NCBI GenBank assembly: GCA_963668695.2
Contig: CAXXLQ010000004.1
Location: 384,001 to 448,000, forward strand
Direction of reading: 5' to 3'
DNA length: 64,000 nucleotides
From: Vicinamibacteria bacterium
GTDB taxonomy: Bacteria > Acidobacteriota > Vicinamibacteria > Marinacidobacterales > Marinacidobacteraceae
The number at the start of each line of letters is the position of its first letter. Position 1 is the stretch's first letter. The notes under the pieces were generated by a model. The model searched no databases, was not told the origin of the DNA, and saw only the letters and a program-made list of their open reading frames with translations. The translations under genes and the position numbers were made by a program. Shown piece after piece: positions 1-64,000 of this stretch.

Positions 1-8
1 AGGGGCTG

Positions 9-2450
9 CTAAAACCGGAACAAACGGGTGAACTTGACGACGAGCGTCCGGTCGCTGAGCCCCGCCAACCCGTCATCCCCGTCGCGGTTCGTGCTGAAGA
101 CGACAAAGAGATCGCTGCCCGGTGAATACTCCCAGCGGAAACGCACGTTCGCGGAAAGTAGCTGCGCCGCCGAGTTGTACTGGACGAGCGCACCCAGGAA
201 GCTCCGGGGCGAGACGGTGTAGCTGGCGCGGAGCCGGCTGACCTGCGCCCGTACCTCGCCGCCGGGCACCTCGATCCAGTTGAGGCTGATGTTCGGCTCG
301 ATGGAAAAGCGCTGGTTCATCTCGGCGCGTCCCCAATAACTCACCTGTTGCCGGGTGCCCCCGAAGAAGTCACCGAACTCGTAGCGGAACATGCCCGAGA
401 AGGAGCGATGGGATCCCATCCGCACCCTTACCCCGGTCCGGGAGAACCGATAGTTGCCGGCGGGGATTCCAACGTCACTCGAGAGGTCGAAACCCTCGAG
501 GAGCCGCTCTTCGGTCACGCTGTGGTCGAACATGAGGCGATCGCTGCTCTCGAAGACGATTCGCGCGTCGACCTGGTACTCGCGGGTCTCCATCTCACCG
601 TCGGGGCGGTCGTAGTTCTTCGCGCCGGCCTTGAACTCGAACTGGCGGATGGCCTTGATGCCGCGGGGGCGCGGCGAGAACTGGAGGCTTCCGGCGTTCT
701 TCGTGAAATCCCGGCGGCGGACGAAGCCCATCCCCGGGTTGAAGTCCTCACCGAGATAGAGACGCTCGGCAGTGACATCGATCAGATCGGTGTCGTAGCG
801 GAACTGGCCCATGTAAGTGGCGGCCTGGTGCCCGCTCTCGACTCCGGGCTCGGTCGTCGCCATGTAGAAGGTGTTGATGCGGATGTTGTCGGTCGGGGCG
901 AAGTTGCCGTCCACGCCGTAGAGCGAATTCGCCCCGGAGCCGCCGGCGCCGACGTTCCGGTGGGTGGCGATCACCCCGATGTTGGAGCGCGAAAGGATGT
1001 CCCGCTTCACCCGGACGGCGCTGAAGTTCGTGCTCTCCACATCAAGGCCGCCCACTTCCCCGGTCTGGATGTTCATGAGGCCCATCGTGTAGGCGCCGGT
1101 GCGGCCGTGAAGCCGGCCGCCCCCGAGAATCGGAACCGCGCTGCCGCCCGAGATGCCGATCGTCCGGCTGAAGAACGGGATGGGAGCGTCGGAGCCGCCT
1201 CCGAAGCCGCGCGACTGCCGGCCGCCAAAGTCGAAGACCCCCTGGCCCTCGAGGAAGAACTCGCGCTTTTCCGGGTAGAACAGGCTGAAGCGGCTCAGGT
1301 TGACCTGGCTCTCGTCGTCTTCGACCTGCGCGAAGTCGGTGTTCCAGGTCACGTCGGCGGTGAGCCCGTCGGTGACGCCGAACTTGAAGTCGCCGCCGAT
1401 GTCGCCCGACCAGTCGTTAAGCACGTCGTTCAGGGGAACGTGGCTCTGCGAGCCGATCGCGTACGGCTTCAGTTCCATCCGCCTGGATCCGGCGGGCGCC
1501 TCGAGACCGACGAGCGTCGCGGCGTTGGAGAGCCGCAGCAGCCCGTTGCGGCTGTACGACTGGGGCGTCGGAGTAAAGAACACCTGTTCGTTGCGGTGCT
1601 TGATGAGGCGGCGGAAGTTGATCCCCCAGAGCTGGGGTCCGCCGGCCGCGTAGCGGAGCGAGCGGAACGGGATCCGGATCTCCACCGTCCACCCGTCCTC
1701 CAGCTGGCGAGTCTTCACCCACCACACGGTGTTCCAATCGCTGTTCGTGTTCCGCTCGTCGGTCACCTGGCCATCGAACAGGGCGCCGAGGGAGTTCGTG
1801 TGGAACAAGAAGCCGTTCCGCCGGTCATAGAAGGTGTCGAGGATGACCGAGAAGCTGTCGTTCCAGCCGACGTTTCGGTGGTCCCGACGCATCTCGCCGG
1901 CCGTCAGCCGCTCCGGGTGGTCCTCTTCCAGCTCGGCGGCGATGTAGAGGCTGTCCGCGTCGTAGAGCACCCAGACGCGCGTGGACTCCGACACCGGAGC
2001 ACCCTCGTCGGGTTCCTGCTGCAGGAATCCTTCTGCCGCCGGGACCTGGTCGTACACCGGGTCATCGAGCACCCCGTCCACGGTGAGCGGCTCGGCGAGC
2101 CGGAACGCGCGGAGCGTTACCCGGCCGCCGGCGTCGCGGCTAACCGCTTCTCCCGCCGCGGGAGCGGGCGGGCCGAGGATCCGCTCGGCCATCGCCGAGC
2201 TGACGGGCGCCTGCTGCGGTTCGGCGAGCCGACCCGCGCCGCGGGGCGAAAGGGCAAGGTCATCCTGATCGTCCTGATCGTCCTGCGTGTCCTGAGTGTT
2301 CTGGACCCGCCGGTCCGAGGGGTGCGGGGCGGGTTCCGCCGGCGTGCGTTCGGCGCCCGCGGCAACGAGTGAACCGCCAGCCAGCAGGAAGAAAAACCCC
2401 GCAGCGGAGGCTCGCCACGCCTTGCGGGCACTCGAGGAAAAGCGAATCAC
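9..2450 (-). CDS. DUF5916 / CBM9-like domain outer-membrane protein (paralog 1)
   Basis: Signal peptide, CBM9-like N-terminus (LTVDGVLDD..VWVLYD..LYIA), NTDFAQVE and YPEKREFFLEG motifs, C-terminal Phe typical of beta-barrels. Confidence 0.85.
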   Translation of the reverse strand: MIRFSSSARKAWRASAAGFFFLLAGGSLVAAGAERTPAEPAPHPSDRRVQNTQDTQDDQDDQDDLALSPRGAGRLAEPQQAPVSSAMAERILGPPAPAAGEAVSRDAGGRVTLRAFRLAEPLTVDGVLDDPVYDQVPAAEGFLQQEPDEGAPVSESTRVWVLYDADSLYIAAELEEDHPERLTAGEMRRDHRNVGWNDSFSVILDTFYDRRNGFLFHTNSLGALFDGQVTDERNTNSDWNTVWWVKTRQLEDGWTVEIRIPFRSLRYAAGGPQLWGINFRRLIKHRNEQVFFTPTPQSYSRNGLLRLSNAATLVGLEAPAGSRRMELKPYAIGSQSHVPLNDVLNDWSGDIGGDFKFGVTDGLTADVTWNTDFAQVEDDESQVNLSRFSLFYPEKREFFLEGQGVFDFGGRQSRGFGGGSDAPIPFFSRTIGISGGSAVPILGGGRLHGRTGAYTMGLMNIQTGEVGGLDVESTNFSAVRVKRDILSRSNIGVIATHRNVGAGGSGANSLYGVDGNFAPTDNIRINTFYMATTEPGVESGHQAATYMGQFRYDTDLIDVTAERLYLGEDFNPGMGFVRRRDFTKNAGSLQFSPRPRGIKAIRQFEFKAGAKNYDRPDGEMETREYQVDARIVFESSDRLMFDHSVTEERLLEGFDLSSDVGIPAGNYRFSRTGVRVRMGSHRSFSGMFRYEFGDFFGGTRQQVSYWGRAEMNQRFSIEPNISLNWIEVPGGEVRAQVSRLRASYTVSPRSFLGALVQYNSAAQLLSANVRFRWEYSPGSDLFVVFSTNRDGDDGLAGLSDRTLVVKFTRLFRF

Positions 2451-2656
2451 GGGAGCCGACGATCAGACAATTGGAATTCGAAGACCAACGAACAGACTAC
2501 CGGAAAGGTTCCGTCCATTCCGAGCGTCCTCCGGGGGTAGCGGAGATCCTGGGCTCGCCGCAAAACGAGCCCTTCTCCCGAACGAGGCGTGACGCGGAAC
2601 CGGGGAGAGACGTGGGGGAGGGGCGGCGGAACCCGGGAGCCGGTCCGAAGTCCCTT

Positions 2657-5110
2657 TCAGAAGCGGAACAGGCGGGTGAACTTGACGACGAGCGTCCGGT
2701 CGCTGAGACCGGAGAGCCCGTCATCCCCGTCGCGGTTCGTGCTGAAGACCACGAACAGGTCGCTACCGGGCGAGTATTCCCAGCGGAAACGGACGTTCGC
2801 GGACATCAGTTGCGCCGCCGAGTTGTACTGGACGAGCGCGCCCAGGAAGCTGCGGGGCGAGACGGTGTACGTCGCGCGGAGATAGCTCACGGTCGCCCGC
2901 ACGTCACCCTGGGGGACGGTGATCCAGTTCAGGCTGACGTTCGGCTCGACGGAAAAGCGCTGGGTGAGCTCGGCGCGTCCCATGTAGCTCACTTCCTGCC
3001 GGCTCCCCCCGAAGAAATCGCCGAACTCGTAACGCAAAAAGCCCGATAACGGGCGGTGGGATCCCATTCTCAACCGTACCCCGGTGCGGGCGAAACGGTA
3101 GTTGCCGGCGGGCACTCCGACCTCGCTGGAGAGGTCGAACCCCCCGAGCAGACGCTCTTCGGTCACGGTGTGGTCGAGGAAGATGCGGTCGCTGCTCTCC
3201 AGAACGGCCCTCGCCTCGAACTTGTATTCCCGCGTCTCCATCTCGCCGTCGGGACGGTCGTAGTTGTTCGCGTCCACCTTGAACTCGAACTGGCGGATCG
3301 CCTTGATGCCGCGGGGGCGCGGCGAGAACTGGAACGAAGCGCCGTTCTTCGTGAAGTCGCTCCGGCGGAGGAAACCCATCCCGGGATTGAAGTCCTCGCC
3401 GAGGTAGAGGCGTTCGGCGGTGACATCGATCAGGTCGGTGTCGTAGCGGAACTGGCCCAGGTAGCTGGCAGCCTGACGGCCGGTGTCCACCCCGGGCTCG
3501 CTGGTCGCCATGTAGAAGGTGTTGATCCGGATGTGATCGGTCGGGTTGAAGACTCCGTCCACGCCGTAGAGCGAGTTGGAACCGGTGCCGGCGGCGTTCA
3601 GGCTCCGATGGGTGGCGATCACCCCGATGTTGGAGCGCGAGAAGATGTCCCGCTTCATCCGGAAGGCGCTGAAGTTCGTGGACTCCACGTCGAGGCCGGG
3701 CACGTCGCCGGCCTGGATGTTCATGAGCCCCATCTGGTAGGCGCCGGCGCGGCCGTGGAGGCGGGCGCCCCCGAGAATCGGCACCGCGCTGCCGCCCGAG
3801 ATGCCGATCGACCGGCTGAAGAACGGGATGGGAGCATCGTTGGAGCCGCCTCCGAAGGCGCGGGCGCGGGTTTGCCGGCCGCCGAAGTCGAAGACCCCCT
3901 GCCCCTCGAGGAAGAACTCGCGCTTTTCCGGGAAGAAGAGACTGAAGCGGCTCAGGTTGATCTGGGTCTCGTCGTCCTCGACCTGCGCGAAGTCGGTATT
4001 CCAGGTGATGTCGGCGGTAAGCCCGTCGGTGACGCCGAACTTGAAGTCGGCGCCGATATCGCCGGACCACTCGTTGTCGATGTCCCGCAGGGGAACGTGG
4101 CTCTGGGATCCGATCGCGTACGGCTTCAGTTCCATTCTTCGCGAGCCGGGGGGCGCCTCGAGGCCAACGAGCGTCGCCGCGTTGGAGAGACGGGTCAATC
4201 CGTCGCGGCTGTAGGCCTGGGGCGTCGGGGTGAAGAAGGCCTGTTCGTTTCGGTGCTTGATGCGGCGGCGGAAGTTGATCCCCCAGAGCTGGGCGCCGCC
4301 GGCCGCATAACGCAGCGAGCGGAACGGGATTCGGATCTCCACGGTGTACCTGTCGTCGAGAAGGTGGCTCTTCACCCACCAGACCGTGTTCCAGTCGGCG
4401 TTTACGTTTCGTTCGTCGGTCACCTGCGCGTCGAACAGGGCGCCCAGCACGTTCGTGTGGAAGAGGACGCCGTTCCGGCGGTCGTAGAAGGTGTCGATGA
4501 TGACCGAGAAGCTGTCGCCCCAGTCGATGTTCCGCGCGTCGCGGCGCATCTCGTTGGCCATCAGGCGCTCCGGATGGTCTTCTTCGAGTTCGGCGGCGAT
4601 GTAGAGGCTGTCCGTGTCGTAGAGCACCCAGACGCGGGTGCCCTCCGAGGCGGCCGCACCTTCGTCGGGCTCTTGCTGGACAAACCCCTCGGCTGCGGGC
4701 ACCTGGTCGTACACCGGGTCGTCGAGGATCCCGTCCACGGTGAGCGGCTCGGCGAGCCGGAAGGCGCGGAGGGTTACCCGGCCGTCGGCGTCCCGGCTGA
4801 CGGCTTCTCCCGCCGCGGGGGCGGGTGGCCCGAGGATCCGCCCGGCCAGGTCCGAGTCAAGGGCCCCCTGCGGCGTCTCGGCGAGCCGGCCGGCGCCGCG
4901 GGGCGAAAGGGCGAGGTCATCCTGAGTGTCCTGCGCGTCCTGCGCGTCCTGCGCGTCTTGGGCCCGCCGGTCCGAGGAGTGCGGGGCGGGGGGTCCCAGC
5001 GGCGTTCGTTCGGCGCCCGCGGCAACGACGGCGCCTCCAGCCAGCAGGAAGAAAAACCCTGCGATGGAGGATCGCAATACCTTGCGCGAAGTTGGGAAAA
5101 GGCGAACCAC
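2657..5110 (-). CDS. DUF5916 / CBM9-like domain outer-membrane protein (paralog 2)
   Basis: Colinear, highly similar tandem paralog of 9..2450 with the same motifs. Confidence 0.85.
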   Translation of the reverse strand: MVRLFPTSRKVLRSSIAGFFFLLAGGAVVAAGAERTPLGPPAPHSSDRRAQDAQDAQDAQDTQDDLALSPRGAGRLAETPQGALDSDLAGRILGPPAPAAGEAVSRDADGRVTLRAFRLAEPLTVDGILDDPVYDQVPAAEGFVQQEPDEGAAASEGTRVWVLYDTDSLYIAAELEEDHPERLMANEMRRDARNIDWGDSFSVIIDTFYDRRNGVLFHTNVLGALFDAQVTDERNVNADWNTVWWVKSHLLDDRYTVEIRIPFRSLRYAAGGAQLWGINFRRRIKHRNEQAFFTPTPQAYSRDGLTRLSNAATLVGLEAPPGSRRMELKPYAIGSQSHVPLRDIDNEWSGDIGADFKFGVTDGLTADITWNTDFAQVEDDETQINLSRFSLFFPEKREFFLEGQGVFDFGGRQTRARAFGGGSNDAPIPFFSRSIGISGGSAVPILGGARLHGRAGAYQMGLMNIQAGDVPGLDVESTNFSAFRMKRDIFSRSNIGVIATHRSLNAAGTGSNSLYGVDGVFNPTDHIRINTFYMATSEPGVDTGRQAASYLGQFRYDTDLIDVTAERLYLGEDFNPGMGFLRRSDFTKNGASFQFSPRPRGIKAIRQFEFKVDANNYDRPDGEMETREYKFEARAVLESSDRIFLDHTVTEERLLGGFDLSSEVGVPAGNYRFARTGVRLRMGSHRPLSGFLRYEFGDFFGGSRQEVSYMGRAELTQRFSVEPNVSLNWITVPQGDVRATVSYLRATYTVSPRSFLGALVQYNSAAQLMSANVRFRWEYSPGSDLFVVFSTNRDGDDGLSGLSDRTLVVKFTRLFRF

Positions 5111-5293
5111 GGGAGCCGGCGCTCGGAATGGGGAATTCGGAAACCGCCCAACAGGCTACCGGAAAAATTAGGTAGCTTCGAACGCGTTCCGGAGGGTTCT
5201 GGACCAAGCTCCCGCCCGGGCTCGCGCCCGCCTTCGGCAGGCGATTTCGACTGAGGGAGCACCTGCCACCCGCCCCCGCTACAGTCGTCAGCA

Positions 5294-6410
5294 GTGAGTG
5301 TCGCCGAACCCGTCATCGGGGCCTCCGACCACTACGCGAGGGCCGAGCTGGTCACCCTCGCGGTAGCAGACTCCGCTCTCGTCTTCCTCGATCGCCGGCG
5401 CGTCGAGCTGATCGACAAGGGCCTCCCGAAGGGTCTCCCGAGCGCGCCCTACCACCACGAGGCCTTGGAGCTGGACATCCGAGCGGCAACCGACCTCGTG
5501 AACCGGGTGAGGCGATCGGTAGCGGAACACGCGAGCGCGGCGATCTCGACGATGCTCGCGACCTTTCGGGCCCGGGTGCTGATCCTGCCCGCGAGTCCGT
5601 ATGACAGCTTGCCCGACTCGCTCGAGGAGGTCCTGAGGTCACGTCCTTTAACAGCCTGTGGTGGAACCCGCGTGAGCGCCGAGGCTGGCCAGTCTCCCGG
5701 TGGGGGCGAGGCCCAGTTCTCCCGGTGGGGGTCCGGCTGACAAGGCGCGTGAGGGAGGAGCCCCCACCGGGAGAACTGGCCCGAGTGTATTTCGACCGAA
5801 ACGCAACGATGAGCGGCGCGAAGCGACGCGGTGAACAGCCGGTGGTGGAACCCGCGTGAGCGCCGAGGCCGGCCAGTTCTCCCGGTGGGGGCGAGACGCC
5901 CGGCTGGCAAGGCGCGTGAGGAAGGAGCCCCCACCGGGAGAACTGGCCCGGGTGTATTTCGACCGAAACGCAACGATGAGCGGCGCGAAGCGACGCGGTC
6001 AGCCGGGATGGATCGCCGGCCGAGCCCCCACCGGGAGAACTGGGCCGCGTGGGTTTCATCACAGGCTGTTTGGCCGGGATGGATCGCCGGCCGAGCCCCC
6101 ACCGGGAGAACTGGGCCGCGTGGGTTTCACCACCGGCTGTTAACCCTGGCCGCCGACGGGATGCTGTACCGCGAGTCCCTAGCCCAGGCGGCGGCCGAAC
6201 GCGGCATTCGAACGCGGCATCGAGGTCCGGAGGTACCCGCGCCGGACGGACCCGGCGGTACTGGCGGCCGAGGCAATGGGGGTCGACGTATCCGAGGTCA
6301 TCTCGCTCATCGCCCGGTTCGGCCGAGAGGCGGGAACGCCGTGGCGCAAGGACCACAAGACGGCTGCTGCTGCTGCCCTCAGCGTCCTCGGGCGTCAGAT
6401 TCGTCGCTGA
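5294..6410 (+). pseudogene. Hypothetical protein gene disrupted by a nested MITE and a 13-bp duplication
   Basis: Reads ...EEVLRSRPL up to TTAA at 5648 and resumes LTLAADGMLYRESLAQAAAERGI after TTAA at 6140; a 13-bp tandem duplication near 6197-6221 shifts frame to EVRRYPRR...GTPWRKDHK...RR* (stop 6408-6410). Confidence 0.7.
5652..6139 (+). mobile_element. Nested double MITE (inner copy 5836-6068)
   Basis: Terminal inverted repeats CAGCCTGTGGTGGAACCC...GGGTTTCACCACCGGCTG flanked by TTAA on both sides; a second copy of the same element lies inside. Confidence 0.85.
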
Positions 6411-6499
6411 CCCCAAGAGTCAGCTCAAGTAAGCGAGCTCCTGCCTGGCGAAACGGCTGGATCAGGACCGGCCGAACCGAAGCGGGACCGCTACTGCCC

Positions 6500-6751
6500 C
6501 TACGGAATACGGTCCTCGGGCGCCGGAGGCTGCCCACCGTCGCGCCGCAGCAGTCGGCGCGCGACCTCGATCTCCGCTCCGGCCGCGCGGTCGGTGAAGA
6601 ACTCGGCGGTCTTCATGACGGACAGCTTCTCCGCCACCGCCGTCGCCACGAACTGGTTGATGCTCGTGCCGTCGGCCCGGCTCACCTCGGCAACGGCCGC
6701 CTTCAGCGACGCCGGCAGGCGCAGGGGATAGGTGCTGAGTTGCTTCTTCAT
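6500..6751 (-). CDS. RHH / HicB-like antitoxin
   Basis: 83 aa with YPLRLPASLK...GTSINQFVATAVAEK; ATGA overlap with the upstream PIN gene. Confidence 0.8.
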   Translation of the reverse strand: MKKQLSTYPLRLPASLKAAVAEVSRADGTSINQFVATAVAEKLSVMKTAEFFTDRAAGAEIEVARRLLRRDGGQPPAPEDRIP

Positions 6752-7170
6752 GACGGGAGTCTCCTCAAGGCGTCCTGCGGCGAGAGCAGGGCGGTGCCAA
6801 AGCGTCCGGGCGCCTGACCGAAGTCCTGACGGTTGAAAGTGACCAGCGCGTCGGCCCCGCCGTTGATGGCGGCGTCCAGCACCATCTCATCCGCAGGATC
6901 GTGTAGCTGCGGCCGCCAGAGGTACCCGGTTTCAACCGGCTCCGCAACGGCGCACAGCGCTTTCACGATGGCTTCCACCTCGACCTCGCTCAGCCCGGAC
7001 ACGATCCTCTGCGCCGGATCGCGGCACACGGCCTCGTATTCCAGCACGAGCGCTACGGACAGCAGCAGCACGAACGCTCCACTCAGGGCGCGATCCGTCA
7101 ACGCCGCCGACGCGCCTTTCGGACTGCGCAGACCGGCGACGATGATGTTGGTGTCAAGCACATATCGCAT
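6748..7170 (-). CDS. PIN-domain toxin
   Basis: VLDTNIIV, LEYE, DPADEMVLDAA and LVTFN acidic PIN motifs. Confidence 0.85.
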   Translation of the reverse strand: MRYVLDTNIIVAGLRSPKGASAALTDRALSGAFVLLLSVALVLEYEAVCRDPAQRIVSGLSEVEVEAIVKALCAVAEPVETGYLWRPQLHDPADEMVLDAAINGGADALVTFNRQDFGQAPGRFGTALLSPQDALRRLPS

Positions 7171-7180
7171 CATATATGAT
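7169..7180. promoter_or_regulatory. Putative TA operator palindrome ATCATATATGAT
   Basis: Perfect 12-bp AT-rich palindrome at the toxin start in GC-rich DNA. Confidence 0.5.
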
Positions 7181-7395
7181 GTCATATCTTATCAGATATC
7201 AGACGCCTGCGGCGCACCTGTGGGGTGTCGGCGGAGGGGGTGGACATTTCCGGGCCGGCGCGATCCTCCACCGGGTTTGGTGGGCTGCGGTTCTCCCAAA
7301 GACGTAAGAGTCGGTGTCTCTTGAAGGCGTTCCCGCTGTAGAGCGCCTTGAGGGATGCTCAGATGAACGCGTTTCGCACGCCTGCGGCGTGCGGT

Positions 7396-7413
7396 GCCGG
7401 TCTGAAGACCGGC
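7396..7413. repeat. REP-like palindrome GCCGGTCTGAAGACCGGC (empty allele)
   Basis: The same hairpin, or variants of it, recurs at 12396, 18603, 38774, 47030 and 49888. Confidence 0.75.
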
Positions 7414-7807
7414 GTTCCCTCTCCCATATTCCGGCTGGCGGAGTAGCGGTGGCGGAGCGCCAAGCAAGCGAAAAAACGAAATGGCGGCGAACCGGAGGTT
7501 CGCCGCCCGCATGACCGGGGGGAAAGTGTGAAAGGGGGGCACCCCCCTTTCACAAATTGACAGCGCAAAATCGAAACTCGCCGCAGTGCGCCGCAGGCGC
7601 GCAAGGGAGTTGCGATTCCCGAGCCAGGAGCGGTTGGGAGTCGGGTTCCCCGACCTCCAACCCTCCTGCTCCGGGGTCTCCGTGCGGCTCCCGCCGCACT
7701 TCGGAAGTCCGGCGCGAAGCGCCGGGCCGGCCCTGAGCGGGGTCTTGCCAAATCAGCCCCGTGGCACCGTGCACGAAACCGGACGGCGACCCCGCTCAGG
7801 GCCGGCG

Positions 7808-7882
7808 TGGTGCGCGGTGCAGGATTTGAACCTGCGACCACCTGCGTGTAAGGCAGGCGCTCTCCCGCTGAGCTAACCGCGC
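7808..7882 (-). tRNA. tRNA-Val(TAC)
   Basis: Reverse complement GCGCGGTTAGCTCAGCGGGAGAGCGCCTGCCTTACACGCAGGTGGTCGCAGGTTCAAATCCTGCACCGCGCACCA forms a cloverleaf with anticodon TAC and an encoded CCA. Confidence 0.95.
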
Positions 7883-8043
7883 ATTCCCGGCATTCTCGCA
7901 GCAACCGGGATGGCGGTCCATACGGTCCGGGTCCCGGTTCCGGGCGGATTCGGCGATGAAGAGTTTGGGGCGCGGCCGCGTAGTTCCCTAGTGAAAGCCC
8001 GAAGTCCGGAACCACCGGCCCGGGTGATCCGTTAGGAGAAGCC

Positions 8044-9138
8044 ATGAAGCGAACACTGTTTGTCGTGCTGGCGGCAGCCGCGGTCCTGGGCGGCGCGGGC
8101 CTCGTCGTCCCCCTGCTGCTGTCCGGGACCGAAACGAGCGAGGCGAGCGATATCACCGCGGGCGCCGAAGAGACCACCCGGACGCCGGTGAGCGTCGCCG
8201 AAGCCCGGCTCGGCCCGGTCACCCTCCATCTCGCGACCACCTCGGCGGTCGAGGCCGAACGCACCGCGCAGGTGTTCTCCGAGACCTCCGGAGTCCTCAC
8301 CGAGATCCGGGTCCGCGAGGGCGATTCGGTCGCCGCCGGTGACGTGCTGGCCCGGGTGGACGCCCGCGAGCGCCGGCTCGCGTTCCAGCAGGCCGATCTC
8401 CGGCTCTCGCGGGCCGATGCGGAACTCTCGAGGCAGAAGCGGGCGTTCGAACAGGACCTGGTCTCCGAGTGGGACTACGAGAAGGCGCGCTTCGATCGCG
8501 ACCTCGCCGCCTCGGAACTGGAAACCGCTCGGCTGGAGCTGGAACGGACCGAGATCCGCGCTCCCTTCGCGGGCAAGGTCACCGAGCTCCTGCTGGTCGA
8601 GGGCGGCCGGCTCGAGCCCGCGCAGCACCTGCTGACGCTGGCCGACTTCGACACTCTGGTGGCGCGGCTCTATGTCCCGGAGCGGGACGTGATCGGTCTG
8701 GCGCCGGGTCTGCCGGCGGTGGTCCGGCGGGAGTCGGACGCGAGCGGGAGCGGCCTGGTGGGACGGGTCCGGGAGGTCAGCCCGGTGGTGGACCGCAACA
8801 CCGGCACCGTGAAGGTGACCGTCGCGCTTCCGCGCCCGGCGGGGGCGGTCATCCGTCCCGGCTCCTTCGCCCGCGTGGTCATCGAGACCGGCCGGCGTGA
8901 GAACGCAGTGCTGGTTCCGAAGCGGGCGATCATCCAGAGCGAGGGCGGCGCCCACGTCTTCGTGGTCGAGGACGGCCGCGCGGTGCGGCGCGAAGTGACC
9001 GTAGGGATCGAGATGGAGAGCCCCGAGGGGGCGCTCATCGAACTGCTGGACGGGCTCGAGGCGGGAGCGCGCGTGGTGGTTGCCGGCCACGGCGCGCTGA
9101 CCCCGGGCGACTTGGTCCAAATCCTGAACGGCAACTGA
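8044..9138 (+). CDS. RND efflux periplasmic adaptor (membrane fusion protein)
   Basis: N-terminal anchor, VREGDSV..G and IRAPFAG lipoyl halves, SPVVD..TGT motif; RBS AGGAG. Confidence 0.9.
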   Translation: MKRTLFVVLAAAAVLGGAGLVVPLLLSGTETSEASDITAGAEETTRTPVSVAEARLGPVTLHLATTSAVEAERTAQVFSETSGVLTEIRVREGDSVAAGDVLARVDARERRLAFQQADLRLSRADAELSRQKRAFEQDLVSEWDYEKARFDRDLAASELETARLELERTEIRAPFAGKVTELLLVEGGRLEPAQHLLTLADFDTLVARLYVPERDVIGLAPGLPAVVRRESDASGSGLVGRVREVSPVVDRNTGTVKVTVALPRPAGAVIRPGSFARVVIETGRRENAVLVPKRAIIQSEGGAHVFVVEDGRAVRREVTVGIEMESPEGALIELLDGLEAGARVVVAGHGALTPGDLVQILNGN

Positions 9139-9183
9139 TTCACCGGACGGATTCCGGACTGCCAACCCCGTGAAATCAGCCCC

Positions 9184-12100
9184 GTGAAATCCCTGATCAC
9201 TTCCTGCATCCGGCGGCCGGTGACCGTCGCCATGTTCACCGTGGCCACCTGCGTGTTCGGGTTCGTGGCCCTCGGCCGGCTGCCGGTCAATCTGCTGCCG
9301 GAGATCTCCTATCCCACCCTGACGGTCGAGACCCGAATGGCGGGCGCGGCGCCCATCGAGGTCGAAACGCTGGTCACGCGCCCCATCGAGGAGGCGGCCT
9401 CGGTCGTTCCCGGGCTCCGCCGGGTTACTTCCCGTTCCCGCGCCGGGGTGTCCGAGGTCACGCTGGAGTTCGTCTGGGACACGAACATGGACTTCGCCGG
9501 GCTCGACGTGCGGGAAAAGCTCGATGGCGTCCTCCTTCCGGAAGACGCCGAGCGGCCCCGGCTCCTGCGCTTCGACCCCGCGTCGGACGCCATCTTCCGG
9601 ATCGGCGTCTCCGGGGGACTGCCGCTCTCCGGTATCCGGCAATGGACGGAAGAGGACCTCAAGAAGGACCTCGACGCGGTGGACGGGGTCGCCGCGGTCC
9701 GGATCGAGGGCGGCCTGGTCCGGGAGATCCAGGTGGATGTGGACGAGGGCCGGCTTGGCGCCTACGACATCACCGTCGCGGAGGTCCGGACGGCGCTGGC
9801 CGACAACAACGTGAACCTGGCCAGCGGCAGCGTGTACGAGGACGAGGCCCGTTATCTGGTCCGGACGCTGAACGAGCTGGACACGCTGGACCGCATTGAC
9901 GCCGTGATCGTGAAGGACGCCAGCGGGCGCCTCGTGAGGCTCGCCGACGTGGCGGAGGTCCGTTCCGGGTTCAAGGATCAGGAAGTGATCCTGCGGCAGG
10001 GCGGCGCCGAGGGCGTCGAGGTCAGGATCTTCAAGGAGGGAGACGCGAACACGGTGCGGGTGGCCGAAGGCATCCGGGCCCAGCTCGAAGCGGTGGAGGA
10101 CTCGGTTCCCGCCGGGGTGTCGCTGGCCGTCCTCTTCGACCAGTCGCAGTTCATCGAAGGCGCCATCTCGGAGGTGGTGCGCAACGCCTGGGAGGGGGGC
10201 CTGCTCGCCATCCTGGTGATCGCGCTGTTTCTCCGCGAACGGCGGGCGACGGCGGTGGTCGCGATGGCCATTCCCGTCTCGGTGATCGCCACCTTCTTCG
10301 TGATGCAGCAGATGGGGCTTTCGCTGAACATCATGTCGCTCGGCGGGCTCGCGCTCGGGGTGGGCATGCTGCTCGACGACTCCATCGTGGTGCTGGAGGC
10401 GATCCACCGCCGGCGCCACGGGGGCGAGCCCGGCCCCCACCGGGAGAACTGGCGGGATGCGGCGATCGCCGGCACGGTGGAGGTCGCGGGCCCGGTGATC
10501 GCCTCGACCCTGACCACCGTCGCGGTGTTCCTGCCCATCGTCTTCGTGGAAGGAGTCGCCGGACAGCTCTTCCACGACCAGGCGCTCACCGTCTCCATCT
10601 CCATCCTCGCCTCGCTGGGCTTCTCGCTGGCGCTCATCCCGGTCCTCGCCAGCCGGGGCGGAGCCGCTCCCGGTTCCACCGGGGAGGCCAAGGCGACGAT
10701 CACCGTCCGGGCGCTGGGCGCGGTCCGCACGGGTTTTCGCAAGGTCGGGCGCGTAATCATCCTTCCGCTGCGGCCGCTGCTGTGGGCCTTTAGAGCGGCC
10801 GAGACCGCGGTCACGCGCGCCTATCCGCCGGTGCTGCGCGCCGCCCTCCGCCACCCGGTGACCGTCTTCGCGCTGGCGACCGGGCTCTTCGCCGGATCGC
10901 TCGCCGTCGGAAGAACCGCCATCGGCGTCGAACTCATTCCGGCGCTCTCCCAGGGCGAGTTCCACTTCGACGTCCACCTCCCGGAGGGATCCGCAGTGAC
11001 CGCGACCGATGCGGTGGTGGACGGTGTGGGCACCGCCGCGCTCGACCTCCCGGGGGTGCTCCGGGTGACCACCGAAGCGGGCACCGCCGCCGGAGGCGGC
11101 TTCGCGGGCGGCTCGGGACGCGCCGAGCACCAGGGCCGGGTCCAGGTCGTCATGGCGGACCGGGGTGACAAGGAGGCCGAGGCGGCCGCGATCGAGAGGG
11201 TCCGGGCCGGTCTCGCGGAGCGGCCGGGGATCCGCTACGAGTTCGGCCGGCCGTCCTACTTCAGCGTCCGCCAGCCCGTCGAGGTCGAGGTCTTTTCCGA
11301 GGACCGCTCGCTGCTGGTGCCGAGCGCCCGCCGGGTGCAGGCGGCCGTCGCCGGGGTCCCCGGGCTCGCCGACGTGCGTTCGACCGCCGAGGCGGGGAGT
11401 CCGGAGATCCGGGTCCGATTCGCCGCCGATCGCCTGGCGAGCCTCGGACTCACGGTGGACCAGGCGTCCGAAGGGCTTCGCTCCAAGCTCCGCGGCGAGG
11501 TCGCCACCCGGCTCGACGAGGGCGACCGGCGGATCGACATCGTGGTGCGGGGCAGCGAGAACCTCCGCTCGCACACCGCCGCGGTGCCCGAACTCATCGT
11601 GTACTCCGAGGGAGCGCGCCCGGTGCCGCTCCGCGCGCTCGGGAACGCCGAGCTCAGCGAGGGACCGGCCGAACTCCGCCGGGTCGGCCAGCGCCCCGCG
11701 GTGGTGGTCTCGGGCAACCTCGACGGGGTGGACCTGGCCAGCGCCACCGAGGCCATCGAGACCGCCGTCGCCGGGCTGGGGCTCGCCCCGGGGGTCTCCA
11801 CCCGCTTCGGGGGACAGAGCGAGGAGATGGAGCGTTCCTTCGCGAGCCTGGCGCTCGCCATCGGCCTCGCCATCTTTCTCGTCTACTTCGTGATGGCGAG
11901 CCAGTTCGAGTCGCTGCTGCATCCGTTCCTGATCCTCTTCACGATCCCGCTCGGGGCGATCGGGGTGGTCTGGGCGCTCCTGCTCTCGGGATCCACGATC
12001 AGCGTGATCGTGCTCATCGGGGTGGTCATGCTGGCCGGCATCGTGGTCAAAAACGCCATCGTGCTGGTGGACTGCATCAACCGGCTGCGGCGGGACGGGA

Positions 12101-12339
12101 TGGCGAAGGCGGAGGCCATCGTCGCCGCCGGGGAGATCCGGCTGCGGCCGATCCTGATGACCACCCTCACGACGATCCTGGCGCTGGCCCCGATGGCGCT
12201 CGGACTCGGCGAAGGAGCCGAGATCCGGGGCCCGATGGCGATCACGGTCATCGGCGGACTGGCGGTCTCGACCCTGCTGACGCTGGTGGTGATTCCGACG
12301 GCGTACGCGGTGTTCGACCGGAAGAGGTTTGCGGAGTGA
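9184..12339 (+). CDS. RND efflux permease (AcrB/AcrD/AcrF family)
   Basis: 1051 aa; RRPV, GMLLDDSIVVLE, KNAIVLVD and RLRPILMTT motifs. Confidence 0.95.
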   Translation: MKSLITSCIRRPVTVAMFTVATCVFGFVALGRLPVNLLPEISYPTLTVETRMAGAAPIEVETLVTRPIEEAASVVPGLRRVTSRSRAGVSEVTLEFVWDTNMDFAGLDVREKLDGVLLPEDAERPRLLRFDPASDAIFRIGVSGGLPLSGIRQWTEEDLKKDLDAVDGVAAVRIEGGLVREIQVDVDEGRLGAYDITVAEVRTALADNNVNLASGSVYEDEARYLVRTLNELDTLDRIDAVIVKDASGRLVRLADVAEVRSGFKDQEVILRQGGAEGVEVRIFKEGDANTVRVAEGIRAQLEAVEDSVPAGVSLAVLFDQSQFIEGAISEVVRNAWEGGLLAILVIALFLRERRATAVVAMAIPVSVIATFFVMQQMGLSLNIMSLGGLALGVGMLLDDSIVVLEAIHRRRHGGEPGPHRENWRDAAIAGTVEVAGPVIASTLTTVAVFLPIVFVEGVAGQLFHDQALTVSISILASLGFSLALIPVLASRGGAAPGSTGEAKATITVRALGAVRTGFRKVGRVIILPLRPLLWAFRAAETAVTRAYPPVLRAALRHPVTVFALATGLFAGSLAVGRTAIGVELIPALSQGEFHFDVHLPEGSAVTATDAVVDGVGTAALDLPGVLRVTTEAGTAAGGGFAGGSGRAEHQGRVQVVMADRGDKEAEAAAIERVRAGLAERPGIRYEFGRPSYFSVRQPVEVEVFSEDRSLLVPSARRVQAAVAGVPGLADVRSTAEAGSPEIRVRFAADRLASLGLTVDQASEGLRSKLRGEVATRLDEGDRRIDIVVRGSENLRSHTAAVPELIVYSEGARPVPLRALGNAELSEGPAELRRVGQRPAVVVSGNLDGVDLASATEAIETAVAGLGLAPGVSTRFGGQSEEMERSFASLALAIGLAIFLVYFVMASQFESLLHPFLILFTIPLGAIGVVWALLLSGSTISVIVLIGVVMLAGIVVKNAIVLVDCINRLRRDGMAKAEAIVAAGEIRLRPILMTTLTTILALAPMALGLGEGAEIRGPMAITVIGGLAVSTLLTLVVIPTAYAVFDRKRFAE
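10433..10452 (+). repeat. 20-nt element GCCCCCACCGGGAGAACTGG inside the RND coding sequence
   Basis: Exact match to the copies in MITEs and REPs; read as GPHRENW in the loop after TM4. Confidence 0.9.
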
Positions 12340-12429
12340 GTCGCGTCTTGCAGCGATGGAGAAGCGGGAGTTTCGCTGCCCTGCCGGGCAGCGATGCCGG
12401 TCGGAGACCGGCGCTTCTTTCTTGACGGA

Positions 12430-15400
12430 ATGAGCCTTCCCCGCCTGGCCGTCAACCGGCCCGTCACCACCGCGATGGTGCTGCTGAGCCTATTGGTGCT
12501 CGGCGGCATCTCGTTTACCCGCATCCCGCTCACCTATCTGCCGGACGTGGACTTCCCCGGCGTCTTCGTAACCGTTCCGTATCCGAACGCGAGCCCCCGG
12601 CAGATCGAACGGGAGATCGTCCAGCCGCTCGAGGAGGCGCTCGCCACCATCCCCGGCGCCCGCCGAATCAACTCGACCGCCACCGCCGACCGCGCCGACC
12701 TCCAACTCGAGTTCACCTGGGGCGAAACGGTGGACGTGGCCCGCGCCAAGGTCTTCGAGGCCGTCGAAGACGCGCGCCGGGATCTTCCTTCCGACGTGAA
12801 GGAGATCTACGTCAACACCTTCTCGACGACGCAGATCCCGATCGTCGAGGCCCGCATCTCGGCGCCCGGAATGGACCTGTCCGCGAACTACGACCGCCTG
12901 GAACGGCGGATCGCCGACCCCATCCGCCGGGTTCCGGGGGTGGCCCGCGTGGACCTTGACGGCGTCGAGCCGCGGGAGGTGCGGATCAACCTGCGCCTCG
13001 ACCGGCTCGCGGCCCACCGGGTGGACCTCGGCGAGGTCACCGAGCGCGTTTCCGGAATGAACCGCAACGTGTCGCTCGGACGCATCCGGGCGGACGGCGT
13101 GGTGACGCCGGTGCGCGGATTCGGTGCGCTGTCCGCGATCGACGAGATCGGCGGCCTGCCGCTGAACGACCGGGGTCTCACCGTTGCCGACGTCGCCGAG
13201 GTGACCTACCAGGAGCCGCCGATTCCCTTCGGACGGCATCTGGATGACGAGATCGCGATCGGGTTGACCGTCTACAAGAGCGCCGAGGCGAACACGGTCG
13301 AGGTGGCCACTGCGGTCACCGAGCTGATCGAGGCGGAGATCGCCGCCGATCCGGCGCTCAACGGCATCAACCTCTTCGTCTGGGAGGACCAGGCGGAGGA
13401 GATCACTTCGGGACTGTCGGGCATCCGGACCGAGGGACTGCTCGGCGCGCTCCTCGCAGTTTTGGTCCTGTTCTTGTTCCTCCGGCGGGTGGACACCACC
13501 TCGATCGTCAGCCTGACGATCCCGATGTCCATCATCGCGACCGCGATCGTCCTCTACTTCGCCGGCCGTTCGCTGAACGTGCTCTCGATGATGGGAATGA
13601 TGCTGGGCATCGGTCTCCTGGTGGACGACGCCATCGTGGTCCTCGAGTCCGTGGTCCGGGAGCACGGCCGGGGCATCCCGGCGAAGCTGGCGGCCATCTC
13701 GGGCGCCCAGGCGGTCTCCGGGGCGGTGATCGCCTCTACGGTCACCACCGCGGTGGTGTTCCTCCCCGCGGTGGTGGGATCGAAGAACCAGATGTCCATC
13801 TGGCTCGGTGAGATCGGCCTCGCCATCTCGCTGACCATCTTCTGCTCCCTGTTCATCTCGCTCACCCTGATTCCGCTGGTGAGCTCGCGTCTCCTCGCCC
13901 GGAAGCCGTCGGTGGCGCCGCGCTGGACGGAGCGCCTCGGCGATCTCTACCAGCGAGTCCTGCGGTTCACCCTGCGCCGCCGCTGGGTCACCGCGGGAAT
14001 CGCGGTCGCCTTCCTGGCCACCGCGATCCTGCCCTTCTTCCTCGGCCTCTCCACCGCGATGTTCTCCGGGCTCAACCGGAACCGGATCTTCCTCGCCTAC
14101 GAGTTCTCGGACTTCCACTACAAAGAGGACTCCCGGATCGCGGTGTTGGCCGTCGAACGCGAACTCGCCGGACTCCGGGAGGAGCTCGGGATCGAGTCGG
14201 TGTACAGCTTCTTCGCCGAGAACGAGGCGCAGACCGTGATCTCGTTCGGGAAGGAGCACATCTCGGACGCCGAGGGGAAGAAAATGAAGGAACGGGTCAA
14301 GGAGGCCCTCCCCGTCCTTCCCGGCACCCGGATCGTGTTCGGCGACGACGATCAGGAAACCGGCGGGGACAGCATGTTCTTCCGGGTCCGGTTCTACGGG
14401 GAGGACTCCGAAAGGCTCGCTGAGTTCGCGAAGCGCGCCGAGACGCGGATAGCGGGCGTCGGGGGCGTCGCCGATATCCGGAGCACCGAGGACACTCCCC
14501 GGAAGGAAGTCGTGGTGCGGCCGCGGGTCGAGGAGGCCGCCCGCCTCGGCATCACCCCGCAGGACCTCGCCGAGATCTTCGGCTTCACGCTCGGGGGGCG
14601 GCCGCTCCGGCGTTTCCAGACCGAGGACCGGGAGGCCGAGGTGCTCCTCACGATGTCCCAAAAGGACGTCTCCCGGGTGGAGGACCTTGAAAACTTCACG
14701 CTGATGTCCGACGGCGGCGTCCCGATCCTGCTCGGCGATCTGGCCGACTTCGAGATCGTGGAACGCAGCCGGGCGATCCGGCGGGTGGACCGGAAGGCGG
14801 TGGCGACGCTCCGCGCCGCCTACGAGGGCGAGGAGTGGGACGACGCCCGCGCCGCGATCGAGGAGGAACTGGACGCCATGGCCCTCCCCGCGGGCTATTC
14901 GTGGTCCTTCGGGGACCGGATCACCCGGCAGGACACCGATCTCCAGACCATGGCGGTGAACTACCTGCTCGCGCTGCTCCTGATCTACATCGTGATGGCC
15001 GCCCAGTTCGGCTGATCCACCCCCTCGCGATCCTGATTTCGATCCCGTACGCGCTCTGGGGCGCGAGCTGGACGCTGCTCTTCACGGACAGCCCCTTCAA
15101 CCTCATGGCTCAGATCGGGATGCTCATCCTGATGGGGATCGTGGTCAAGAACGGGATCGTGCTGATCGACCACGTGAACAAGCTGCGCCGCGAAGGCATG
15201 GACCGCAGCGAGGCGCTGCTCGTCGGCGGACGCGACCGGCTGCGGCCGATCCTGATGACCGCCGGCGCCACCATGCTCGCCCTCTTCCCGATGGCGGTCG
15301 GACGGACCGGGCTCGACGGTCTCTACTACTTCCCGCTGGCGCGGGCGGTGATCGGCGGACTCGCCGCCTCCACCGTCCTCACGCTAGTCATCCTGCCCTT

Positions 15401-15512
15401 CTTCTACACCCTGCTCGACGATCTGGCGGCGCGGGCGCGCCGGGTGTGGCAACTGAGCGGGGAGAACACGGTCCGTGCGGCGCCGGCGACGGAACCAGTG
15501 ACGGTCCTGTAA
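12430..15512 (+). pseudogene. Second RND permease with a frameshift near 15010
   Basis: Frame 1 ends AAQFG* at 15015 and another frame continues LIHPLAIL..KNGIVLID..RLRPILMT; the expected AAQFESLIHP implies about 4 nt lost (real lesion or assembly error). Confidence 0.8.
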
Positions 15513-15720
15513 CCCCGGGGAACGACGGCCGAGCAGGCAGAGCCGCCGTTCAGGGACCGCCGGTGTTCACACCGGCATCGTCCGCCGCAGGCGGGTGAGT
15601 GCGGGGCAGCGTCCGGTACCCAGGCCGCCCGGCCGGCCCGCTTTTTCTGCACCGAGAGATCCCGGCCCCCTCCATGCCGCACGGGGCGTTGCAGGACCGG
15701 CGACTCAGTTCCTGCCGTCG

Positions 15721-16020
15721 TCACCGGAAGAGATCTGAGTGGGTCCCCGTCCGAATCAAAATGAGTCGTTCGCCGCTGATCTCGTAGATCAACAGCCAGT
15801 CCGGTCCTACCTGCGCCTCCCACCAGTCCCGTTCCTTACCGACCAGCCTGTGCGGCCGGGCGTTTTGCGGTAGCCGTTCGCCGGTAGCGAGGATCTTTAC
15901 GAAGCGACGGAGTTTTCCGATATCCCAGCCCCTCTTCTCAAGCCGGCGCACATCCCGGTCGAAGCGGATGACGCGTGAGACTTTCTTCCGCTGCCCGACC
16001 GTCGTCGGCTGTTCCGTCAT
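15721..16020 (-). CDS. YafQ/RelE family toxin
   Basis: RPHRLVG, PDWLLIYE and C-terminal RTGTHSDLF motif. Confidence 0.88.
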   Translation of the reverse strand: MTEQPTTVGQRKKVSRVIRFDRDVRRLEKRGWDIGKLRRFVKILATGERLPQNARPHRLVGKERDWWEAQVGPDWLLIYEISGERLILIRTGTHSDLFR

Positions 16021-16331
16021 TCGTTTGCTACTTCCGCGCTTCGCGCCTGGTTTCGGGTCTCGATGTCCGCGAACAGATCGTCCACCGACTCGAACTGCTT
16101 CAGGTTGCGTGTGGGCTCGTTTAGCGCCGCGATGGTCGCGGCATTCGGGATGCGCACCGCAAACGGCAGCCCTCGCTGAAGGACGACCTGCCGCAGCGCC
16201 ATGCGGACGAATTCAGGGGCTCTCAGGCCGAGCTGACTCAGCACGGCCTCGGCTTCCGCCTTCAGTGCCGGTTCCACGCGAATGTGCATCTGTTCCGTTT
16301 TTCCCATGGGGGTAATCTCCAAAGTATTCAC
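16017..16331 (-). CDS. RelB/DinJ family antitoxin
   Basis: IRVEPALKAEAEAVL..LGL..GLPF..PNAATIAAL; overlaps the toxin start. Confidence 0.88.
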   Translation of the reverse strand: MNTLEITPMGKTEQMHIRVEPALKAEAEAVLSQLGLRAPEFVRMALRQVVLQRGLPFAVRIPNAATIAALNEPTRNLKQFESVDDLFADIETRNQARSAEVANE

Positions 16332-16338
16332 ATATCAT

Positions 16339-16359
16339 TTGGTACTAATTGAGTACCAA
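16339..16359. promoter_or_regulatory. Putative DinJ-YafQ operator TTGGTACT-N5-AGTACCAA
   Basis: 8-bp perfect inverted repeat immediately upstream of the antitoxin. Confidence 0.55.
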
Positions 16360-16505
16360 TCAAGACGCAATATATCTCAATCTGGTCAAGTCGCCCCGCG
16401 CCGGCGCCGCGGTCGATCCGGATTTATAGCGATATTAGCCGTCTTATCAAAATCGGATAATCTGGCTAAGATCGATATAATTCGCCAAAGGAGCCGTCCC
16501 AATCC

Positions 16506-17696
16506 ATGGATCCGATTGCCAACCCTTTCGCACCGGGCGCCGGGACCCCACCCCCGGAGTTGGCCGGACGGGACGAACTCCGGGAAAGCGTGCGGATCGC
16601 CCTCGGGAGGATCCGTATCGCGCGTCCGGCCAAGAGCGTCGTGATGGTTGGTTTGCGGGGCGTTGGCAAAACCGTGCTGCTCGTCCGGATGCGGAAGGAA
16701 GCGGAGGCGGCCGGGCTCCAGACGGTCTATGCCGAAGCAGTGAGGACACGTTCCTTGCCCGCTATCCTGGCACCTCAGCTTCGGAAGGCGCTGCTGAGAC
16801 TCTCGTGGAACGACACGGCGAAGGATCTAGCCGGACGGGCGCTTCGGGGGCTGGCGGGCTTCGCGAGCTCTCTCAAGGTGCAGTACCAGGACATTCAGGT
16901 CGGCCTCGACTTCGATCCGGAGCCGGGGCTCGCCGATAACGGCGATCTCGAACAGGACCTGACGGCGCTCCTGCTGGCGGCCGGAGCGGCGGCGAAAAAG
17001 GCAGAAACGGCCCTGGTCCTGTTTCTGGACGAACTGCAGTACGTGAAGGAGGACGAACTTGCCGCCCTCATCACAGCCCTCCACTTTGCGAACCAGGAAG
17101 AGGCACCCGTCACGCTGGTAGGCGCCGGACTACCGCAACTGCGAGCCCTTACCGGACAGGCGAAGTCCTACGCGGAGCGCTTGTTCGACTTTCCGTCTGT
17201 CGGAAGGCTGAATCAGGAGGCGGCCCGACGCGCGATCGAGAAGCCCGTATTGGATCAGGGAGTGGGAGTCACGGAGGAAGCCTTGCTCAGGATCTTCGAA
17301 GAGACGCGTGGTTATCCCTATTTCCTCCAGGAGTGGGGCAAACACGCCTGGGATGCCGCCGACGAGTCGCCCATCGGTCTCGCTGATGTGGAGCGGGCGT
17401 CCGCACAAGCGGAGACGGCGCTCGACACGGGATTCTTCCGGGTTCGAGTTGACCAGTTGACGCGGTCCCAGCTCCAGTACCTCCGGGCCATGGCCGCCCT
17501 GGGCGAGGGTCCGCATCGGTCGGGTGATATCGCACGAGTCCTCGGCAGGCCGGTTACCGCCCTCGGTCCGACCCGCAGCAAACTGATCGCTCAGGGGATG
17601 GTGTGGAGTCCCAGCCACGGGGACACCGCCTTCACCGTCCCGCTCTTCGAGGGTTTCATGACCCGGTTCATTCCCGACGCGGACTGGCGATCTTAG
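16506..17696 (+). CDS. AAA+ ATPase (AAA_16/STAND-like) with C-terminal wHTH
   Basis: NPFAPGAG..ELAGR, Walker A GLRGVGKT, Walker B LFLDELQ, GYPYFLQ. Confidence 0.85.
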   Translation: MDPIANPFAPGAGTPPPELAGRDELRESVRIALGRIRIARPAKSVVMVGLRGVGKTVLLVRMRKEAEAAGLQTVYAEAVRTRSLPAILAPQLRKALLRLSWNDTAKDLAGRALRGLAGFASSLKVQYQDIQVGLDFDPEPGLADNGDLEQDLTALLLAAGAAAKKAETALVLFLDELQYVKEDELAALITALHFANQEEAPVTLVGAGLPQLRALTGQAKSYAERLFDFPSVGRLNQEAARRAIEKPVLDQGVGVTEEALLRIFEETRGYPYFLQEWGKHAWDAADESPIGLADVERASAQAETALDTGFFRVRVDQLTRSQLQYLRAMAALGEGPHRSGDIARVLGRPVTALGPTRSKLIAQGMVWSPSHGDTAFTVPLFEGFMTRFIPDADWRS

Positions 17697-17898
17697 TTAG
17701 GTCCGGGGCTCCGTGCCGACGGGGCGCTTTGCGATGCATGGAGCCCCGTGCATCTCCCCCCTCGGGATACAGCGTCCTTACGCCGAGTTTTCAACATCAC
17801 CGCGGCAGGTGAGAAGAAACGGGCCGGAATTTCGTCTATGGGGGTAGGGGAGGACATCGGGTCTTCCGGTTGGCCGCATATCCCCGGAGGAGTTCCCC

Positions 17899-18420
17899 AT
17901 GCCGCACGCTGCGCAGACCAAGGCAGAGGCCGCGCGCAAACCGCCCGACGAGGTTTCCCCGCCACCCCAACCGCCGAAGCCTGAACCCCAGCCACCCGAA
18001 ACCGTTCGAAAACCAGGAGTTAAGGGCGCCCTCTTCCGCGCCCTCGTGGACGCCGGCGCCGACGCGATGGTCGCCTACAATGCAGAGGAAGGGACGCAGT
18101 CCATGGTTTCCGAGGCCGTCGCCACGCAGGTTCAGCCGATCCTGGTGGAGATGCGCCAGTTCTTCGCCGAACAGGAACGGCGGTTCGCCGCGCTGGAACG
18201 GCGGTTCGACACACTGGAGCAACGGTTCGACGCGCTGGAGCAGCGGTTCGACGCGCAGGAACGCAAACTGGACACCCTGACGGCTGAGGTCCAGAGGGTG
18301 AATGAGGTTGTCGACGTCAAGTTGGACGGGATCAGGCGGGAAATGCGGCTGATCTGGGGCGCTCTCGGAATCTCGCTGACAGTGTGGCTGGTGGTCCTCG
18401 GCTACCTGCTCACGAACTGA
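17899..18420 (+). CDS. Coiled-coil heptad-repeat protein with C-terminal TM helix
   Basis: 21-bp repeats encoding (L/Q)E(R/Q)RF(D/A)x; hydrophobic C-terminus. Confidence 0.65.
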   Translation: MPHAAQTKAEAARKPPDEVSPPPQPPKPEPQPPETVRKPGVKGALFRALVDAGADAMVAYNAEEGTQSMVSEAVATQVQPILVEMRQFFAEQERRFAALERRFDTLEQRFDALEQRFDAQERKLDTLTAEVQRVNEVVDVKLDGIRREMRLIWGALGISLTVWLVVLGYLLTN

Positions 18421-18518
18421 CTGGGCCTCCCCCCCGGCGCCGCCGTGGGGGCGTTCCCGCTGTCGCGCGCCATCTGCGTGAGGAGCGGTACGCGGTCTCG
18501 CGCCCCTGTCGGGCCGCG

Positions 18519-18727
18519 GTGCCGACCAGAGGTCGGCGGTCCAAGCCGTCCCCGCGCCTCTTCTCGGTTAGCGATGGGAGTTTCGCCCGCTGCGCGAGCG
18601 ATGCCGGTCTGAAGACCGGCGCTCCTTGCCGTCCCCGCGCTTCTGCTCGGTTAGCGATGGGAGTTCCGCCCGCTGCGCGGGCGATGCCGGCCAGTTCTCC
18701 CGGTGGGGGCCTGAAGACCGGCGCTCC
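18519..18727. repeat. REP-like cluster: two tandem ~83-bp hairpin units, the second carrying the 20-nt insert (18691-18710)
   Basis: GCCGTCCCCGCGC..GGTTAGCGATGGGAGTT..GCCGGTCTGAAGACCGGCGCTCC occurs twice; copy 2 has GCCGG[20-mer]CTGAAG. Confidence 0.85.
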
Positions 18728-18785
18728 CTGGCGGAACGGGGTACGCTGCGCACCGTATAGGTAGCCGAACGAACAGAGCGCCGAA

Positions 18786-19565
18786 TTGAACGGAAGCAGC
18801 AACGGAACCGCCGCCGCCCCGAGCGGCTCCCCAAGCGGCTCTCCGAACGGCTCCCCGAACGCCTCCCTGGCCGTTTCCATGCGGGACGTCACCAAGGTGT
18901 ACCAGATGGGCGAGGTCCAGGTGCACGCGCTCCGCGGCGTGAGCGTCGACCTGGAGGTCGGCGGGTTCACCGTCCTGCTCGGACCTTCAGGAAGCGGCAA
19001 GTCCACGCTCCTGAACATCCTCGGGGGACTCGACGTCCCCACCTCCGGGCAGGTGCTCTACCGGGGCCAGGATCTCACCCGGGCGGACGAAGGGGAGCTG
19101 ACCCAGTACCGGCGGCGCCGGGTGGGGTTCGTGTTCCAGTTCTACAACCTGATCCCCTCGCTCACCGCGCGCGAGAACGTGGAACTCGTGACCGAGATCT
19201 CCGACGACCCGCTCCCCGCGGCGGAAGCGCTCGACATCGTCGGGCTATCGGACCGGAGCGACCACTTCCCCTCGCAGATGTCGGGGGGCGAGCAGCAGCG
19301 GGTGGCCATCGCGCGGGCCATCGCAAAGCGGCCCGACATCCTGCTCTGCGACGAACCGACGGGGGCGCTCGACATCACCACCGGGATCCAGGTGCTCGAA
19401 GCGCTCGAGCTGGTGAACCGCGAATACGGCGCCACCACCGCGATCATCACCCACAACGCGGCGATCGCGACGATCGCCGACCGGGTCATCTCGCTGGCCG
19501 ACGGCCGGATTTCCCAGCAGCGGGTCAACGGGACGCGGGCCGCCGCCTCGACCGTCCAGTGGTGA
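18786..19565 (+). CDS. ABC transporter ATP-binding protein (LolD/MacB-like)
   Basis: [23 protein letters not shown] and [11 protein letters not shown]; start may be ATG 18879. Confidence 0.92.
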
Positions 19566-19575
19566 GGGACCGAGC

Positions 19576-21942
19576 ATGATCCGCGCACTCGACCGGAAGC
19601 TGCTGCGCGACCTGTGGCGGGTCCGCTCGATGGCGCTCGCCATCTCGGTCGTGGTGGCGGCGGGCATCGCACTCCTGGTGGCGTCGCTGATCTGCTTCGA
19701 TTCGCTGGAATCCACCCGCGACCGCTACTACGCCCAGACCGAGTTTGCCGACGTCTTCGCCGGCACCAAACGGGCGCCCCGGTGGCTCGCCGAGAGCTTC
19801 GAAGAGCTGCCCGGCGTGGAAAAGGTGTCCACCCGCGTGGTGGTCGGCGTCACGCTCGATGTGCCCGGGATGACCGAGCCGGTGAACGGCCGCCTGATCT
19901 CGGTGCCGGACACCGGCCGCCCGGTTCTGAACAATGTGGTCCTGCGGAGCGGCCGCTGGCCCGACCCGGGACGCGGCGAGGAAGCGCTCGTGAACGAGCG
20001 GTTCGCAAAGGCGCACGGCCTCGCACTCGGCGACGAGGTGGCCGCCGTGATCAACGGCCGCCGCCAACCGCTGGAGATCGTGGGAACCGTTCTCTCGCCG
20101 GAGTACGTCTATGCCATCTCGGGCGGCGACCTGTTTCCGGACCCGAAGCGCTTCGGGCTGTTCTGGCTGACGCGCCGGCATCTCGCCACCGCCTTCGACA
20201 TGGAGGGTGGTTTCAACGACATTTCGCTGTCCCTCGCCGAGGGCGCATCCGCCGCGCCGGCGATCGCCGAACTGGACCGCCTCATCGAGCCCTACGGCGG
20301 CCTGGGAGCGATCCCCCGGGCGCTGCAGGTCTCCAACTGGTACCTGCAGAACGAGATCACGGGGCTCCGCGGCATGGCGGTGGTGTTGCCCACGATCTTC
20401 CTGGGAATCGCCGCGTTCCTGTTGAACGTGGTTCTGAGGCGGTTGATCGCGGTCCAGCGGGAACAGATCGCGGTACTCAAGGCGATCGGCTACTCCAACC
20501 TGCGCCTCGGGCTGCACTACATCCAGTGGGCGCTGCTGGTCTCGGTCATTGGGGGCGCACTCGGAATCGGGCTGGGGGCGCTCATGAGCGGCGGGATGCT
20601 GTCGCTCTATCTGGAGTACTACACGTTCCCCGCGCTGGTGGCCCACTGGAACTGGTCAAGCCTCCTCGCGACTCTGTTCGCCTGCGGGGCGGCCGCCGTC
20701 CTGGGAGCGGCCGCCGCGGTGAGGAGCGTGGTGCGCCTGCCGCCCGCGGAGGCGATGCGCCCCGCCGCACCCGAGAAGTTCCGGGTATCCCTGCTCGAGC
20801 GGCTGGGGCTCCGACGCTTCCTCTCCCAGCCGCTCCGCATGGTCCTTCGGAACCTGTCGCGCCGGCCGCTCCGGGCCGCGATGTCGATCGTGGGGATCGC
20901 CTTTTCCGCCGCCATCACGGTGATGGCGAGCGCCTCCATGGACTCGTTCGCGGAGTTCATGGAGATCCAGTTCAACGTGGTCCAGCGTCAGGACGTCACC
21001 GTGACCTTCGTCGAACCGGAGGGGCGCGCCGCCTACTACGAGCTCGCCTCGGTCCCCGGCGTCCTCGAGGTGGAAGCCAAGAACGGAGCTGCCGTGCGCC
21101 TCCGGAACGGAAGCCGGCAGCGGCAGGTCGCGATTCAGGCGTTTCAGGCTGACGCCCGCCTCCAGCGGGTGGTGGGATCCGACTACCGGCCGGTGCAGTT
21201 CGACCGGGCCGGACTCATTCTGTCGCGAAAGCTCGCCGAGGTTCTCGACGTGACACCCGGGGAGACGATCCGGGTGGAAGCGCTCCAGGGGACCCGGCCG
21301 GTGGCCGACATGGCGGTCGGGGGACTCGTGGACGACCTGATGGGCATGTCCGCCTATCTGGAGCCCGACGCGCTCCAGCGCTTCCTCGGCGACACCGCCA
21401 ACATGAGCGGGGCCGCCCTCGGCATCGATCCGGCAGAACGCGAGGAGGTCTATAAGGCGCTCAAGGGGATGCCGGTGGTTGCCGGAGTGGCGCTCCGGCA
21501 CGCGATGCTCGAGAACTTCGACACCTTCGTGGCCGAAAACATGAACTCCACGATGGCGATCAACCTCCTGTTCGCGCTTATCATCGCGTTCGGCGTGATC
21601 TACAACACCGCCCGCATCTCGCTATCGGAGAGCAGCCGCGAACTCGCCAGCATGCGGGTGATGGGCTTCACGCGCTCGGAGATCGGCGTCGTGCTGTTCG
21701 GGGAACTCGGGATCCTGACGGCGGTGGCGATCCCGGTCGGACTGGGACTCGGCTACTCGATGCTCGCCGGGATGCTGGCCGCCTTCGAAACGGAACTGTT
21801 CCGGCTTCCGATGGTCGCCGAGGCGAGCACCTTCGCGCTGGCGTCCGGCGCGGTGGTCGCCGCGATGGGGCTGTCCGCGCTCGTGGTTCGCCATAAATTG
21901 AACCGCCTCGATCTGGTCGAGGTCCTGAAGACCCGGGAGTAA
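19576..21942 (+). CDS. ABC transporter permease (FtsX/MacB-like, duplicated)
   Basis: [10 protein letters not shown] start, [11 protein letters not shown] and [10 protein letters not shown] FtsX motifs. Confidence 0.9.
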
Positions 21943-21946
21943 AGGC

Positions 21947-23176
21947 ATGAAGAAGAGACGGCGGCTCATCCTCTGGGGCGGAGCCTTGGTGGTGGTCGTG
22001 GCGCTGATCGCGCTCGCCTCACGGCCCCGCCCGGTGCCGGTGGACATGGCCTCGGTGGTGCGCGGGACGCTCTCGGTGACGCTCGACGAAGAGGGCGAAA
22101 CCCGGGTCCGGGACCGGTTCGAGATTTCGGCGCCGGTGGCCGGGCGCGTGCTCCGCATCGAGCTCGAACCGGGTGATCGGGTGCTGGCCGGAGAGAGCGT
22201 GCTCGCCTCGTTCCTGCCCGCGTCCCCGGTGCCTCTCGACCCCCGCCAGCGAGCGGAAGCCCAGGCCGCAGTCGAAGCCGCGGAAGCCATGGTGGGTCAG
22301 GCCGAGGCGCTCCATGAGCAGGCCGCGCAGGAGCGCGCGTTCGCCGAATCCACGCTGAACCGCCTGCGCCGCCTCCAGGAAGAGGGTGTCACCTCCGAAG
22401 AGCAGCTCGAGATCGCGCAGCTCGAGCTCGACACCCGCCAGGAAGCGCTGGAGGCGGCCGAATTCGCGGTCCGCGATGCGCGCGGCAAGCTGGCGGTCGC
22501 CCGGGCCCGGGTGCAGCGCTTCCGTTTCCGCCCCGGTGACGCCGGGACGGGGAATCCGGAAGCGATCCAGATCTTCTCGCCGGTGGACGGCGTCGTGCTG
22601 CGGCGGGTTCGCGAGAGCGAGGCGGTGGTTCCTGCCGGCGAGCCGCTCCTCGAGGTCGGGGACCCGCGGGAACTCGAAGTCGTGACCGACTACCTCTCGA
22701 ACGATGCGGTGCGGATGCGCGCCGGACAGTCCGCGCTTATCGACCGCTGGGGCGGCGACCGCCCGCTCCGCGGCCGGGTCCTGCGGGTCGAACCCTCGGG
22801 TTTCACCAAGATCTCGGCCCTCGGCGTCGAGGAGCAGCGCGTCAACGTGGTCATGGAACTCGAGGAGCCCTACGCGGCGCGGTCCAGCCTGGGCGACGCC
22901 TACCGGGTCGAAACCCGGGTCGTGGTCTGGGAGCAGGAGGATCAGGTGAAGGTGCCCGTCGGGGCGCTTTTCCGCCGGGGAGCGAACTGGGCCGTCTTCG
23001 TCGTGCAAGACGAAATGGCCAGCGAGCGGGCGGTCGAGATCGGGGAGCGCAACCAGCGGGAAGCACAGGTCCTCAGCGGGCTGGAGGTCGGCGATCAGGT
23101 CATCGTGTATCCCGGTGACAGCGTGGCCGAAGGAGTCCGGGTGGCCCCGGCGGCCGCGAGCGCGGCGTCCGGCTGA
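21947..23176 (+). CDS. HlyD family periplasmic adaptor
   Basis: ISAPVAG..LEPGDRV, coiled coil, SPVDG and TKISALGVEEQRV. Confidence 0.9.
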   Translation: MKKRRRLILWGGALVVVVALIALASRPRPVPVDMASVVRGTLSVTLDEEGETRVRDRFEISAPVAGRVLRIELEPGDRVLAGESVLASFLPASPVPLDPRQRAEAQAAVEAAEAMVGQAEALHEQAAQERAFAESTLNRLRRLQEEGVTSEEQLEIAQLELDTRQEALEAAEFAVRDARGKLAVARARVQRFRFRPGDAGTGNPEAIQIFSPVDGVVLRRVRESEAVVPAGEPLLEVGDPRELEVVTDYLSNDAVRMRAGQSALIDRWGGDRPLRGRVLRVEPSGFTKISALGVEEQRVNVVMELEEPYAARSSLGDAYRVETRVVVWEQEDQVKVPVGALFRRGANWAVFVVQDEMASERAVEIGERNQREAQVLSGLEVGDQVIVYPGDSVAEGVRVAPAAASAASG

Positions 23177-23195
23177 CGGGGGAACCGCGGGCGGC

Positions 23196-24581
23196 ATGAC
23201 TCCTGCCGGGACTCCTTCCGGGACGCTTTCCGAGACTCGTTCCGAGTTGCTTGAGGCGTTTCGCCGGATCCGGCGGCAGACCACGGAGCTCGCGGCGCCG
23301 CTCGCCATCGAGGACTACGTGGTGGGGTCCATGCCGGGGGCGAGCCCGGCGAAGTGGCACCTCGGCCACACCTCGTGGTTCTTCGAGACCTTTGTGCTCG
23401 CGCGGGAGGGCGTGCCCGCGCGGGAGGGCGTGCCCGCGCGGGAGGGCGTGCTCACGCGGGAGGGCGTGCTCGGTCGGGACGGGACTGGGTATTCCCCACC
23501 GCATCCGGAGTACCAGGAGGTCTTCGGCGTATCTGCCGCAGGCGGCGGCCGGCACCTCCGACGCGTGCGGGGCCTCCTGTCACGGCCGACGGTGGCCGAG
23601 GTCTTCGACTACCGGCACCAGGTGGACGACGGGGTGGCCGAACTCCTCGAAGGTGAGCTTCCCGACGAGATCCGGGAGATCGTGCTGCTCGGACTGCACC
23701 ACGAACAGCAGCACCAGGAACGGCTGCTGATCGACCTGAAGCACCTGTTCTCGCTGAACCCGCTCTACCCGGCGTACCGCCAGGCGGCGGACGAGACGCG
23801 CGGGGGAGAAGCGTCGCCGCTCCGTTTCGTTTCGTTCGCCGGAGGCACCCTGCCCTTCGGCCACCCGGGAGCGGAGTTCGCCTACGACAACGAGAGGCCC
23901 CGCCACGAGCGGCTGTTGGAGCCGTTCCAGCTCGCCTCCCGGTTGATCACGAACGGGGAGTACCTCGAGTTCGTCGCGGAGGGCGGCTACCGCGAGGCCT
24001 CGCTGTGGCTTTCGGACGGGTGGGACGCCAAGGTGGCGGGCGACTGGGATGCGCCGCTCTACTGGGTCCGGCAGGGCGACGACCGTTTCGCCGAGTTCTC
24101 GCTCGGCGGGCTATTGCCGCTCGCCCTTGATGCCCCGGTGATTCACGTGAGCTACTTCGAAGCCGACGCCTTCGCGCGCTGGCGGGAAGCCCGGCTGCCC
24201 ACCGAGTTCGAGTGGGAGTCGGCGGCGGCGGACCGGCCGGTCGCGGGGACGTTCCTCGAAAACGGCGGCCTGCGCCCGTCACCCGCGCCGAGAGCAACCC
24301 GTCCGGGGGGATCCGGCCCCGGCCCCGGTGGTAGGTCGGGCCCCAGCCAGCTCTTCGGGGACGCCTGGGAGTGGACGGCGAGCGCCTATCTCCCCTATCC
24401 GCGGTTCCGGCCGTCGGGGGTCTTCGGCCAATCGAGCGGCAAGTCCATGTCCGGCCGGATGGTGCTCCGCGGCGGGTCCTGCTTCACCCCGGCTTCCCAC
24501 CTCCGCGCCACCTACCGCCATGTCCTCCGGCCGGACGCCCGCTGGCACGCGGCGGGGGTCCGGATCGCCCGCGACGGGTAG
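23196..24581 (+). CDS. egtB: EgtB-like sulfoxide synthase homolog (DinB_2 + FGE-sulfatase), divergent active site
   Basis: SPAKWHLGHTSWFFETFVL, GLHHEQQHQE, GDAWEWT and VLRGGS motifs; adjacent to egtD. Confidence 0.85.
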   Translation: MTPAGTPSGTLSETRSELLEAFRRIRRQTTELAAPLAIEDYVVGSMPGASPAKWHLGHTSWFFETFVLAREGVPAREGVPAREGVLTREGVLGRDGTGYSPPHPEYQEVFGVSAAGGGRHLRRVRGLLSRPTVAEVFDYRHQVDDGVAELLEGELPDEIREIVLLGLHHEQQHQERLLIDLKHLFSLNPLYPAYRQAADETRGGEASPLRFVSFAGGTLPFGHPGAEFAYDNERPRHERLLEPFQLASRLITNGEYLEFVAEGGYREASLWLSDGWDAKVAGDWDAPLYWVRQGDDRFAEFSLGGLLPLALDAPVIHVSYFEADAFARWREARLPTEFEWESAAADRPVAGTFLENGGLRPSPAPRATRPGGSGPGPGGRSGPSQLFGDAWEWTASAYLPYPRFRPSGVFGQSSGKSMSGRMVLRGGSCFTPASHLRATYRHVLRPDARWHAAGVRIARDG

Positions 24582-24593
24582 CCCGAGCGACCG

Positions 24594-25532
24594 GTGGCGG
24601 ACCTGGCCCTCGCCCGGACGGCTGCCTTTGCCGAGATCCGGCAAGGGCTGCTGGGCGATCCGCCGTCGATTTCGCCCAAGTTCTTCTACGACCGGGTGGG
24701 ATCGGACCTCTTCGACCGGATCACCCGGTTGCCCGAGTACTACCTGACCGCGACCGAGATCGGGATCCTCGAGGCGCGGCGCGCGGAGATCGCCGCGGGG
24801 ATCGGGTCGCGCGCCGTGCTCGCCGAGCTTGCCAGCGGGAGCGCCCGGAAAGCGCGCATCGTGCTGGGCGCGCTCGACGCGCCGGGCGCGTACGTGCCGC
24901 TTGATATCTCGGAGGAGACGCTCGCCGGGCAGGCGGACGCGCTCCGCCGCGACTTTCCGGACCTCCGGGTGCTGCCGGTGGCCGTGGACTTCTCGCGCGA
25001 CTTCGCTTTCCCGCCATTCGATTTCGAGCACGGCCGCATCGCGATCTTCTACGCGGGCTCGTCGCTCGGGAACTTCGAACCGGAGGAAGCGGCGGAGTTT
25101 CTCGCCCGGGTGGGCCGCGCCACCGGGCCGGGGTCCCGCCTCCTGCTCGGGGTGGACCGGAAGAAGGACAAGGGGGTCCTCGACCGCGCCTACAACGATC
25201 CCGAGGGGCTCAACGCGGCCTTCAACCGGAACATCCTGAACAACGTGAACGCACTCGCGGACGGCGACTTCAACCCGGAGAAGTGGATCCACCGCGCCTT
25301 CTACGACGAAGGGCGCGGCCGCATCGAGCTGTGGCTCGTGAGCGCCGTGGATCAGGCCGTCCGGGTAGCCGGCGAGACCCTGCGCTTTGCCGCGGGCGAC
25401 CGGATCCACACCGAGAACTCCTACAAGTACGAGGTCGAGGAAGTTCTGGAACTCGCCGCCCCCGCCTGGCGTCCGCTGCACCATTGGAGCGACCCCGCGG
25501 ATCGGTTCACCGTGTTCCTGTTCGGCCGGTAG
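24594..25532 (+). CDS. egtD: L-histidine N-alpha-trimethyltransferase
   Basis: KFFYD..GSDLFDRIT.LPEYYLT..E, GSSLGNF, AYNDPEG and IHTENSYKY motifs. Confidence 0.92.
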   Translation: MADLALARTAAFAEIRQGLLGDPPSISPKFFYDRVGSDLFDRITRLPEYYLTATEIGILEARRAEIAAGIGSRAVLAELASGSARKARIVLGALDAPGAYVPLDISEETLAGQADALRRDFPDLRVLPVAVDFSRDFAFPPFDFEHGRIAIFYAGSSLGNFEPEEAAEFLARVGRATGPGSRLLLGVDRKKDKGVLDRAYNDPEGLNAAFNRNILNNVNALADGDFNPEKWIHRAFYDEGRGRIELWLVSAVDQAVRVAGETLRFAAGDRIHTENSYKYEVEEVLELAAPAWRPLHHWSDPADRFTVFLFGR

Positions 25533-25622
25533 GGCGAGCGGAGACGGAGAACCAGCAAAACCGTCGCGAGACCATGGCGGGAAGAGCGTGTTCTTGCTCA
25601 ATCTGTACGCCATAATGGCGCC

Positions 25623-25937
25623 ATGCCCTTGGCGAACCCAGCAGACAGGCCCGTACCCGAAACGGGCGGGGTGAAGCACGCCCGCGTCCACCTGAGGCTG
25701 GATGGGCGAAGCAAACGCACGCTGGAGCGGGCGGCGGCCTACGAGGAGATGACGGTGAATCGCTTCGTCCTGTCCAGCGCGATCGCTGCTGCCGAGCGCG
25801 TAATCGAGTCAAAGGAGAGGATTGTCCTCCCTGCGACCGACTGGGACGCCTTCCACGATGCCTTGCTCAACCCGCCGGAGCCGAACGCGACGTTGATGGC
25901 GGCAACCCGCCGCTACCGCGAGCGCGGCGGTGAATGA
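25623..25937 (+). CDS. DUF1778 (TacA-like) antitoxin
   Basis: LERAAAY..VNRFVLSSA..DWDAFHDALLNPPEPN. Confidence 0.85.
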   Translation: MPLANPADRPVPETGGVKHARVHLRLDGRSKRTLERAAAYEEMTVNRFVLSSAIAAAERVIESKERIVLPATDWDAFHDALLNPPEPNATLMAATRRYRERGGE

Positions 25938-26439
25938 GCCGAGGCTCATTCTCGAGCCCCTCGGCTCCCACCACGATCGCGAATCCTTCGCGTGCGGCGA
26001 GCCAGCCCTTGACGACTACCTCCGTCGCAGGGCGTCCCAAGACACGCGTCGCCGCGTGGCGCGGGTGTTCGTCGCCGTGGGCGACACGCCCGACGAGGTT
26101 GCCGGGTACTACACCCTCAGCGCGGCGAGCTTCGAGAAGGACGAATTGCCGGCCGACATCGCGAAACGGTTACCGCACTACCCCGTACCCGCGGTAGTGA
26201 TCGGCCGCCTGGCGGTTTCTCGCACCTTTCAGGGACGCGGGCTCGGCGAAACCTTGCTGCTCGACGCGATCCGCCGCGTCGTCCGTGCGGGCGCCACGAT
26301 CGCCGCATACGCCGTCGTCGTGGATGCGAAGAACGACGCGGCCCGCGCGTTCTACGAACGCTATGGCTTCCAACCCTTTCCTTCCGCGCCGCGCCGCCTC
26401 TTTCTGCCCCTGCAAACCTTCGAGAAACTCCACCTGTAA
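25930..26439 (+). CDS. GNAT acetyltransferase toxin (TacT/AtaT-like)
   Basis: HDRESFACGEPALDDYL, IGRLAVS..QGRGLG and VVDAK..FYERYGF. Confidence 0.9.
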   Translation: MNEPRLILEPLGSHHDRESFACGEPALDDYLRRRASQDTRRRVARVFVAVGDTPDEVAGYYTLSAASFEKDELPADIAKRLPHYPVPAVVIGRLAVSRTFQGRGLGETLLLDAIRRVVRAGATIAAYAVVVDAKNDAARAFYERYGFQPFPSAPRRLFLPLQTFEKLHL

Positions 26440-26444
26440 TCCCT

Positions 26445-26680
26445 GCGGCTCGTGGCGCCGCTCGCCATCGAGGACTACGTGGTGCGGTCCACGCCGGATG
26501 CGAATCCGGCGAAGCGGCGCCTCGGCCACACCGCATAGCTCTTCGAGACCTTCGTGCTCTCGCGAGAGGGCGTGCCCGGTCGGGACGGGACCGGGTATTC
26601 CCCACTTCGTCCGGAGTACCAGGAGGTCTTTGGCGTATCCGCCGCCGGCGGCAGCCGGCGCCTCCGACGCCTGCGGGGCC
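26445..26680 (+). pseudogene. 5' fragment duplicate of egtB
   Basis: Near copy of about 23288-23575 with an in-frame stop (GHTA*) and only one of the 18-bp repeats. Confidence 0.85.
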
Positions 26681-26683
26681 TAA

Positions 26684-26917
26684 CAGCCTGTGGTGGAACC
26701 CGGGTGAGCGCCGAGAGCGGCCAGTTCTCCCGGTGGGGGCGAGGCGCCCGGCTGACAAGGCGCGTGAGGGAGGAGCCCCCACCGGGAGAACTGGCCCGGG
26801 TGTATTTCGACCGAAACGCAACGCAGAACGCAGCGAAGCGGAGTGGTTCAGCCGGGATGGATCGCCGCTCGAGCCCCCACCGGGAGAACTGGGCCGCCTG
26901 GGTTTCACCACAGGCTG
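26684..26917 (+). mobile_element. MITE carrying three 20-nt inserts
   Basis: TIRs CAGCCTGTGGTGGAACCC / GGGTTTCACCACAGGCTG; flanks CTAA and TTAC. Confidence 0.88.
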
Positions 26918-26921
26918 TTAC

Positions 26922-27556
26922 AAGCGCGCATCGTGCTGGGCGCGCTCGCCGGGCAGGCGGACGCGCTCCGCCGCGACTTTCCGGACCTCCGGGTGCTGCC
27001 GGTGGCAGTGGACTTCTCGCGCGACTTCGCTTTCCCGCCGTTCGATTTCGAGCACGGCCGCATCGCGATCTTCTACCTCGGCTCGTCGCTCGGGAACTTC
27101 GAACCCGAGGACGCGGCGGAGTTCCTCGCCCGGGTGGGCCGCGCCGCCGGGCCGGGGTCCCGCGTCCTGCTCGGGGTGGACCGGAAGAAGGACAAGGGGG
27201 TCCTCGACCGCGCCTACAACGATCCCGAGGGGCTCAAAGCGGCCTTCAACCGGAACATTCTGAACAACGTGAACGCGCTCGCGGACGGCGACTTCAACCC
27301 GGAGAAGTGGATCCACCGCGCCTTCTACGACGAGCGGCACGGCCGCATCGAGCTGTGGCTCGCGAGCGCGGTGGATCAGACCGTCCGGGTAGCGGGCGAG
27401 ACCCTGCGCTTTGCCGCGGGCGACCGGATCCACACCGAGAACTCCTATAAGTACGACGTCGAGGAAGTTCTGGAACTCGCCGCCCCCGCCTGGCGTCCGC
27501 TGCACCATTGGAGCGACCCCGCGGATCGGTTCACCGTCTTCTTGTTCGGCCGGTAG
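26922..27556 (+). pseudogene. 3' fragment duplicate of egtD
   Basis: Near-identical to about 24850-25532 with an internal deletion between CGCTCG direct repeats; lacks the N-terminus. Confidence 0.88.
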
Positions 27557-27588
27557 GTCCGGGAGCGCCATTCACGCCCGGCGGCGGG

Positions 27589-28569
27589 TCAGCGTTCGGG
27601 GGAGTCGAGCCGGGAGAGGAAGTCGGCGAAGTTCACCGCAGTGGAAGCGGCGGAAAGGAGCCGGTCTTCGGGCGTCGAACGGAGGGCGCTGAGGTGACGC
27701 CCGGCGGGGAAGTCGGCAGGGAAGTCGGCAGGGACCGCGACGCCCCGCTGCCGGAGGAGCGCGCGGGCCATCCTGCCGGCGCCTTGCGCGCGTCCCTCGG
27801 CGCGCTGCTCGCGGAGCAGGGGGTCGTCGTCCGGCCCCGTGCCCTCCCGTTCGCCCAGCGCACGGCCCACCCGCGACAGGATCTCCGAGGTCTCTTCCGA
27901 GATGACCCGCTCGTTCAGCGCACCGTGGATCTCCGCCGCCCGCCAGCCCGGAAACGCTCGGCTCGCCTCCGACGGCGCGTACCGACCCCCTTCCAGCAAG
28001 TAAATCCGGAGCCCCGATTGGAGTCCCGCAGGTCGGCTCGGCGCATACGCGTCCGGTACCTCCACCCAGACCTCCGGAAACCCCCAAGCCTCATACAGCT
28101 TCAGCCGATTCCTCCGCACATCCGTCGTGCTGTCCACCTCCACCACCACGTCGGGATACGGGTCCTCCCCTGCGTTCAAATACGGCGAAGCCATCCGGTC
28201 CAGCCGAGCCGGGTCCAGGAACACCATCTCGTCCGGCTGGATGTGGCGCGTTCCCTCGGAGCCAGTAAGCACCCGCCGGATCTCAGCCTGGCCGCAGAAG
28301 ACGATCGGCGATCCCCGCATCTGGGCGATCCGTTCCAGCAGCGGCCCCAGCATGCGCAGCGGCATCTCGTGCGCGAAATGCGCCGCCTCGCTCGCCAGGC
28401 AGGCGAGGCCGGCGCGGGAGTCGAAGAACTCGACGCGGCCTTCGTGGTCCTCGTATTCCGAGAACGTCATCGGCCGCAGGTAGCAGCCGGGAAACTCCAA
28501 CTCGGAGAGCGGGGGGTCGTCGCCCTGCCGCTCGAGCAGCGCCGCGCCCTTCGGTCCCATCCCTTCCAT
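27589..28569 (-). CDS. Uma2 (DUF820) family PD-(D/E)xK endonuclease-like protein
   Basis: [32 protein letters not shown]. Confidence 0.85.
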
Positions 28570-28668
28570 TCCGGCGATCTTAGGTGGCGGTAGACGAGGC
28601 GGCAAGCGGCGCAACCCTCGACGCGCAGGCATCCGCCAGGGGCCCGCGGCATCCTGCGTTGGGCCGCT

Positions 28669-29306
28669 TCACGGGGCAGCACCGAGGCCGGCGATCCTGT
28701 CGTCGAGGACGCCGTCCACTCCTCGCGCGTCACCTCCCGGTACGCCACCTCGCCGACGAACCCGCTGCTCATCACGATGTCCGGACCGATCTCCTTGAGC
28801 TTCGACAGGCTTCGAGCCAGATCCGCCGCGCTGCCGCCGGAATGGGGGAGCACCAATGTGGACCACTCTCCGTCCCATTGGAAGATCGTGTCGCCGGTGA
28901 AGAGATACGACTTGCCGTGCGGCGACCTGTAGAAGAAACAGATGCTGCCATCCGTGTGCCCCGGTGTATGGATGATCGCCACATCCTCGATCCGGTTGTC
29001 GCTCGGACCGAACAGCACATCGGGCTCGCCGTGCACCCCGACGAACGGGGCCTCGATGGCGCTGCAGCCGAGTCGGCACCCGAACCGGTCTCTGATCCGC
29101 GCTTGGGACGGACCGGCCTCATCCCGGTGGGTGAGGAGCTGCCAGGCAATGCCGCCCCGCTCGGACATCTGCCGCAGATCGGCTTCGCCGCCGGTGTTGT
29201 AGAAGAGGATGTTGCCGGCCGGACGTTCGAGGAAATAGGCGTGGGTGTTGAGCATGCCGGCACGGTGGATCGTGCTCTGCCACAAGTCTTCCTGGAGCTG
29301 TTTCAT
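28669..29306 (-). CDS. MBL-fold metallo-hydrolase (probable 1-nt frameshift near 28710)
   Basis: [16 protein letters not shown] and LFTGD; the plausible C-terminus [13 protein letters not shown] is in another frame. Confidence 0.75.
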
Positions 29307-29523
29307 GCGGGAATGATGGCTCTCGGGACGAAACGCAGCCGGCGCCATCAGGAGAGGAAGGAACTCGCGCTCCGCCCACCCGCGGCGGGCTGTGCCGGCC
29401 CCCACGGGGAGAAACCCTCATGATCGGGTCCTCCTGCACACCCTCGCCCGTCATGAAAAAGACGCGGCCGTCAACTTGCCATGGCGCAACGTCATCGGCG
29501 CTGGTTTCGCGCTCCCGCGCGGT

Positions 29524-29560
29524 GCCGGTCTGAAGGCCCCCACCGGGAGGACTGGCCGGC
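29524..29560. repeat. REP-like palindrome with a 20-nt insert (29536-29555) in the right arm
   Basis: GCCGGTCTGAAG[GCCCCCACCGGGAGGACTGG]CCGGC. Confidence 0.85.
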
Positions 29561-29694
29561 GTTCCCTTGCCTGCGCGCCATCCGGGTTGTCGGCGTCCCG
29601 GGCGACTGCATTTTCACAGCAACTGGCCGGGGGTCGGCGTTCCCCTGCCTTCCCCGCAGCGTTGGTAAGACTGTCGCGGTTAGACTTTCTTACC

Positions 29695-29925
29695 ATGAAA
29701 ATTACGGAAAAAGGACAGGTCACGATCCCGCAGCGGCTCCGGCAGGCGTACGGCCTCCTCCCCAACACGGAAGTGATCTTCGAGGCCGGTGAGGACTGCG
29801 TTGTCCTGCGCTCCCGATTGAGCCGCCGCGGGCTGGTCCGGGAGCGCATTCGCCGGGCTCGGGGAGCCGGAACAGGCAACCGGACCACGGACGACATCAT
29901 GCGAATGACGCGGGGAGAGGACTGA
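29695..29925 (+). CDS. AbrB/MazE family antitoxin
   Basis: MKITEKGQVTIPQRLRQAYGL; GGTAAG...CTTACC inverted repeat upstream. Confidence 0.88.
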   Translation: MKITEKGQVTIPQRLRQAYGLLPNTEVIFEAGEDCVVLRSRLSRRGLVRERIRRARGAGTGNRTTDDIMRMTRGED

Positions 29926-30336
29926 GTGTTCCTCGCGGACGCAAACGTCTTGCTCGACATCTCCACGAACGACACGACGTGGCGGGATTGGTCGGAACGC
30001 GCGCTGGAAGACGCCCTCGCGGAAGGAAACGTCTCCATCAACCCGATCATCTACGCGGAGGTGGCGCTCGATTTCGCCGATGCCCAAGCCCTGGATCGCT
30101 GGTTGCAACAGCTCGACATCGAGAGGCGGTCGCTGCCGTATGACGCCGCGTTTCCGGCATCGCGCGCCTACGAGCGCTACCGGCGAGCGGGCGGGAGACG
30201 GCGGTCCCCGCTGCCTGACTTCTACATCGGGGCCCACGCGGTCGTGGCCGATCTGACACTCATCACCAGGGACGCGCGCCGCTACCGGACCTATTTTCCG
30301 TCGCTGCGATTGCTTGCGCCTCCAGAGGAGAGCTGA
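29926..30336 (+). CDS. vapC: VapC PIN toxin
   Basis: DANVLLD, IIYAE, PLPDFYIGAHA and TRDARRYRTYFP. Confidence 0.88.
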   Translation: MFLADANVLLDISTNDTTWRDWSERALEDALAEGNVSINPIIYAEVALDFADAQALDRWLQQLDIERRSLPYDAAFPASRAYERYRRAGGRRRSPLPDFYIGAHAVVADLTLITRDARRYRTYFPSLRLLAPPEES

Positions 30337-30383
30337 TGCAGATCTCGTCGAACGGGCCAACCCCTCCCCGATAATCCACCCTC

Positions 30384-32324
30384 ATGACCCGACTCGCCGT
30401 CCTTTTGTTCCTCGCCGCCTTCGCGGCCGAATCCTCCGCCCAGGAGGCTCCCGGCGCCGCCGCCCGCGTCGAATGGCCGAGTTGGGGTGGCGACCCGGGG
30501 TCGATGCACTACTCCCCGCTCGCCCAGGTGAATCGGGAGAACGTGGCCAACCTGAAGTTCGCCTGGGAGTGGGATACCGGCGAGGGTCCGCTCAGCGGGC
30601 CCCGGCTGCCCGTCCCCGACAACCCCGTGCGCCCGGGCAGTTTCGAGAACACCCCGGTCGTCCGTGACGGGGTCATGTACGTCAGCACCGCCTATAACAA
30701 AGTCGTCGCCCTGAACCCGGACACCGGCGAAGTCGAGTGGACCTACGACCCCCGGATCACCGAGTGGGGGCAGGTCCCGAACGGCACCGGATTCGTCCAC
30801 CGGGGGGTCGCGCTCTGGGAGGACGGTGACGGCAAGCGGCGGGTCTTCCTGAACAGCCGCTGGCGGCTCATCTCCATCGATACCGTCACCGGGGAACCCG
30901 ATCCCTCGTTCGGGGACGGCGGCGAGATCGACCTCACGGCGCAACTCCTGTGGCCCATCAACCGCCTCCACTACACCCAGACCTCGCCTCCGGTCGTCTT
31001 CGAGGACCTGGTGATCCTCGGGAACGGCGTCTGGGACCGCTTCGTCTACGAACGCGATCCGCCGGGCAACGTGCAGGCGTTCAGCACCCGTACCGGCGAG
31101 CTGGTCTGGTCCTTCAACCTGATCCCGCAGCCCGGCGAGTTCGGAAACGACACCTGGGAGGACGGATCCTGGGACCGGGTGGGGCACACGAACGTCTGGG
31201 CGCCCATGTCGCTCGACGCCGAACGGGGTCTGATCTACCTGCCGGTAGGGACGCCGAGCAACGACTACTACGGGGGGATGCGCCTCGGTGACAACCTCTA
31301 CGCCGAGGCCATCGTCTGTCTCGACGCCTCGACCGGCGAGCGGGTCTGGCACTTCCAGACCGTGCGCCACGGTCTGTGGGACTACGACCTGCCGGCAGCG
31401 CCCACCCTGCTCACCATCAACGTGGACGGCCGGGAGATCGACGCGGTCGCGGCCCCGGCGAAGACCGGGTTCGTCTATGTCTTCGACCGGGTGACCGGCG
31501 AACCGGTCTGGCCCATCGAGGACCGCGCGGTCCCGGCAAGCGATGTCCCCGGCGAGCGGACGGCCGCGACCCAGCCCTTCCCCACCCGCCCGGCACCCTT
31601 CGCGAAACAGGGTTTCACCGAGGAGGACGTGATCGCGTTCACCCCGGAGCTCCGGGAGGAGGCGCTCGAAATCGTCCGTAAGTACCGGATGGGGGGCCTC
31701 TACAACCCGCCCTCGATCGAAGGGACGATCGCCAGTCCCGGCATCCTCGGCGGTGCGAACTGGGGCGGAGCGGCGGCCGATCCCGAAACCGGAGTGATCT
31801 ACATCAAGGCCAACGAGTTCCCCGCGCTGCTCGCCATCACCGAAGCCAACCCCGACCAGACCGAAGGCCGCTACGGGCTGGACCGGGCCCGCCGGTCGCT
31901 GAACCTCCCGAACGGGCTGCCGATCAACAAGCCGCCGTACGGCACGATCACCGCGATCGATCTGAACACCGGGGAGCACCTCTTCCAGGTCCCCGCGGGC
32001 AACAACCCGCTCGTCCGCGATCACCAGGCGCTCGCGGGCGTGGAAATCGGGGACGAGCGGCTCGGGGTCGTGGGCGCCCCGGGACCCATGGTCACCGGAG
32101 GCGGGCTCGTCTTCTTCACGGGAGGCGCCGACCACCTCTTCGCCATCGACAAGACCACCGGTGAAGAGCTGTGGGCCCACCCGCTCGGAGCCAGTTCCTA
32201 CGCGAACCCCATGACCTACGAATCCCCCGAGGGAGTCCAGTTCGTGGTGGTCGCCGTGGGACGCGGCACCGGCAACAAACTGGTCGCGTTCTCGCTCGGC
32301 GAGCCGGCCGCCGCCGGTAACTGA
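30384..32324 (+). CDS. PQQ-dependent dehydrogenase (glucose/quinate dehydrogenase-like)
   Basis: Signal peptide, YSPLAQVNRENV, repeated TGE..W docking motifs, WHFQTVRHGLWDYD, GGANWGG. Confidence 0.9.
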   Translation: MTRLAVLLFLAAFAAESSAQEAPGAAARVEWPSWGGDPGSMHYSPLAQVNRENVANLKFAWEWDTGEGPLSGPRLPVPDNPVRPGSFENTPVVRDGVMYVSTAYNKVVALNPDTGEVEWTYDPRITEWGQVPNGTGFVHRGVALWEDGDGKRRVFLNSRWRLISIDTVTGEPDPSFGDGGEIDLTAQLLWPINRLHYTQTSPPVVFEDLVILGNGVWDRFVYERDPPGNVQAFSTRTGELVWSFNLIPQPGEFGNDTWEDGSWDRVGHTNVWAPMSLDAERGLIYLPVGTPSNDYYGGMRLGDNLYAEAIVCLDASTGERVWHFQTVRHGLWDYDLPAAPTLLTINVDGREIDAVAAPAKTGFVYVFDRVTGEPVWPIEDRAVPASDVPGERTAATQPFPTRPAPFAKQGFTEEDVIAFTPELREEALEIVRKYRMGGLYNPPSIEGTIASPGILGGANWGGAAADPETGVIYIKANEFPALLAITEANPDQTEGRYGLDRARRSLNLPNGLPINKPPYGTITAIDLNTGEHLFQVPAGNNPLVRDHQALAGVEIGDERLGVVGAPGPMVTGGGLVFFTGGADHLFAIDKTTGEELWAHPLGASSYANPMTYESPEGVQFVVVAVGRGTGNKLVAFSLGEPAAAGN

Positions 32325-32381
32325 GCGGACGGTATCCTTCCGGGTTGCGCCCACCCAGGAGATTTCCCCAGGAGATTCCAC

Positions 32382-32906
32382 ATGCCGCTTCCCCCTCTCT
32401 ATGACCCCGACGCCGTTCGCCCCATGTGGGAGGAACTCTCCGACTGCCGGGTGACGCCGCTCCATCATGCCGAAGACGTGGACGAGATGCTGGCGAAGCC
32501 CGGAACCGCCCTCGTGGTGGTCAACTCGGTCTGCGGCTGCGCCGCCGGCTCCGCACGGCCCGGCGTCACCATGGCGCTCCAGCACACCCGGATCCCGGAC
32601 CAGATGGGGACGGTCTTCGCCGGGGTGGACCGCGATGCGACCGACCGCGCCCGCGGCTACATGACCGACGTCCCGCCGTCGTCCCCGGCCATCGCGCTCT
32701 TCAAGGACGGCCAGTTGATCCACATGCTCGAACGGCGGCACATCGAACGGATGGCTCCGGACATGGTCGCGGCCAACCTGACTGCCGCGTTCGAGGCGCA
32801 CTGCGAGACCGAGGGACCCTCGGTGCCGCGGGAGGTCTGGGAACGCTCCGCGCGCGAGCGGATGTGCGGCTCGAACGTCCCGATCTTCAACCCCACGTTC
32901 CGGTAG
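32382..32906 (+). CDS. BrxA/BrxB (YphP/YqiW) bacilliredoxin family protein
   Basis: NSVCGCAAGSARPG, TVFAGVD and PPSSPAIALFKDG. Confidence 0.9.
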   Translation: MPLPPLYDPDAVRPMWEELSDCRVTPLHHAEDVDEMLAKPGTALVVVNSVCGCAAGSARPGVTMALQHTRIPDQMGTVFAGVDRDATDRARGYMTDVPPSSPAIALFKDGQLIHMLERRHIERMAPDMVAANLTAAFEAHCETEGPSVPREVWERSARERMCGSNVPIFNPTFR

Positions 32907-32967
32907 GGCTGGCCGGTAGCCGCCCCACCGGCCCGGTCGTAAGCCCGTTTCGAGCTTTTCTTCGAAT

Positions 32968-33615
32968 TTGTCGGGAAACGCGGGATCCGGGCTCCCGGAT
33001 TCGGCGCTGTTCCTGACCGTCGAGGGGGTTGATGGCGCCGGGAAGTCCACGTTGGCCCAGCGTCTCGGCACGCGGCTGCGCCGCGAAGGGCGCCGGGTCA
33101 CGCTGACCCGCGAACCGGGCGGCACCGCCGCCGGGAAAGTCATCCGGCAACTGCTGCTGCACACCGGCGGACCGCTCGCCCCCGAAACCGAACTCGCGCT
33201 CTTTTTCGCGGCCCGGGCGCAGAACATCGCCGAGGTGATCCGCCCGGCGCTCCTCCGGGGCGAGGTGGTGATCTCCGATCGCTTCACCGATTCGACGATC
33301 GCTTACCAGGGCGGGGGCCGGGGTCTGCCGGTGGAACAGATCCTGGCGGTGGACCAGGCGGTCACCGGAGGCTTCCGCCCGCACCTCACGCTGGTGCTGG
33401 ATCTGCCGGTCGCCGCCGGTTTCGCGCGCCTCAAGGGAACCGACCGGATCGAGCAGGAGGCCGAGCGGTTCCACCACCACGTCCGCGAGAGTTTCCTCCG
33501 GATCGCGCGCGAGGAACCGGAGCGGGTCGTCGTGATCCGGGGGTATCAGAGCCCCGACGAAGTGTTCGAGGCGGCCTGGGCAACGGTCGCCGCCCGATCG
33601 GAAAGGAAGGGCTGA
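32968..33615 (+). CDS. tmk: Thymidylate kinase
   Basis: EGVDGAGKST, TREPGG and SDRFTDSTIAYQG. Confidence 0.95.
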   Translation: MSGNAGSGLPDSALFLTVEGVDGAGKSTLAQRLGTRLRREGRRVTLTREPGGTAAGKVIRQLLLHTGGPLAPETELALFFAARAQNIAEVIRPALLRGEVVISDRFTDSTIAYQGGGRGLPVEQILAVDQAVTGGFRPHLTLVLDLPVAAGFARLKGTDRIEQEAERFHHHVRESFLRIAREEPERVVVIRGYQSPDEVFEAAWATVAARSERKG

Positions 33616-33619
33616 CGCG

Positions 33620-34720
33620 GTGTCCGGGTTTCCGATCCCCGCGCCGTTCCCGCGGTTGGCCGGGCTTGCCGCGAGCGGCCGGCTGCCGCAAAGCCTCCTG
33701 CTGAGCGGGCCTTCCGGCGCCCCCACGGTGGAGGCGGCGATCGCGCTCTCGGCCATCGTGAACAGTTCCGACCGGGACCCGGAGTCCGAGGCCACCCGCG
33801 TGCTCCACCAACGCATCGTGGGGACGGACTCGGCGTTCCGCACGGGCGGAGAGGCCGGCCGCGGGACCGGTCCGGCGGGCGGGCCCTACCCGGATGTTCG
33901 GATCCTGAGGCCCGAGAGCGGCAAGCCGATCCGGGTGGACGAGGTCCGCCAGGCGATCGCCGCGGTGCGAACCCATCCCTTCGAAGGGCGGCGGCGCGTC
34001 CTGGTGATCGAGGCCGCGGACACCATGAACCCCCCGGCCGCCAACGCGCTCCTCAAGACGCTCGAAGAGCCGCATCCGTGGCTCGGGCTGATTCTTTGCG
34101 CCACCCGGGAGGCGGCGCTCCTCCCCACGATCGTCTCCCGCTGCCAGCGCTGGCGCTTCGCGGCGCCCACCACGCCGGCGGTCGCCGCGCGGCTGCAGGA
34201 GGCGCACGACTACCCGCCGGAAGAAGCGGTGGTCGCCGCGGCCGCCGCCCGCGGCGACCTCGCGCGGGCGCTCGCGCTGCCGCGCGACCGGCTGTTGCCG
34301 CTCGCCGAGGAGGCCGAACGGATGGCCGTGATCGTCGGCCGGGGCATCGCGCCGCCGGCGCGGACGGCGCTGACCGAACGACTCATGAAGGCCTCTCCCC
34401 GCAGCCGGAAGGCGGGCCACATCGATGAACTGCAGACCGTTCTGGTGCTGCTCCGCGCCACCCTTCGCGATCTGGCGGCTCTTTGTTCCGAGAGCGCGGC
34501 GGTCTCCGGCGATGCCGGACACCTGCGGAAGATCGCCGAACTCGCGCCCGGGAGCGCTTTCGCGGAGGCGCTGCTCCTCGTCGAGGAGACCGACCGCAAC
34601 ATGTACCGCTCCTACGGCAACAAGCGGATGCAGCTCGACGCACTCCTGCTCGCCTTCAACGAGATCGCCCGGCCGTTGGTGGTTGCGCGGCTGCGCGCCC
34701 AGCGGGCTTCGCGGGGCTAG
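33620..34720 (+). CDS. holB: DNA polymerase III delta' subunit
   Basis: Follows tmk; AANALLKTLEEP and LLPTIVSRCQ. Confidence 0.85.
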   Translation: MSGFPIPAPFPRLAGLAASGRLPQSLLLSGPSGAPTVEAAIALSAIVNSSDRDPESEATRVLHQRIVGTDSAFRTGGEAGRGTGPAGGPYPDVRILRPESGKPIRVDEVRQAIAAVRTHPFEGRRRVLVIEAADTMNPPAANALLKTLEEPHPWLGLILCATREAALLPTIVSRCQRWRFAAPTTPAVAARLQEAHDYPPEEAVVAAAAARGDLARALALPRDRLLPLAEEAERMAVIVGRGIAPPARTALTERLMKASPRSRKAGHIDELQTVLVLLRATLRDLAALCSESAAVSGDAGHLRKIAELAPGSAFAEALLLVEETDRNMYRSYGNKRMQLDALLLAFNEIARPLVVARLRAQRASRG

Positions 34721-34935
34721 CAGCCTGTGGTGAAACCCAGGCGGCCCAGTTCTCCCGGTGGGGGCTCGCCCGGCGATCCATCCCGGCTGAACCACTCCGC
34801 TTCGCTCCGTTCTGCGTTGCGTTTCGGTCGAAATACACCAGGTATTCCTCCCTCACGCGCCTTGTCAGCCGGGCCCCCACCGGGAGAACTGGGCCTCACC
34901 GGGCTCGGCGCTCACCCGGGTTCCACCACAGGCTG
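34721..34935 (-). mobile_element. MITE with two 20-nt inserts, at the holB stop codon
   Basis: Same TIRs as the other copies; flanks CTAG (contains the holB TAG) and CTAA. Confidence 0.88.
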
Positions 34936-35115
34936 CTAAGGCACCGCCGACAACCCGGACGGCGCGCGACAGCGGAGCGCCAGCCTCTGAGCTTGCCCCG
35001 GTTGATCGGACCAGTAGGAATGGCCGAAACGCCGGTGACATGATCCGCAACCCCAAGAAACTGCGGTCGTAATCCCCGCAGACACAAGCGCCTCACCCGC
35101 CAGGAGACCCGCCCC

Positions 35116-35673
35116 ATGATGACCGTCCTCTCCCTCTGGCTGCCGATCCTCATCGCGGCCGTCCTCGTGTTCATCGCCAGTTCGGTGATCCACATGGTGC
35201 TGGGCTTCCACAAGAAGGACATGGGGGCGATTCCCGACGAGCGCCGGGTCGCCGACGCGCTGCGGCCGTTCCAGATCCCGCCCGGCGACTACGCGATGCC
35301 CCACGGCGCGGACGCGAAAGAAATGGCGTCCCCCGAATTCATCCAGAAGACCAAGGAGGGACCGGTGGCGATCCTGACCGTGCTTCCGAACGAACCCATG
35401 AATATGGGCAAAAGCCTCGGGATGTGGTTCGGCTATTCGCTGGTCGTCGGGGGCTTCGCCGCCTACGTGGCGGGGATGACCCTCGGAATCGGGGCGGCGT
35501 ACGGCGACGTGTTCCGGGTGGTCGCCGCGGTCAGCTTCGCCGGGTATTCGCTCGCCATCCTGCAGGCTTCCATCTGGTGGGGACGGAGCTGTGGTTACAC
35601 GCTGCGCACGATGGCGGACGGCTTGGTCTACGCGCTGCTCACCGGGGGCGTCTTCGGCTGGCTCTGGCCGTAG
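35116..35673 (+). CDS. Hypothetical membrane protein
   Basis: About four hydrophobic helices; RBS AGGAG. Confidence 0.75.
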   Translation: MMTVLSLWLPILIAAVLVFIASSVIHMVLGFHKKDMGAIPDERRVADALRPFQIPPGDYAMPHGADAKEMASPEFIQKTKEGPVAILTVLPNEPMNMGKSLGMWFGYSLVVGGFAAYVAGMTLGIGAAYGDVFRVVAAVSFAGYSLAILQASIWWGRSCGYTLRTMADGLVYALLTGGVFGWLWP

Positions 35674-35751
35674 GTACTCCTGTACCCCACCGCCGGCTTC
35701 CTCGGCTGGCGGTGGCCGTCGCCGACGCTTCGCTCATGATCCGCTGACCGG

Positions 35752-36789
35752 ATGAGGAAGCACGCTTACCGGGTCGTCACGACCCTGCTGACGGCGCTGG
35801 GTCTCGGGGCCCTGTTTTCCCTCCGTTTCGTTGGTCTCTACAGCCACCAGGCGCTCGCGCTCGTGCTGCTGCTCGGCTCCGTCTGGGCGATCGCGAGCCG
35901 AATCTGGTGGGCGCGGAAGGGGCGCCTTCATCCGGGGCTGCTGCGGGGACTTCGTGGATCCGAGAATCGGCCCTACTTCGTCCAGGCGGTGGGGCGGGCG
36001 AGCTTCTGGGCGGCGGCCGCCGTCGCGTGCATCGCGGTTTTCCCCCGGTCGGCGGAGTTGACCACCCTGCTCGCCGGGATGATCGTCGTCGGCCTGCTTC
36101 GGGTCGCGGCATCCTTCCTCGTCCCGCGCCGGACGAACGCCGGGGCCACCCTCGTCATGGCGGCCGGCGCCCTGGTCCTGGCATTCGATCTTGGTCGCGC
36201 CTTTGTCGGGGGACCGGCCGCCGCACTACAGATCGCTCCCCCGTTCGCGGGGGAGTGGCTCGTGTTGCAGGGTGGTAACAGTCCCCTGCAGAGCCACCAT
36301 CTCGCGGCCTACAACCAGCGGTTCGCCCTCGATCTCGTCCGGTTGGAAGACGGCCGGATTTTCACCGGCGATCCGGGCGATGCGAATGCGACGGTCCATA
36401 GCTGGGAGCAGCCGCTGGTGTCGCCCGCGGACGGTACGGTGGTCGTCGCCCGCGACGAGATGGAAGACGCAGGCGGCGCGAACTTCGTGACCGAGCTCGC
36501 CGACGCGGCGGGGAACGTCATCGTCATCGAACTCGACACCGGTTTCTTCGTCCTCCTTGCGCATCTCCGGCACGGGACGCTCCGGGTCAGCGAAGGCGAC
36601 CGGGTCCGGAAGGGAGATCCGCTGGCGCTCGCCGGAAACTCGGGGAACACGACGATGCCGCACCTTCATCTCCAGGTGCAGACCCACCCTGACCTTTGGG
36701 ACCCCGACAACCGCTCGGTGCCCTTCGGATTCGGGCCCGACGGCCGGGTCCTGGCGCGCAACGATCGCGTCGGCGCGCCAGTCCCCTAG
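35752..36789 (+). CDS. M23 family metallopeptidase with N-terminal TM helices
   Basis: ALD, AHL and GNSGNTTMPHLHLQ. Confidence 0.85.
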   Translation: MRKHAYRVVTTLLTALGLGALFSLRFVGLYSHQALALVLLLGSVWAIASRIWWARKGRLHPGLLRGLRGSENRPYFVQAVGRASFWAAAAVACIAVFPRSAELTTLLAGMIVVGLLRVAASFLVPRRTNAGATLVMAAGALVLAFDLGRAFVGGPAAALQIAPPFAGEWLVLQGGNSPLQSHHLAAYNQRFALDLVRLEDGRIFTGDPGDANATVHSWEQPLVSPADGTVVVARDEMEDAGGANFVTELADAAGNVIVIELDTGFFVLLAHLRHGTLRVSEGDRVRKGDPLALAGNSGNTTMPHLHLQVQTHPDLWDPDNRSVPFGFGPDGRVLARNDRVGAPVP

Positions 36790-38606
36790 CGCGGCGTTAC
36801 CGCCGCGCCCCGTCCCGACGACGATCCCGCCGGAATGATGGGCAGGATGACCTTCGAGGGATGCTCGGCATCGTGATAGATGCTGTTCTCCGCAACCACC
36901 ACCGGCATGTCCTCGTCCATCTCCCTGCCGGTGTTCCCGTTGGGATACCACTTCGGGAACGAGCTGCTCGACACCGTCAACCGGATGCGGTGGCCCGCCT
37001 TGAAGAGGTTCGAGATGGGATACATCTCGATGGCGAACTTGTAGACCTCGCCGGGGGTCATCAGGACCGGCGCCTCGTCGCCTTCCCGATAGCGCGCGCG
37101 CAGGATGTTCTGACGGAGCGTCAGCGAGTAGCCGTCCGGGAACACGTCGGTTAGCGTCACTGTCCAGTCGGTGTCGACCGCGCTGGACGAGGCATAGAGC
37201 TCCACGGTCGGCAGACCGGTGACTTCGGTGTCTTCTTCAAGCACGGGTGTCGTGAAGGTCAGGCTCCGGCGGTCGGCCGGCCGATTGTCTTGTGCCCCGT
37301 TGGGCTGGATGAACAGATCGCCGCCAATCGACGCCACCGGGTCGCGGGGGTCGTAGGTGTAGGTGTCGGCCGCCTCTTCTCCCGGCGGTTCGAGCGAGAG
37401 GGTGCCGTCGTTGAGCGAGTCGACCAAACCGGTCTTTTCGGCCCGGAAGAAGTAGTCCGTTCGCACCTCGCGGGCCAGCGGGTACTCGTGCTCGGCGCGC
37501 CAGGTGTTGGCGCCCATGATGAAGAGGCTCACCGCCGGCTCGTCCATGATGCCGTTGTCGATCCCCTTCAGGTGATAGTCGAACCACCTCAGGCGCAACC
37601 CGTTGTAGTCGATGGCCGCTTCGGGGCCGAAGTCGAGATCGCCGATCACCCGGGCGGTGATGAGACCGGCTCCGTGGAGCCAGGGCCCGGCGAACAGCTT
37701 CTGGCTGTCGCGGGCGCGCGGCCCGCCCTGGGCCTTGATGCCGTTGAAGTGCTTGACCTGCGAGTGCGGATAGCGGTCGTACCAGCTTGCGTAGTGGAGG
37801 ATCGGGACATCGATCTTGTCCCACTGCTCGTCGACCGCGTACTGCCGCCAGTAGTCGTTGTAGTACGGGTTGTCGATCATGTCCGTCATCATCGTCGTGA
37901 TCATGCTGTTGGCCATCGGCGAGCGGGTCTCGAGACGCCGCTCGTGCCACCTCCGCCAGGCGTCGTCACCGCCGACGTAGCCTGTCCGCCGTCCGGGTTC
38001 GTCGAGCGGCACCGGCTGGACCATCTCGTTCTGCGATAGCAGCCAGGTGGGCATGATCATGTGGAGCGCGCCGCCCGCCCAGTAGAGGTCCTTGTAGGCG
38101 TTCGACGCCGAGTGCGCGCAGAACATCGCGGACAGGTGCGGCGGCCGGGTCGGCGCCGTCAGGTACTGGTTGAAGCAGGTGAACGAGAGCCCCATGGTCC
38201 CGACCTTCCCGGTGGACCAGGGCTGGGTGCCCGCCCACTCGATCGTGTCGTAGCCGTCCTGGCGCTCGTGCCACGCCTCGTCGAGCAGCCAGTAGTAGAC
38301 GCCCTCCGAGTTGTAGCGGCCGCGCTCGTCCTGGACGATCGCCACGTAGCCGCGCTCGGCGAAGTAGGGCGCGAACCGGTGCTCGCAGCCGCCCTTGTTG
38401 TACGGCGTGCGCTCGAGGATGACGGGGAACGGGCCGTCGCCCTGATTGACCGGCATGTAGACGTCCGCGGCCAGCTTGGTGCCGTCCCGCATCGGGACCA
38501 TCACCTCTTCGCAGTTGTAGGGCTGGGCCACGGCGCTGCCGGCAGCAAGCAGGGCGAGCATGAATACGCCCAGCGCGATCGCGATCGGGCGGCTATTTGA
38601 AAGCAT
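36786..38606 (-). CDS. CocE/NonD family hydrolase
   Basis: PMRDGTKLAADVY, RTPYNK, QDERGRYNSEG, GLSF nucleophile elbow, GPWLH. Confidence 0.92.
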   Translation of the reverse strand: MLSNSRPIAIALGVFMLALLAAGSAVAQPYNCEEVMVPMRDGTKLAADVYMPVNQGDGPFPVILERTPYNKGGCEHRFAPYFAERGYVAIVQDERGRYNSEGVYYWLLDEAWHERQDGYDTIEWAGTQPWSTGKVGTMGLSFTCFNQYLTAPTRPPHLSAMFCAHSASNAYKDLYWAGGALHMIMPTWLLSQNEMVQPVPLDEPGRRTGYVGGDDAWRRWHERRLETRSPMANSMITTMMTDMIDNPYYNDYWRQYAVDEQWDKIDVPILHYASWYDRYPHSQVKHFNGIKAQGGPRARDSQKLFAGPWLHGAGLITARVIGDLDFGPEAAIDYNGLRLRWFDYHLKGIDNGIMDEPAVSLFIMGANTWRAEHEYPLAREVRTDYFFRAEKTGLVDSLNDGTLSLEPPGEEAADTYTYDPRDPVASIGGDLFIQPNGAQDNRPADRRSLTFTTPVLEEDTEVTGLPTVELYASSSAVDTDWTVTLTDVFPDGYSLTLRQNILRARYREGDEAPVLMTPGEVYKFAIEMYPISNLFKAGHRIRLTVSSSSFPKWYPNGNTGREMDEDMPVVVAENSIYHDAEHPSKVILPIIPAGSSSGRGAAVTPR

Positions 38607-38767
38607 GGGTCTCCTCCACTCAGTCGAGTCGGTTACTGATTTCGCAGCCTACGGGCAGCCTTCGAGCCTGTCAATCGGGGATGGCGCGGAACCGCCGATT
38701 TCGATCGCAGGTAGCGCCACCGCGAAGGGAACACCGATCTTCAGACAAGCATGGTGGCGCGGAGGCT

Positions 38768-38818
38768 GGGAACGCCGGTCTTCAGACCGGCATCGCCCGC
38801 GCAGCGGGCGAAACTCCC
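38768..38818. repeat. REP-like double hairpin (empty allele)
   Basis: GGGAACGCCGGTCTTCAGACCGGCATCGCCCGCGCAGCGGGCGAAACTCCC. Confidence 0.8.
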
Positions 38819-38915
38819 TCCGCCACTCACCCTCACGGGACGCAGGCACGCGAACGCCGACCTCCAGTCGGCACCGCCAGCCGGAGGCTGGCGGAACGCA
38901 TATCGCTCTTCATCC

Positions 38916-40035
38916 GACGCATGCTCAGGCCGACCGATCCCGGGATTGACGCATGCTCGGGTCAACCGGCTCCGGGATAGACGCATGCTCAGGCCGACCG
39001 ATCCCGGTATTGACGCATGCCCGGGTCAACCGGCTCCGGGATAGACGCATGCTCAGGCCGACCGATCCCGGAATTGACGCATGCTCGGGTCAACCGGATA
39101 GACGCCGGGATATCCCGAGCCGGCCGACCCGGGACGCATGCTCAGGCCGACCGATCCCGGAATTGACGCATGCTTGAGCCGGCCGACCCCGGAATAGACG
39201 CATGCCCGGGTCAACCGGCTCCGGGATAGACGCATGCTCAGGCCGACCGATCCCGGGATAGACGCATGCTTGGGCCAGCCGACCCCGGAATAGACGCATG
39301 CCCGGGTCAACCGGCTCCGGGATAGACGCATGCTCAGGCCGACCGATCCCGGGATAGACGCATAGAGCCGACCCCGGAATAGACGCATGCCCGGGTCAAC
39401 CGGCTCCGGGATAGACGCATGCTCAGGCCGACCGATCCCGGAAGACGCATGCTTGGGCCGCCGACCCCGAAATAGACGCATGCCCGGGTCAACCGGCTCC
39501 GGGATAGACGCATGCTAGGCCGACCGATCCCGCATAGACGCATGCTTGGTCAACCGACCGATAGACGCATGCCCGGACCGATCCCGGACGCATGCTTGGG
39601 CCGGCCGACCCCCACCGGCTCCGGAATAGACGCATGCCAGCCGGATCGCCGACGATCCGGAATAGACGCATGCCCGGGTCAACCGGCTCCGGAATAGACG
39701 CATGCCCGAAATAGACGCATGCCCGGATCGACCGACCCCGAAATAGACGCATGCCCGGGTCAACCGGCTCCGGAAATAGACGCATGCCTCGGGCTCGACC
39801 GACCCCGAAATAGACGCATGCCCGGGATCAACCGCTCCGAAATAGACGCATGCCCGGGTCAACCGACCCCGAAATAGACGCATGCCCGGCCGGCCGACCC
39901 CGGAATAGACGCATGCCCGGGTCAACCGGCTCCGAAATAGACGCACCAACCCCCGGAATGGAGCGCATCCGCCGGCCCCGCTCCGAAATAGACGCATGCA
40001 GCCGAGTTGCCCGGTCAACCGGCTCCGAAATAGAC
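38916..40035. repeat. Tandem array 1: about 35 units of 32 bp with core (ATA)GACGCATGC
   Basis: Three recurring 32-bp unit types, degenerating toward the 3' end. Confidence 0.92.
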
Positions 40036-41409
40036 AGCGTGGAGTTCCGCGGCCAGCGTGGAGTTCACGCCCAGACCCCGAAGCGTGGAGACGCAGCGTG
40101 GAGTTCCCGCCAACAGACCCCGGCACAGCGTGGAGTTCCGCGGCTCACAGCGTGGAGTTCACGCCAACAGATCCCGCTCCAGAAATGGAGTTCCGCATGC
40201 CAGCGTGGAGTTCCGCGACCCCGACAGCGTGGAGTTCACGCCAACAGATCCCGCTACAGCGTGGAGTTCCGCGGCTTCAGCGTGGAGTTCACGCCGGCAG
40301 ACCCCGCTACAGCGTGGAGTTCCGCGGCTTCAGCGTGGAGTTCCCGCCAACAGATCCCGCTACAGCGTGGAGTTCCGCGGCTTCAGCGTGGAGTTCACGC
40401 CAACAGATCCCGCTACAGCGTGGAGTTCCGCGGCTTCAGCGTGGAGTTCCCGCCAACAGATCCCGCTACAGCGTGGAGTTCCGCGGCTTCAGCGTGGAGT
40501 TCCCGCCAACAGACCCCGCTACAGCGTGGAGTTCCGCGGCTTCAGCGTGGAGTTCCCGCCAACAGATCCCGCTACAGCGTGGAGTTCCGCGGCTTCAGCG
40601 TGGAGTTCCCGCCAACAGATCCCGCTACAGCGTGGAGTTCCGCGGCTTCAGCGTGGAGTTCCCGCCAACAGATCCCGCTACAGCGTGGAGTTCCGCGGCT
40701 TCAGCGTGGAGTTCACGCCAGCAGACCCCGCCAGAGCGTGGAGTCCGCATCCGCCTGTCAAGCGACAGATAAAACTGGGCCACCGGCGACAGATAAAACT
40801 GGGCCACCCCGAAGGGTCCGGGACGTTCATCGCGTTGTCTCTGGCTGGTTCCCCGTTGTGCGCTCGGCGGAGGAGGAGAGGACGCTGAGGAGCCCGGAAG
40901 CGTCCGCCGCCACGACTTCCAGAACCGCCGGAGCCGAGCCCTCCGATCCGGCCGGCCGGCGAGGGCGTCGACCGGCACTTCCGCACGTCGCGTCCGACGA
41001 ACATTCTGAACCTCGGGCAGAATCCCGCCAGTCGGAAACAACGAGCCAGCAGCCAGCAGCCGCGGCCCCCGAGGATGACCAGGACGCCCGCTTCGAGGGC
41101 CTTCCCAAGGTGTTCATCCGCAATGCCGCCGCGGTCGGGCCTCGGCCGCACCCGGAAGCCCTGCGCGCGCTGATCCTCGACATCTGCCGCCACCGCGACT
41201 GGACCACCCCGGCCGAACTCGCTCGCTGGTTTGACATGCACCGGCGGAGCCTCGCGAACCGCTACATCCGGCCGCTCCTGGAGGCCGGGATGCTGGAGCG
41301 GCAGTTTCCGGACAGCCCGAACACCCCGAAACAGGCGTACCGGACGCGGCGCGAAGACCCAGCGCTGTCCGAGGCCGGCACGGGCAGGCTCTCGATTCCG
41401 GAGGATTGA
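39850..41409 (+). CDS. Protein with a C-terminal Fic/RecG-C-like winged HTH (start uncertain; N-terminal part is translated repeat)
   Basis: LILDIC..WTTPAELARWF..YIRPLLEAGMLERQFPDSPNTPKQAYR. Confidence 0.55.
   Translation: MPGSTDPEIDACPAGRPRNRRMPGSTGSEIDAPTPGMERIRRPRSEIDACSRVARSTGSEIDSVEFRGQRGVHAQTPKRGDAAWSSRQQTPAQRGVPRLTAWSSRQQIPLQKWSSACQRGVPRPRQRGVHANRSRYSVEFRGFSVEFTPADPATAWSSAASAWSSRQQIPLQRGVPRLQRGVHANRSRYSVEFRGFSVEFPPTDPATAWSSAASAWSSRQQTPLQRGVPRLQRGVPANRSRYSVEFRGFSVEFPPTDPATAWSSAASAWSSRQQIPLQRGVPRLQRGVHASRPRQSVESASACQATDKTGPPATDKTGPPRRVRDVHRVVSGWFPVVRSAEEERTLRSPEASAATTSRTAGAEPSDPAGRRGRRPALPHVASDEHSEPRAESRQSETTSQQPAAAAPEDDQDARFEGLPKVFIRNAAAVGPRPHPEALRALILDICRHRDWTTPAELARWFDMHRRSLANRYIRPLLEAGMLERQFPDSPNTPKQAYRTRREDPALSEAGTGRLSIPED
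40035..40745. repeat. Tandem array 2: core CAGCGTGGAGTTC in alternating 21- and 32-bp units (53-bp period)
   Basis: CAGCGTGGAGTTCCGCGGCTT plus CAGCGTGGAGTTCCCGCCAACAGATCCCGCTA repeated about 10 times, with degenerate units at the 5' side. Confidence 0.92.
40756..40810 (+). mobile_element. Orphan IS21-like terminal repeat
   Basis: TGTCAA followed by two direct repeats of GCGACAGATAAAACTGGGCCACC spaced 24 bp apart. Confidence 0.55.
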
Positions 41410-41549
41410 CTCTTGGGCAACCGCACGGCGCAGCACGAAGACTCACAGCGGCGGCGCCGCCATTGCCCCGGTGGGATCGGACTCGGTGCTGCTGAATATC
41501 CAGCGGTCACTGCATAGGTACTCTTCTGGTACCGGCGGAGGCGCCACGC

Positions 41550-41852
41550 ATGGATAGAACGTCCCTCTCCGTTCGGAAGCTCCATGAGTTCTTCGAGAGC
41601 CAGCTTCGAGTGGAGTTCGCCGAACAGCACCACCGCGAGTTCGTGCTGCTGTTCCATAACGACGTATCGCAAGCGCTCGATCACGCCGAGTTGGCAGATC
41701 GCCTACGGCAGACTGCCCTCTTTTTCGAGAGCATGGAGGCCGCGGTGGACCGGGCATACGAAATAGAACTGGAGCCCGGCTACTTCCTGGTTGCCGAGTG
41801 CATTCGCCCTGAGGAACGGGAGCCCGCTGTCTTCCATTCGAGAGTGGCGTAG
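41550..41852 (+). CDS. Hypothetical protein
   Basis: 100-aa ORF with GGAGG RBS and protein-like composition. Confidence 0.55.
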   Translation: MDRTSLSVRKLHEFFESQLRVEFAEQHHREFVLLFHNDVSQALDHAELADRLRQTALFFESMEAAVDRAYEIELEPGYFLVAECIRPEEREPAVFHSRVA

Positions 41853-42008
41853 ATTCCGGGGCCGATGATGAGCGGCCGGATCGCCCCGAACACCCCGAAA
41901 CAGGCATACCGCACCCGTCGGGAGGACCCATCGGACTCGGGTCCCGGCGCTGGTTAGCGAACCGGGCTCGCTCCGCGCCGCGGTTGCTGCCGGAGCGGCG
42001 AATCATTA

Positions 42009-42046
42009 TTGTTGAATATCCATCTACTCCAATGGATATTCAACAA
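42009..42046. promoter_or_regulatory. 15-bp perfect inverted repeat overlapping the ATPase start
   Basis: TTGTTGAATATCCAT-N8-ATGGATATTCAACAA. Confidence 0.6.
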
Positions 42047-43213
42047 CATACCGATCGCCCGGAACTGCGCCAAACCATCCTCCAGGGTCTCTCCGAGGCC
42101 CCCGTGGTCGCTCTGCTCGGAGCGCGGCAGGTCGGCAAGACAACCCTCGCCCGACAGATCGCCTCGGATTGGCCGGGCCCCTCGACCATCCTCGATCTCG
42201 AACGCCCCACCGTGCGCGAAGCCCTTTCCCGCACTCCGGAGCGAATGCTGAGCGGCCGGGAAGGTCTCGTCGTCCTCGACGAAATCCAGCGGTTGCCCGA
42301 GCTGTTCGAGACGCTCCGGCCGATCTCCGACGACCCGGATCGCAAGGCCGTCTTTCTTCTCCTCGGCAGCGCCTCCTGGGATCTGATCGCGGGGATCTCC
42401 GAGACTCTCGCCGGCCGCATCCTGTTCGTAGACGTGGCCGGCTTCTCGGTGTGGGAGGTGGGTACGGCCCACTTGGACCGCCTCTGGATGCGCGGCGGCT
42501 TCCCCCGCGCCTGGCTCGCTTCTTCGCCGGAAGCGTGGACGCGATGGATGCGCTCCTTCACCCGCACCTTCCTGGAACGCGACATTCCGGGGCTCGGCTC
42601 AAGGGTCGCCCCGGAAGCCCTCGGCCGTTTCTGGCGGATGCTCGCCCACTGGCACGGCCAGCTCTGGAACGCCAGCGAGCTGGCGCGGTCCATGGACGTG
42701 AGCCCCACCGCGGTGAACCACTACCGCGACCTGCTCGCCGGTTCCTTCATGATCCGGGTGCTGCCTCCCTGGTTCGAGAATCTGGGAAAGCGGCTCGTCA
42801 AGTCGCCGAGGGTGTTCCTGCGCGACAGCGGGGTCCTGCACTTCCTGCTGGGCCTTGAAGACCCGGATCAACTCCCCCTCCACCCACGCTACGGCGCCAG
42901 TTGGGAGGGATTCGCCCTCGAGCAAACACTCATCGCCCACGGCGGGCACGAGGCCTACTTCTACCGGACCCAGCGAGGGGCAGAACTGGACCTGCTGCTC
43001 CTGCGCGGCGGGAAGCGGTTCGGCTTCGAGTTCAAGTGCTCCGATGCCCCGAAGACCACGAAGTCCATGCACATCGTCATCGACGACCTGGGGCTCGAAC
43101 ACCTGTGGGTCGTCTATCCGGGCGAGTTGGAGTACCCGCTGGCCGACCGGATTACGGCCCTGCCCCTGAGTAAGGTACGAGGCTTGTCACTGTCGAGATC
43201 GGGCCGGTCATGA
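42032..43213 (+). CDS. AAA_14 ATPase with DUF4143
   Basis: GARQVGKTT, VVLDEIQ, LLGSA, ETLAGR, RGGFP, KSPRVFLRDSG and ELDLLL..FEFK. Confidence 0.9.
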   Translation: MDIQQHTDRPELRQTILQGLSEAPVVALLGARQVGKTTLARQIASDWPGPSTILDLERPTVREALSRTPERMLSGREGLVVLDEIQRLPELFETLRPISDDPDRKAVFLLLGSASWDLIAGISETLAGRILFVDVAGFSVWEVGTAHLDRLWMRGGFPRAWLASSPEAWTRWMRSFTRTFLERDIPGLGSRVAPEALGRFWRMLAHWHGQLWNASELARSMDVSPTAVNHYRDLLAGSFMIRVLPPWFENLGKRLVKSPRVFLRDSGVLHFLLGLEDPDQLPLHPRYGASWEGFALEQTLIAHGGHEAYFYRTQRGAELDLLLLRGGKRFGFEFKCSDAPKTTKSMHIVIDDLGLEHLWVVYPGELEYPLADRITALPLSKVRGLSLSRSGRS

Positions 43214-44136
43214 ACCGAGAGGAATTCCTCACGGCGCTGGACAGCCTCAACGTGTGGAAGCGCGGGGGCGTGCGAGCACCGCACAAACCGCTCCTGCTCC
43301 TCCTGGCGCTCGGCCGGCTCTCGCAGGATGAGAAGCGGCTCGTTCGCTACGAAGACGTGGAAGCCCGGCTACGGCAACTGCTTGAACGGTTCGGACCTCC
43401 GCGCCAGGTCACCCACCCTGAGTTCCCCTTCTGGCACCTGCAGACGGACGGAATCTGGGAGATCCCGGATAGGGACAGCCTCCCGAAGAAGAAGGGAGGT
43501 AGGTCCGTTTCTGCCGCCACGCTGCGCAGGCTGGGAGTCCAGGGCGGACTTCCGACCGGATTGGATCAACTCCTGCGGACGGACCCGGAACTCATCGAGA
43601 CAGCAGCGGTCACGCTGCTGAACGGTCACTTCCCCGAGTCCTTCCACACGCCTATCCGGGATGCCGTCGGGCTCGCGGATCCGATGGCGCTCGAGACCCC
43701 AACCGAGTACGGAACCACGCGGCGCCGCAGGCGCGACCCGAACTTCCGGCGGGCCGTAATGACCGCCTACGAACGCCGCTGCGCGGTCTGCGACTTCGAT
43801 GTCCGGCTCGACGACGACCTGCTGGGACTCGACGCCGCTCACATCAAGTGGCACGCCGCCGGCGGGCCGGACATGGTTCCCAACGGGCTTGCCCTCTGCA
43901 AGCTCCACCACCACGCGCTCGATCGGGGCGCGATTGGCCTCGCTGCAGTCAGCGGCCGCGAGCTAAGACTCTTGATCTCCCAGGAACTCAGCGGAACGAG
44001 CGAAGCCTTCCGCCAGTTGGTGGACGCTCGAGGCCGACCGGTGCGGAAGCCGCAGGAGCACGCGCAACTCCCGGATCCCGCGTTCGTGGACTGGCATCGC
44101 CGGGAGGTCTTCCGGGGAGAACCCCGGACTTCCTGA
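43210..44136 (+). CDS. SBD-HNH phosphorothioate-DNA-sensing restriction endonuclease-like protein
   Basis: RAPHKPLLLL and PFWHLQTDGIWE (sulfur-binding-domain-like), then CAVC..AAHIKW..NGLALCKLHH HNH motif. Confidence 0.8.
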   Translation: MNREEFLTALDSLNVWKRGGVRAPHKPLLLLLALGRLSQDEKRLVRYEDVEARLRQLLERFGPPRQVTHPEFPFWHLQTDGIWEIPDRDSLPKKKGGRSVSAATLRRLGVQGGLPTGLDQLLRTDPELIETAAVTLLNGHFPESFHTPIRDAVGLADPMALETPTEYGTTRRRRRDPNFRRAVMTAYERRCAVCDFDVRLDDDLLGLDAAHIKWHAAGGPDMVPNGLALCKLHHHALDRGAIGLAAVSGRELRLLISQELSGTSEAFRQLVDARGRPVRKPQEHAQLPDPAFVDWHRREVFRGEPRTS

Positions 44137-44162
44137 CCGGACTTCCTGACCCGGCGCCCGCC

Positions 44163-45752
44163 TCACTCCTCCCGTTCGCCCTCCCGCACCGTCGGGTACT
44201 CGATCCCGAGCTGCTCCAGATACGTGTCGAAGCGCTCCGGGTCGTAGTAGAACGGCCGCATCGCCTCGCGGAAGGAGTCCATCTTCTCCTTGTTGAGATG
44301 GATCGCCGGCTGGTCGTCCGGGCCGATCAGCGGGGTGTACTCGTGCTCGGCGGTCTGCTCCGCGAAGTACTCCTTCGCGGCCGGGACGAGTTCCGGGTTC
44401 AGGAACAGGTCCATGAGGGTCATGGCGATCACCCGCGCGCCGGCGGCCGCGCCCTTGTGGGCGATGGGGGTCGCCATCGCCACCGCGTTCGCCCAGTGGT
44501 GGCCCGGACCGCCGGGGATGTTTGACGGGAAACGCATCGAGACCGTGGGAACCTTCCAGGAGATGTCCCCGATGTCATCGGAGAAGCCCCCGAGCCGGGG
44601 CTCGGGCGCCGGGCCGCCCATCTCGCCGAGTTCGGTAGCAAGGCCGCTCTCTTCGACTCCGAGCTCGCGCTGAAGGCCCCGGGCGAGCGCCTCGTCCGCC
44701 TCGCTCCACTCCGGGAGCCCCACCCGCTCGATGTTCGCCCAGATCGCTTCCGCCACCGGCTTGCTGAAGTGCCGCGGATAGGCGTGGCCCAGAATGCGCC
44801 ACGAAGCCTCGGTCGAGGTCATCGCCGCCGCCGCCGTCGCCATCGTGTTCCCGAGGTCGAAAAGCTCCTTCATGTGCGGCTGGTCGAGCTCCCGGAAGTA
44901 GTACCAGACCGACGCGAGCTGGGGCACCACGTTGGGTTGGTCCCCGCCGTTCGAGATCACGTAGTGGGAGCGGTGCGGCAGCCGCAGATGCTCGCGCTTG
45001 ACGTTCCAGGCCATGTTCATGATCTCCACCGCGTCGAGCGCGCTCCGGCCTCGCCACGGCGCCCCCGCCGAGTGCGCCGACTCGCCGCGGAAGGTGTACT
45101 CCACCGAGACCAGGCCGCTGCCTCTCCCCTGCCCCCAGCTCACCCCGAAGCCGGAGCCCACGTGGGTGAAGATGCAGATGTCCACATCGTCGAAGTGGCC
45201 CGCGCGGATGAACCAGGCCTTGGTGCCGAGCAGTTCCTCGGCTACCCCTGGCCAGATCACGATGGTGCCCCCAATCCCCTCGCGCTCCATGACCTCCTTG
45301 GCGGCCAGCGCACCGACGACGATCACCGCCTGCCCGGAGTTGTGGCCCTCCCCGTGGCCGGGGGCGCCCTCGACCAGCGGCTCGTGGTAGGCGACGCCCG
45401 GTTTCTGGGACGCCTTCGGGATGCCGTCGATGTCGCTGCCGAGCGCGATCACCGGAGAGCCGGATCCCCAGCGCGCCATCCAGGCCGTGGGAATCCCGGC
45501 GATCCCCTCCTCGATCTCGAAGCCGTTGTCGCGGAGGACCCCGGTGATGTAGCGGGAGGTCTCGACCTCCTGGAAGCCGAGTTCGCCGAAGCTGAAGATG
45601 GAGTCCACCATCACCTGGGCCAGCTTGGCGCGCTCGGCGGCGCCCTGGTCGGCGACCGGGCGGAGGGTTTCGAGGTCCTGGGCGGTAGCGGGGGCTATTG
45701 CTAACGCCAGCAAGAGGCCCGACAGGGCGGCGGTTCGTGTGAATGGCGGCAT
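44163..45752 (-). CDS. M20 amidohydrolase (AbgB-like)
   Basis: ELGFQE, GHGEGHNSG, AEELLG, SAHS..PWRGRSALDA and SDDIGDISW. Confidence 0.9.
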   Translation of the reverse strand: MPPFTRTAALSGLLLALAIAPATAQDLETLRPVADQGAAERAKLAQVMVDSIFSFGELGFQEVETSRYITGVLRDNGFEIEEGIAGIPTAWMARWGSGSPVIALGSDIDGIPKASQKPGVAYHEPLVEGAPGHGEGHNSGQAVIVVGALAAKEVMEREGIGGTIVIWPGVAEELLGTKAWFIRAGHFDDVDICIFTHVGSGFGVSWGQGRGSGLVSVEYTFRGESAHSAGAPWRGRSALDAVEIMNMAWNVKREHLRLPHRSHYVISNGGDQPNVVPQLASVWYYFRELDQPHMKELFDLGNTMATAAAAMTSTEASWRILGHAYPRHFSKPVAEAIWANIERVGLPEWSEADEALARGLQRELGVEESGLATELGEMGGPAPEPRLGGFSDDIGDISWKVPTVSMRFPSNIPGGPGHHWANAVAMATPIAHKGAAAGARVIAMTLMDLFLNPELVPAAKEYFAEQTAEHEYTPLIGPDDQPAIHLNKEKMDSFREAMRPFYYDPERFDTYLEQLGIEYPTVREGEREE

Positions 45753-45900
45753 GGAAAACCTCCCGTCTCGGGTGCAGCAAACCGATTCTACGGGGTGCGT
45801 CAACCGGACCCTCCGGGTCAGCACCAGTTTCGCTCTTCCGGAGGGAGCGATGCCGGGGCGGCGTTCCGAACCGTCGCGCCGGCCCAGCAGCGGGCGGCCG

Positions 45901-46650
45901 TCAGCCGCCGCTGCGAGCCTCGGCGATGAGTTGCCTGAGCCGCGCGCCGTCCACCGCGCCCGGCACCAGCGTGTTCCCGATCACGAAGGCCGGGGTCCCC
46001 GTGATGCCCAGCTCGCGGGCAAGACGCTGCGTCTCGCCCAGATAGGCAGCGATCTCCGGATCGGCCATGTCCTGCTGCAGGCGCTCAATGTCGAGTCCGA
46101 CCCGCTCCGCGATCACCATCACCGAGTCCTCGCTGAGGCGATCCCGCGCCCCCATGACCGCCTCGTGGAACGCCTGATACTTGCCCTGCTTGTGTGCCGC
46201 CATGGACGCGAGCGCGGCGAAACTCGAGACCGGCCCGAGCACCGGGAGATCCTTCCACACGATCCGCAGCCCCGGATCGCTCTTCAGCAGATCCATGACC
46301 GGCGCGAGCGAGCGCTTGCAGTGGCCGCACTGGTAGTCGAAGAACTCGACGAGCGTCACATCGCCCTCGGGGTTGCCGGAAACCGGCGACATCGGATGGC
46401 CGACCAGCGCCGCGCGGTTCTTCATCAGCGCGTCCCGCGCCCTCGCCGCCTTTGCGGCCTGGCGCTTCGCGTTGAGCGAGAGGATCGCCTCTTCGATGAC
46501 CTCCGGGTGCTCGAGCAGGTACTCCCGGACGATCTCCCGCACGGCCTCCTTGTCCGGGGGCGGCTGCGGCTCGGCCTGCGCCCTGGCATCGCTGGCCAGC
46601 GCGGCGCACGCCAGCGCCGCCAAGAGCGCGAGCGACATCGTGGATCTCAT
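45901..46650 (-). CDS. DsbA family thioredoxin-fold protein
   Basis: Signal peptide, EFFDYQCGHCK and GITGTPAFVIG. Confidence 0.9.
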   Translation of the reverse strand: MRSTMSLALLAALACAALASDARAQAEPQPPPDKEAVREIVREYLLEHPEVIEEAILSLNAKRQAAKAARARDALMKNRAALVGHPMSPVSGNPEGDVTLVEFFDYQCGHCKRSLAPVMDLLKSDPGLRIVWKDLPVLGPVSSFAALASMAAHKQGKYQAFHEAVMGARDRLSEDSVMVIAERVGLDIERLQQDMADPEIAAYLGETQRLARELGITGTPAFVIGNTLVPGAVDGARLRQLIAEARSGG

Positions 46651-46925
46651 GCGGAGTCTCCCTTGAACAGGCCGGGCGTCGCCGTGGCGCCGCGTTCTAC
46701 GGACCTGACATCCCCCGATTCGGGGCAACGGGGGGAATTGTAGTTGCGCCTCCCGGTGTCCGGGCGGCGCGCCACGCCCGGCCTGGAGCTCCCCGTTCCC
46801 AGCCCACGCGCCACCGCGCGGGGCGGCAGTCCCGGCCCTACCCCAGCGCCTCGCGGGCGATTCTACGGGGGACACGCCATGCGGGCACGGGGCGTCAGAA
46901 CTGTCTCGCTCCCTTGCGGGGAGCA

Positions 46926-46968
46926 GTGCCGGCCCCCACCGGGAGAACTGGCCGGAGGTCGGCGTTCC
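46926..46968. repeat. Second REP-like palindrome (GTGCCGACC..GGTCGGC type) with a 20-nt insert (46932-46951)
   Basis: GTGCCG[20-mer]CCGGAGGTCGGC versus the empty GTGCCGACCAGAGGTCGGC at 18519. Confidence 0.8.
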
Positions 46969-47054
46969 AAGCCGTCTGCGCGCTTCTTGTTCGTCGGCGA
47001 TACGCGGTTCCGCCCGCTGCGCTGGCGGTGCCGGTCTGAATGAAGACCGGCGGT

Positions 47055-47165
47055 CCCGGTTCCCCTGATCCGCCGGCGCGTTCACGTTGGGCGCGATCCC
47101 CGCCGGCCCGGCAGGACTTCACCTCGGCGCCGGTGAGCGCGATGCCCGCCTCGAACTGCTCGAGG
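47055..47165 (-). pseudogene. Internal fragment duplicate of smpB
   Basis: 47098-47165 matches 50422-50489 (LEQFEAG.ALTGAEVKSCR.GG); 47060-47097 matches about 50322-50359. Confidence 0.8.
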
Positions 47166-47166
47166 T

Positions 47167-49154
47167 TCAGTGGGACACGCCTTCGAGTTCCTCCAGATAC
47201 CCGACCCCCGGCAGCTCGGCGTCCTTTCCCAGAAGATAGAAGTCGAAGAACGCCTTCATGTCGGCGAGCATCTCCATCCTGTTCTCGAAGCCTCGGACGT
47301 AGAAGTTCTCGCCTGCGTAGGCCTTGTAGCGGGCGGGCTTGTAGAGGCGCTGCAGTTCCCGGAAGAATTCGGTCATCTGCGGTGAGCCCGGATAGCGTCC
47401 CTCGCCGTGGAGCACGAAGACGGGTACCCGGGCATCGGCGAGGTGATAGTAGGGGGAGTTCGCGAGGTAGCGATCCCTGTGCTCCTCGAGCCGCCCCATC
47501 TCCTTGCGCAGCTGCTGCAGGTGGCGGAATTCGCCGTCCTCGAAGAAGGTGACCCGGTCGCAGTAGCCGGACGCCGCGATCACGGCCTGGAAGGTCTCGC
47601 CGCCGAAGCTCACCGCCGCACACGACATGAACCCTCCGTAGCTGGTTCCGGTGGTTCCGATGCGCTCCGGGTCGACGTACGGGAGGGTTCGGAGGTACTC
47701 CGCGGCCGCCACCGCATCCGAAAGTCGCACTTGCCCCAGCAGCCGTCGTTGGCCTCCTCGAACGCGCGGCCATACCCGGAGCTTCCGCGCACGTTGGGCA
47801 GCAGTACCACGTAGCCACGCTGAACGAAGAACTGGACCTGAGGCTCGAAGCTGTCCTCCCATTGCGACGTGGGTCCGCCGTGGGTCCAGACGATCGCCGG
47901 ATAGCGGCGATCTTCGGCGCCCCGCCCGGCGCCGGGCCGGTAGAGATAGGAGGGGATCGCCGGGCCGTCTCCGCTGCGGAACGCCAACTTCCCGGGCATG
48001 ACCAGGCGATTCTCGATCGCCTCCATCGGCATCGAATCGGTCAGCCTGGAGGACTTCCCCGATGCGAGGGCACGGACAACCAGATCCCCGGGGCGAGTCG
48101 GCGTCTCGAGGGTGTAGGAGATGCGGCTGCCGTCCGGAGACCACTGAGGCGCTCCGATGATTCCGGACTCGGGAGCCGCTATGACGCGCGGCTCTCCGCC
48201 ACCCGACGGCGCAATTCGGAGCTGGTAGGTGCCCCCGTGGTTCTCGACGTACGCGAACCCGCCGCCGTCGGGGGACCAAGCACCTTCCGTCTGGTCGGCC
48301 TCGGCCGCCACCACCGGCCTGGGTTCTCCTCCCGACCGGGGCACGCCCCAGTAGTTGATCCACCCGGAGCGGTAGGACGGAAAGACCACCGTGGAGCCGT
48401 CCGGGGAGACCAGGGGATAGCCGAACGTGCCCCCCTCCCCGTAGTCGAAAAAGTCCTCGTCGCGCACGATGACCCGCTCTTCACCGCCGTCGACCGGGAC
48501 TTCCACAATCGTATGGTCCATCCATTCGCCATCGAGTCGGACGTACAGGACAGACTCGGAATCGGGGCTCCAAGCGGGATAGACCTCCAGTTCGGGTCCG
48601 TCGGTAAGCCGGCGAGCCTCCCCGGACGGGACCTCCACCGTCCACACGTCGTACTGCCCGTGACGATTGCCGGAGAACGCGATCCTGCGCCCGTCCGGCG
48701 ACCAGGAGTAGCCCTTGATCAGCCGCCCGCCGTTCCCGGTGATGCGGAATGCTTCGCCTCCCTGAACGGACCAGAGCCAGATCTCCGGCGTGCCGCTCCT
48801 GTCCGATACATAGGAGATCCATTGTCCGTCCGGCGACCACTGCGGCTCGGCCGACGCCAGAAAATGACCGCTGCCTCCCGTAGGCACCGGCAACTCGCTG
48901 ATCGCGCCACCTTCGGCACGGATTAGCCGCAGGTTCGAACCACCCAGGAGGATCCTGTCGCCTTCCGGGGCCCAGCGCGGCGTCTCGCCACCCACGGAAG
49001 AGGAGAGCGACAGGAGAGTCTCCACGGGAAGCGGTTCGGATGCGCTCTGGTCGGCAACCGGGCGGAGGGTTTCGAGATCCTGAGCGGCTGTGGGGGCGGC
49101 GAGGAGTGCGAGCGAGAGGGCTGAGAGTGCGCTGATTCTCGTGACTGAGAGCAT
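47167..49154 (-). CDS. S9 family peptidase with PD40/TolB propeller (1-nt frameshift near 47720)
   Basis: WSPDG repeats, HGGP and NVRGSSGYG in one frame; DAVAAAEYL..GTSYGG..VLHGEG in the next. Confidence 0.8.
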
Positions 49155-49250
49155 GGGGAACCTCCCGTTGACGGTACGGTGGCCGGCGATCGATTCTACG
49201 GGGGCTGCGCCGGTCCGAGACCGAACGAGCGGCCGGGCCTCGCGGCTGGC

Positions 49251-49754
49251 TCAGCGCCCTTTGCGCAAATTACGAATCCGCGCCCGGACCGACGCAGCCT
49301 CCGACCCGCCGGCCCGGGCAAGCATGCCGTCCACCGCCTCCCGGTATTGCGGAAAACGCAGCGCCAACTCTTTGTATCCGCTGTAGGCCCACGCCCTGAC
49401 GAACTTCTTGTCGCTCCTGACGCACGCATCCGGAAACTGCTCGAGACCAGGGCGGTCTTCGTCAGCAATGCTCAGATAGAGAAGGCACTGGAGGAGGTGC
49501 AGCTTGCTTTCCCAATCTTGCTGGACGGAGAGACTGCCCAGAATGGAACGGCACTCGCGAGCGGAGAGGGGATTTCCGAGTTCCAGGTGTCGCTTCAACA
49601 TCCAGGTTGCCGCCCGTTGGAGATTGGCATCAGCAACGAGCACCAGGGTTGTCGCAACAAAGTCGTCGTCAGCGCGATGGCGCAGATAGATGGACTGCAA
49701 TGCGGCCGTGGACTTGCCGTCCCAGACGCCGAGCTCCTCGGTTAGGTCCGTCAC
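49251..49754 (-). CDS. Hypothetical alpha-helical (HEAT-like) protein
   Basis: WDGKS.., AATWMLK, KKFVRAWAY and SVRARIR; start uncertain. Confidence 0.6.
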   Translation of the reverse strand: MTDLTEELGVWDGKSTAALQSIYLRHRADDDFVATTLVLVADANLQRAATWMLKRHLELGNPLSARECRSILGSLSVQQDWESKLHLLQCLLYLSIADEDRPGLEQFPDACVRSDKKFVRAWAYSGYKELALRFPQYREAVDGMLARAGGSEAASVRARIRNLRKGR

Positions 49755-49919
49755 CTCGGGTTCGTTGGTTGCGCTCTCGTCCGGAGGGTACTTGGTCGGG
49801 GATCTCTGGCCGGAACGGTGGAGGCCGACTGTCACCCGCGCTTCTGCGCCCATAGCCATCCGCGGTTGCGCCCGCTGCGCGGGCGGTGCCGGTGTGAACA
49901 CCGGCGGTCCCTGACTTAA

Positions 49920-50098
49920 CAGCCTGTGGTGAAACCCAGGCGGCGTTCGAGCGGCGATGCATCCCGCCTGAACCGCGCCGCTTTGCGGCGCTCTGCGTTG
50001 CGTTTCGGTCGAAATACACTCGGTATTCCTCCCTCACGCGCCTTGTCAGCCGGGCGCCTCCCCGCTCTCGGCGCTCACCCGGGTTCCACCACAGGCTG
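49920..50098 (-). mobile_element. MITE, 179-bp form with no 20-nt inserts, at the smpB stop codon
   Basis: TIRs CAGCCTGTGGTG.AACCC; TTAA on both sides, the right one containing the smpB TAA. Confidence 0.9.
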
Positions 50099-50611
50099 TT
50101 AACCCAGCGCCTCGCGGACCTCGCGGGCGGCTTCGCGCTGCTTGATGGTTTCGCGGCGGTCCCGGGTGCTCTTGCCCTTGGCGAGAGCGACCTGGACCTT
50201 GATCCAGCCGTTCCGGAGGTGGATGCGGAGCGGCACCAGGGTGAGCCCGGCCATCGTGAGCTTCCCGGCGATCCGCTGCATCTCGTCCTCGTGGAGCAGC
50301 AGCTTCCGGTTCCGTTCCGGATTCCCCTGCTCCGGGGGGGCGTGCACGTAGGGCGCGATGTGGCAGTTCACGAGGAAGAGTTCGCCGTTTCGCTCGCGGC
50401 CGTAGGCGTCCTTCAGGTTCGCCCCGCCGGACCGGCAGGACTTCACCTCGGCCCCGGTGAGCGCGACGCCCGCCTCGAACTGCTCGAGGATGACGAAGTT
50501 CCGCCGCGCTCTCCGGTTCTCCGCAAGCACCTGCTCGTTGCGAAAGCCTCCCGAACCGGCTCGAGCAGCGCGAAGCCGGCGTTTCTTCCTGGCGGTCTTC
50601 TTTCGGCTCAT
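50099..50611 (-). CDS. smpB: SsrA-binding protein
   Basis: NRRARRNF..EAGVALTGAEVKS, RKLLLH, LTLVPL and ALAKGK. Confidence 0.95.
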   Translation of the reverse strand: MSRKKTARKKRRLRAARAGSGGFRNEQVLAENRRARRNFVILEQFEAGVALTGAEVKSCRSGGANLKDAYGRERNGELFLVNCHIAPYVHAPPEQGNPERNRKLLLHEDEMQRIAGKLTMAGLTLVPLRIHLRNGWIKVQVALAKGKSTRDRRETIKQREAAREVREALG

Positions 50612-50687
50612 GAAAACCAGTCTAGCGGTCAGGTGCCGAAAACAGCACGGGTCTACCCCTCACGTTTACCATGCGGGGACCCCGAAG

Positions 50688-51920
50688 ATGCCCGAATTCC
50701 TCTGCCAGGTCGGCGAACCCGCGGGCGACCTGCGGCGGCTCCGGCTGACCGCCCGGGACGCCGATGCTGCCCGCCAGGAACTGCAGAGCCAGGGGCTTCA
50801 CGTCTTCGCGATTCGGCGCACCTCGCCCCTCGCCGCGCTGGGCCGTCTCTTCGAAGCGGGCACTCCCATCTTCCGCAGCCGGCGCCGGGTCCGGAGCCGC
50901 GACGTGCTGCTCTTCAACCAGGAGCTGGCCGCGCTGCTCCACGCCGGGCTGCCGCTCGCGGAGTCACTCGGGATCATGGTGGAGCGCATGGAGAACCCGA
51001 CCTTTCGGGATGCAGTCCAGACGATCCTCTCCGAGGTGCGGTCCGGGGTGCCGATGAGCACTGCGGTGAGCCGCTATCCGTTTTTCCCGTCGGTGTATCC
51101 GGCGTGCCTCCAGGCGGGGGAGACCAGCGGCGACCTCCCGGGGATGCTCGTGCGGTTCACGGACGCCATGCGGGTGGCCGTAAAGGCGCGGTCCAGCCTG
51201 ACCGCCGCCCTGGTCTATCCCGCATTCCTGCTCACCGCACTCCTCGGGACGGCTGCCTATCTCCTCCTGGGGGTGATCCCCAACTTCGTCCCCTTCTTCG
51301 CCGGCTTCAACCAGGAGCTGCCCCCCCTGACCACGGCGCTGCTGGCCGCCGCCGAATTCGTGAAGAGCCGGCTCCTCTGGGTGACCACCGGCCTCCTCGG
51401 CACGCTCCTGCTCTTCGCCGCCTGGTCGCGCACCGAAAGGGCCAAGCGTTTCCGGGACCGCTGGGTCCTGCGCCTCCCGGCGGTGGGAGGGGTGCTGAGG
51501 CTCTACGCCGTGTCCCAATTCTCGCGGGCGCTCGGGACCCTGCTCGGCGGGGGGATGCCGCTCGCGAGCGCAATCCCGGTGGCGGCGCGGGCGGTAGGCA
51601 ACCGCCACCTCAGGAGCGTGCTGGAACCCACCGCCGATCTGGTCCGCGAGGGCCGTTCCTTCGTGGAGACACTCGCCGACAGCGGCGAGATCCCCGGCTT
51701 CGCGCTCCAGATGGTCCGGGTGGGAGAGGGCACCGGCGACCTCGCCCGGATGGTTTCCTCGGTCGCCGATTTCAACGACGAGGTGATCGAGAACCGGGTG
51801 ACCGTGCTCCTCAGCCTGCTCACCCCGATCGTGCTCCTCATCCTGGGCGGCTTTGTGGCGCTCGTGCTCCTCGCGATCTACCTCCCCCTCTTCAGCCTCG
51901 CCTCGGTGCCCCAATTCTGA
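50688..51920 (+). CDS. Type II secretion / type IV pilus platform protein (GspF/PilC family)
   Basis: FNQELAALLHAGLPL, AGETSGDL, ALVYP, VGEGTGDL and AIYLPLF. Confidence 0.92.
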   Translation: MPEFLCQVGEPAGDLRRLRLTARDADAARQELQSQGLHVFAIRRTSPLAALGRLFEAGTPIFRSRRRVRSRDVLLFNQELAALLHAGLPLAESLGIMVERMENPTFRDAVQTILSEVRSGVPMSTAVSRYPFFPSVYPACLQAGETSGDLPGMLVRFTDAMRVAVKARSSLTAALVYPAFLLTALLGTAAYLLLGVIPNFVPFFAGFNQELPPLTTALLAAAEFVKSRLLWVTTGLLGTLLLFAAWSRTERAKRFRDRWVLRLPAVGGVLRLYAVSQFSRALGTLLGGGMPLASAIPVAARAVGNRHLRSVLEPTADLVREGRSFVETLADSGEIPGFALQMVRVGEGTGDLARMVSSVADFNDEVIENRVTVLLSLLTPIVLLILGGFVALVLLAIYLPLFSLASVPQF

Positions 51921-51998
51921 GATGCCAGTTCTGAAATGCCAGTTCTGAAATGCCGGTTCTGAAATGCCAGTTCTGAAATGCCAGTTCTGAAAACGCCA
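51915..51998. repeat. 14-bp VNTR TTCTGAAATGCCAG, five units plus a partial unit
   Basis: Starts at the gspF stop codon; each full unit contains TGA-N-ATG. Confidence 0.9.
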
Positions 51999-52511
51999 AC
52001 TCCGATGCGCGCCCTCCCGAAGGCCGGACTTCCCCGGCCGGCGGGCCAGCGCGGCTTCACGCTCATCGAGCTGGTGGTGGCGGCCGGGATCCTGTCGGTG
52101 CTGGCGATGGCGATCATCCCGGTCGCCAAGGTCACCTCCGTCCGGGCCAAGGAGATCGAACTCCGCCGCAACCTCCGCACCGTTCGGCTCGCGATCGACG
52201 CCTACCGGGAGGCCGCCGAGGCCGGGGAGATCGATCCCGACTTCATCGAACCCGACCACGAGAACTATCCGCCCGATCTGGAGGCGCTCGTGGAGGGGGT
52301 TCCCGGCCCCCGCGGGCCGGACGGGAGAACCCCCGTCATTCGCTTCCTTCGCCGCCTGCCGACGGACCCGGTGACCGGACGCCCCGACTGGCTGCTGCGC
52401 TCCTATCAGGACGACCCGGGCAGACTCTCGTGGGGCGGCCAGAACGTCTACGACCTCCGCTCCGCATCGCCCCGCCTCGCCCTCGACGGCACGCCGTATC
52501 GGTCATGGTGA
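51978..52511 (+). CDS. GspG-like pseudopilin
   Basis: Prepilin motif GFTLIEL, YPPDLEALVEG and FLRRLPTDP; alternative start ATG 52005. Confidence 0.88.
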   Translation: MPVLKTPTPMRALPKAGLPRPAGQRGFTLIELVVAAGILSVLAMAIIPVAKVTSVRAKEIELRRNLRTVRLAIDAYREAAEAGEIDPDFIEPDHENYPPDLEALVEGVPGPRGPDGRTPVIRFLRRLPTDPVTGRPDWLLRSYQDDPGRLSWGGQNVYDLRSASPRLALDGTPYRSW

Positions 52512-52921
52512 CGAAGACCGCCCGCGCGCCCCACGCCGGAAGGAGTGCCGGGTTCAGCTTCATCGAGATGGTGCTGGTGCTGCTCGTTCTCGGGATCCTG
52601 TTCGCCATCGCGGTGCCCCGCTACCAGGCGCAGATCCTCAAGGCGAAGGAGGCGGTCCTGGAACACAACCTCGCGACGCTCCGGGAGCGGCTCGACCAGT
52701 ACCGGGCCGACCACGACGAGTTTCCGGCGAACCTCGCGGACCTCGTCGTCTCGGGGTACCTCCGGGGAGTCCCCGAAGACCCCATGACCCAGTCGATCCT
52801 CTGGGAGGAAGTGCGCGACGGCTACGACCCCATGTTCCCCGAGGCGCCGGCCGGGGTCTCCGACGTGCGCAGCCGCTCGGAGCAGGTCGGCAGCGACGGA
52901 CGCCCGTATCGTGAGTGGTAG
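52505..52921 (+). CDS. Pseudopilin
   Basis: GFSFIEM prepilin motif and YLRGVPEDPMT. Confidence 0.88.
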   Translation: MVTKTARAPHAGRSAGFSFIEMVLVLLVLGILFAIAVPRYQAQILKAKEAVLEHNLATLRERLDQYRADHDEFPANLADLVVSGYLRGVPEDPMTQSILWEEVRDGYDPMFPEAPAGVSDVRSRSEQVGSDGRPYREW

Positions 52922-53549
52922 GCACTCCCCCCGGGACTCTGCCGGCTACGTCCTCTTCGGGGTGCTCGTCGGCATCACGCTGCTGGGCGTCGGACTGTCG
53001 GCGGGGGTCACCCTCTGGAGCCAGGTCGTCCAGCGCGAGCGGGAAGCGGAACTGCTCTTTCGGGGCGAGGCGGTCGTCCGCGCCCTCGAGCGTTTCCAGC
53101 AGGACCGCCCCGGAACGCTCCCCGAGACCCTCGAAGAACTCGTGGAAGGCAAGTACCTGCGCCGCGCCTGGGTGGACCCCATGACCGGGCGCAGCTTCCG
53201 CATCCTCCGCGCCCAAAACGCGCTCGCGAGCGGCGGTTCCGGGCCCGGACGGGAGAGAGGAGGTCGGCGGGGCAGCGGTCCGGCGCCCACCAACCCGGCG
53301 GGAGAAGAGGGGCCCCGGCGGGCGGCCAGCGGCGCGGCACGTGAGGAACGGGGCGAAGCGGGGGCCGCCGCCGAGCCCGCGACCGGGATCACGGGGGTGG
53401 TGAGCACGAGCGACCTGCTCAGCTTCCGGGCCTACGAAGGCGCCCGGCGCTACAGCGAGTGGCGGTTCGAGACCCAGGCGGGAGGCGCGGCGGGCGGCGG
53501 ATCACAGAGCACGGAGCGGTCGGGCCGCGCGGGCGAAAGCGAGCGCTGA
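52911..53549 (+). CDS. Pseudopilin-like type II secretion protein
   Basis: GYVL hydrophobic N-terminus, REREAELLFRG and YLRR..DPMTG. Confidence 0.8.
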   Translation: MSGRHSPRDSAGYVLFGVLVGITLLGVGLSAGVTLWSQVVQREREAELLFRGEAVVRALERFQQDRPGTLPETLEELVEGKYLRRAWVDPMTGRSFRILRAQNALASGGSGPGRERGGRRGSGPAPTNPAGEEGPRRAASGAAREERGEAGAAAEPATGITGVVSTSDLLSFRAYEGARRYSEWRFETQAGGAAGGGSQSTERSGRAGESER

Positions 53550-53589
53550 CAACGGCGTCCGCAGGACCGACGCTCGGTCAGCTCTGGAT

Positions 53590-54183
53590 CTAGCTCTGGC
53601 CGCGCCGCGCGAACGCTTCCAGCCCCGCCCGCGGGCAGGTATTTCGCTCGACGTACGCGAGCAGATTTCCCGCTAGCTTGCGGGTCCGGCCCTCCACCGC
53701 CTCGTCGAGGCAATTCCCCTCCGCGTCGAAGACCCGGTGCACTCCCGCGATCGACACCGGGCCGGGAAGGACGATCATTCCGACGTGGGACAGGACGCTC
53801 CGCAGATGTTCGAGCGCCTTGACCGCACCGATCGCGCCCGAAGCGGCCCCGATGAGCGCCGCCGGCTTGCCGGCGAGCAACGACGGAAAGCCCAGGTTTT
53901 CGATCACCAGCTTCAGCGCCGCCGCGAAGCTGCCGTGGTACTCGGGGGTAGCGAGCAGCACGCCGTCGGCGTCGCGGACGGCCGCCTGGAGACGGTCCCG
54001 GCCGGGAGACTCTCCGGACCGCCCGGGAAACGGCAGGTCCATCTCCGCCGGATCGAGCCAGGTCACAAGGACCTCGGGGCTCTTCGCCAGCTCGTCCACG
54101 GCGAGCGCGAGCGCCTTCGAGGTGAGGTTGCCGGGGCGGCTGGTTCCCAGGATGGCCGCGATGCGGACTTTGTCTGGTGTCAT
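53590..54183 (-). CDS. NADPH-dependent FMN reductase
   Basis: GTSRPG and ADGVLLATPEYHGS..LK. Confidence 0.9.
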   Translation of the reverse strand: MTPDKVRIAAILGTSRPGNLTSKALALAVDELAKSPEVLVTWLDPAEMDLPFPGRSGESPGRDRLQAAVRDADGVLLATPEYHGSFAAALKLVIENLGFPSLLAGKPAALIGAASGAIGAVKALEHLRSVLSHVGMIVLPGPVSIAGVHRVFDAEGNCLDEAVEGRTRKLAGNLLAYVERNTCPRAGLEAFARRGQS

Positions 54184-54265
54184 GAATGGTTGCTTCTCCA
54201 GTTTCTTCGGGGTACGCGGAAGGTGCGCCGCCGGGTTTAGCGGAAGCGTGGGCGAGTCGGGGAGG

Positions 54266-55750
54266 CTACGTCTTCCGGCGGCTCCCACTCCACAAGCGGC
54301 GCCGAGTCACCGTGCGCCAGTCGGCGATGTAGTCGTCGACCGGACGCCGGCGCGCGAGGTCGGAGTCCGCGGCGCGGAGGCAGCGTCGCATAGTGCGCGC
54401 GGCGTAGACGCCACCGAGCACATTGGCGAGCGAGACCGCGGCGAAGAGGCCCACGGCGCCAAAGAGCGCGCCGAGCGAGGCGAGCGGAGCCGTGAACGCG
54501 AACGTTTTGACCATCAGGATGCGAAGGGACTCTCCCGGTATCTGCACTCCGTTGAAGATGGAAGAGGTCACCGCGAGGAGCCCCGCCGGCGCGTAAGAGA
54601 TTGCGACTATCCGGAAGTACAGGGTCACGTAGTGCTGGACTGTTTCGTCGCCGCTGAACATCCGGGCCACCGGCCCGGCGCCGAGGACGAGCGCCACGAA
54701 CAACAGGCCGCCCCAGTAGAACGACGCCTTCCCCGCGAAGACGATCGCTTCGTCCACCCGGGCGCGGTTTCTGGCGCCGAAGTTCTGGGCGACAAACGGA
54801 ACGAGCGCGACGCTCACGCTCGATATCCCCACGAGTCCCAGAAGTTCGATCCGCGTCGCGATCCCCAGCGCCGCAACGACCTCGGCCCCGGACTTCGCGG
54901 CCAGGAAAGTGACGAATACGGCGGTTAGCGGGGTGAGCACCTGGGTAGCGACCGTGGGCGCGGAGAGCCGCAGGATCGGGAGCAGGACGGCGCTTCGGGG
55001 GGACCCGTCCTCCATCCGCTGCCGCCGGAGCAGACCCGCCCGTACGAGCAGCACTACCGTCGAGACGGCCACGAACCCCCATGAGATGACGGTGGCGAGC
55101 GCGGCGCCCTGGATCTCGAGGCGCGGGAACGGACCGGCGCCGAAGATCAACAGGTAGTCGAGGACGAGGTTCAGCACCCCCGCCGCACCCATCAGGAGCT
55201 CGGGAGCCCTTAACCAACCCGTCGCCCGGACCGCGGCGTTTCCGACGAGCGCGACGGCGAGGAGCGGCATGCCGAGGTAGAGGACGCCCATGTACTCGGC
55301 GATGAGCGGGAGGATGGCGGCGTCCGCCCCGAGCAGGCCGAAAACCGGCCCGATCGTGAGCAGGCCGATCAGCGAGAGGAGCGCCGCGAGCCCGGCGGCG
55401 AGGACCACGGACGTCCGCGCGAAGCGCGCCGCGCGGGACGCGTCCCCCTCGCCGAGCGCGCGGGCGACGAGCGACGACGCGCCGACCGACAGCCCGATGA
55501 ACAGCCCGACCAGCAGGAAGAAGAGCGCCGAGGAGAAGCTGAGGGCGGCGAGCTCAGCCGTGCCGAGCCTGCCGACGAACCAGGTGTCCACCACCTGGAA
55601 CAGGAAGGTCGAGAGCATGCCCAGACTGATGGGCGCCGACATCGCGAACAGGGCGCGATTCACCGGGGCGACCGCGAGACGGCGGCCGGGATCGGTGGCG
55701 CTTTGCTCGGGACCCGGGGTTGTCAACGGCCGGAACAACGGGGTCTCCAA
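54266..55750 (-). CDS. MATE family efflux transporter
   Basis: VDTWFVGRLG, NLVLDYLLIFG and AQNFGA; about 12 TM helices. Confidence 0.9.
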   Translation of the reverse strand: METPLFRPLTTPGPEQSATDPGRRLAVAPVNRALFAMSAPISLGMLSTFLFQVVDTWFVGRLGTAELAALSFSSALFFLLVGLFIGLSVGASSLVARALGEGDASRAARFARTSVVLAAGLAALLSLIGLLTIGPVFGLLGADAAILPLIAEYMGVLYLGMPLLAVALVGNAAVRATGWLRAPELLMGAAGVLNLVLDYLLIFGAGPFPRLEIQGAALATVISWGFVAVSTVVLLVRAGLLRRQRMEDGSPRSAVLLPILRLSAPTVATQVLTPLTAVFVTFLAAKSGAEVVAALGIATRIELLGLVGISSVSVALVPFVAQNFGARNRARVDEAIVFAGKASFYWGGLLFVALVLGAGPVARMFSGDETVQHYVTLYFRIVAISYAPAGLLAVTSSIFNGVQIPGESLRILMVKTFAFTAPLASLGALFGAVGLFAAVSLANVLGGVYAARTMRRCLRAADSDLARRRPVDDYIADWRTVTRRRLWSGSRRKT

Positions 55751-55843
55751 CCGGAAGGTTCCGCACCGAAGCCCGGAGCGCGTTCCCGGCCGATGCGAGT
55801 CGAGGCCGGTCGGAGGGCGTGCTGCAGCGCCGCGCGGCGGTCG

Positions 55844-58741
55844 TCAGGCTCCCGGGTCCGGGCCGCCGCCGTCGGCCAGGTACTGCGCGATGTATTCCGC
55901 CGGGTGGATGGCGTAGCGCTTCGTCGCATCGAGCACCTGATGCCGGCAGGAGGTGCCGGCCGCCACCAGCGCGTCCTCCGTCGCCAGCGTCCGCACCGCC
56001 GGGAAGAGCCGGCGCTCGCCGATCGCGAGCGACAACTCGTAGTGATCGGAGGTGTAGCCGAAGCTGCCGGCCATTCCGCAGCAACCCGAATCGGCCACCG
56101 TAACCTGGGCGCCGGTGGTCGATAGGAGACCCGCCAGCGGCCCGGTCCCGCAAAACGTCTTCTGGTGGCAGTGGCCATGGGCGAGCACGTGGGAGCCTTC
56201 GCCCCGGCCGCCGGTGAGGCGGGAAAGCTCCTCCCGGTGATCGCCCAGGAACTCGTCGAAGAGAACCGCGCGCTTTGCGATCGCCTGGGCGGCGGGACGG
56301 TCCTCCTCGGGAACCAGATCGGGGATCTCGTCGCGGAAGCTGAAGAGACACGAGGGCTCGAGCCCGACGATGGCGGTGCCCTCGCCGGCGATGCCGCCGA
56401 GCGCCCGAACGCTCTCCCGCGCGAGCCGGCGGGCCCGGCCCAAAAGCCCCCGGGAGATCGCCGGCCGGCCGCAGCAGACCACCGGGGCCAACACGACCCG
56501 GTAGCCGAGTGCCCAGAGCACCCGGCAGGCGGCGATCCCGATCCGCGGTTCGAAGTAGTTCGTGAAGGTGTCGGGGAAGAGCGCCACTTTCCCGCGCGGG
56601 GACTGCGGCTGGCAGGCCGCCTCCGTCCTGCGGAACCAGCTCGCGAAGGATCGGCGCGCCAGCTTCGGAAGGCTCCGGCGCCGGTCGAAGCCGATCGTGC
56701 GAGCCAACAGGGAGGCCGCCCAGCCCCGCCGGTCCGCCCAGCGGGCGAGCGGCCCCAGCCGGCTCCCCCAGCGGGCCAGGACGTCCGGCGCGCCGAACAG
56801 CCGGTCGGCGAGCGGCCGCCGCCGGTTCCGGTAGTAGCGGTGCAGGAAATCGGACTTGAGCCGGGCCATGTCCACCCCGGACGGACACTCGGCCTTGCAG
56901 GCTTTGCAGGCCAGGCAGAGGTCCAGCGCCTGGAGGACGCGGTCTTCCGACTCCCGCTCCGGGGGCAGCCGCCCGTCGAGCAGCGCGCGCAGCAGGTTCG
57001 CCCGGCCCCGGGTGGAGTGCTCCTCCTCCTTGGTGGCCATGAACGAGGGGCACATCGTCCCCACCAGTTCCTTGCGGCAGACCCCGGATCCGTTGCAGAG
57101 CTCCACCGCACCCGCGAAACCGCCGTGGCGCTGGTACGGATAGACCACCGGGAGCTCCGCCGCCCGGTAACCCGCGCCGTAACGGAGGTTGTCGGTCATG
57201 GCCGGGGCGTTCACCACCTTCCCCGGATTCATGATGCCCGCCGGGTCGAACGCCGCCTTCAGACGCCTAAACGCCTGGTACACCCGCGGCCCGAAGACCT
57301 TCTCGTTGAAGTGGCTGCGCGCGAGCCCGTCGCCGTGCTCCCCGCTCATGGCGCCCCCGAAGTCGAGCACCAGGTCGCAGACCTCCCGGGCCAGGGTGTC
57401 CATCTTCTGGATCTCGGCGGGGTCTTTCAGGTTGATCAGGGGCCGGATGTGGAGGCACCCGGCGCCGGCGTGGGCGTAGAAGCTGCCCTCGGTGTTCCGC
57501 CCGGACAGGATTTCCTCGAACCGGCGGATGAACTCCGGCAGCCGGGATGGCTCGACCGCGGTGTCCTCGACGAAGGCGATGGGCTTTTTGTCTCCCGGAA
57601 GGCTCAGGAGGAGCGGAAGCGCCGCCTTCCGCACCGCCCAGACGTTTTGCTGCTCCGCGGGATCGAGGATTCGCAGGTGGGGACGCCCCTGATTGCCGAG
57701 CCGGCGTTCGAGGTCGGCCAGCTTCGAAGCCACTTCGGCGCGACTCCCTCCCGCGAACTCGACCAGGATGAGCGCCCCCGGTTCGCCCTCGACGAAGTGG
57801 AGGCGCCGCGAGTACTCGAGCGACTCGCGGGCGAGTTCCAGAACCATCCGGTCCACGAGTTCCACCGCGGTGGGATGGAGATCGAGCGCCACCACCCCCG
57901 CCTCGAGGGCCGGGAGCAGCCCGTCGAAATGCAGCACCGCGAGCCCGACCGCGGGCGGGAGCTGGTGCAGCTTCACCCGGGCCTCGACCACGGTCCCGAG
58001 CGTTCCCTCGGACCCGACGATCAGGTGCGCCAGGTTCATCCCGCCCGGATCGAGCAGCACGTCCAGGTTGTAACCGGAGACCCGGCGCGGGATGCGCGGG
58101 AACCGTTCCCGGATCTCATCCGAGTACTCGTCCCGAATCGCCAGCAGTTCGCGAAGCAGCGGGGCGAGCGCCCCGTTGCCCCGCGCCCGGCGCCGCATGT
58201 CTTCCCAGCTCAGCCACGAAAGCCGTTCGCAGCTTCCGTCGGGGAGCACCACGGTCGCGTCGAGAACGTTGTCCACGGTCTTGCCGTAGACGAGCGAGCG
58301 GGCGCCGGCCGAGTTGTTGCCGATCATCCCGCCGAGGTTGGCGCGGTTCGAGGTCGAGGTCTCGGGGCCGAACCGGAGACCGAGCGGCGCCAGCGCGGCG
58401 CCGAAGGCGTCCTGCACCACGCCCGGTTGCACCCGGGCCCAGAGCTCTTCCTTGTTGATCTCCAGGATGCTGCGGAAGTGCACCGACAGGTCCAGCACCA
58501 CCGCCTCGCCGACCGCCTGCCCGGCGAGCGAGGTGCCGCCGCCGCGCGGAAGCACCGGGGCGCCCGCCTCCGCCGCCACCCGGACCGCCTCCGCCACATC
58601 CGCCGTGTGGCGCGGGATCACCACTCCCAGGGGTTCGATCTGGTAAATGCTCGCGTCGTTCGAGTAGAGGATCCGGCTGGCGCGGTCGAAGCGAACGTCC
58701 CCCTCGATGCGCGAAGCAAGCTCGCGCGCCAGTTCGCCCAT
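55844..58741 (-). CDS. FAD-linked oxidase with 4Fe-4S and cysteine-rich domains (YdiJ-like)
   Basis: PRGGGTSLAGQ, GSEGTLG, SGEHGDG, CLACKACKAECP and CCGMAGSFG. Confidence 0.92.
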   Translation of the reverse strand: MGELARELASRIEGDVRFDRASRILYSNDASIYQIEPLGVVIPRHTADVAEAVRVAAEAGAPVLPRGGGTSLAGQAVGEAVVLDLSVHFRSILEINKEELWARVQPGVVQDAFGAALAPLGLRFGPETSTSNRANLGGMIGNNSAGARSLVYGKTVDNVLDATVVLPDGSCERLSWLSWEDMRRRARGNGALAPLLRELLAIRDEYSDEIRERFPRIPRRVSGYNLDVLLDPGGMNLAHLIVGSEGTLGTVVEARVKLHQLPPAVGLAVLHFDGLLPALEAGVVALDLHPTAVELVDRMVLELARESLEYSRRLHFVEGEPGALILVEFAGGSRAEVASKLADLERRLGNQGRPHLRILDPAEQQNVWAVRKAALPLLLSLPGDKKPIAFVEDTAVEPSRLPEFIRRFEEILSGRNTEGSFYAHAGAGCLHIRPLINLKDPAEIQKMDTLAREVCDLVLDFGGAMSGEHGDGLARSHFNEKVFGPRVYQAFRRLKAAFDPAGIMNPGKVVNAPAMTDNLRYGAGYRAAELPVVYPYQRHGGFAGAVELCNGSGVCRKELVGTMCPSFMATKEEEHSTRGRANLLRALLDGRLPPERESEDRVLQALDLCLACKACKAECPSGVDMARLKSDFLHRYYRNRRRPLADRLFGAPDVLARWGSRLGPLARWADRRGWAASLLARTIGFDRRRSLPKLARRSFASWFRRTEAACQPQSPRGKVALFPDTFTNYFEPRIGIAACRVLWALGYRVVLAPVVCCGRPAISRGLLGRARRLARESVRALGGIAGEGTAIVGLEPSCLFSFRDEIPDLVPEEDRPAAQAIAKRAVLFDEFLGDHREELSRLTGGRGEGSHVLAHGHCHQKTFCGTGPLAGLLSTTGAQVTVADSGCCGMAGSFGYTSDHYELSLAIGERRLFPAVRTLATEDALVAAGTSCRHQVLDATKRYAIHPAEYIAQYLADGGGPDPGA

Positions 58742-58771
58742 GGGGGGTGGAGAGTACAGGGAGCGGGGGCT

Positions 58772-58824
58772 TGGAGCGCCCGTCTTCAGACCGCCGTCGC
58801 CTCCCGCAGGGGGGCGAAACTCCC
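58772..58824. repeat. Degenerate REP-like double hairpin
   Basis: GGAGCGCCCGTCTTCAGACCGCCGTCGCCTCCCGCAGGGGGCGAAACTCCC. Confidence 0.7.
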
Positions 58825-58911
58825 CCTGTTACTCCCCTTTGCGGCTAACCCGTCAAGTGGCGCGAGTTTCACTACCGGCTGTTATCTCCCGGCGCCGGCG
58901 ACCCCTACGAC

Positions 58912-59931
58912 TTATCTCGAATGCGAGTTCGTGTAATGGTCGGCGAGAAGGTCCCTGCCGAAGTCTCCCTCCAGATCGCGCCAGACCGTGTGGATGTGGT
59001 TCGCGTCATTCTGCGTGTTGTCGTATTCGATGAGGAACGTCGGGCCGTGGACCCGGTAGTAGTGCGGGTCGCCGGGCTCAGCGGTGCCGGCCCACGCGAA
59101 GTGAATGTCTTGGAGACCGGCCGCCTTGATCTTGTCGAACTCGTCCTTTGCGAGGTCGAGCCGCAGCCGGCCGGTATAGACCTGCAGGAGCTCGACGAGC
59201 TTGTCGGCCTGCTCGTCCGTCATGTCGCGGGTCGCAACCCCGAGCGGTTCCCCGGCCTCGGCGACCCGGTCGTGGCCCGTCAGGATGTCGGGCGGCGCCT
59301 CGGCGTCGAAGATGACCTTTTCACGCGCCCCACCATCGAAGAGCGCGAGCAGCTCCCTCGCTACCGTCTGCTCCGCCGCGAGCACCTCGAGACCCTCGTG
59401 CTTGCCTTCCCCGGCGATCGCCGGATTGCTGCCCATGAACGCCGGTGACGTCGCGATGACCTCGCCGTCGTTGAGCGTGAGGTTGAGCGACAGATGATGC
59501 CCCTCGACGCGCCAGCCCCAGGCGCCCGAGCTCGATGGCTCATCGAACACCGTGAAGTAGTAGCGGTCGGAATCACGAATGTCGCGGCCTTCGCGCTCGT
59601 AGAGAATCTGTTCGAGATACATGATCCCGAGCGCCTTGCTGATCCCCTCGTGGCTCAAAGCCGTGCCGAGCAGGCGGTCGGCGAGCCGGCGCTGGGGCGG
59701 CGTGAACTCCCCGTACGGGAGTCCCTCCCGATCCCGCGGTATGAAGTGCCAATTGAGCCGCTCGTCGTCAGCGAACGCGAACGTCGCCTGGTCCCGCTGG
59801 TCGGGATCGAGCGAGACCAGAAAATGCCGCGCCCGGTCGATCATCTCCTCGGCAACATCCTGAGATACGGCCGTCCAGCCAATCGACGCCGCGAGTACGA
59901 GGCATGCGAACAACGCAATCCTGATCTTCAT
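58912..59931 (-). CDS. DUF3500 domain protein
   Basis: WHFIP, WGWRVEGHHLSLN, YYRVHGPTFLIEYDN and NHIHTVWRD..DFG. Confidence 0.9.
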   Translation of the reverse strand: MKIRIALFACLVLAASIGWTAVSQDVAEEMIDRARHFLVSLDPDQRDQATFAFADDERLNWHFIPRDREGLPYGEFTPPQRRLADRLLGTALSHEGISKALGIMYLEQILYEREGRDIRDSDRYYFTVFDEPSSSGAWGWRVEGHHLSLNLTLNDGEVIATSPAFMGSNPAIAGEGKHEGLEVLAAEQTVARELLALFDGGAREKVIFDAEAPPDILTGHDRVAEAGEPLGVATRDMTDEQADKLVELLQVYTGRLRLDLAKDEFDKIKAAGLQDIHFAWAGTAEPGDPHYYRVHGPTFLIEYDNTQNDANHIHTVWRDLEGDFGRDLLADHYTNSHSR

Positions 59932-60002
59932 GTTCGGTCTCCTTCCTTTGACCGATTCTACGCTCGCGTACCGCCGACCGCGAACAAGCGCCGGGACGGC
60001 CA

Positions 60003-60071
60003 GGAGCGCTGGCCAGTTCTCCCGGTGGGGGCCTTCAGACCGGCATCGCGGCCGGAGGCCGCGAAACTCCC
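60003..60071. repeat. REP-like double hairpin with a 20-nt insert (60013-60032)
   Basis: GGAGCGCTGG[CCAGTTCTCCCGGTGGGGGC]CTTCAGACCGGCATCGCGGCCGGAGGCCGCGAAACTCCC. Confidence 0.85.
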
Positions 60072-60141
60072 ATCGTCGCTCCCCGCGTGGCACCGCGGTG
60101 AATAGGAGCGCCGATCTTCAGGCTCCCACCAACAGAAGCGG

Positions 60142-61104
60142 CTAACCCGTCAGTTCCCGCAGCGTCAGCATCGCTATCGCGAGGTCCTGGACGCCCATGC
60201 CGGTCAGATCGACGACCGAAATGCCGTCCCGCGCCATCCGCGGGTCCGGGCTGGCGAGCGACAGCATTTCGCCAAAGGAGCAGTCGCTGTCTTCCGCGAC
60301 CGCGCCGGCTCTCACCGCGGCGCCGAATTCACTGTGATGCAGACACTCCCGATGGTCGTCGGTGACGATGGTGTGGGCCCTGCCCAGGATGCGCGGATCC
60401 AGCTCGGTCTTCCCCGGGGTGTCGGCGCCGACGGCGACGATGTGGAGCGTTTCGGGAACGTCTTCCAGATGAACGACCGGTTTCGTCGCGGGGGTGGTGG
60501 TGACGAGAATGGCGCTGGAATGGCAGACATCGCGGACCGTATCCATCGCGGTGGCCGCCAGTCCTCCGGCCTTCAGCTTTTCCGAGAGGGCGGCCGCCTT
60601 GGCGGCGGAACGTCCCCAGATGGACACCGACCCAAGCCCCAGATGGGAAGCGATCATGGTGGCCTGTATCTCCGCCTGGGTCCCGGTGCCGATCACGCCG
60701 AGAGTCGCGTCCTTCGACACCGGTTTCAGACCGGCAGCCAGGGCCCCGGCAGCCGCGGTGCGGACGTTGGTAAGCCAGCACTCGTCGTGGAGAATGGCCT
60801 CCGGAAGGCCGGTGTCGGTGGAGATCAGGACGATCATGCCGCCGGCGCCGGGCAGGCCGCGCGCCGCATTCCGGTACGACCCCGATGCGATCTTGACCGC
60901 AGCGTACGGACGGCCGCTCCAGATGGCGGACTTGACGTGACATTCGCCATGCTGTTCCTGCCGGTCGTCGCGGAACACGATCTGGACGGGCTCGGGGCAG
61001 TGCACCTGCCCCCTCGCATGGGCGATGAATCCGGCCTTTACGGCCTCGATGGCGGCTTTCGCGGTGATGGCCGACTGAATGTCGGCAAGGGGAACGATGC
61101 GCAT
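60142..61104 (-). CDS. Ornithine cyclodeaminase / mu-crystallin family protein
   Basis: LTNVRTAAAG, GVIGTGTQA, AVGADTPGKTEL and DLTGMGVQD. Confidence 0.9.
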   Translation of the reverse strand: MRIVPLADIQSAITAKAAIEAVKAGFIAHARGQVHCPEPVQIVFRDDRQEQHGECHVKSAIWSGRPYAAVKIASGSYRNAARGLPGAGGMIVLISTDTGLPEAILHDECWLTNVRTAAAGALAAGLKPVSKDATLGVIGTGTQAEIQATMIASHLGLGSVSIWGRSAAKAAALSEKLKAGGLAATAMDTVRDVCHSSAILVTTTPATKPVVHLEDVPETLHIVAVGADTPGKTELDPRILGRAHTIVTDDHRECLHHSEFGAAVRAGAVAEDSDCSFGEMLSLASPDPRMARDGISVVDLTGMGVQDLAIAMLTLRELTG

Positions 61105-61172
61105 CCGGGGTGTCCTTTCCGTGGGGGAATGCAGGATGTCTGAGATCCCCGCTCAGGGAAACCAGGTCTCAA

Positions 61173-61489
61173 CAGCCTATCGACAAAGTCACGCGGCATT
61201 CCCGAGCCAGAAGGGATGGTGGTCGGGTGACCCCGCCCCCCGCCCCTTCCGCTCCGGGGTCTCCGCGGTGCTGACGCCCCGCTCCGGGGTCTCCGCGGTG
61301 CTGGCGCCCCGCTCCGGAAGCGACCGGCGATGCATCCCGGCTGAACCGCCCCCCCACCGGGAGAACTGGCGCTTCGCGTCGCTCATCGTTGCGCTTCGGT
61401 CGAAATACACCAGGTATTCCTCCCTCGCGCGCCTTGTCAGCCGGGCGCCTCACCGGTCTCGGTACTCACGTCACTTTGTCCACAGGCTG
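61173..61489 (-). mobile_element. Divergent MITE variant with an internal 30-bp tandem repeat and one 20-nt insert
   Basis: Ends CAGCCTATCGACAAAGTCACG / CGTCACTTTGTCCACAGGCTG; core 61325-61455 matches the other MITEs. Confidence 0.7.
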
Positions 61490-61857
61490 TTTAGCTTCTC
61501 GTCCGCCTTCTGTTTGTGTTCCGGCCTGATGTGAAGCGCCACGGTGGCCAGCGCGAACGCCAGTACACCCAGATCATCCGAAAATCCGGCTAACGGAACG
61601 ACATCGGGAATGGCATCCAACGGGAAGATGAAGTAGCCAAGCGCGCCGATGATGCGCGCGCGGGCCCATTTTGGAGTGTTCGGGTCACGCAGGCAGCGGT
61701 ACAGGACAAGCGCCCCACGAATCACCTCCCTGCCTGCCGCCGGGGCGAACGCGACGACCTTATTCCGGAACGACTCCTTGCTGTACGCCTCGTCGTAGTT
61801 GGGTTCGGGCGACGGATTCGCCGCGTCGTCCCGGGCGGAGTCAATCACCGGCGTCAA
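61471..61857 (-). CDS. YkvA / DUF1232 family protein
   Basis: GALGYFIFPLDAIPD..GFSDD. Confidence 0.9.
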   Translation of the reverse strand: MTPVIDSARDDAANPSPEPNYDEAYSKESFRNKVVAFAPAAGREVIRGALVLYRCLRDPNTPKWARARIIGALGYFIFPLDAIPDVVPLAGFSDDLGVLAFALATVALHIRPEHKQKADEKLNSLWTK

Positions 61858-61943
61858 TCAAACGACGTCCCTCCGGACCAGAGCAGGACCGCGGTTACCG
61901 GATCCGGCTCCTTCCCGCAGTGGACCCAGCTCGTCCCGCGCGG

Positions 61944-62375
61944 TCAGGCCTGGCGGGGCGCCATCACCCCCAGCACCGCCGCGATCAGGATGAGCGCCAA
62001 TGGAACCAGGGCCGTAACGAGGCCGAGGCCTATGCCCAACACCGGAAGCCGGAGCAGGATCACCAGCGTGTTCACCAGGCCCGCCGCCAACAGCAGGCGG
62101 AACAGCCGACCCCTCCGCCGGTACGGGCCCCAGGCGATCCCGAACAGCAAGATCCCGTAGGAAAGCCCGAACGCGGCGGCCGTGCCCCGACGGGCGGAGA
62201 GCGCCGCGGCGAGTTCCGGGTCCCCGTCGGCGACCTGCGCCGGGGTCAACCGGCCGCCGATCAGGTCGGAATCCGGGTTCAGGTAGGCAGCGCTGAGCGA
62301 GGTCAGGGAAACCAGGATGGTGATGGCTCCCAGCAGGGCGAAGAGCACCCAACTGATGGTGTGTGCGTGTTTCAT
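61944..62375 (-). CDS. Hypothetical membrane protein
   Basis: Four hydrophobic segments; RBS AGGAG. Confidence 0.7.
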   Translation of the reverse strand: MKHAHTISWVLFALLGAITILVSLTSLSAAYLNPDSDLIGGRLTPAQVADGDPELAAALSARRGTAAAFGLSYGILLFGIAWGPYRRRGRLFRLLLAAGLVNTLVILLRLPVLGIGLGLVTALVPLALILIAAVLGVMAPRQA

Positions 62376-62394
62376 CGCGGCGACTCCTGGATCC

Positions 62395-63667
62395 CTACTG
62401 GCCTCCGACCCAGCCGGCGCTCAGTCCGGCCCGGTCCACTTCTTCGCCCCGGAGGTACACCGACTCGATGCGCCGGACGTTCGTGATGTCCTCGAGCGGG
62501 TTCGCTTCGAGGACCACGAAGTCGGCGCTCTTGCCGGCCTCGATCGTGCCGGCATCGGACATCTTGAGGAACTCGGCGGCGAAGCCGGTGGAGGCGACGA
62601 TCACCTCGTGCGGGCTCATCCCGGACTCCACCATGTCCAGCATCTCGATGTGGGGCCGCCAGCCGGCGTTCCCGTCGGTACCCATCGCGATCTTCATCCC
62701 TGCCTCGTTCAGCCGGGCGAGGTTCCTGGCCTGGATCCCGAACGACTCGTGGGACTCCGGCCGGTCCATGTGAGCGGCCTGCGCCTGCTCGAGCGCTTCG
62801 GCGGTCAGGGTTCCGGAGAGCCAGCTCACATCGTCATGGACGCCGCGGCCGCCGAGGTTGGGAATCAGGACCACGTTGGGACGCTCCTGAACCATCGCCA
62901 CGAACTCGTCGTCCACGTCCATGTCCCGGACGCTGTGGGCGAAGGAGTCGACCCCGGCCTCCAGCAGTCCTTTCGCATCTTCGAGCGAGAAGATGTGGGC
63001 GGTCACCCGCAGGCCGTGCTGGTGCGCTTCGTCGATGACGGCGCCGTAGAGCTCCGGAGTCAGCTTCTCGAACTGGCCGCCGCGGTCGTCCACCCAGATC
63101 TTCACGAAGTCCACGTTCGCGCCAGCGAGCTCCTGAACCGCCGCCCGCGCCTCCTCCGGCGTGTTGATCCAGTAGGGGACTTCCGAGCGCCCGGGCTCGT
63201 GCCGGGTGATTCCCCGGCCGGCGGTCATCGCGCGAGCGGCGCCGGCGACCGGGGCGTCCCGGACCGCGGCCGTCGCCTCGCCGTCATCGTGCCCCAGGCT
63301 CATCGCAGCCCCGACGCCGTAGTAGGCGCGCCGCTGGAGATCGTCGATCAGGGCGTCGCGCGGGACCGAGAGGTGCACATGCGTGTCGATGAGCGCGGGG
63401 ATCACCGTCCGGCCGGAGAGGTCCACATGCGCGGCGCCCTCCGGCGCCATGACCTCGTCCGCCCCGCCCGCGGCAACGAAAGCGGCCGTCCTCCACGACG
63501 AAGGTGGCGTTTTCGATCGGGTCGCTCCCGTCACCCACGATCACGGTCGCCCCGTGGAACACGGTGGCGTTCGACTGCGGCATCTCCTCCGTAGGAGCGC
63601 ACGCGCCAAGAAGCAAAAGGGCGGCTGAGAGAATGGCGCAAAGCGCGCCGGTCCTGGTTCGGAGCAT
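62395..63667 (-). CDS. Amidohydrolase family lipoprotein (1-nt frameshift near 63480)
   Basis: Lipobox LGAC in ORF 63284..63667; IPALIDTHVH, GTD and GKSADFVVL in the next frame. Confidence 0.8.
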
Positions 63668-63932
63668 GCTGTCTCCTCCTGGTCTTGCGGCAGGGCCGAC
63701 GGCCCTCCCGCAGATACGCTGAATGAAGGGGAGAGACTACCCGCTCGGAGGCCGTCCCCGCATCAGCGTCGGAAGCCCGCCGGGGTCCGCATGAGAACAC
63801 CCCTCCAGACGGCGTCCCAGTCCGGCGTGCTCTCAACTCCTCGTGGCGCGGAATCCGCGTCGCGCATCCAGTAGTCTCCGTCCTGTGTTCCGGCCGCCGG
63901 GGCCGCGGCCGGACCGAGGAGGAGCCGGGGTC

Positions 63933-64000
63933 ATGAGACAGCACCGTTTTTCCGTCATCGCGGCCGGATTCGCGTTCGCCGGGGGGCTCGCGTGTTCGCC
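63933..64000 (+). CDS. Start of a probable lipoprotein (runs off the window)
   Basis: GAGGAGG RBS followed by MRQHRFSVIAAGFAFAGGLACS. Confidence 0.55.
   Translation, partial: MRQHRFSVIAAGFAFAGGLACS

Follow-up and report, generated by a model that had tools for sequence, protein, structure and literature searches.

The window analysed here is a stretch of 64,000 nt from a genome (G000) of the class Vicinamibacteria (Acidobacteriota), and it contains many copies of a 20-nt sequence, GCCCCCACCGGGAGAACTGG, which has no ends, hairpin or coding capacity of its own. On balance, we regard this 20-mer as a very small mobile module specific to one bacterial family, probably inserted by a sequence-specific trans-acting activity.

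A search allowing up to three mismatches returned 17 matches in the window, on both strands and each with 0 or 1 mismatch, against a chance expectation of 0.03 in dinucleotide-preserving shuffles, 0 of 100 of which reached 17. An eighteenth copy, at 5689, is 19 nt long and was missed by the search because one T is deleted. An earlier reading based on the sequence only had listed about 18 copies in both orientations; the 17 matches and the deletion copy account for these, although the last one starts at 61350 and not at 61351. That reading had also called the 20-nt unit near-invariant, which holds for positions 1–19, while the first base is variable (G 88%, A 7%, C 5%), so that the conserved unit is 19 nt. 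The copies and the repeats associated with them are as follows.

5649–6143, unstranded: composite MITE cluster with seven copies inside
5689–5707, minus strand: degenerate 19-nt copy with one T missing, MITE site C (sequence read)
5713–5732, minus strand: copy with first base A, MITE site B (1 mismatch, flanks read)
5760–5779, plus strand: copy in MITE site F, between GAGGGAGGA and CCCGAGTG (motif search, sequence read)
5873–5892, minus strand: copy in MITE site C (motif search, haplotype comparison)
5927–5946, plus strand: copy in MITE site F (motif search, sequence read)
6024–6043, plus strand: copy in MITE site A, in the first 71-nt module of a tandem pair of end modules
6095–6114, plus strand: copy in MITE site A, second 71-nt module
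7396–7413 (plus strand), 18603–18620 (plus strand) and 38774–38791 (minus strand): empty REP1 hairpins
10433–10452, plus strand: in-frame copy in an RND/AcrB-like transporter ORF (9184–12339, plus strand)
18691–18710, minus strand: copy in REP1 hairpin, with the empty sister hairpin at 18603–18620
26721–26740, minus strand: copy in site C of MITE 26681–26920
26775–26794, plus strand: copy in site F of MITE 26681–26920
26873–26892, plus strand: copy in site A of MITE 26681–26920
29536–29555, plus strand: G14 variant copy (GGACTGG) in REP1 hairpin
34746–34765, minus strand: copy in site A of the reversed MITE 34718–34939
34873–34892, plus strand: copy in site B of the reversed MITE 34718–34939
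46932–46951, plus strand: copy in REP2-type hairpin, between GCCG and CCRGAGGTCGGC in place of A
49917–50098, unstranded: empty reference MITE of ~180 nt with ends TAACAGCCTGTGGTG and CACCACAGGCTGTTA
60013–60032, minus strand: copy in REP1 hairpin, with flank CCAG in place of CCGG
61350–61369, plus strand: copy with first base C, MITE site D, between CTGAACCGC and CGCTTCGCG

In public runs, the composite cluster reaches a word depth of ~450–1,000 times that of the flanking unique sequence. Site B next to the 5873 copy (~5893–5900) is empty here and filled in haplotype contig C1. The MITE at 49920–50098, described earlier as empty, indeed holds no 20-mer anywhere in 49917–50098, and the REP hairpin GCCGGTCTGAAGACCGGC is, as had been reported, empty at 7396, 18603 and 38774 and filled at 18691, 29536 and 60013.

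Over the whole G000 assembly, 748 and 749 matches with at most one mismatch were found on the two strands and none for the reversed control. Redundant haplotype contigs and overlapping contig ends were taken out before copies were counted. A genome-wide count, as proposed from the window, gave 896 exact copies, ~1,394 with at most one mismatch (1,394 in the de-duplicated chromosome of 3.775 Mb) and 1,497 with at most two, strand-symmetric and evenly distributed along the chromosome; only ~1–5 of 1,536 copies are coding according to a crude GC3 test. Genomes of the family are also positive: the exact 18-mer occurs in 21 of the 27 other genomes of the same Vicinamibacteria family and in none of 273 genomes spread over 21 other families, and copy number among relatives ranges from 1 to ~1,400.

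Empty sites with the same flanks are found across the G000 genome. Between GCCGGCCGA and GCCGCGTGG, where the empty form carries AC, 116 sites are filled and 38 empty genome-wide, and between GGTCTGAAG and CCGGCGCTC, where it carries A, 16 are filled and 26 empty. A new copy is an exact swap of 1–3 target bases, usually 2, for N-CCCCCACCGGGAGAACTGG, with a net gain of +18 or +19 and no target duplication. Because the gain is usually +18, simple MITEs (n = 309) form an 18-nt length ladder (179, 197, 215, 234, 251 and 270 nt for 0–5 copies) and tandem arrays have a period of 18 nt. Haplotype pairs (~97.6–99.5% identical) show at least eight presence/absence or copy-number differences, the same MITE and REP copies having the 20-mer in one haplotype and lacking it in the other. 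Comparison of empty and filled alleles, in same-flank pairs, haplotype pairs and orthologues, bears out the earlier observations that both states coexist and that 1–3 nt are replaced without target-site duplication or terminal inverted repeats.

At the RND gene, a de novo insertion is shown directly by comparison of orthologous loci. G000 and its closest relative, G001, read GAGCCCG, 20-mer, CGGGAT, whereas G008 reads GAGCCCG-CG-CGGGAT, so that the junction at this empty orthologous site, which the sequence-only reading had proposed to align, is a replacement of CG by the 20-mer. The motif is absent from the locus in 26 of the 27 other genomes, G000 and G001 being the only carriers among the 28 family genomes, and at this site, the only one for which a clean outgroup is available, the filled form is derived. 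The in-frame copy exchanges one residue for GPHRENW. Another insertion in coding sequence, found in genome G012, changes EP to GPPPGELV (net +18); GPHRENW and PPPGEL were both among the protein insertions that had been suggested as search targets.

The insertion contexts in G000 form 49–58 flank clusters. Insertions are mainly found at a few fixed positions of the ~180-nt hairpin MITE, in several REP hairpins and in the element itself, and coding DNA is rarely used. Targets are GC-rich; A/T bases are frequent among those replaced, and the sequence that follows is usually CC, GCC or CG. The right flank is nearly always C or G, then C, also among cluster representatives, while left flanks are variable; this target rule is a tendency only. 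The 20-mer does not fold alone (MFE –1.4 and –1.9 kcal/mol, z 0.45 and –0.10), and the empty MITE at 49917–50098 folds as one long hairpin (–64.4 kcal/mol, z –9.3, with none of 200 shuffles reaching that stability). In the predicted fold of the MITE, six of eight sites involve unpaired bases (p about 0.1). The earlier proposal that insertion occurs at hairpin-forming DNA agrees with the main hosts but not with a test of local palindrome apices as targets, which was negative (19% vs 13–15%).

The five MITE sites assort almost freely, with 38 of 48 possible state combinations seen among 227 classifiable MITEs, and for sites C and B, which lie 5 nt apart, every combination is present on several MITE backgrounds. 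Gene conversion between paralogous MITEs could account for part of this free assortment. In G018 and G019, other MITE positions and other REP families are used than in G000. In G020, at least 43 MITE copies are accompanied by a single 20-mer, located in a diverged MITE, which indicates that a genome with targets does not always have the inserting activity.

Variants of the sequence are retained when copies appear in different host types, which shows that new copies are templated by existing ones: the G14 variant is found at site B (78), site C (40), REP1 (10) and others, and a double end variant, GG..GC, in REP1 (15) and REP2 (11). Most 18-nt tandems are at site B, at which the replaced dinucleotide is GC. 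Nested arrays were found at 12 places among the G018 loci examined and at none in G000; in G018, the hosts are fixed for a diverged form, GCCCCTACCGGGAGAACCGG, whereas copies that nested recently have the canonical sequence. The 20-mers in MITE sites F and A show 0.2–0.4% non-consensus bases compared with 3–6% in their flanks. REP1-borne copies are as diverged as their own flanks (13 with 0 mismatches, 18 with 1, 17 with 2, 8 with 3, plus more diverged ones), showing that old copies decay like neutral DNA.

The sequence-only reading had considered a reverse transcriptase or retron-like product, cargo of a HUH/RAYT-type enzyme, or an oligonucleotide captured by end joining, with a master copy beside an RT, HUH/RAYT, Ku/LigD or recombinase gene. 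None of these was borne out. The RVT_1 domain (PF00078) had no match in G000 and is absent from 24 of 28 family genomes, two of the four positive ones lacking the motif; a retron or RT product was accordingly rejected. Y1_Tnp (RAYT/IS200; PF01797) had no match in the copy-rich genomes G000, G004, G018 and G019, and its presence in 15 of 28 family genomes is unrelated to copy number. In domain searches of G000, the serine recombinase (Resolvase) was absent and TnpB reached only a sub-threshold score of 21.7 bits. Ku is encoded in 27 of the 28 genomes, including those without the motif, and capture at random breaks fits poorly with recurrent positions and identical junctions. No enzyme among these co-varies with the 20-mer, and four low-copy genomes share no unique 'master' locus and have none beside a candidate gene. 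Judged by its domain content, the putative activity in G000 is not a reverse transcriptase, Y1 HUH/RAYT transposase, serine recombinase or TnpB. An IS200/IS605-type element (PATE) was rejected, given the absence of subterminal hairpins and of Y1_Tnp, left flanks that vary where such an element would follow a fixed tetranucleotide, and the sub-threshold TnpB, as was the scar of a larger element, since no 20-mer halves flank a longer element in G000; truncated prefix/suffix pairs there were all mismatch variants.

The same positions being used with identical junctions, and the canonical sequence being active across genera while the diverged variant is a fossil, point to a sequence-specific trans-acting activity encoded in the family, which most likely catalyses the insertion. 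Our best guess is that it would swap a target dinucleotide for the 20-mer. Where GC is replaced, the element's own GC start restores the target, and repeated insertion builds the 18-nt tandem arrays. Insertions within older copies likewise build the nested arrays of G018, and hitch-hiking on MITEs multiplies the copy number further.

It is conceivable, although we rather doubt it, that no dedicated enzyme takes part and that the 20-mer is spread by replication or repair errors through template switching at 1–4 nt of microhomology. A nascent strand would stall in a GC-rich hairpin, fray at weak A/T, copy an existing 20-mer and return, and the boundaries would seem sharp only because the copied donor flank must match the target. 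Replacement of 1–3 bases without duplication, copy-templated variants and strongly hairpin-forming hosts are consistent with such a process, as is the right flank, which return by microhomology would give. Slightly fuzzy junctions, namely an extra C at site F and a change of CCGG to CCAG beside REP1 copies, also favor it, because a co-copied donor flank would produce them, and CCAG matches the REP2 donor flank. A comparable process is outlined for SPDIR in a 2023 preprint, in which ectopic single strands anneal at microhomologies and integrate during replication. However, one unit with the same ends is found in 49–58 contexts and three genera, the same positions are taken repeatedly with identical junctions, the abundant diverged variant of G018 is not the one newly inserted, and G020, rich in hairpin MITEs, has only one 20-mer. 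In addition, the best match of the RND target to 515 donor flank pairs is 6 contiguous bases, which 25.5% of 400 random targets also reach.

It is improbable that the 20-mer is now immobile, a few ancient insertions having been amplified passively with MITEs and REPs and diversified by gene conversion, slippage and deletion. Deletion and slippage are observed (loss of 19 nt between GGCC repeats, a partial deletion of 15 nt, tandem copy-number changes), simple MITEs contain at least 583 of 1,463 copies and composite MITE or REP repeats most of the others, and the sole copy of G020 sits in a diverged MITE. Yet the two unique coding insertions have no flank-matched paralogous donor, sites 5 nt apart assort freely, insertion positions differ between genera, G018 contains nested self-insertions, and MITE-borne copies are ~10-fold less variable than their flanks.

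We consider it very unlikely that the abundance and invariance of the 20-mer reflect a functional role for which each copy is selected, for instance in DNA uptake or in the binding of proteins or of the nucleoid, instead of mobility. Its family-specific, strand-symmetric and even distribution and its identical sequence in several genera would suit such a role, but copies in REP1 hairpins decay at the same rate as the sequence around them, copy number varies from 1 to ~1,400 among relatives, and a 19-nt motif is beyond the reach of point mutation, so that insertion would be needed anyway. A DNA uptake sequence (DUS/USS type) was rejected on this decay and on the handful, at most, of coding copies. 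Although its copies are near-invariant, a library adapter, primer or assembly artefact, for which a screen had been proposed, is practically inconceivable, because contigs of three independent studies cross the RND insertion without a gap, 16 public runs from several studies each contain at least half of the words sampled from the window, the positive family genomes include short-read and long-read assemblies alike, the 273 other genomes of the class have no match, and the 20-mer lies in frame within two genes.

MITEs and Rickettsia palindromic elements are non-autonomous, nest mutually and can sit in frame in genes; they measure at least 100 nt and have inverted ends and target duplications or a palindromic structure. 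The 20-mer has neither that length nor these features, and membership among MITEs was rejected because its halves are not inverted repeats and its junctions are replacements, not duplications. Cyanobacterial small dispersed repeats (SDRs) are about 21–27 nt long. By analogy, the closest precedent of the 20-mer is these repeats (SDR1-8, e.g., SDR5) of the Nostocaceae, so that, although its 18-mer was not found in the literature searched, the earlier statement that it is not a described element holds for the sequence and not for the kind. In papers that cite Elhai et al. (2008, Genome Res 18:1484), SDR families are described as restricted to Nostocaceae, and SDR5, 21 nt long and regarded as mobile, is inserted precisely between bases 3 and 4 of HIP1, a short GC-rich palindrome; no enzyme is known and its function was still called unknown in 2026. 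Like SDRs so described, the 20-mer is dispersed far above chance (20 nt, 1,394 copies vs 0 for the reversed control), precisely inserted relative to empty homologous sequence, lineage-restricted and mobile-looking. It differs in its host, which belongs to another phylum (Acidobacteriota, class Vicinamibacteria), in a sequence that we call unrelated on the published description of SDRs, in replacing 1–3 bases where an SDR cleanly splits its target, and in being unfolded, with many targets rather than one palindrome and ~1,400 copies; tandems by reinsertion and nested self-insertion are seen for the 20-mer.

REP/REPIN sequences, according to the account of Bertels and Rainey (2011, PMC3116915), are mobilised by RAYT (Y1 HUH) transposases and are likewise short, extragenic, lineage-specific, associated with hairpin repeats and present in hundreds to thousands of copies, often as inverted pairs. 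The 20-mer is not a hairpin-forming palindrome, has REP hairpins as its targets without being such a hairpin itself, and abounds in G000 and three other copy-rich genomes that lack a Y1_Tnp gene; membership was rejected. The dRS3 repeat of Neisseria intergenic mosaic elements (Bentley et al., 2007, PMC1797815) is also a 20-bp repeat with hundreds of copies embedded in mosaic intergenic arrays. According to that account, its sequence is ATTCCCN8GGGAAT, in which terminal inverted repeats of 6 bp enclose a variable centre, and a specific recombinase is proposed to act on it; the account does not present it as inserting into genes or into other repeats. Membership in dRS3/NIME was rejected because the 20-mer lacks the 6-bp terminal inverted repeats that flank RS units. 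SPDIR microindels, as presented in the 2023 preprint, resemble it in that a short ectopic patch replaces a few bases with no duplication and no element ends, but they are rare, varied in size and sequence and flanked by extended microhomology to the donor, whereas the 20-mer is one recurring fixed unit; this constancy, and microhomology within the random range at RND (one event), led us to reject membership.

Copied ~1,400 times into the genome, the 20-mer ranks among the smallest units of mobile DNA so far observed. Tentatively, it may represent a previously undescribed class of mobile DNA in bacteria, a 19–20-nt unit that lacks ends and structure and is installed by a putative sequence-specific enzyme or nucleic-acid-guided complex that excises a dinucleotide. 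If this is true, the family would possess a natural 'short-insert writer', and the same activity might account for the cyanobacterial SDRs, unexplained since 2008.

The 20-mer GCCCCCACCGGGAGAACTGG was matched 17 times in the window by pattern search, each time with 0 or 1 mismatch, while shuffled sequences led us to expect 0.03 matches. The sequence-only reading had counted about 18 copies; the remaining one, at 5689, is a copy minus one T. In the whole assembly, 748 + 749 matches were obtained at ≤1 mismatch, and none with a reversed control. This assembly is redundant: C1 (99.5% identical) and C3 (97.6-99.7%) are haplotype copies of parts of C4, the contig holding the window, and the ends of C4 overlap by ~140 kb at ~99% identity (9354-148038 vs 3775642-3913787). 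The C1 duplicate covers the window up to ~37200. The haplotype duplicates (97.6-99.7% identity), which account for the 9% 'contamination' figure of the assembly, raise raw 20-mer counts by ~7%. After de-duplication, 896 exact copies, 1,394 at ≤1 mismatch and 1,497 at ≤2 mismatches were counted in 3.775 Mb, corresponding to one per 2.6 kb and to ~28 kb of the 3.8-Mb genome. A position-by-position tally showed that positions 1-19 of the unit are 87-100% conserved (mostly 98-100%) and that the first base is variable (G 88%, A 7%, C 5%); almost all copies are followed by C or G and then C.

The sequence-only reading had asked whether the 20-mer could be an adapter or an assembly artefact, which is excluded by its presence in independent runs and contigs and by its restriction to one family. 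At least half of the sampled words of window 5000-12000 were found in 16 public runs from several studies, and contigs from three studies cross the copy in a transporter gene without gaps. The exact 18-nt core was present in 21 of the 27 other family genomes and in five of the seven genera, at counts from 1 to ~630, and in none of 273 genomes from 21 other families of the class Vicinamibacteria. By their titles, the records with the motif belong to the Acidobacteriota, class Vicinamibacteria, 'Candidatus Marinacidobacterium' and relatives. The sole non-Acidobacteriota record among the matches listed (91 stretches) is a 6-kb contig binned as Gammaproteobacteria (L035), in which the 20-mer (742-761) lies inside a REP hairpin typical of the family (GGGAACGCCGG..TTCACACCGGC); this contig is probably mis-binned. 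A literature search returned no match to the 20-mer sequence. In the public runs, the word depth of the MITE cluster was ~450-1,000x that of flanking unique sequence; in one RNA library it was ~100x that of flanking genes, which is below the DNA ratio and therefore uninformative on transcription.

By a crude GC3 test, at least ~98% of the copies are non-coding (21 coding candidates among 1,536, most of them false). Hosts were assigned by rule for the 1,565 core matches on C4.

Host contexts of the 20-mer on C4 (rule-based classification)
MITE site A: 332 copies
MITE site F: 311 copies
MITE site B: 224 copies
MITE site C: 203 copies
MITE site D: 60 copies
REP1 hairpins: 109 copies
REP2 hairpins: 40 copies
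18-nt tandems, second or later units: 146 copies
Other contexts (including MITE positions K, L and G, other REP families and unique sequence): 140 copies

Sites A, F, B, C and D are five positions in one MITE family. Greedy clustering of the flanks gave 49 clusters for all copies and 58 for the copies outside the main MITE sites. The MITE is ~180 nt long and has the ends TAACAGCCTGTGGTG; its predicted fold is a single long hairpin (-64.4 kcal/mol, z -9.3). Both allelic states described from the sequence alone were recovered: the MITE at 49917-50098 carries no 20-mer, and of the REP hairpins three are empty and three filled. When intergenic copies of G000, the genome of the window, were compared with the relatives G001, G008 and G004, the intergenic repeats proved not to be conserved between species.

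Several further features of these repeats were observed. The 71-nt module at the right end of the MITE, which comprises a site-A 20-mer and the terminal repeat, is tandemly repeated 2-5 times at window 5980-6143, C1 82285-82517 and C4 304345-304577, with a number of modules that varies from haplotype to haplotype. Next to a tRNA gene at window 7811-7882 (-) lies a REP cluster (7340-7807) in which word depth is raised. At C4 1786003-1788216 and 3128216-3130428, the loop of a REP1 hairpin is interrupted by an IS of 2.2 kb with a transposase-like ORF of 640 aa (GGTCTGAA-IS-TTCAGACCGGCG), and a single IS110-family element (C4 ~482100-483880) has inserted into the 3' arm of a REP2 hairpin, where its position differs from that of the 20-mer; several unrelated elements therefore target REP hairpins. 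In a genome of another genus, G020, copies of this MITE family number at least 43 (contig C1 of that genome; L092 8285-8500 and 42 other places), and there is only one 20-mer, in a MITE copy only ~81-84% identical to the others; this 20-mer may have survived as an old relic or have arrived by horizontal transfer.

The bases replaced by the 20-mer were read by comparing empty with filled sites that share their flanks.

Bases replaced at individual sites
Site A: AC
Site B: GC
Site C: one base
Site D: GC
Site F: ATA, replaced by 21 nt
Site K: AA
Site L: AT
REP1: A
REP2: A
RND transporter gene: CG
Site in G018: TT
Site in G019: TC
Old copies in G018: TA or CA

In the usual event, GC plus the 18-nt core is written over two bases, and this rule of dinucleotide replacement explains three architectures alike. 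First, simple MITEs form a length ladder, with medians of 179, 197, 215, 234, 251 and 270 nt at 0, 1, 2, 3, 4 and 5 copies (n = 78, 62, 57, 56, 41 and 15, respectively). Second, ~129 of the 146 18-nt tandems are at site B, where the replaced GC equals the first two bases of the unit, so that the target is regenerated; the two units of a tandem are in many cases not the same variant, an argument against simple slippage. Third, nested arrays were found at 12 places among the G018 loci examined and at none in G000; one intact copy has GCCCC repeats to its left and CCGGGAGAACTGG repeats to its right, whose numbers mostly match, some loci having one extra GCCCC on the left. A/T is common among the overwritten bases, with CC, GCC or CG coming next, a preference that is only partly defined. 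A rule based on unpaired bases was rejected, since the 6 of 8 MITE sites that touch such bases in the predicted fold do not amount to a significant excess. Likewise, a palindrome-apex rule was rejected, as a flank stem of ≥4 bp occurs in 19% of the 58 context clusters vs 13% of random and 14.5% of shifted positions. No replication-strand bias was observed, + and - copies being balanced in each 250-kb bin.

The 20-mer occurs at its sites in many combinations. Among 227 classifiable simple MITEs, 38 of the 48 possible state combinations at sites C, B, F, D and A were seen. For sites C and B, which are 5 nt apart, all four combinations of empty and filled were present in 590 MITE modules, on several sequence backgrounds of which empty versions exist too. 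Distant MITE sites could be shuffled by gene conversion, but it is unlikely to have separated sites 5 nt apart so often. In other genera, the same unit is found at other positions of the same MITE family and in other REP families.

Two insertions into coding sequence were analyzed. The copy at 10433 lies in frame within an RND/AcrB-like ORF, an orthologue of which is present in all 28 family genomes. Both haplotypes of G000 and its closest relative, G001, carry the motif at this site, whereas all 26 remaining loci lack it. The relative G008 reads GGCGAGCCCG-CG-CGGGATGCGG and G000 reads GGCGAGCCCG-[20-mer]-CGGGATGCGG, so that CG was replaced with a net gain of 18 nt. Insertion of the 20-mer, with its polarity, is thereby shown at this site. 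A second insertion, specific to G012, changes LAALG-EP-RPV (as in G000) to LAALG-GPPPGELV-RPV, again with a net gain of 18 nt. No paralogous donor with matching flanks was found for either coding site, which rules out gene conversion as their explanation. The alignment of a copy at a unique site in G010 (L187) was not clean.

The haplotype duplicates in G000 serve as strain-level comparisons. Across three near-identical comparisons, at least eight 20-mer differences were found. Site B at C4 389896, in the MITE cluster of the window, is filled in one haplotype and empty in the other; two adjacent site-F copies (C4 3524467 and 3524615) differ as ATA vs 21 nt with identical flanks; and tandem copy number differs at C4 353538. 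A comparison over 130 kb with 40 copies revealed a site B that is empty (GC) vs filled, a tandem of 2 vs 1, a 15-nt internal deletion in one copy, and a REP1 copy vs GAAGGCCGGC, where 19 nt have been lost between GGCC repeats and G remains in place of the usual A. Gains and decay of the 20-mer therefore both occur, and its turnover is recent. Polymorphism between haplotypes is also seen for short tandem duplications (13-25 nt) that have no relation to the 20-mer (window 6208-6235; C4 407454, 349062 and 324268), and such duplications vary between public runs as well, two of which have 13 nt inserted at window 6208.

Sequence variants of the unit recur across hosts. The G14 variant was found at site B (78), site C (40), REP1 (10), REP2 (2) and elsewhere (11); existing copies serve as the template for new ones. 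In the GG..GC variant (REP1 15, REP2 11; e.g. C4 615075 and 918900), the second and last bases carry complementary changes (GGGC...GCCC vs GGCC...GGCC), a single covariation which hints that the unit ends may pair with each other or with the flanks during the reaction. At MITE sites F and A, non-consensus bases make up 0.2-0.4% of the 20-mer vs 3-6% of the flanks, and in REP1 the 20-mer is as diverged as its flanks. Individual copies are therefore not under selection, and they are uniform because they are young. In the REP and MITE hosts of G018, the fixed form is the diverged GCCCCTACCGGGAGAACCGG, and the copies newly nested in it are canonical, suggesting that the canonical sequence alone is active.

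That the 20-mer is an independently inserting micro-element is well supported, and we regard it as highly probable. For the mechanism, we lean slightly towards a putative sequence-specific activity, because junctions are identical at recurrent sites, one unit is conserved across genera and the diverged variant appears to be inactive. The main rival, microhomology-guided template switching or SPDIR-like patching from existing copies, accounts for the base replacement, the C/G-rich right flank and the occasionally co-copied flank bases; however, it leaves the constancy of the unit unexplained and donor microhomology at the RND site is not above chance, and we consider it rather improbable.

A search for the gene behind the putative sequence-specific activity bore on several candidates named in the sequence-only reading. 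Neither Y1_Tnp nor RVT_1 was found in G000, which speaks against its HUH/RAYT and RT/retron-like proposals; Resolvase was not found there either, and TnpB gave a sub-threshold match only. Ku, also proposed, is present in G000, yet it occurs in 27 of the 28 family genomes and is therefore non-discriminating. Nor did a master copy emerge: the low-copy genomes G010, G012, G007 and G016 share no such locus (30 loci; 37 of the 41 listed copies); no unique site is common to the inspected copies, whose contexts are REP, MITE, palindromic or coding. The IS110-family element was rejected as the mover, given its different REP2 position and no visible link to the 20-mer. A phage or plasmid vector was rejected as the source, given 0 exact matches among IMG/VR contigs. 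Other origins were likewise discarded: G000 holds no split halves of the 20-mer that would mark it as the scar of some larger element; a tRNA 3'-end origin is contradicted by 58 predicted tRNA/tmRNA genes, which all end in other sequence; and the only Rfam match above threshold in the window is one tRNA.

Ends recognised by a transposase are what normally defines mobile DNA, and the smallest accepted parasitic elements are ~100 nt long. To our knowledge, the dinucleotide-replacement rule is matched by no described transposition chemistry. The closest precedent is provided by the cyanobacterial SDRs, of which SDR5 is described as a 21-nt module inserted between bases 3 and 4 of HIP1, with a function still reported as unknown. 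The search for the mover of the 20-mer is tractable through comparative genomics and biochemistry, given many natural pairs of filled and empty alleles, true-breeding variants and relatives with 0, 1, tens or >1,000 copies. Should an enzyme be found, it could account for the cyanobacterial SDRs as well and might help to install short sequences. In these bacteria, a 20-nt unit without ends acts as a prolific insert that remodels MITEs and REPs and occasionally lengthens proteins by six residues.
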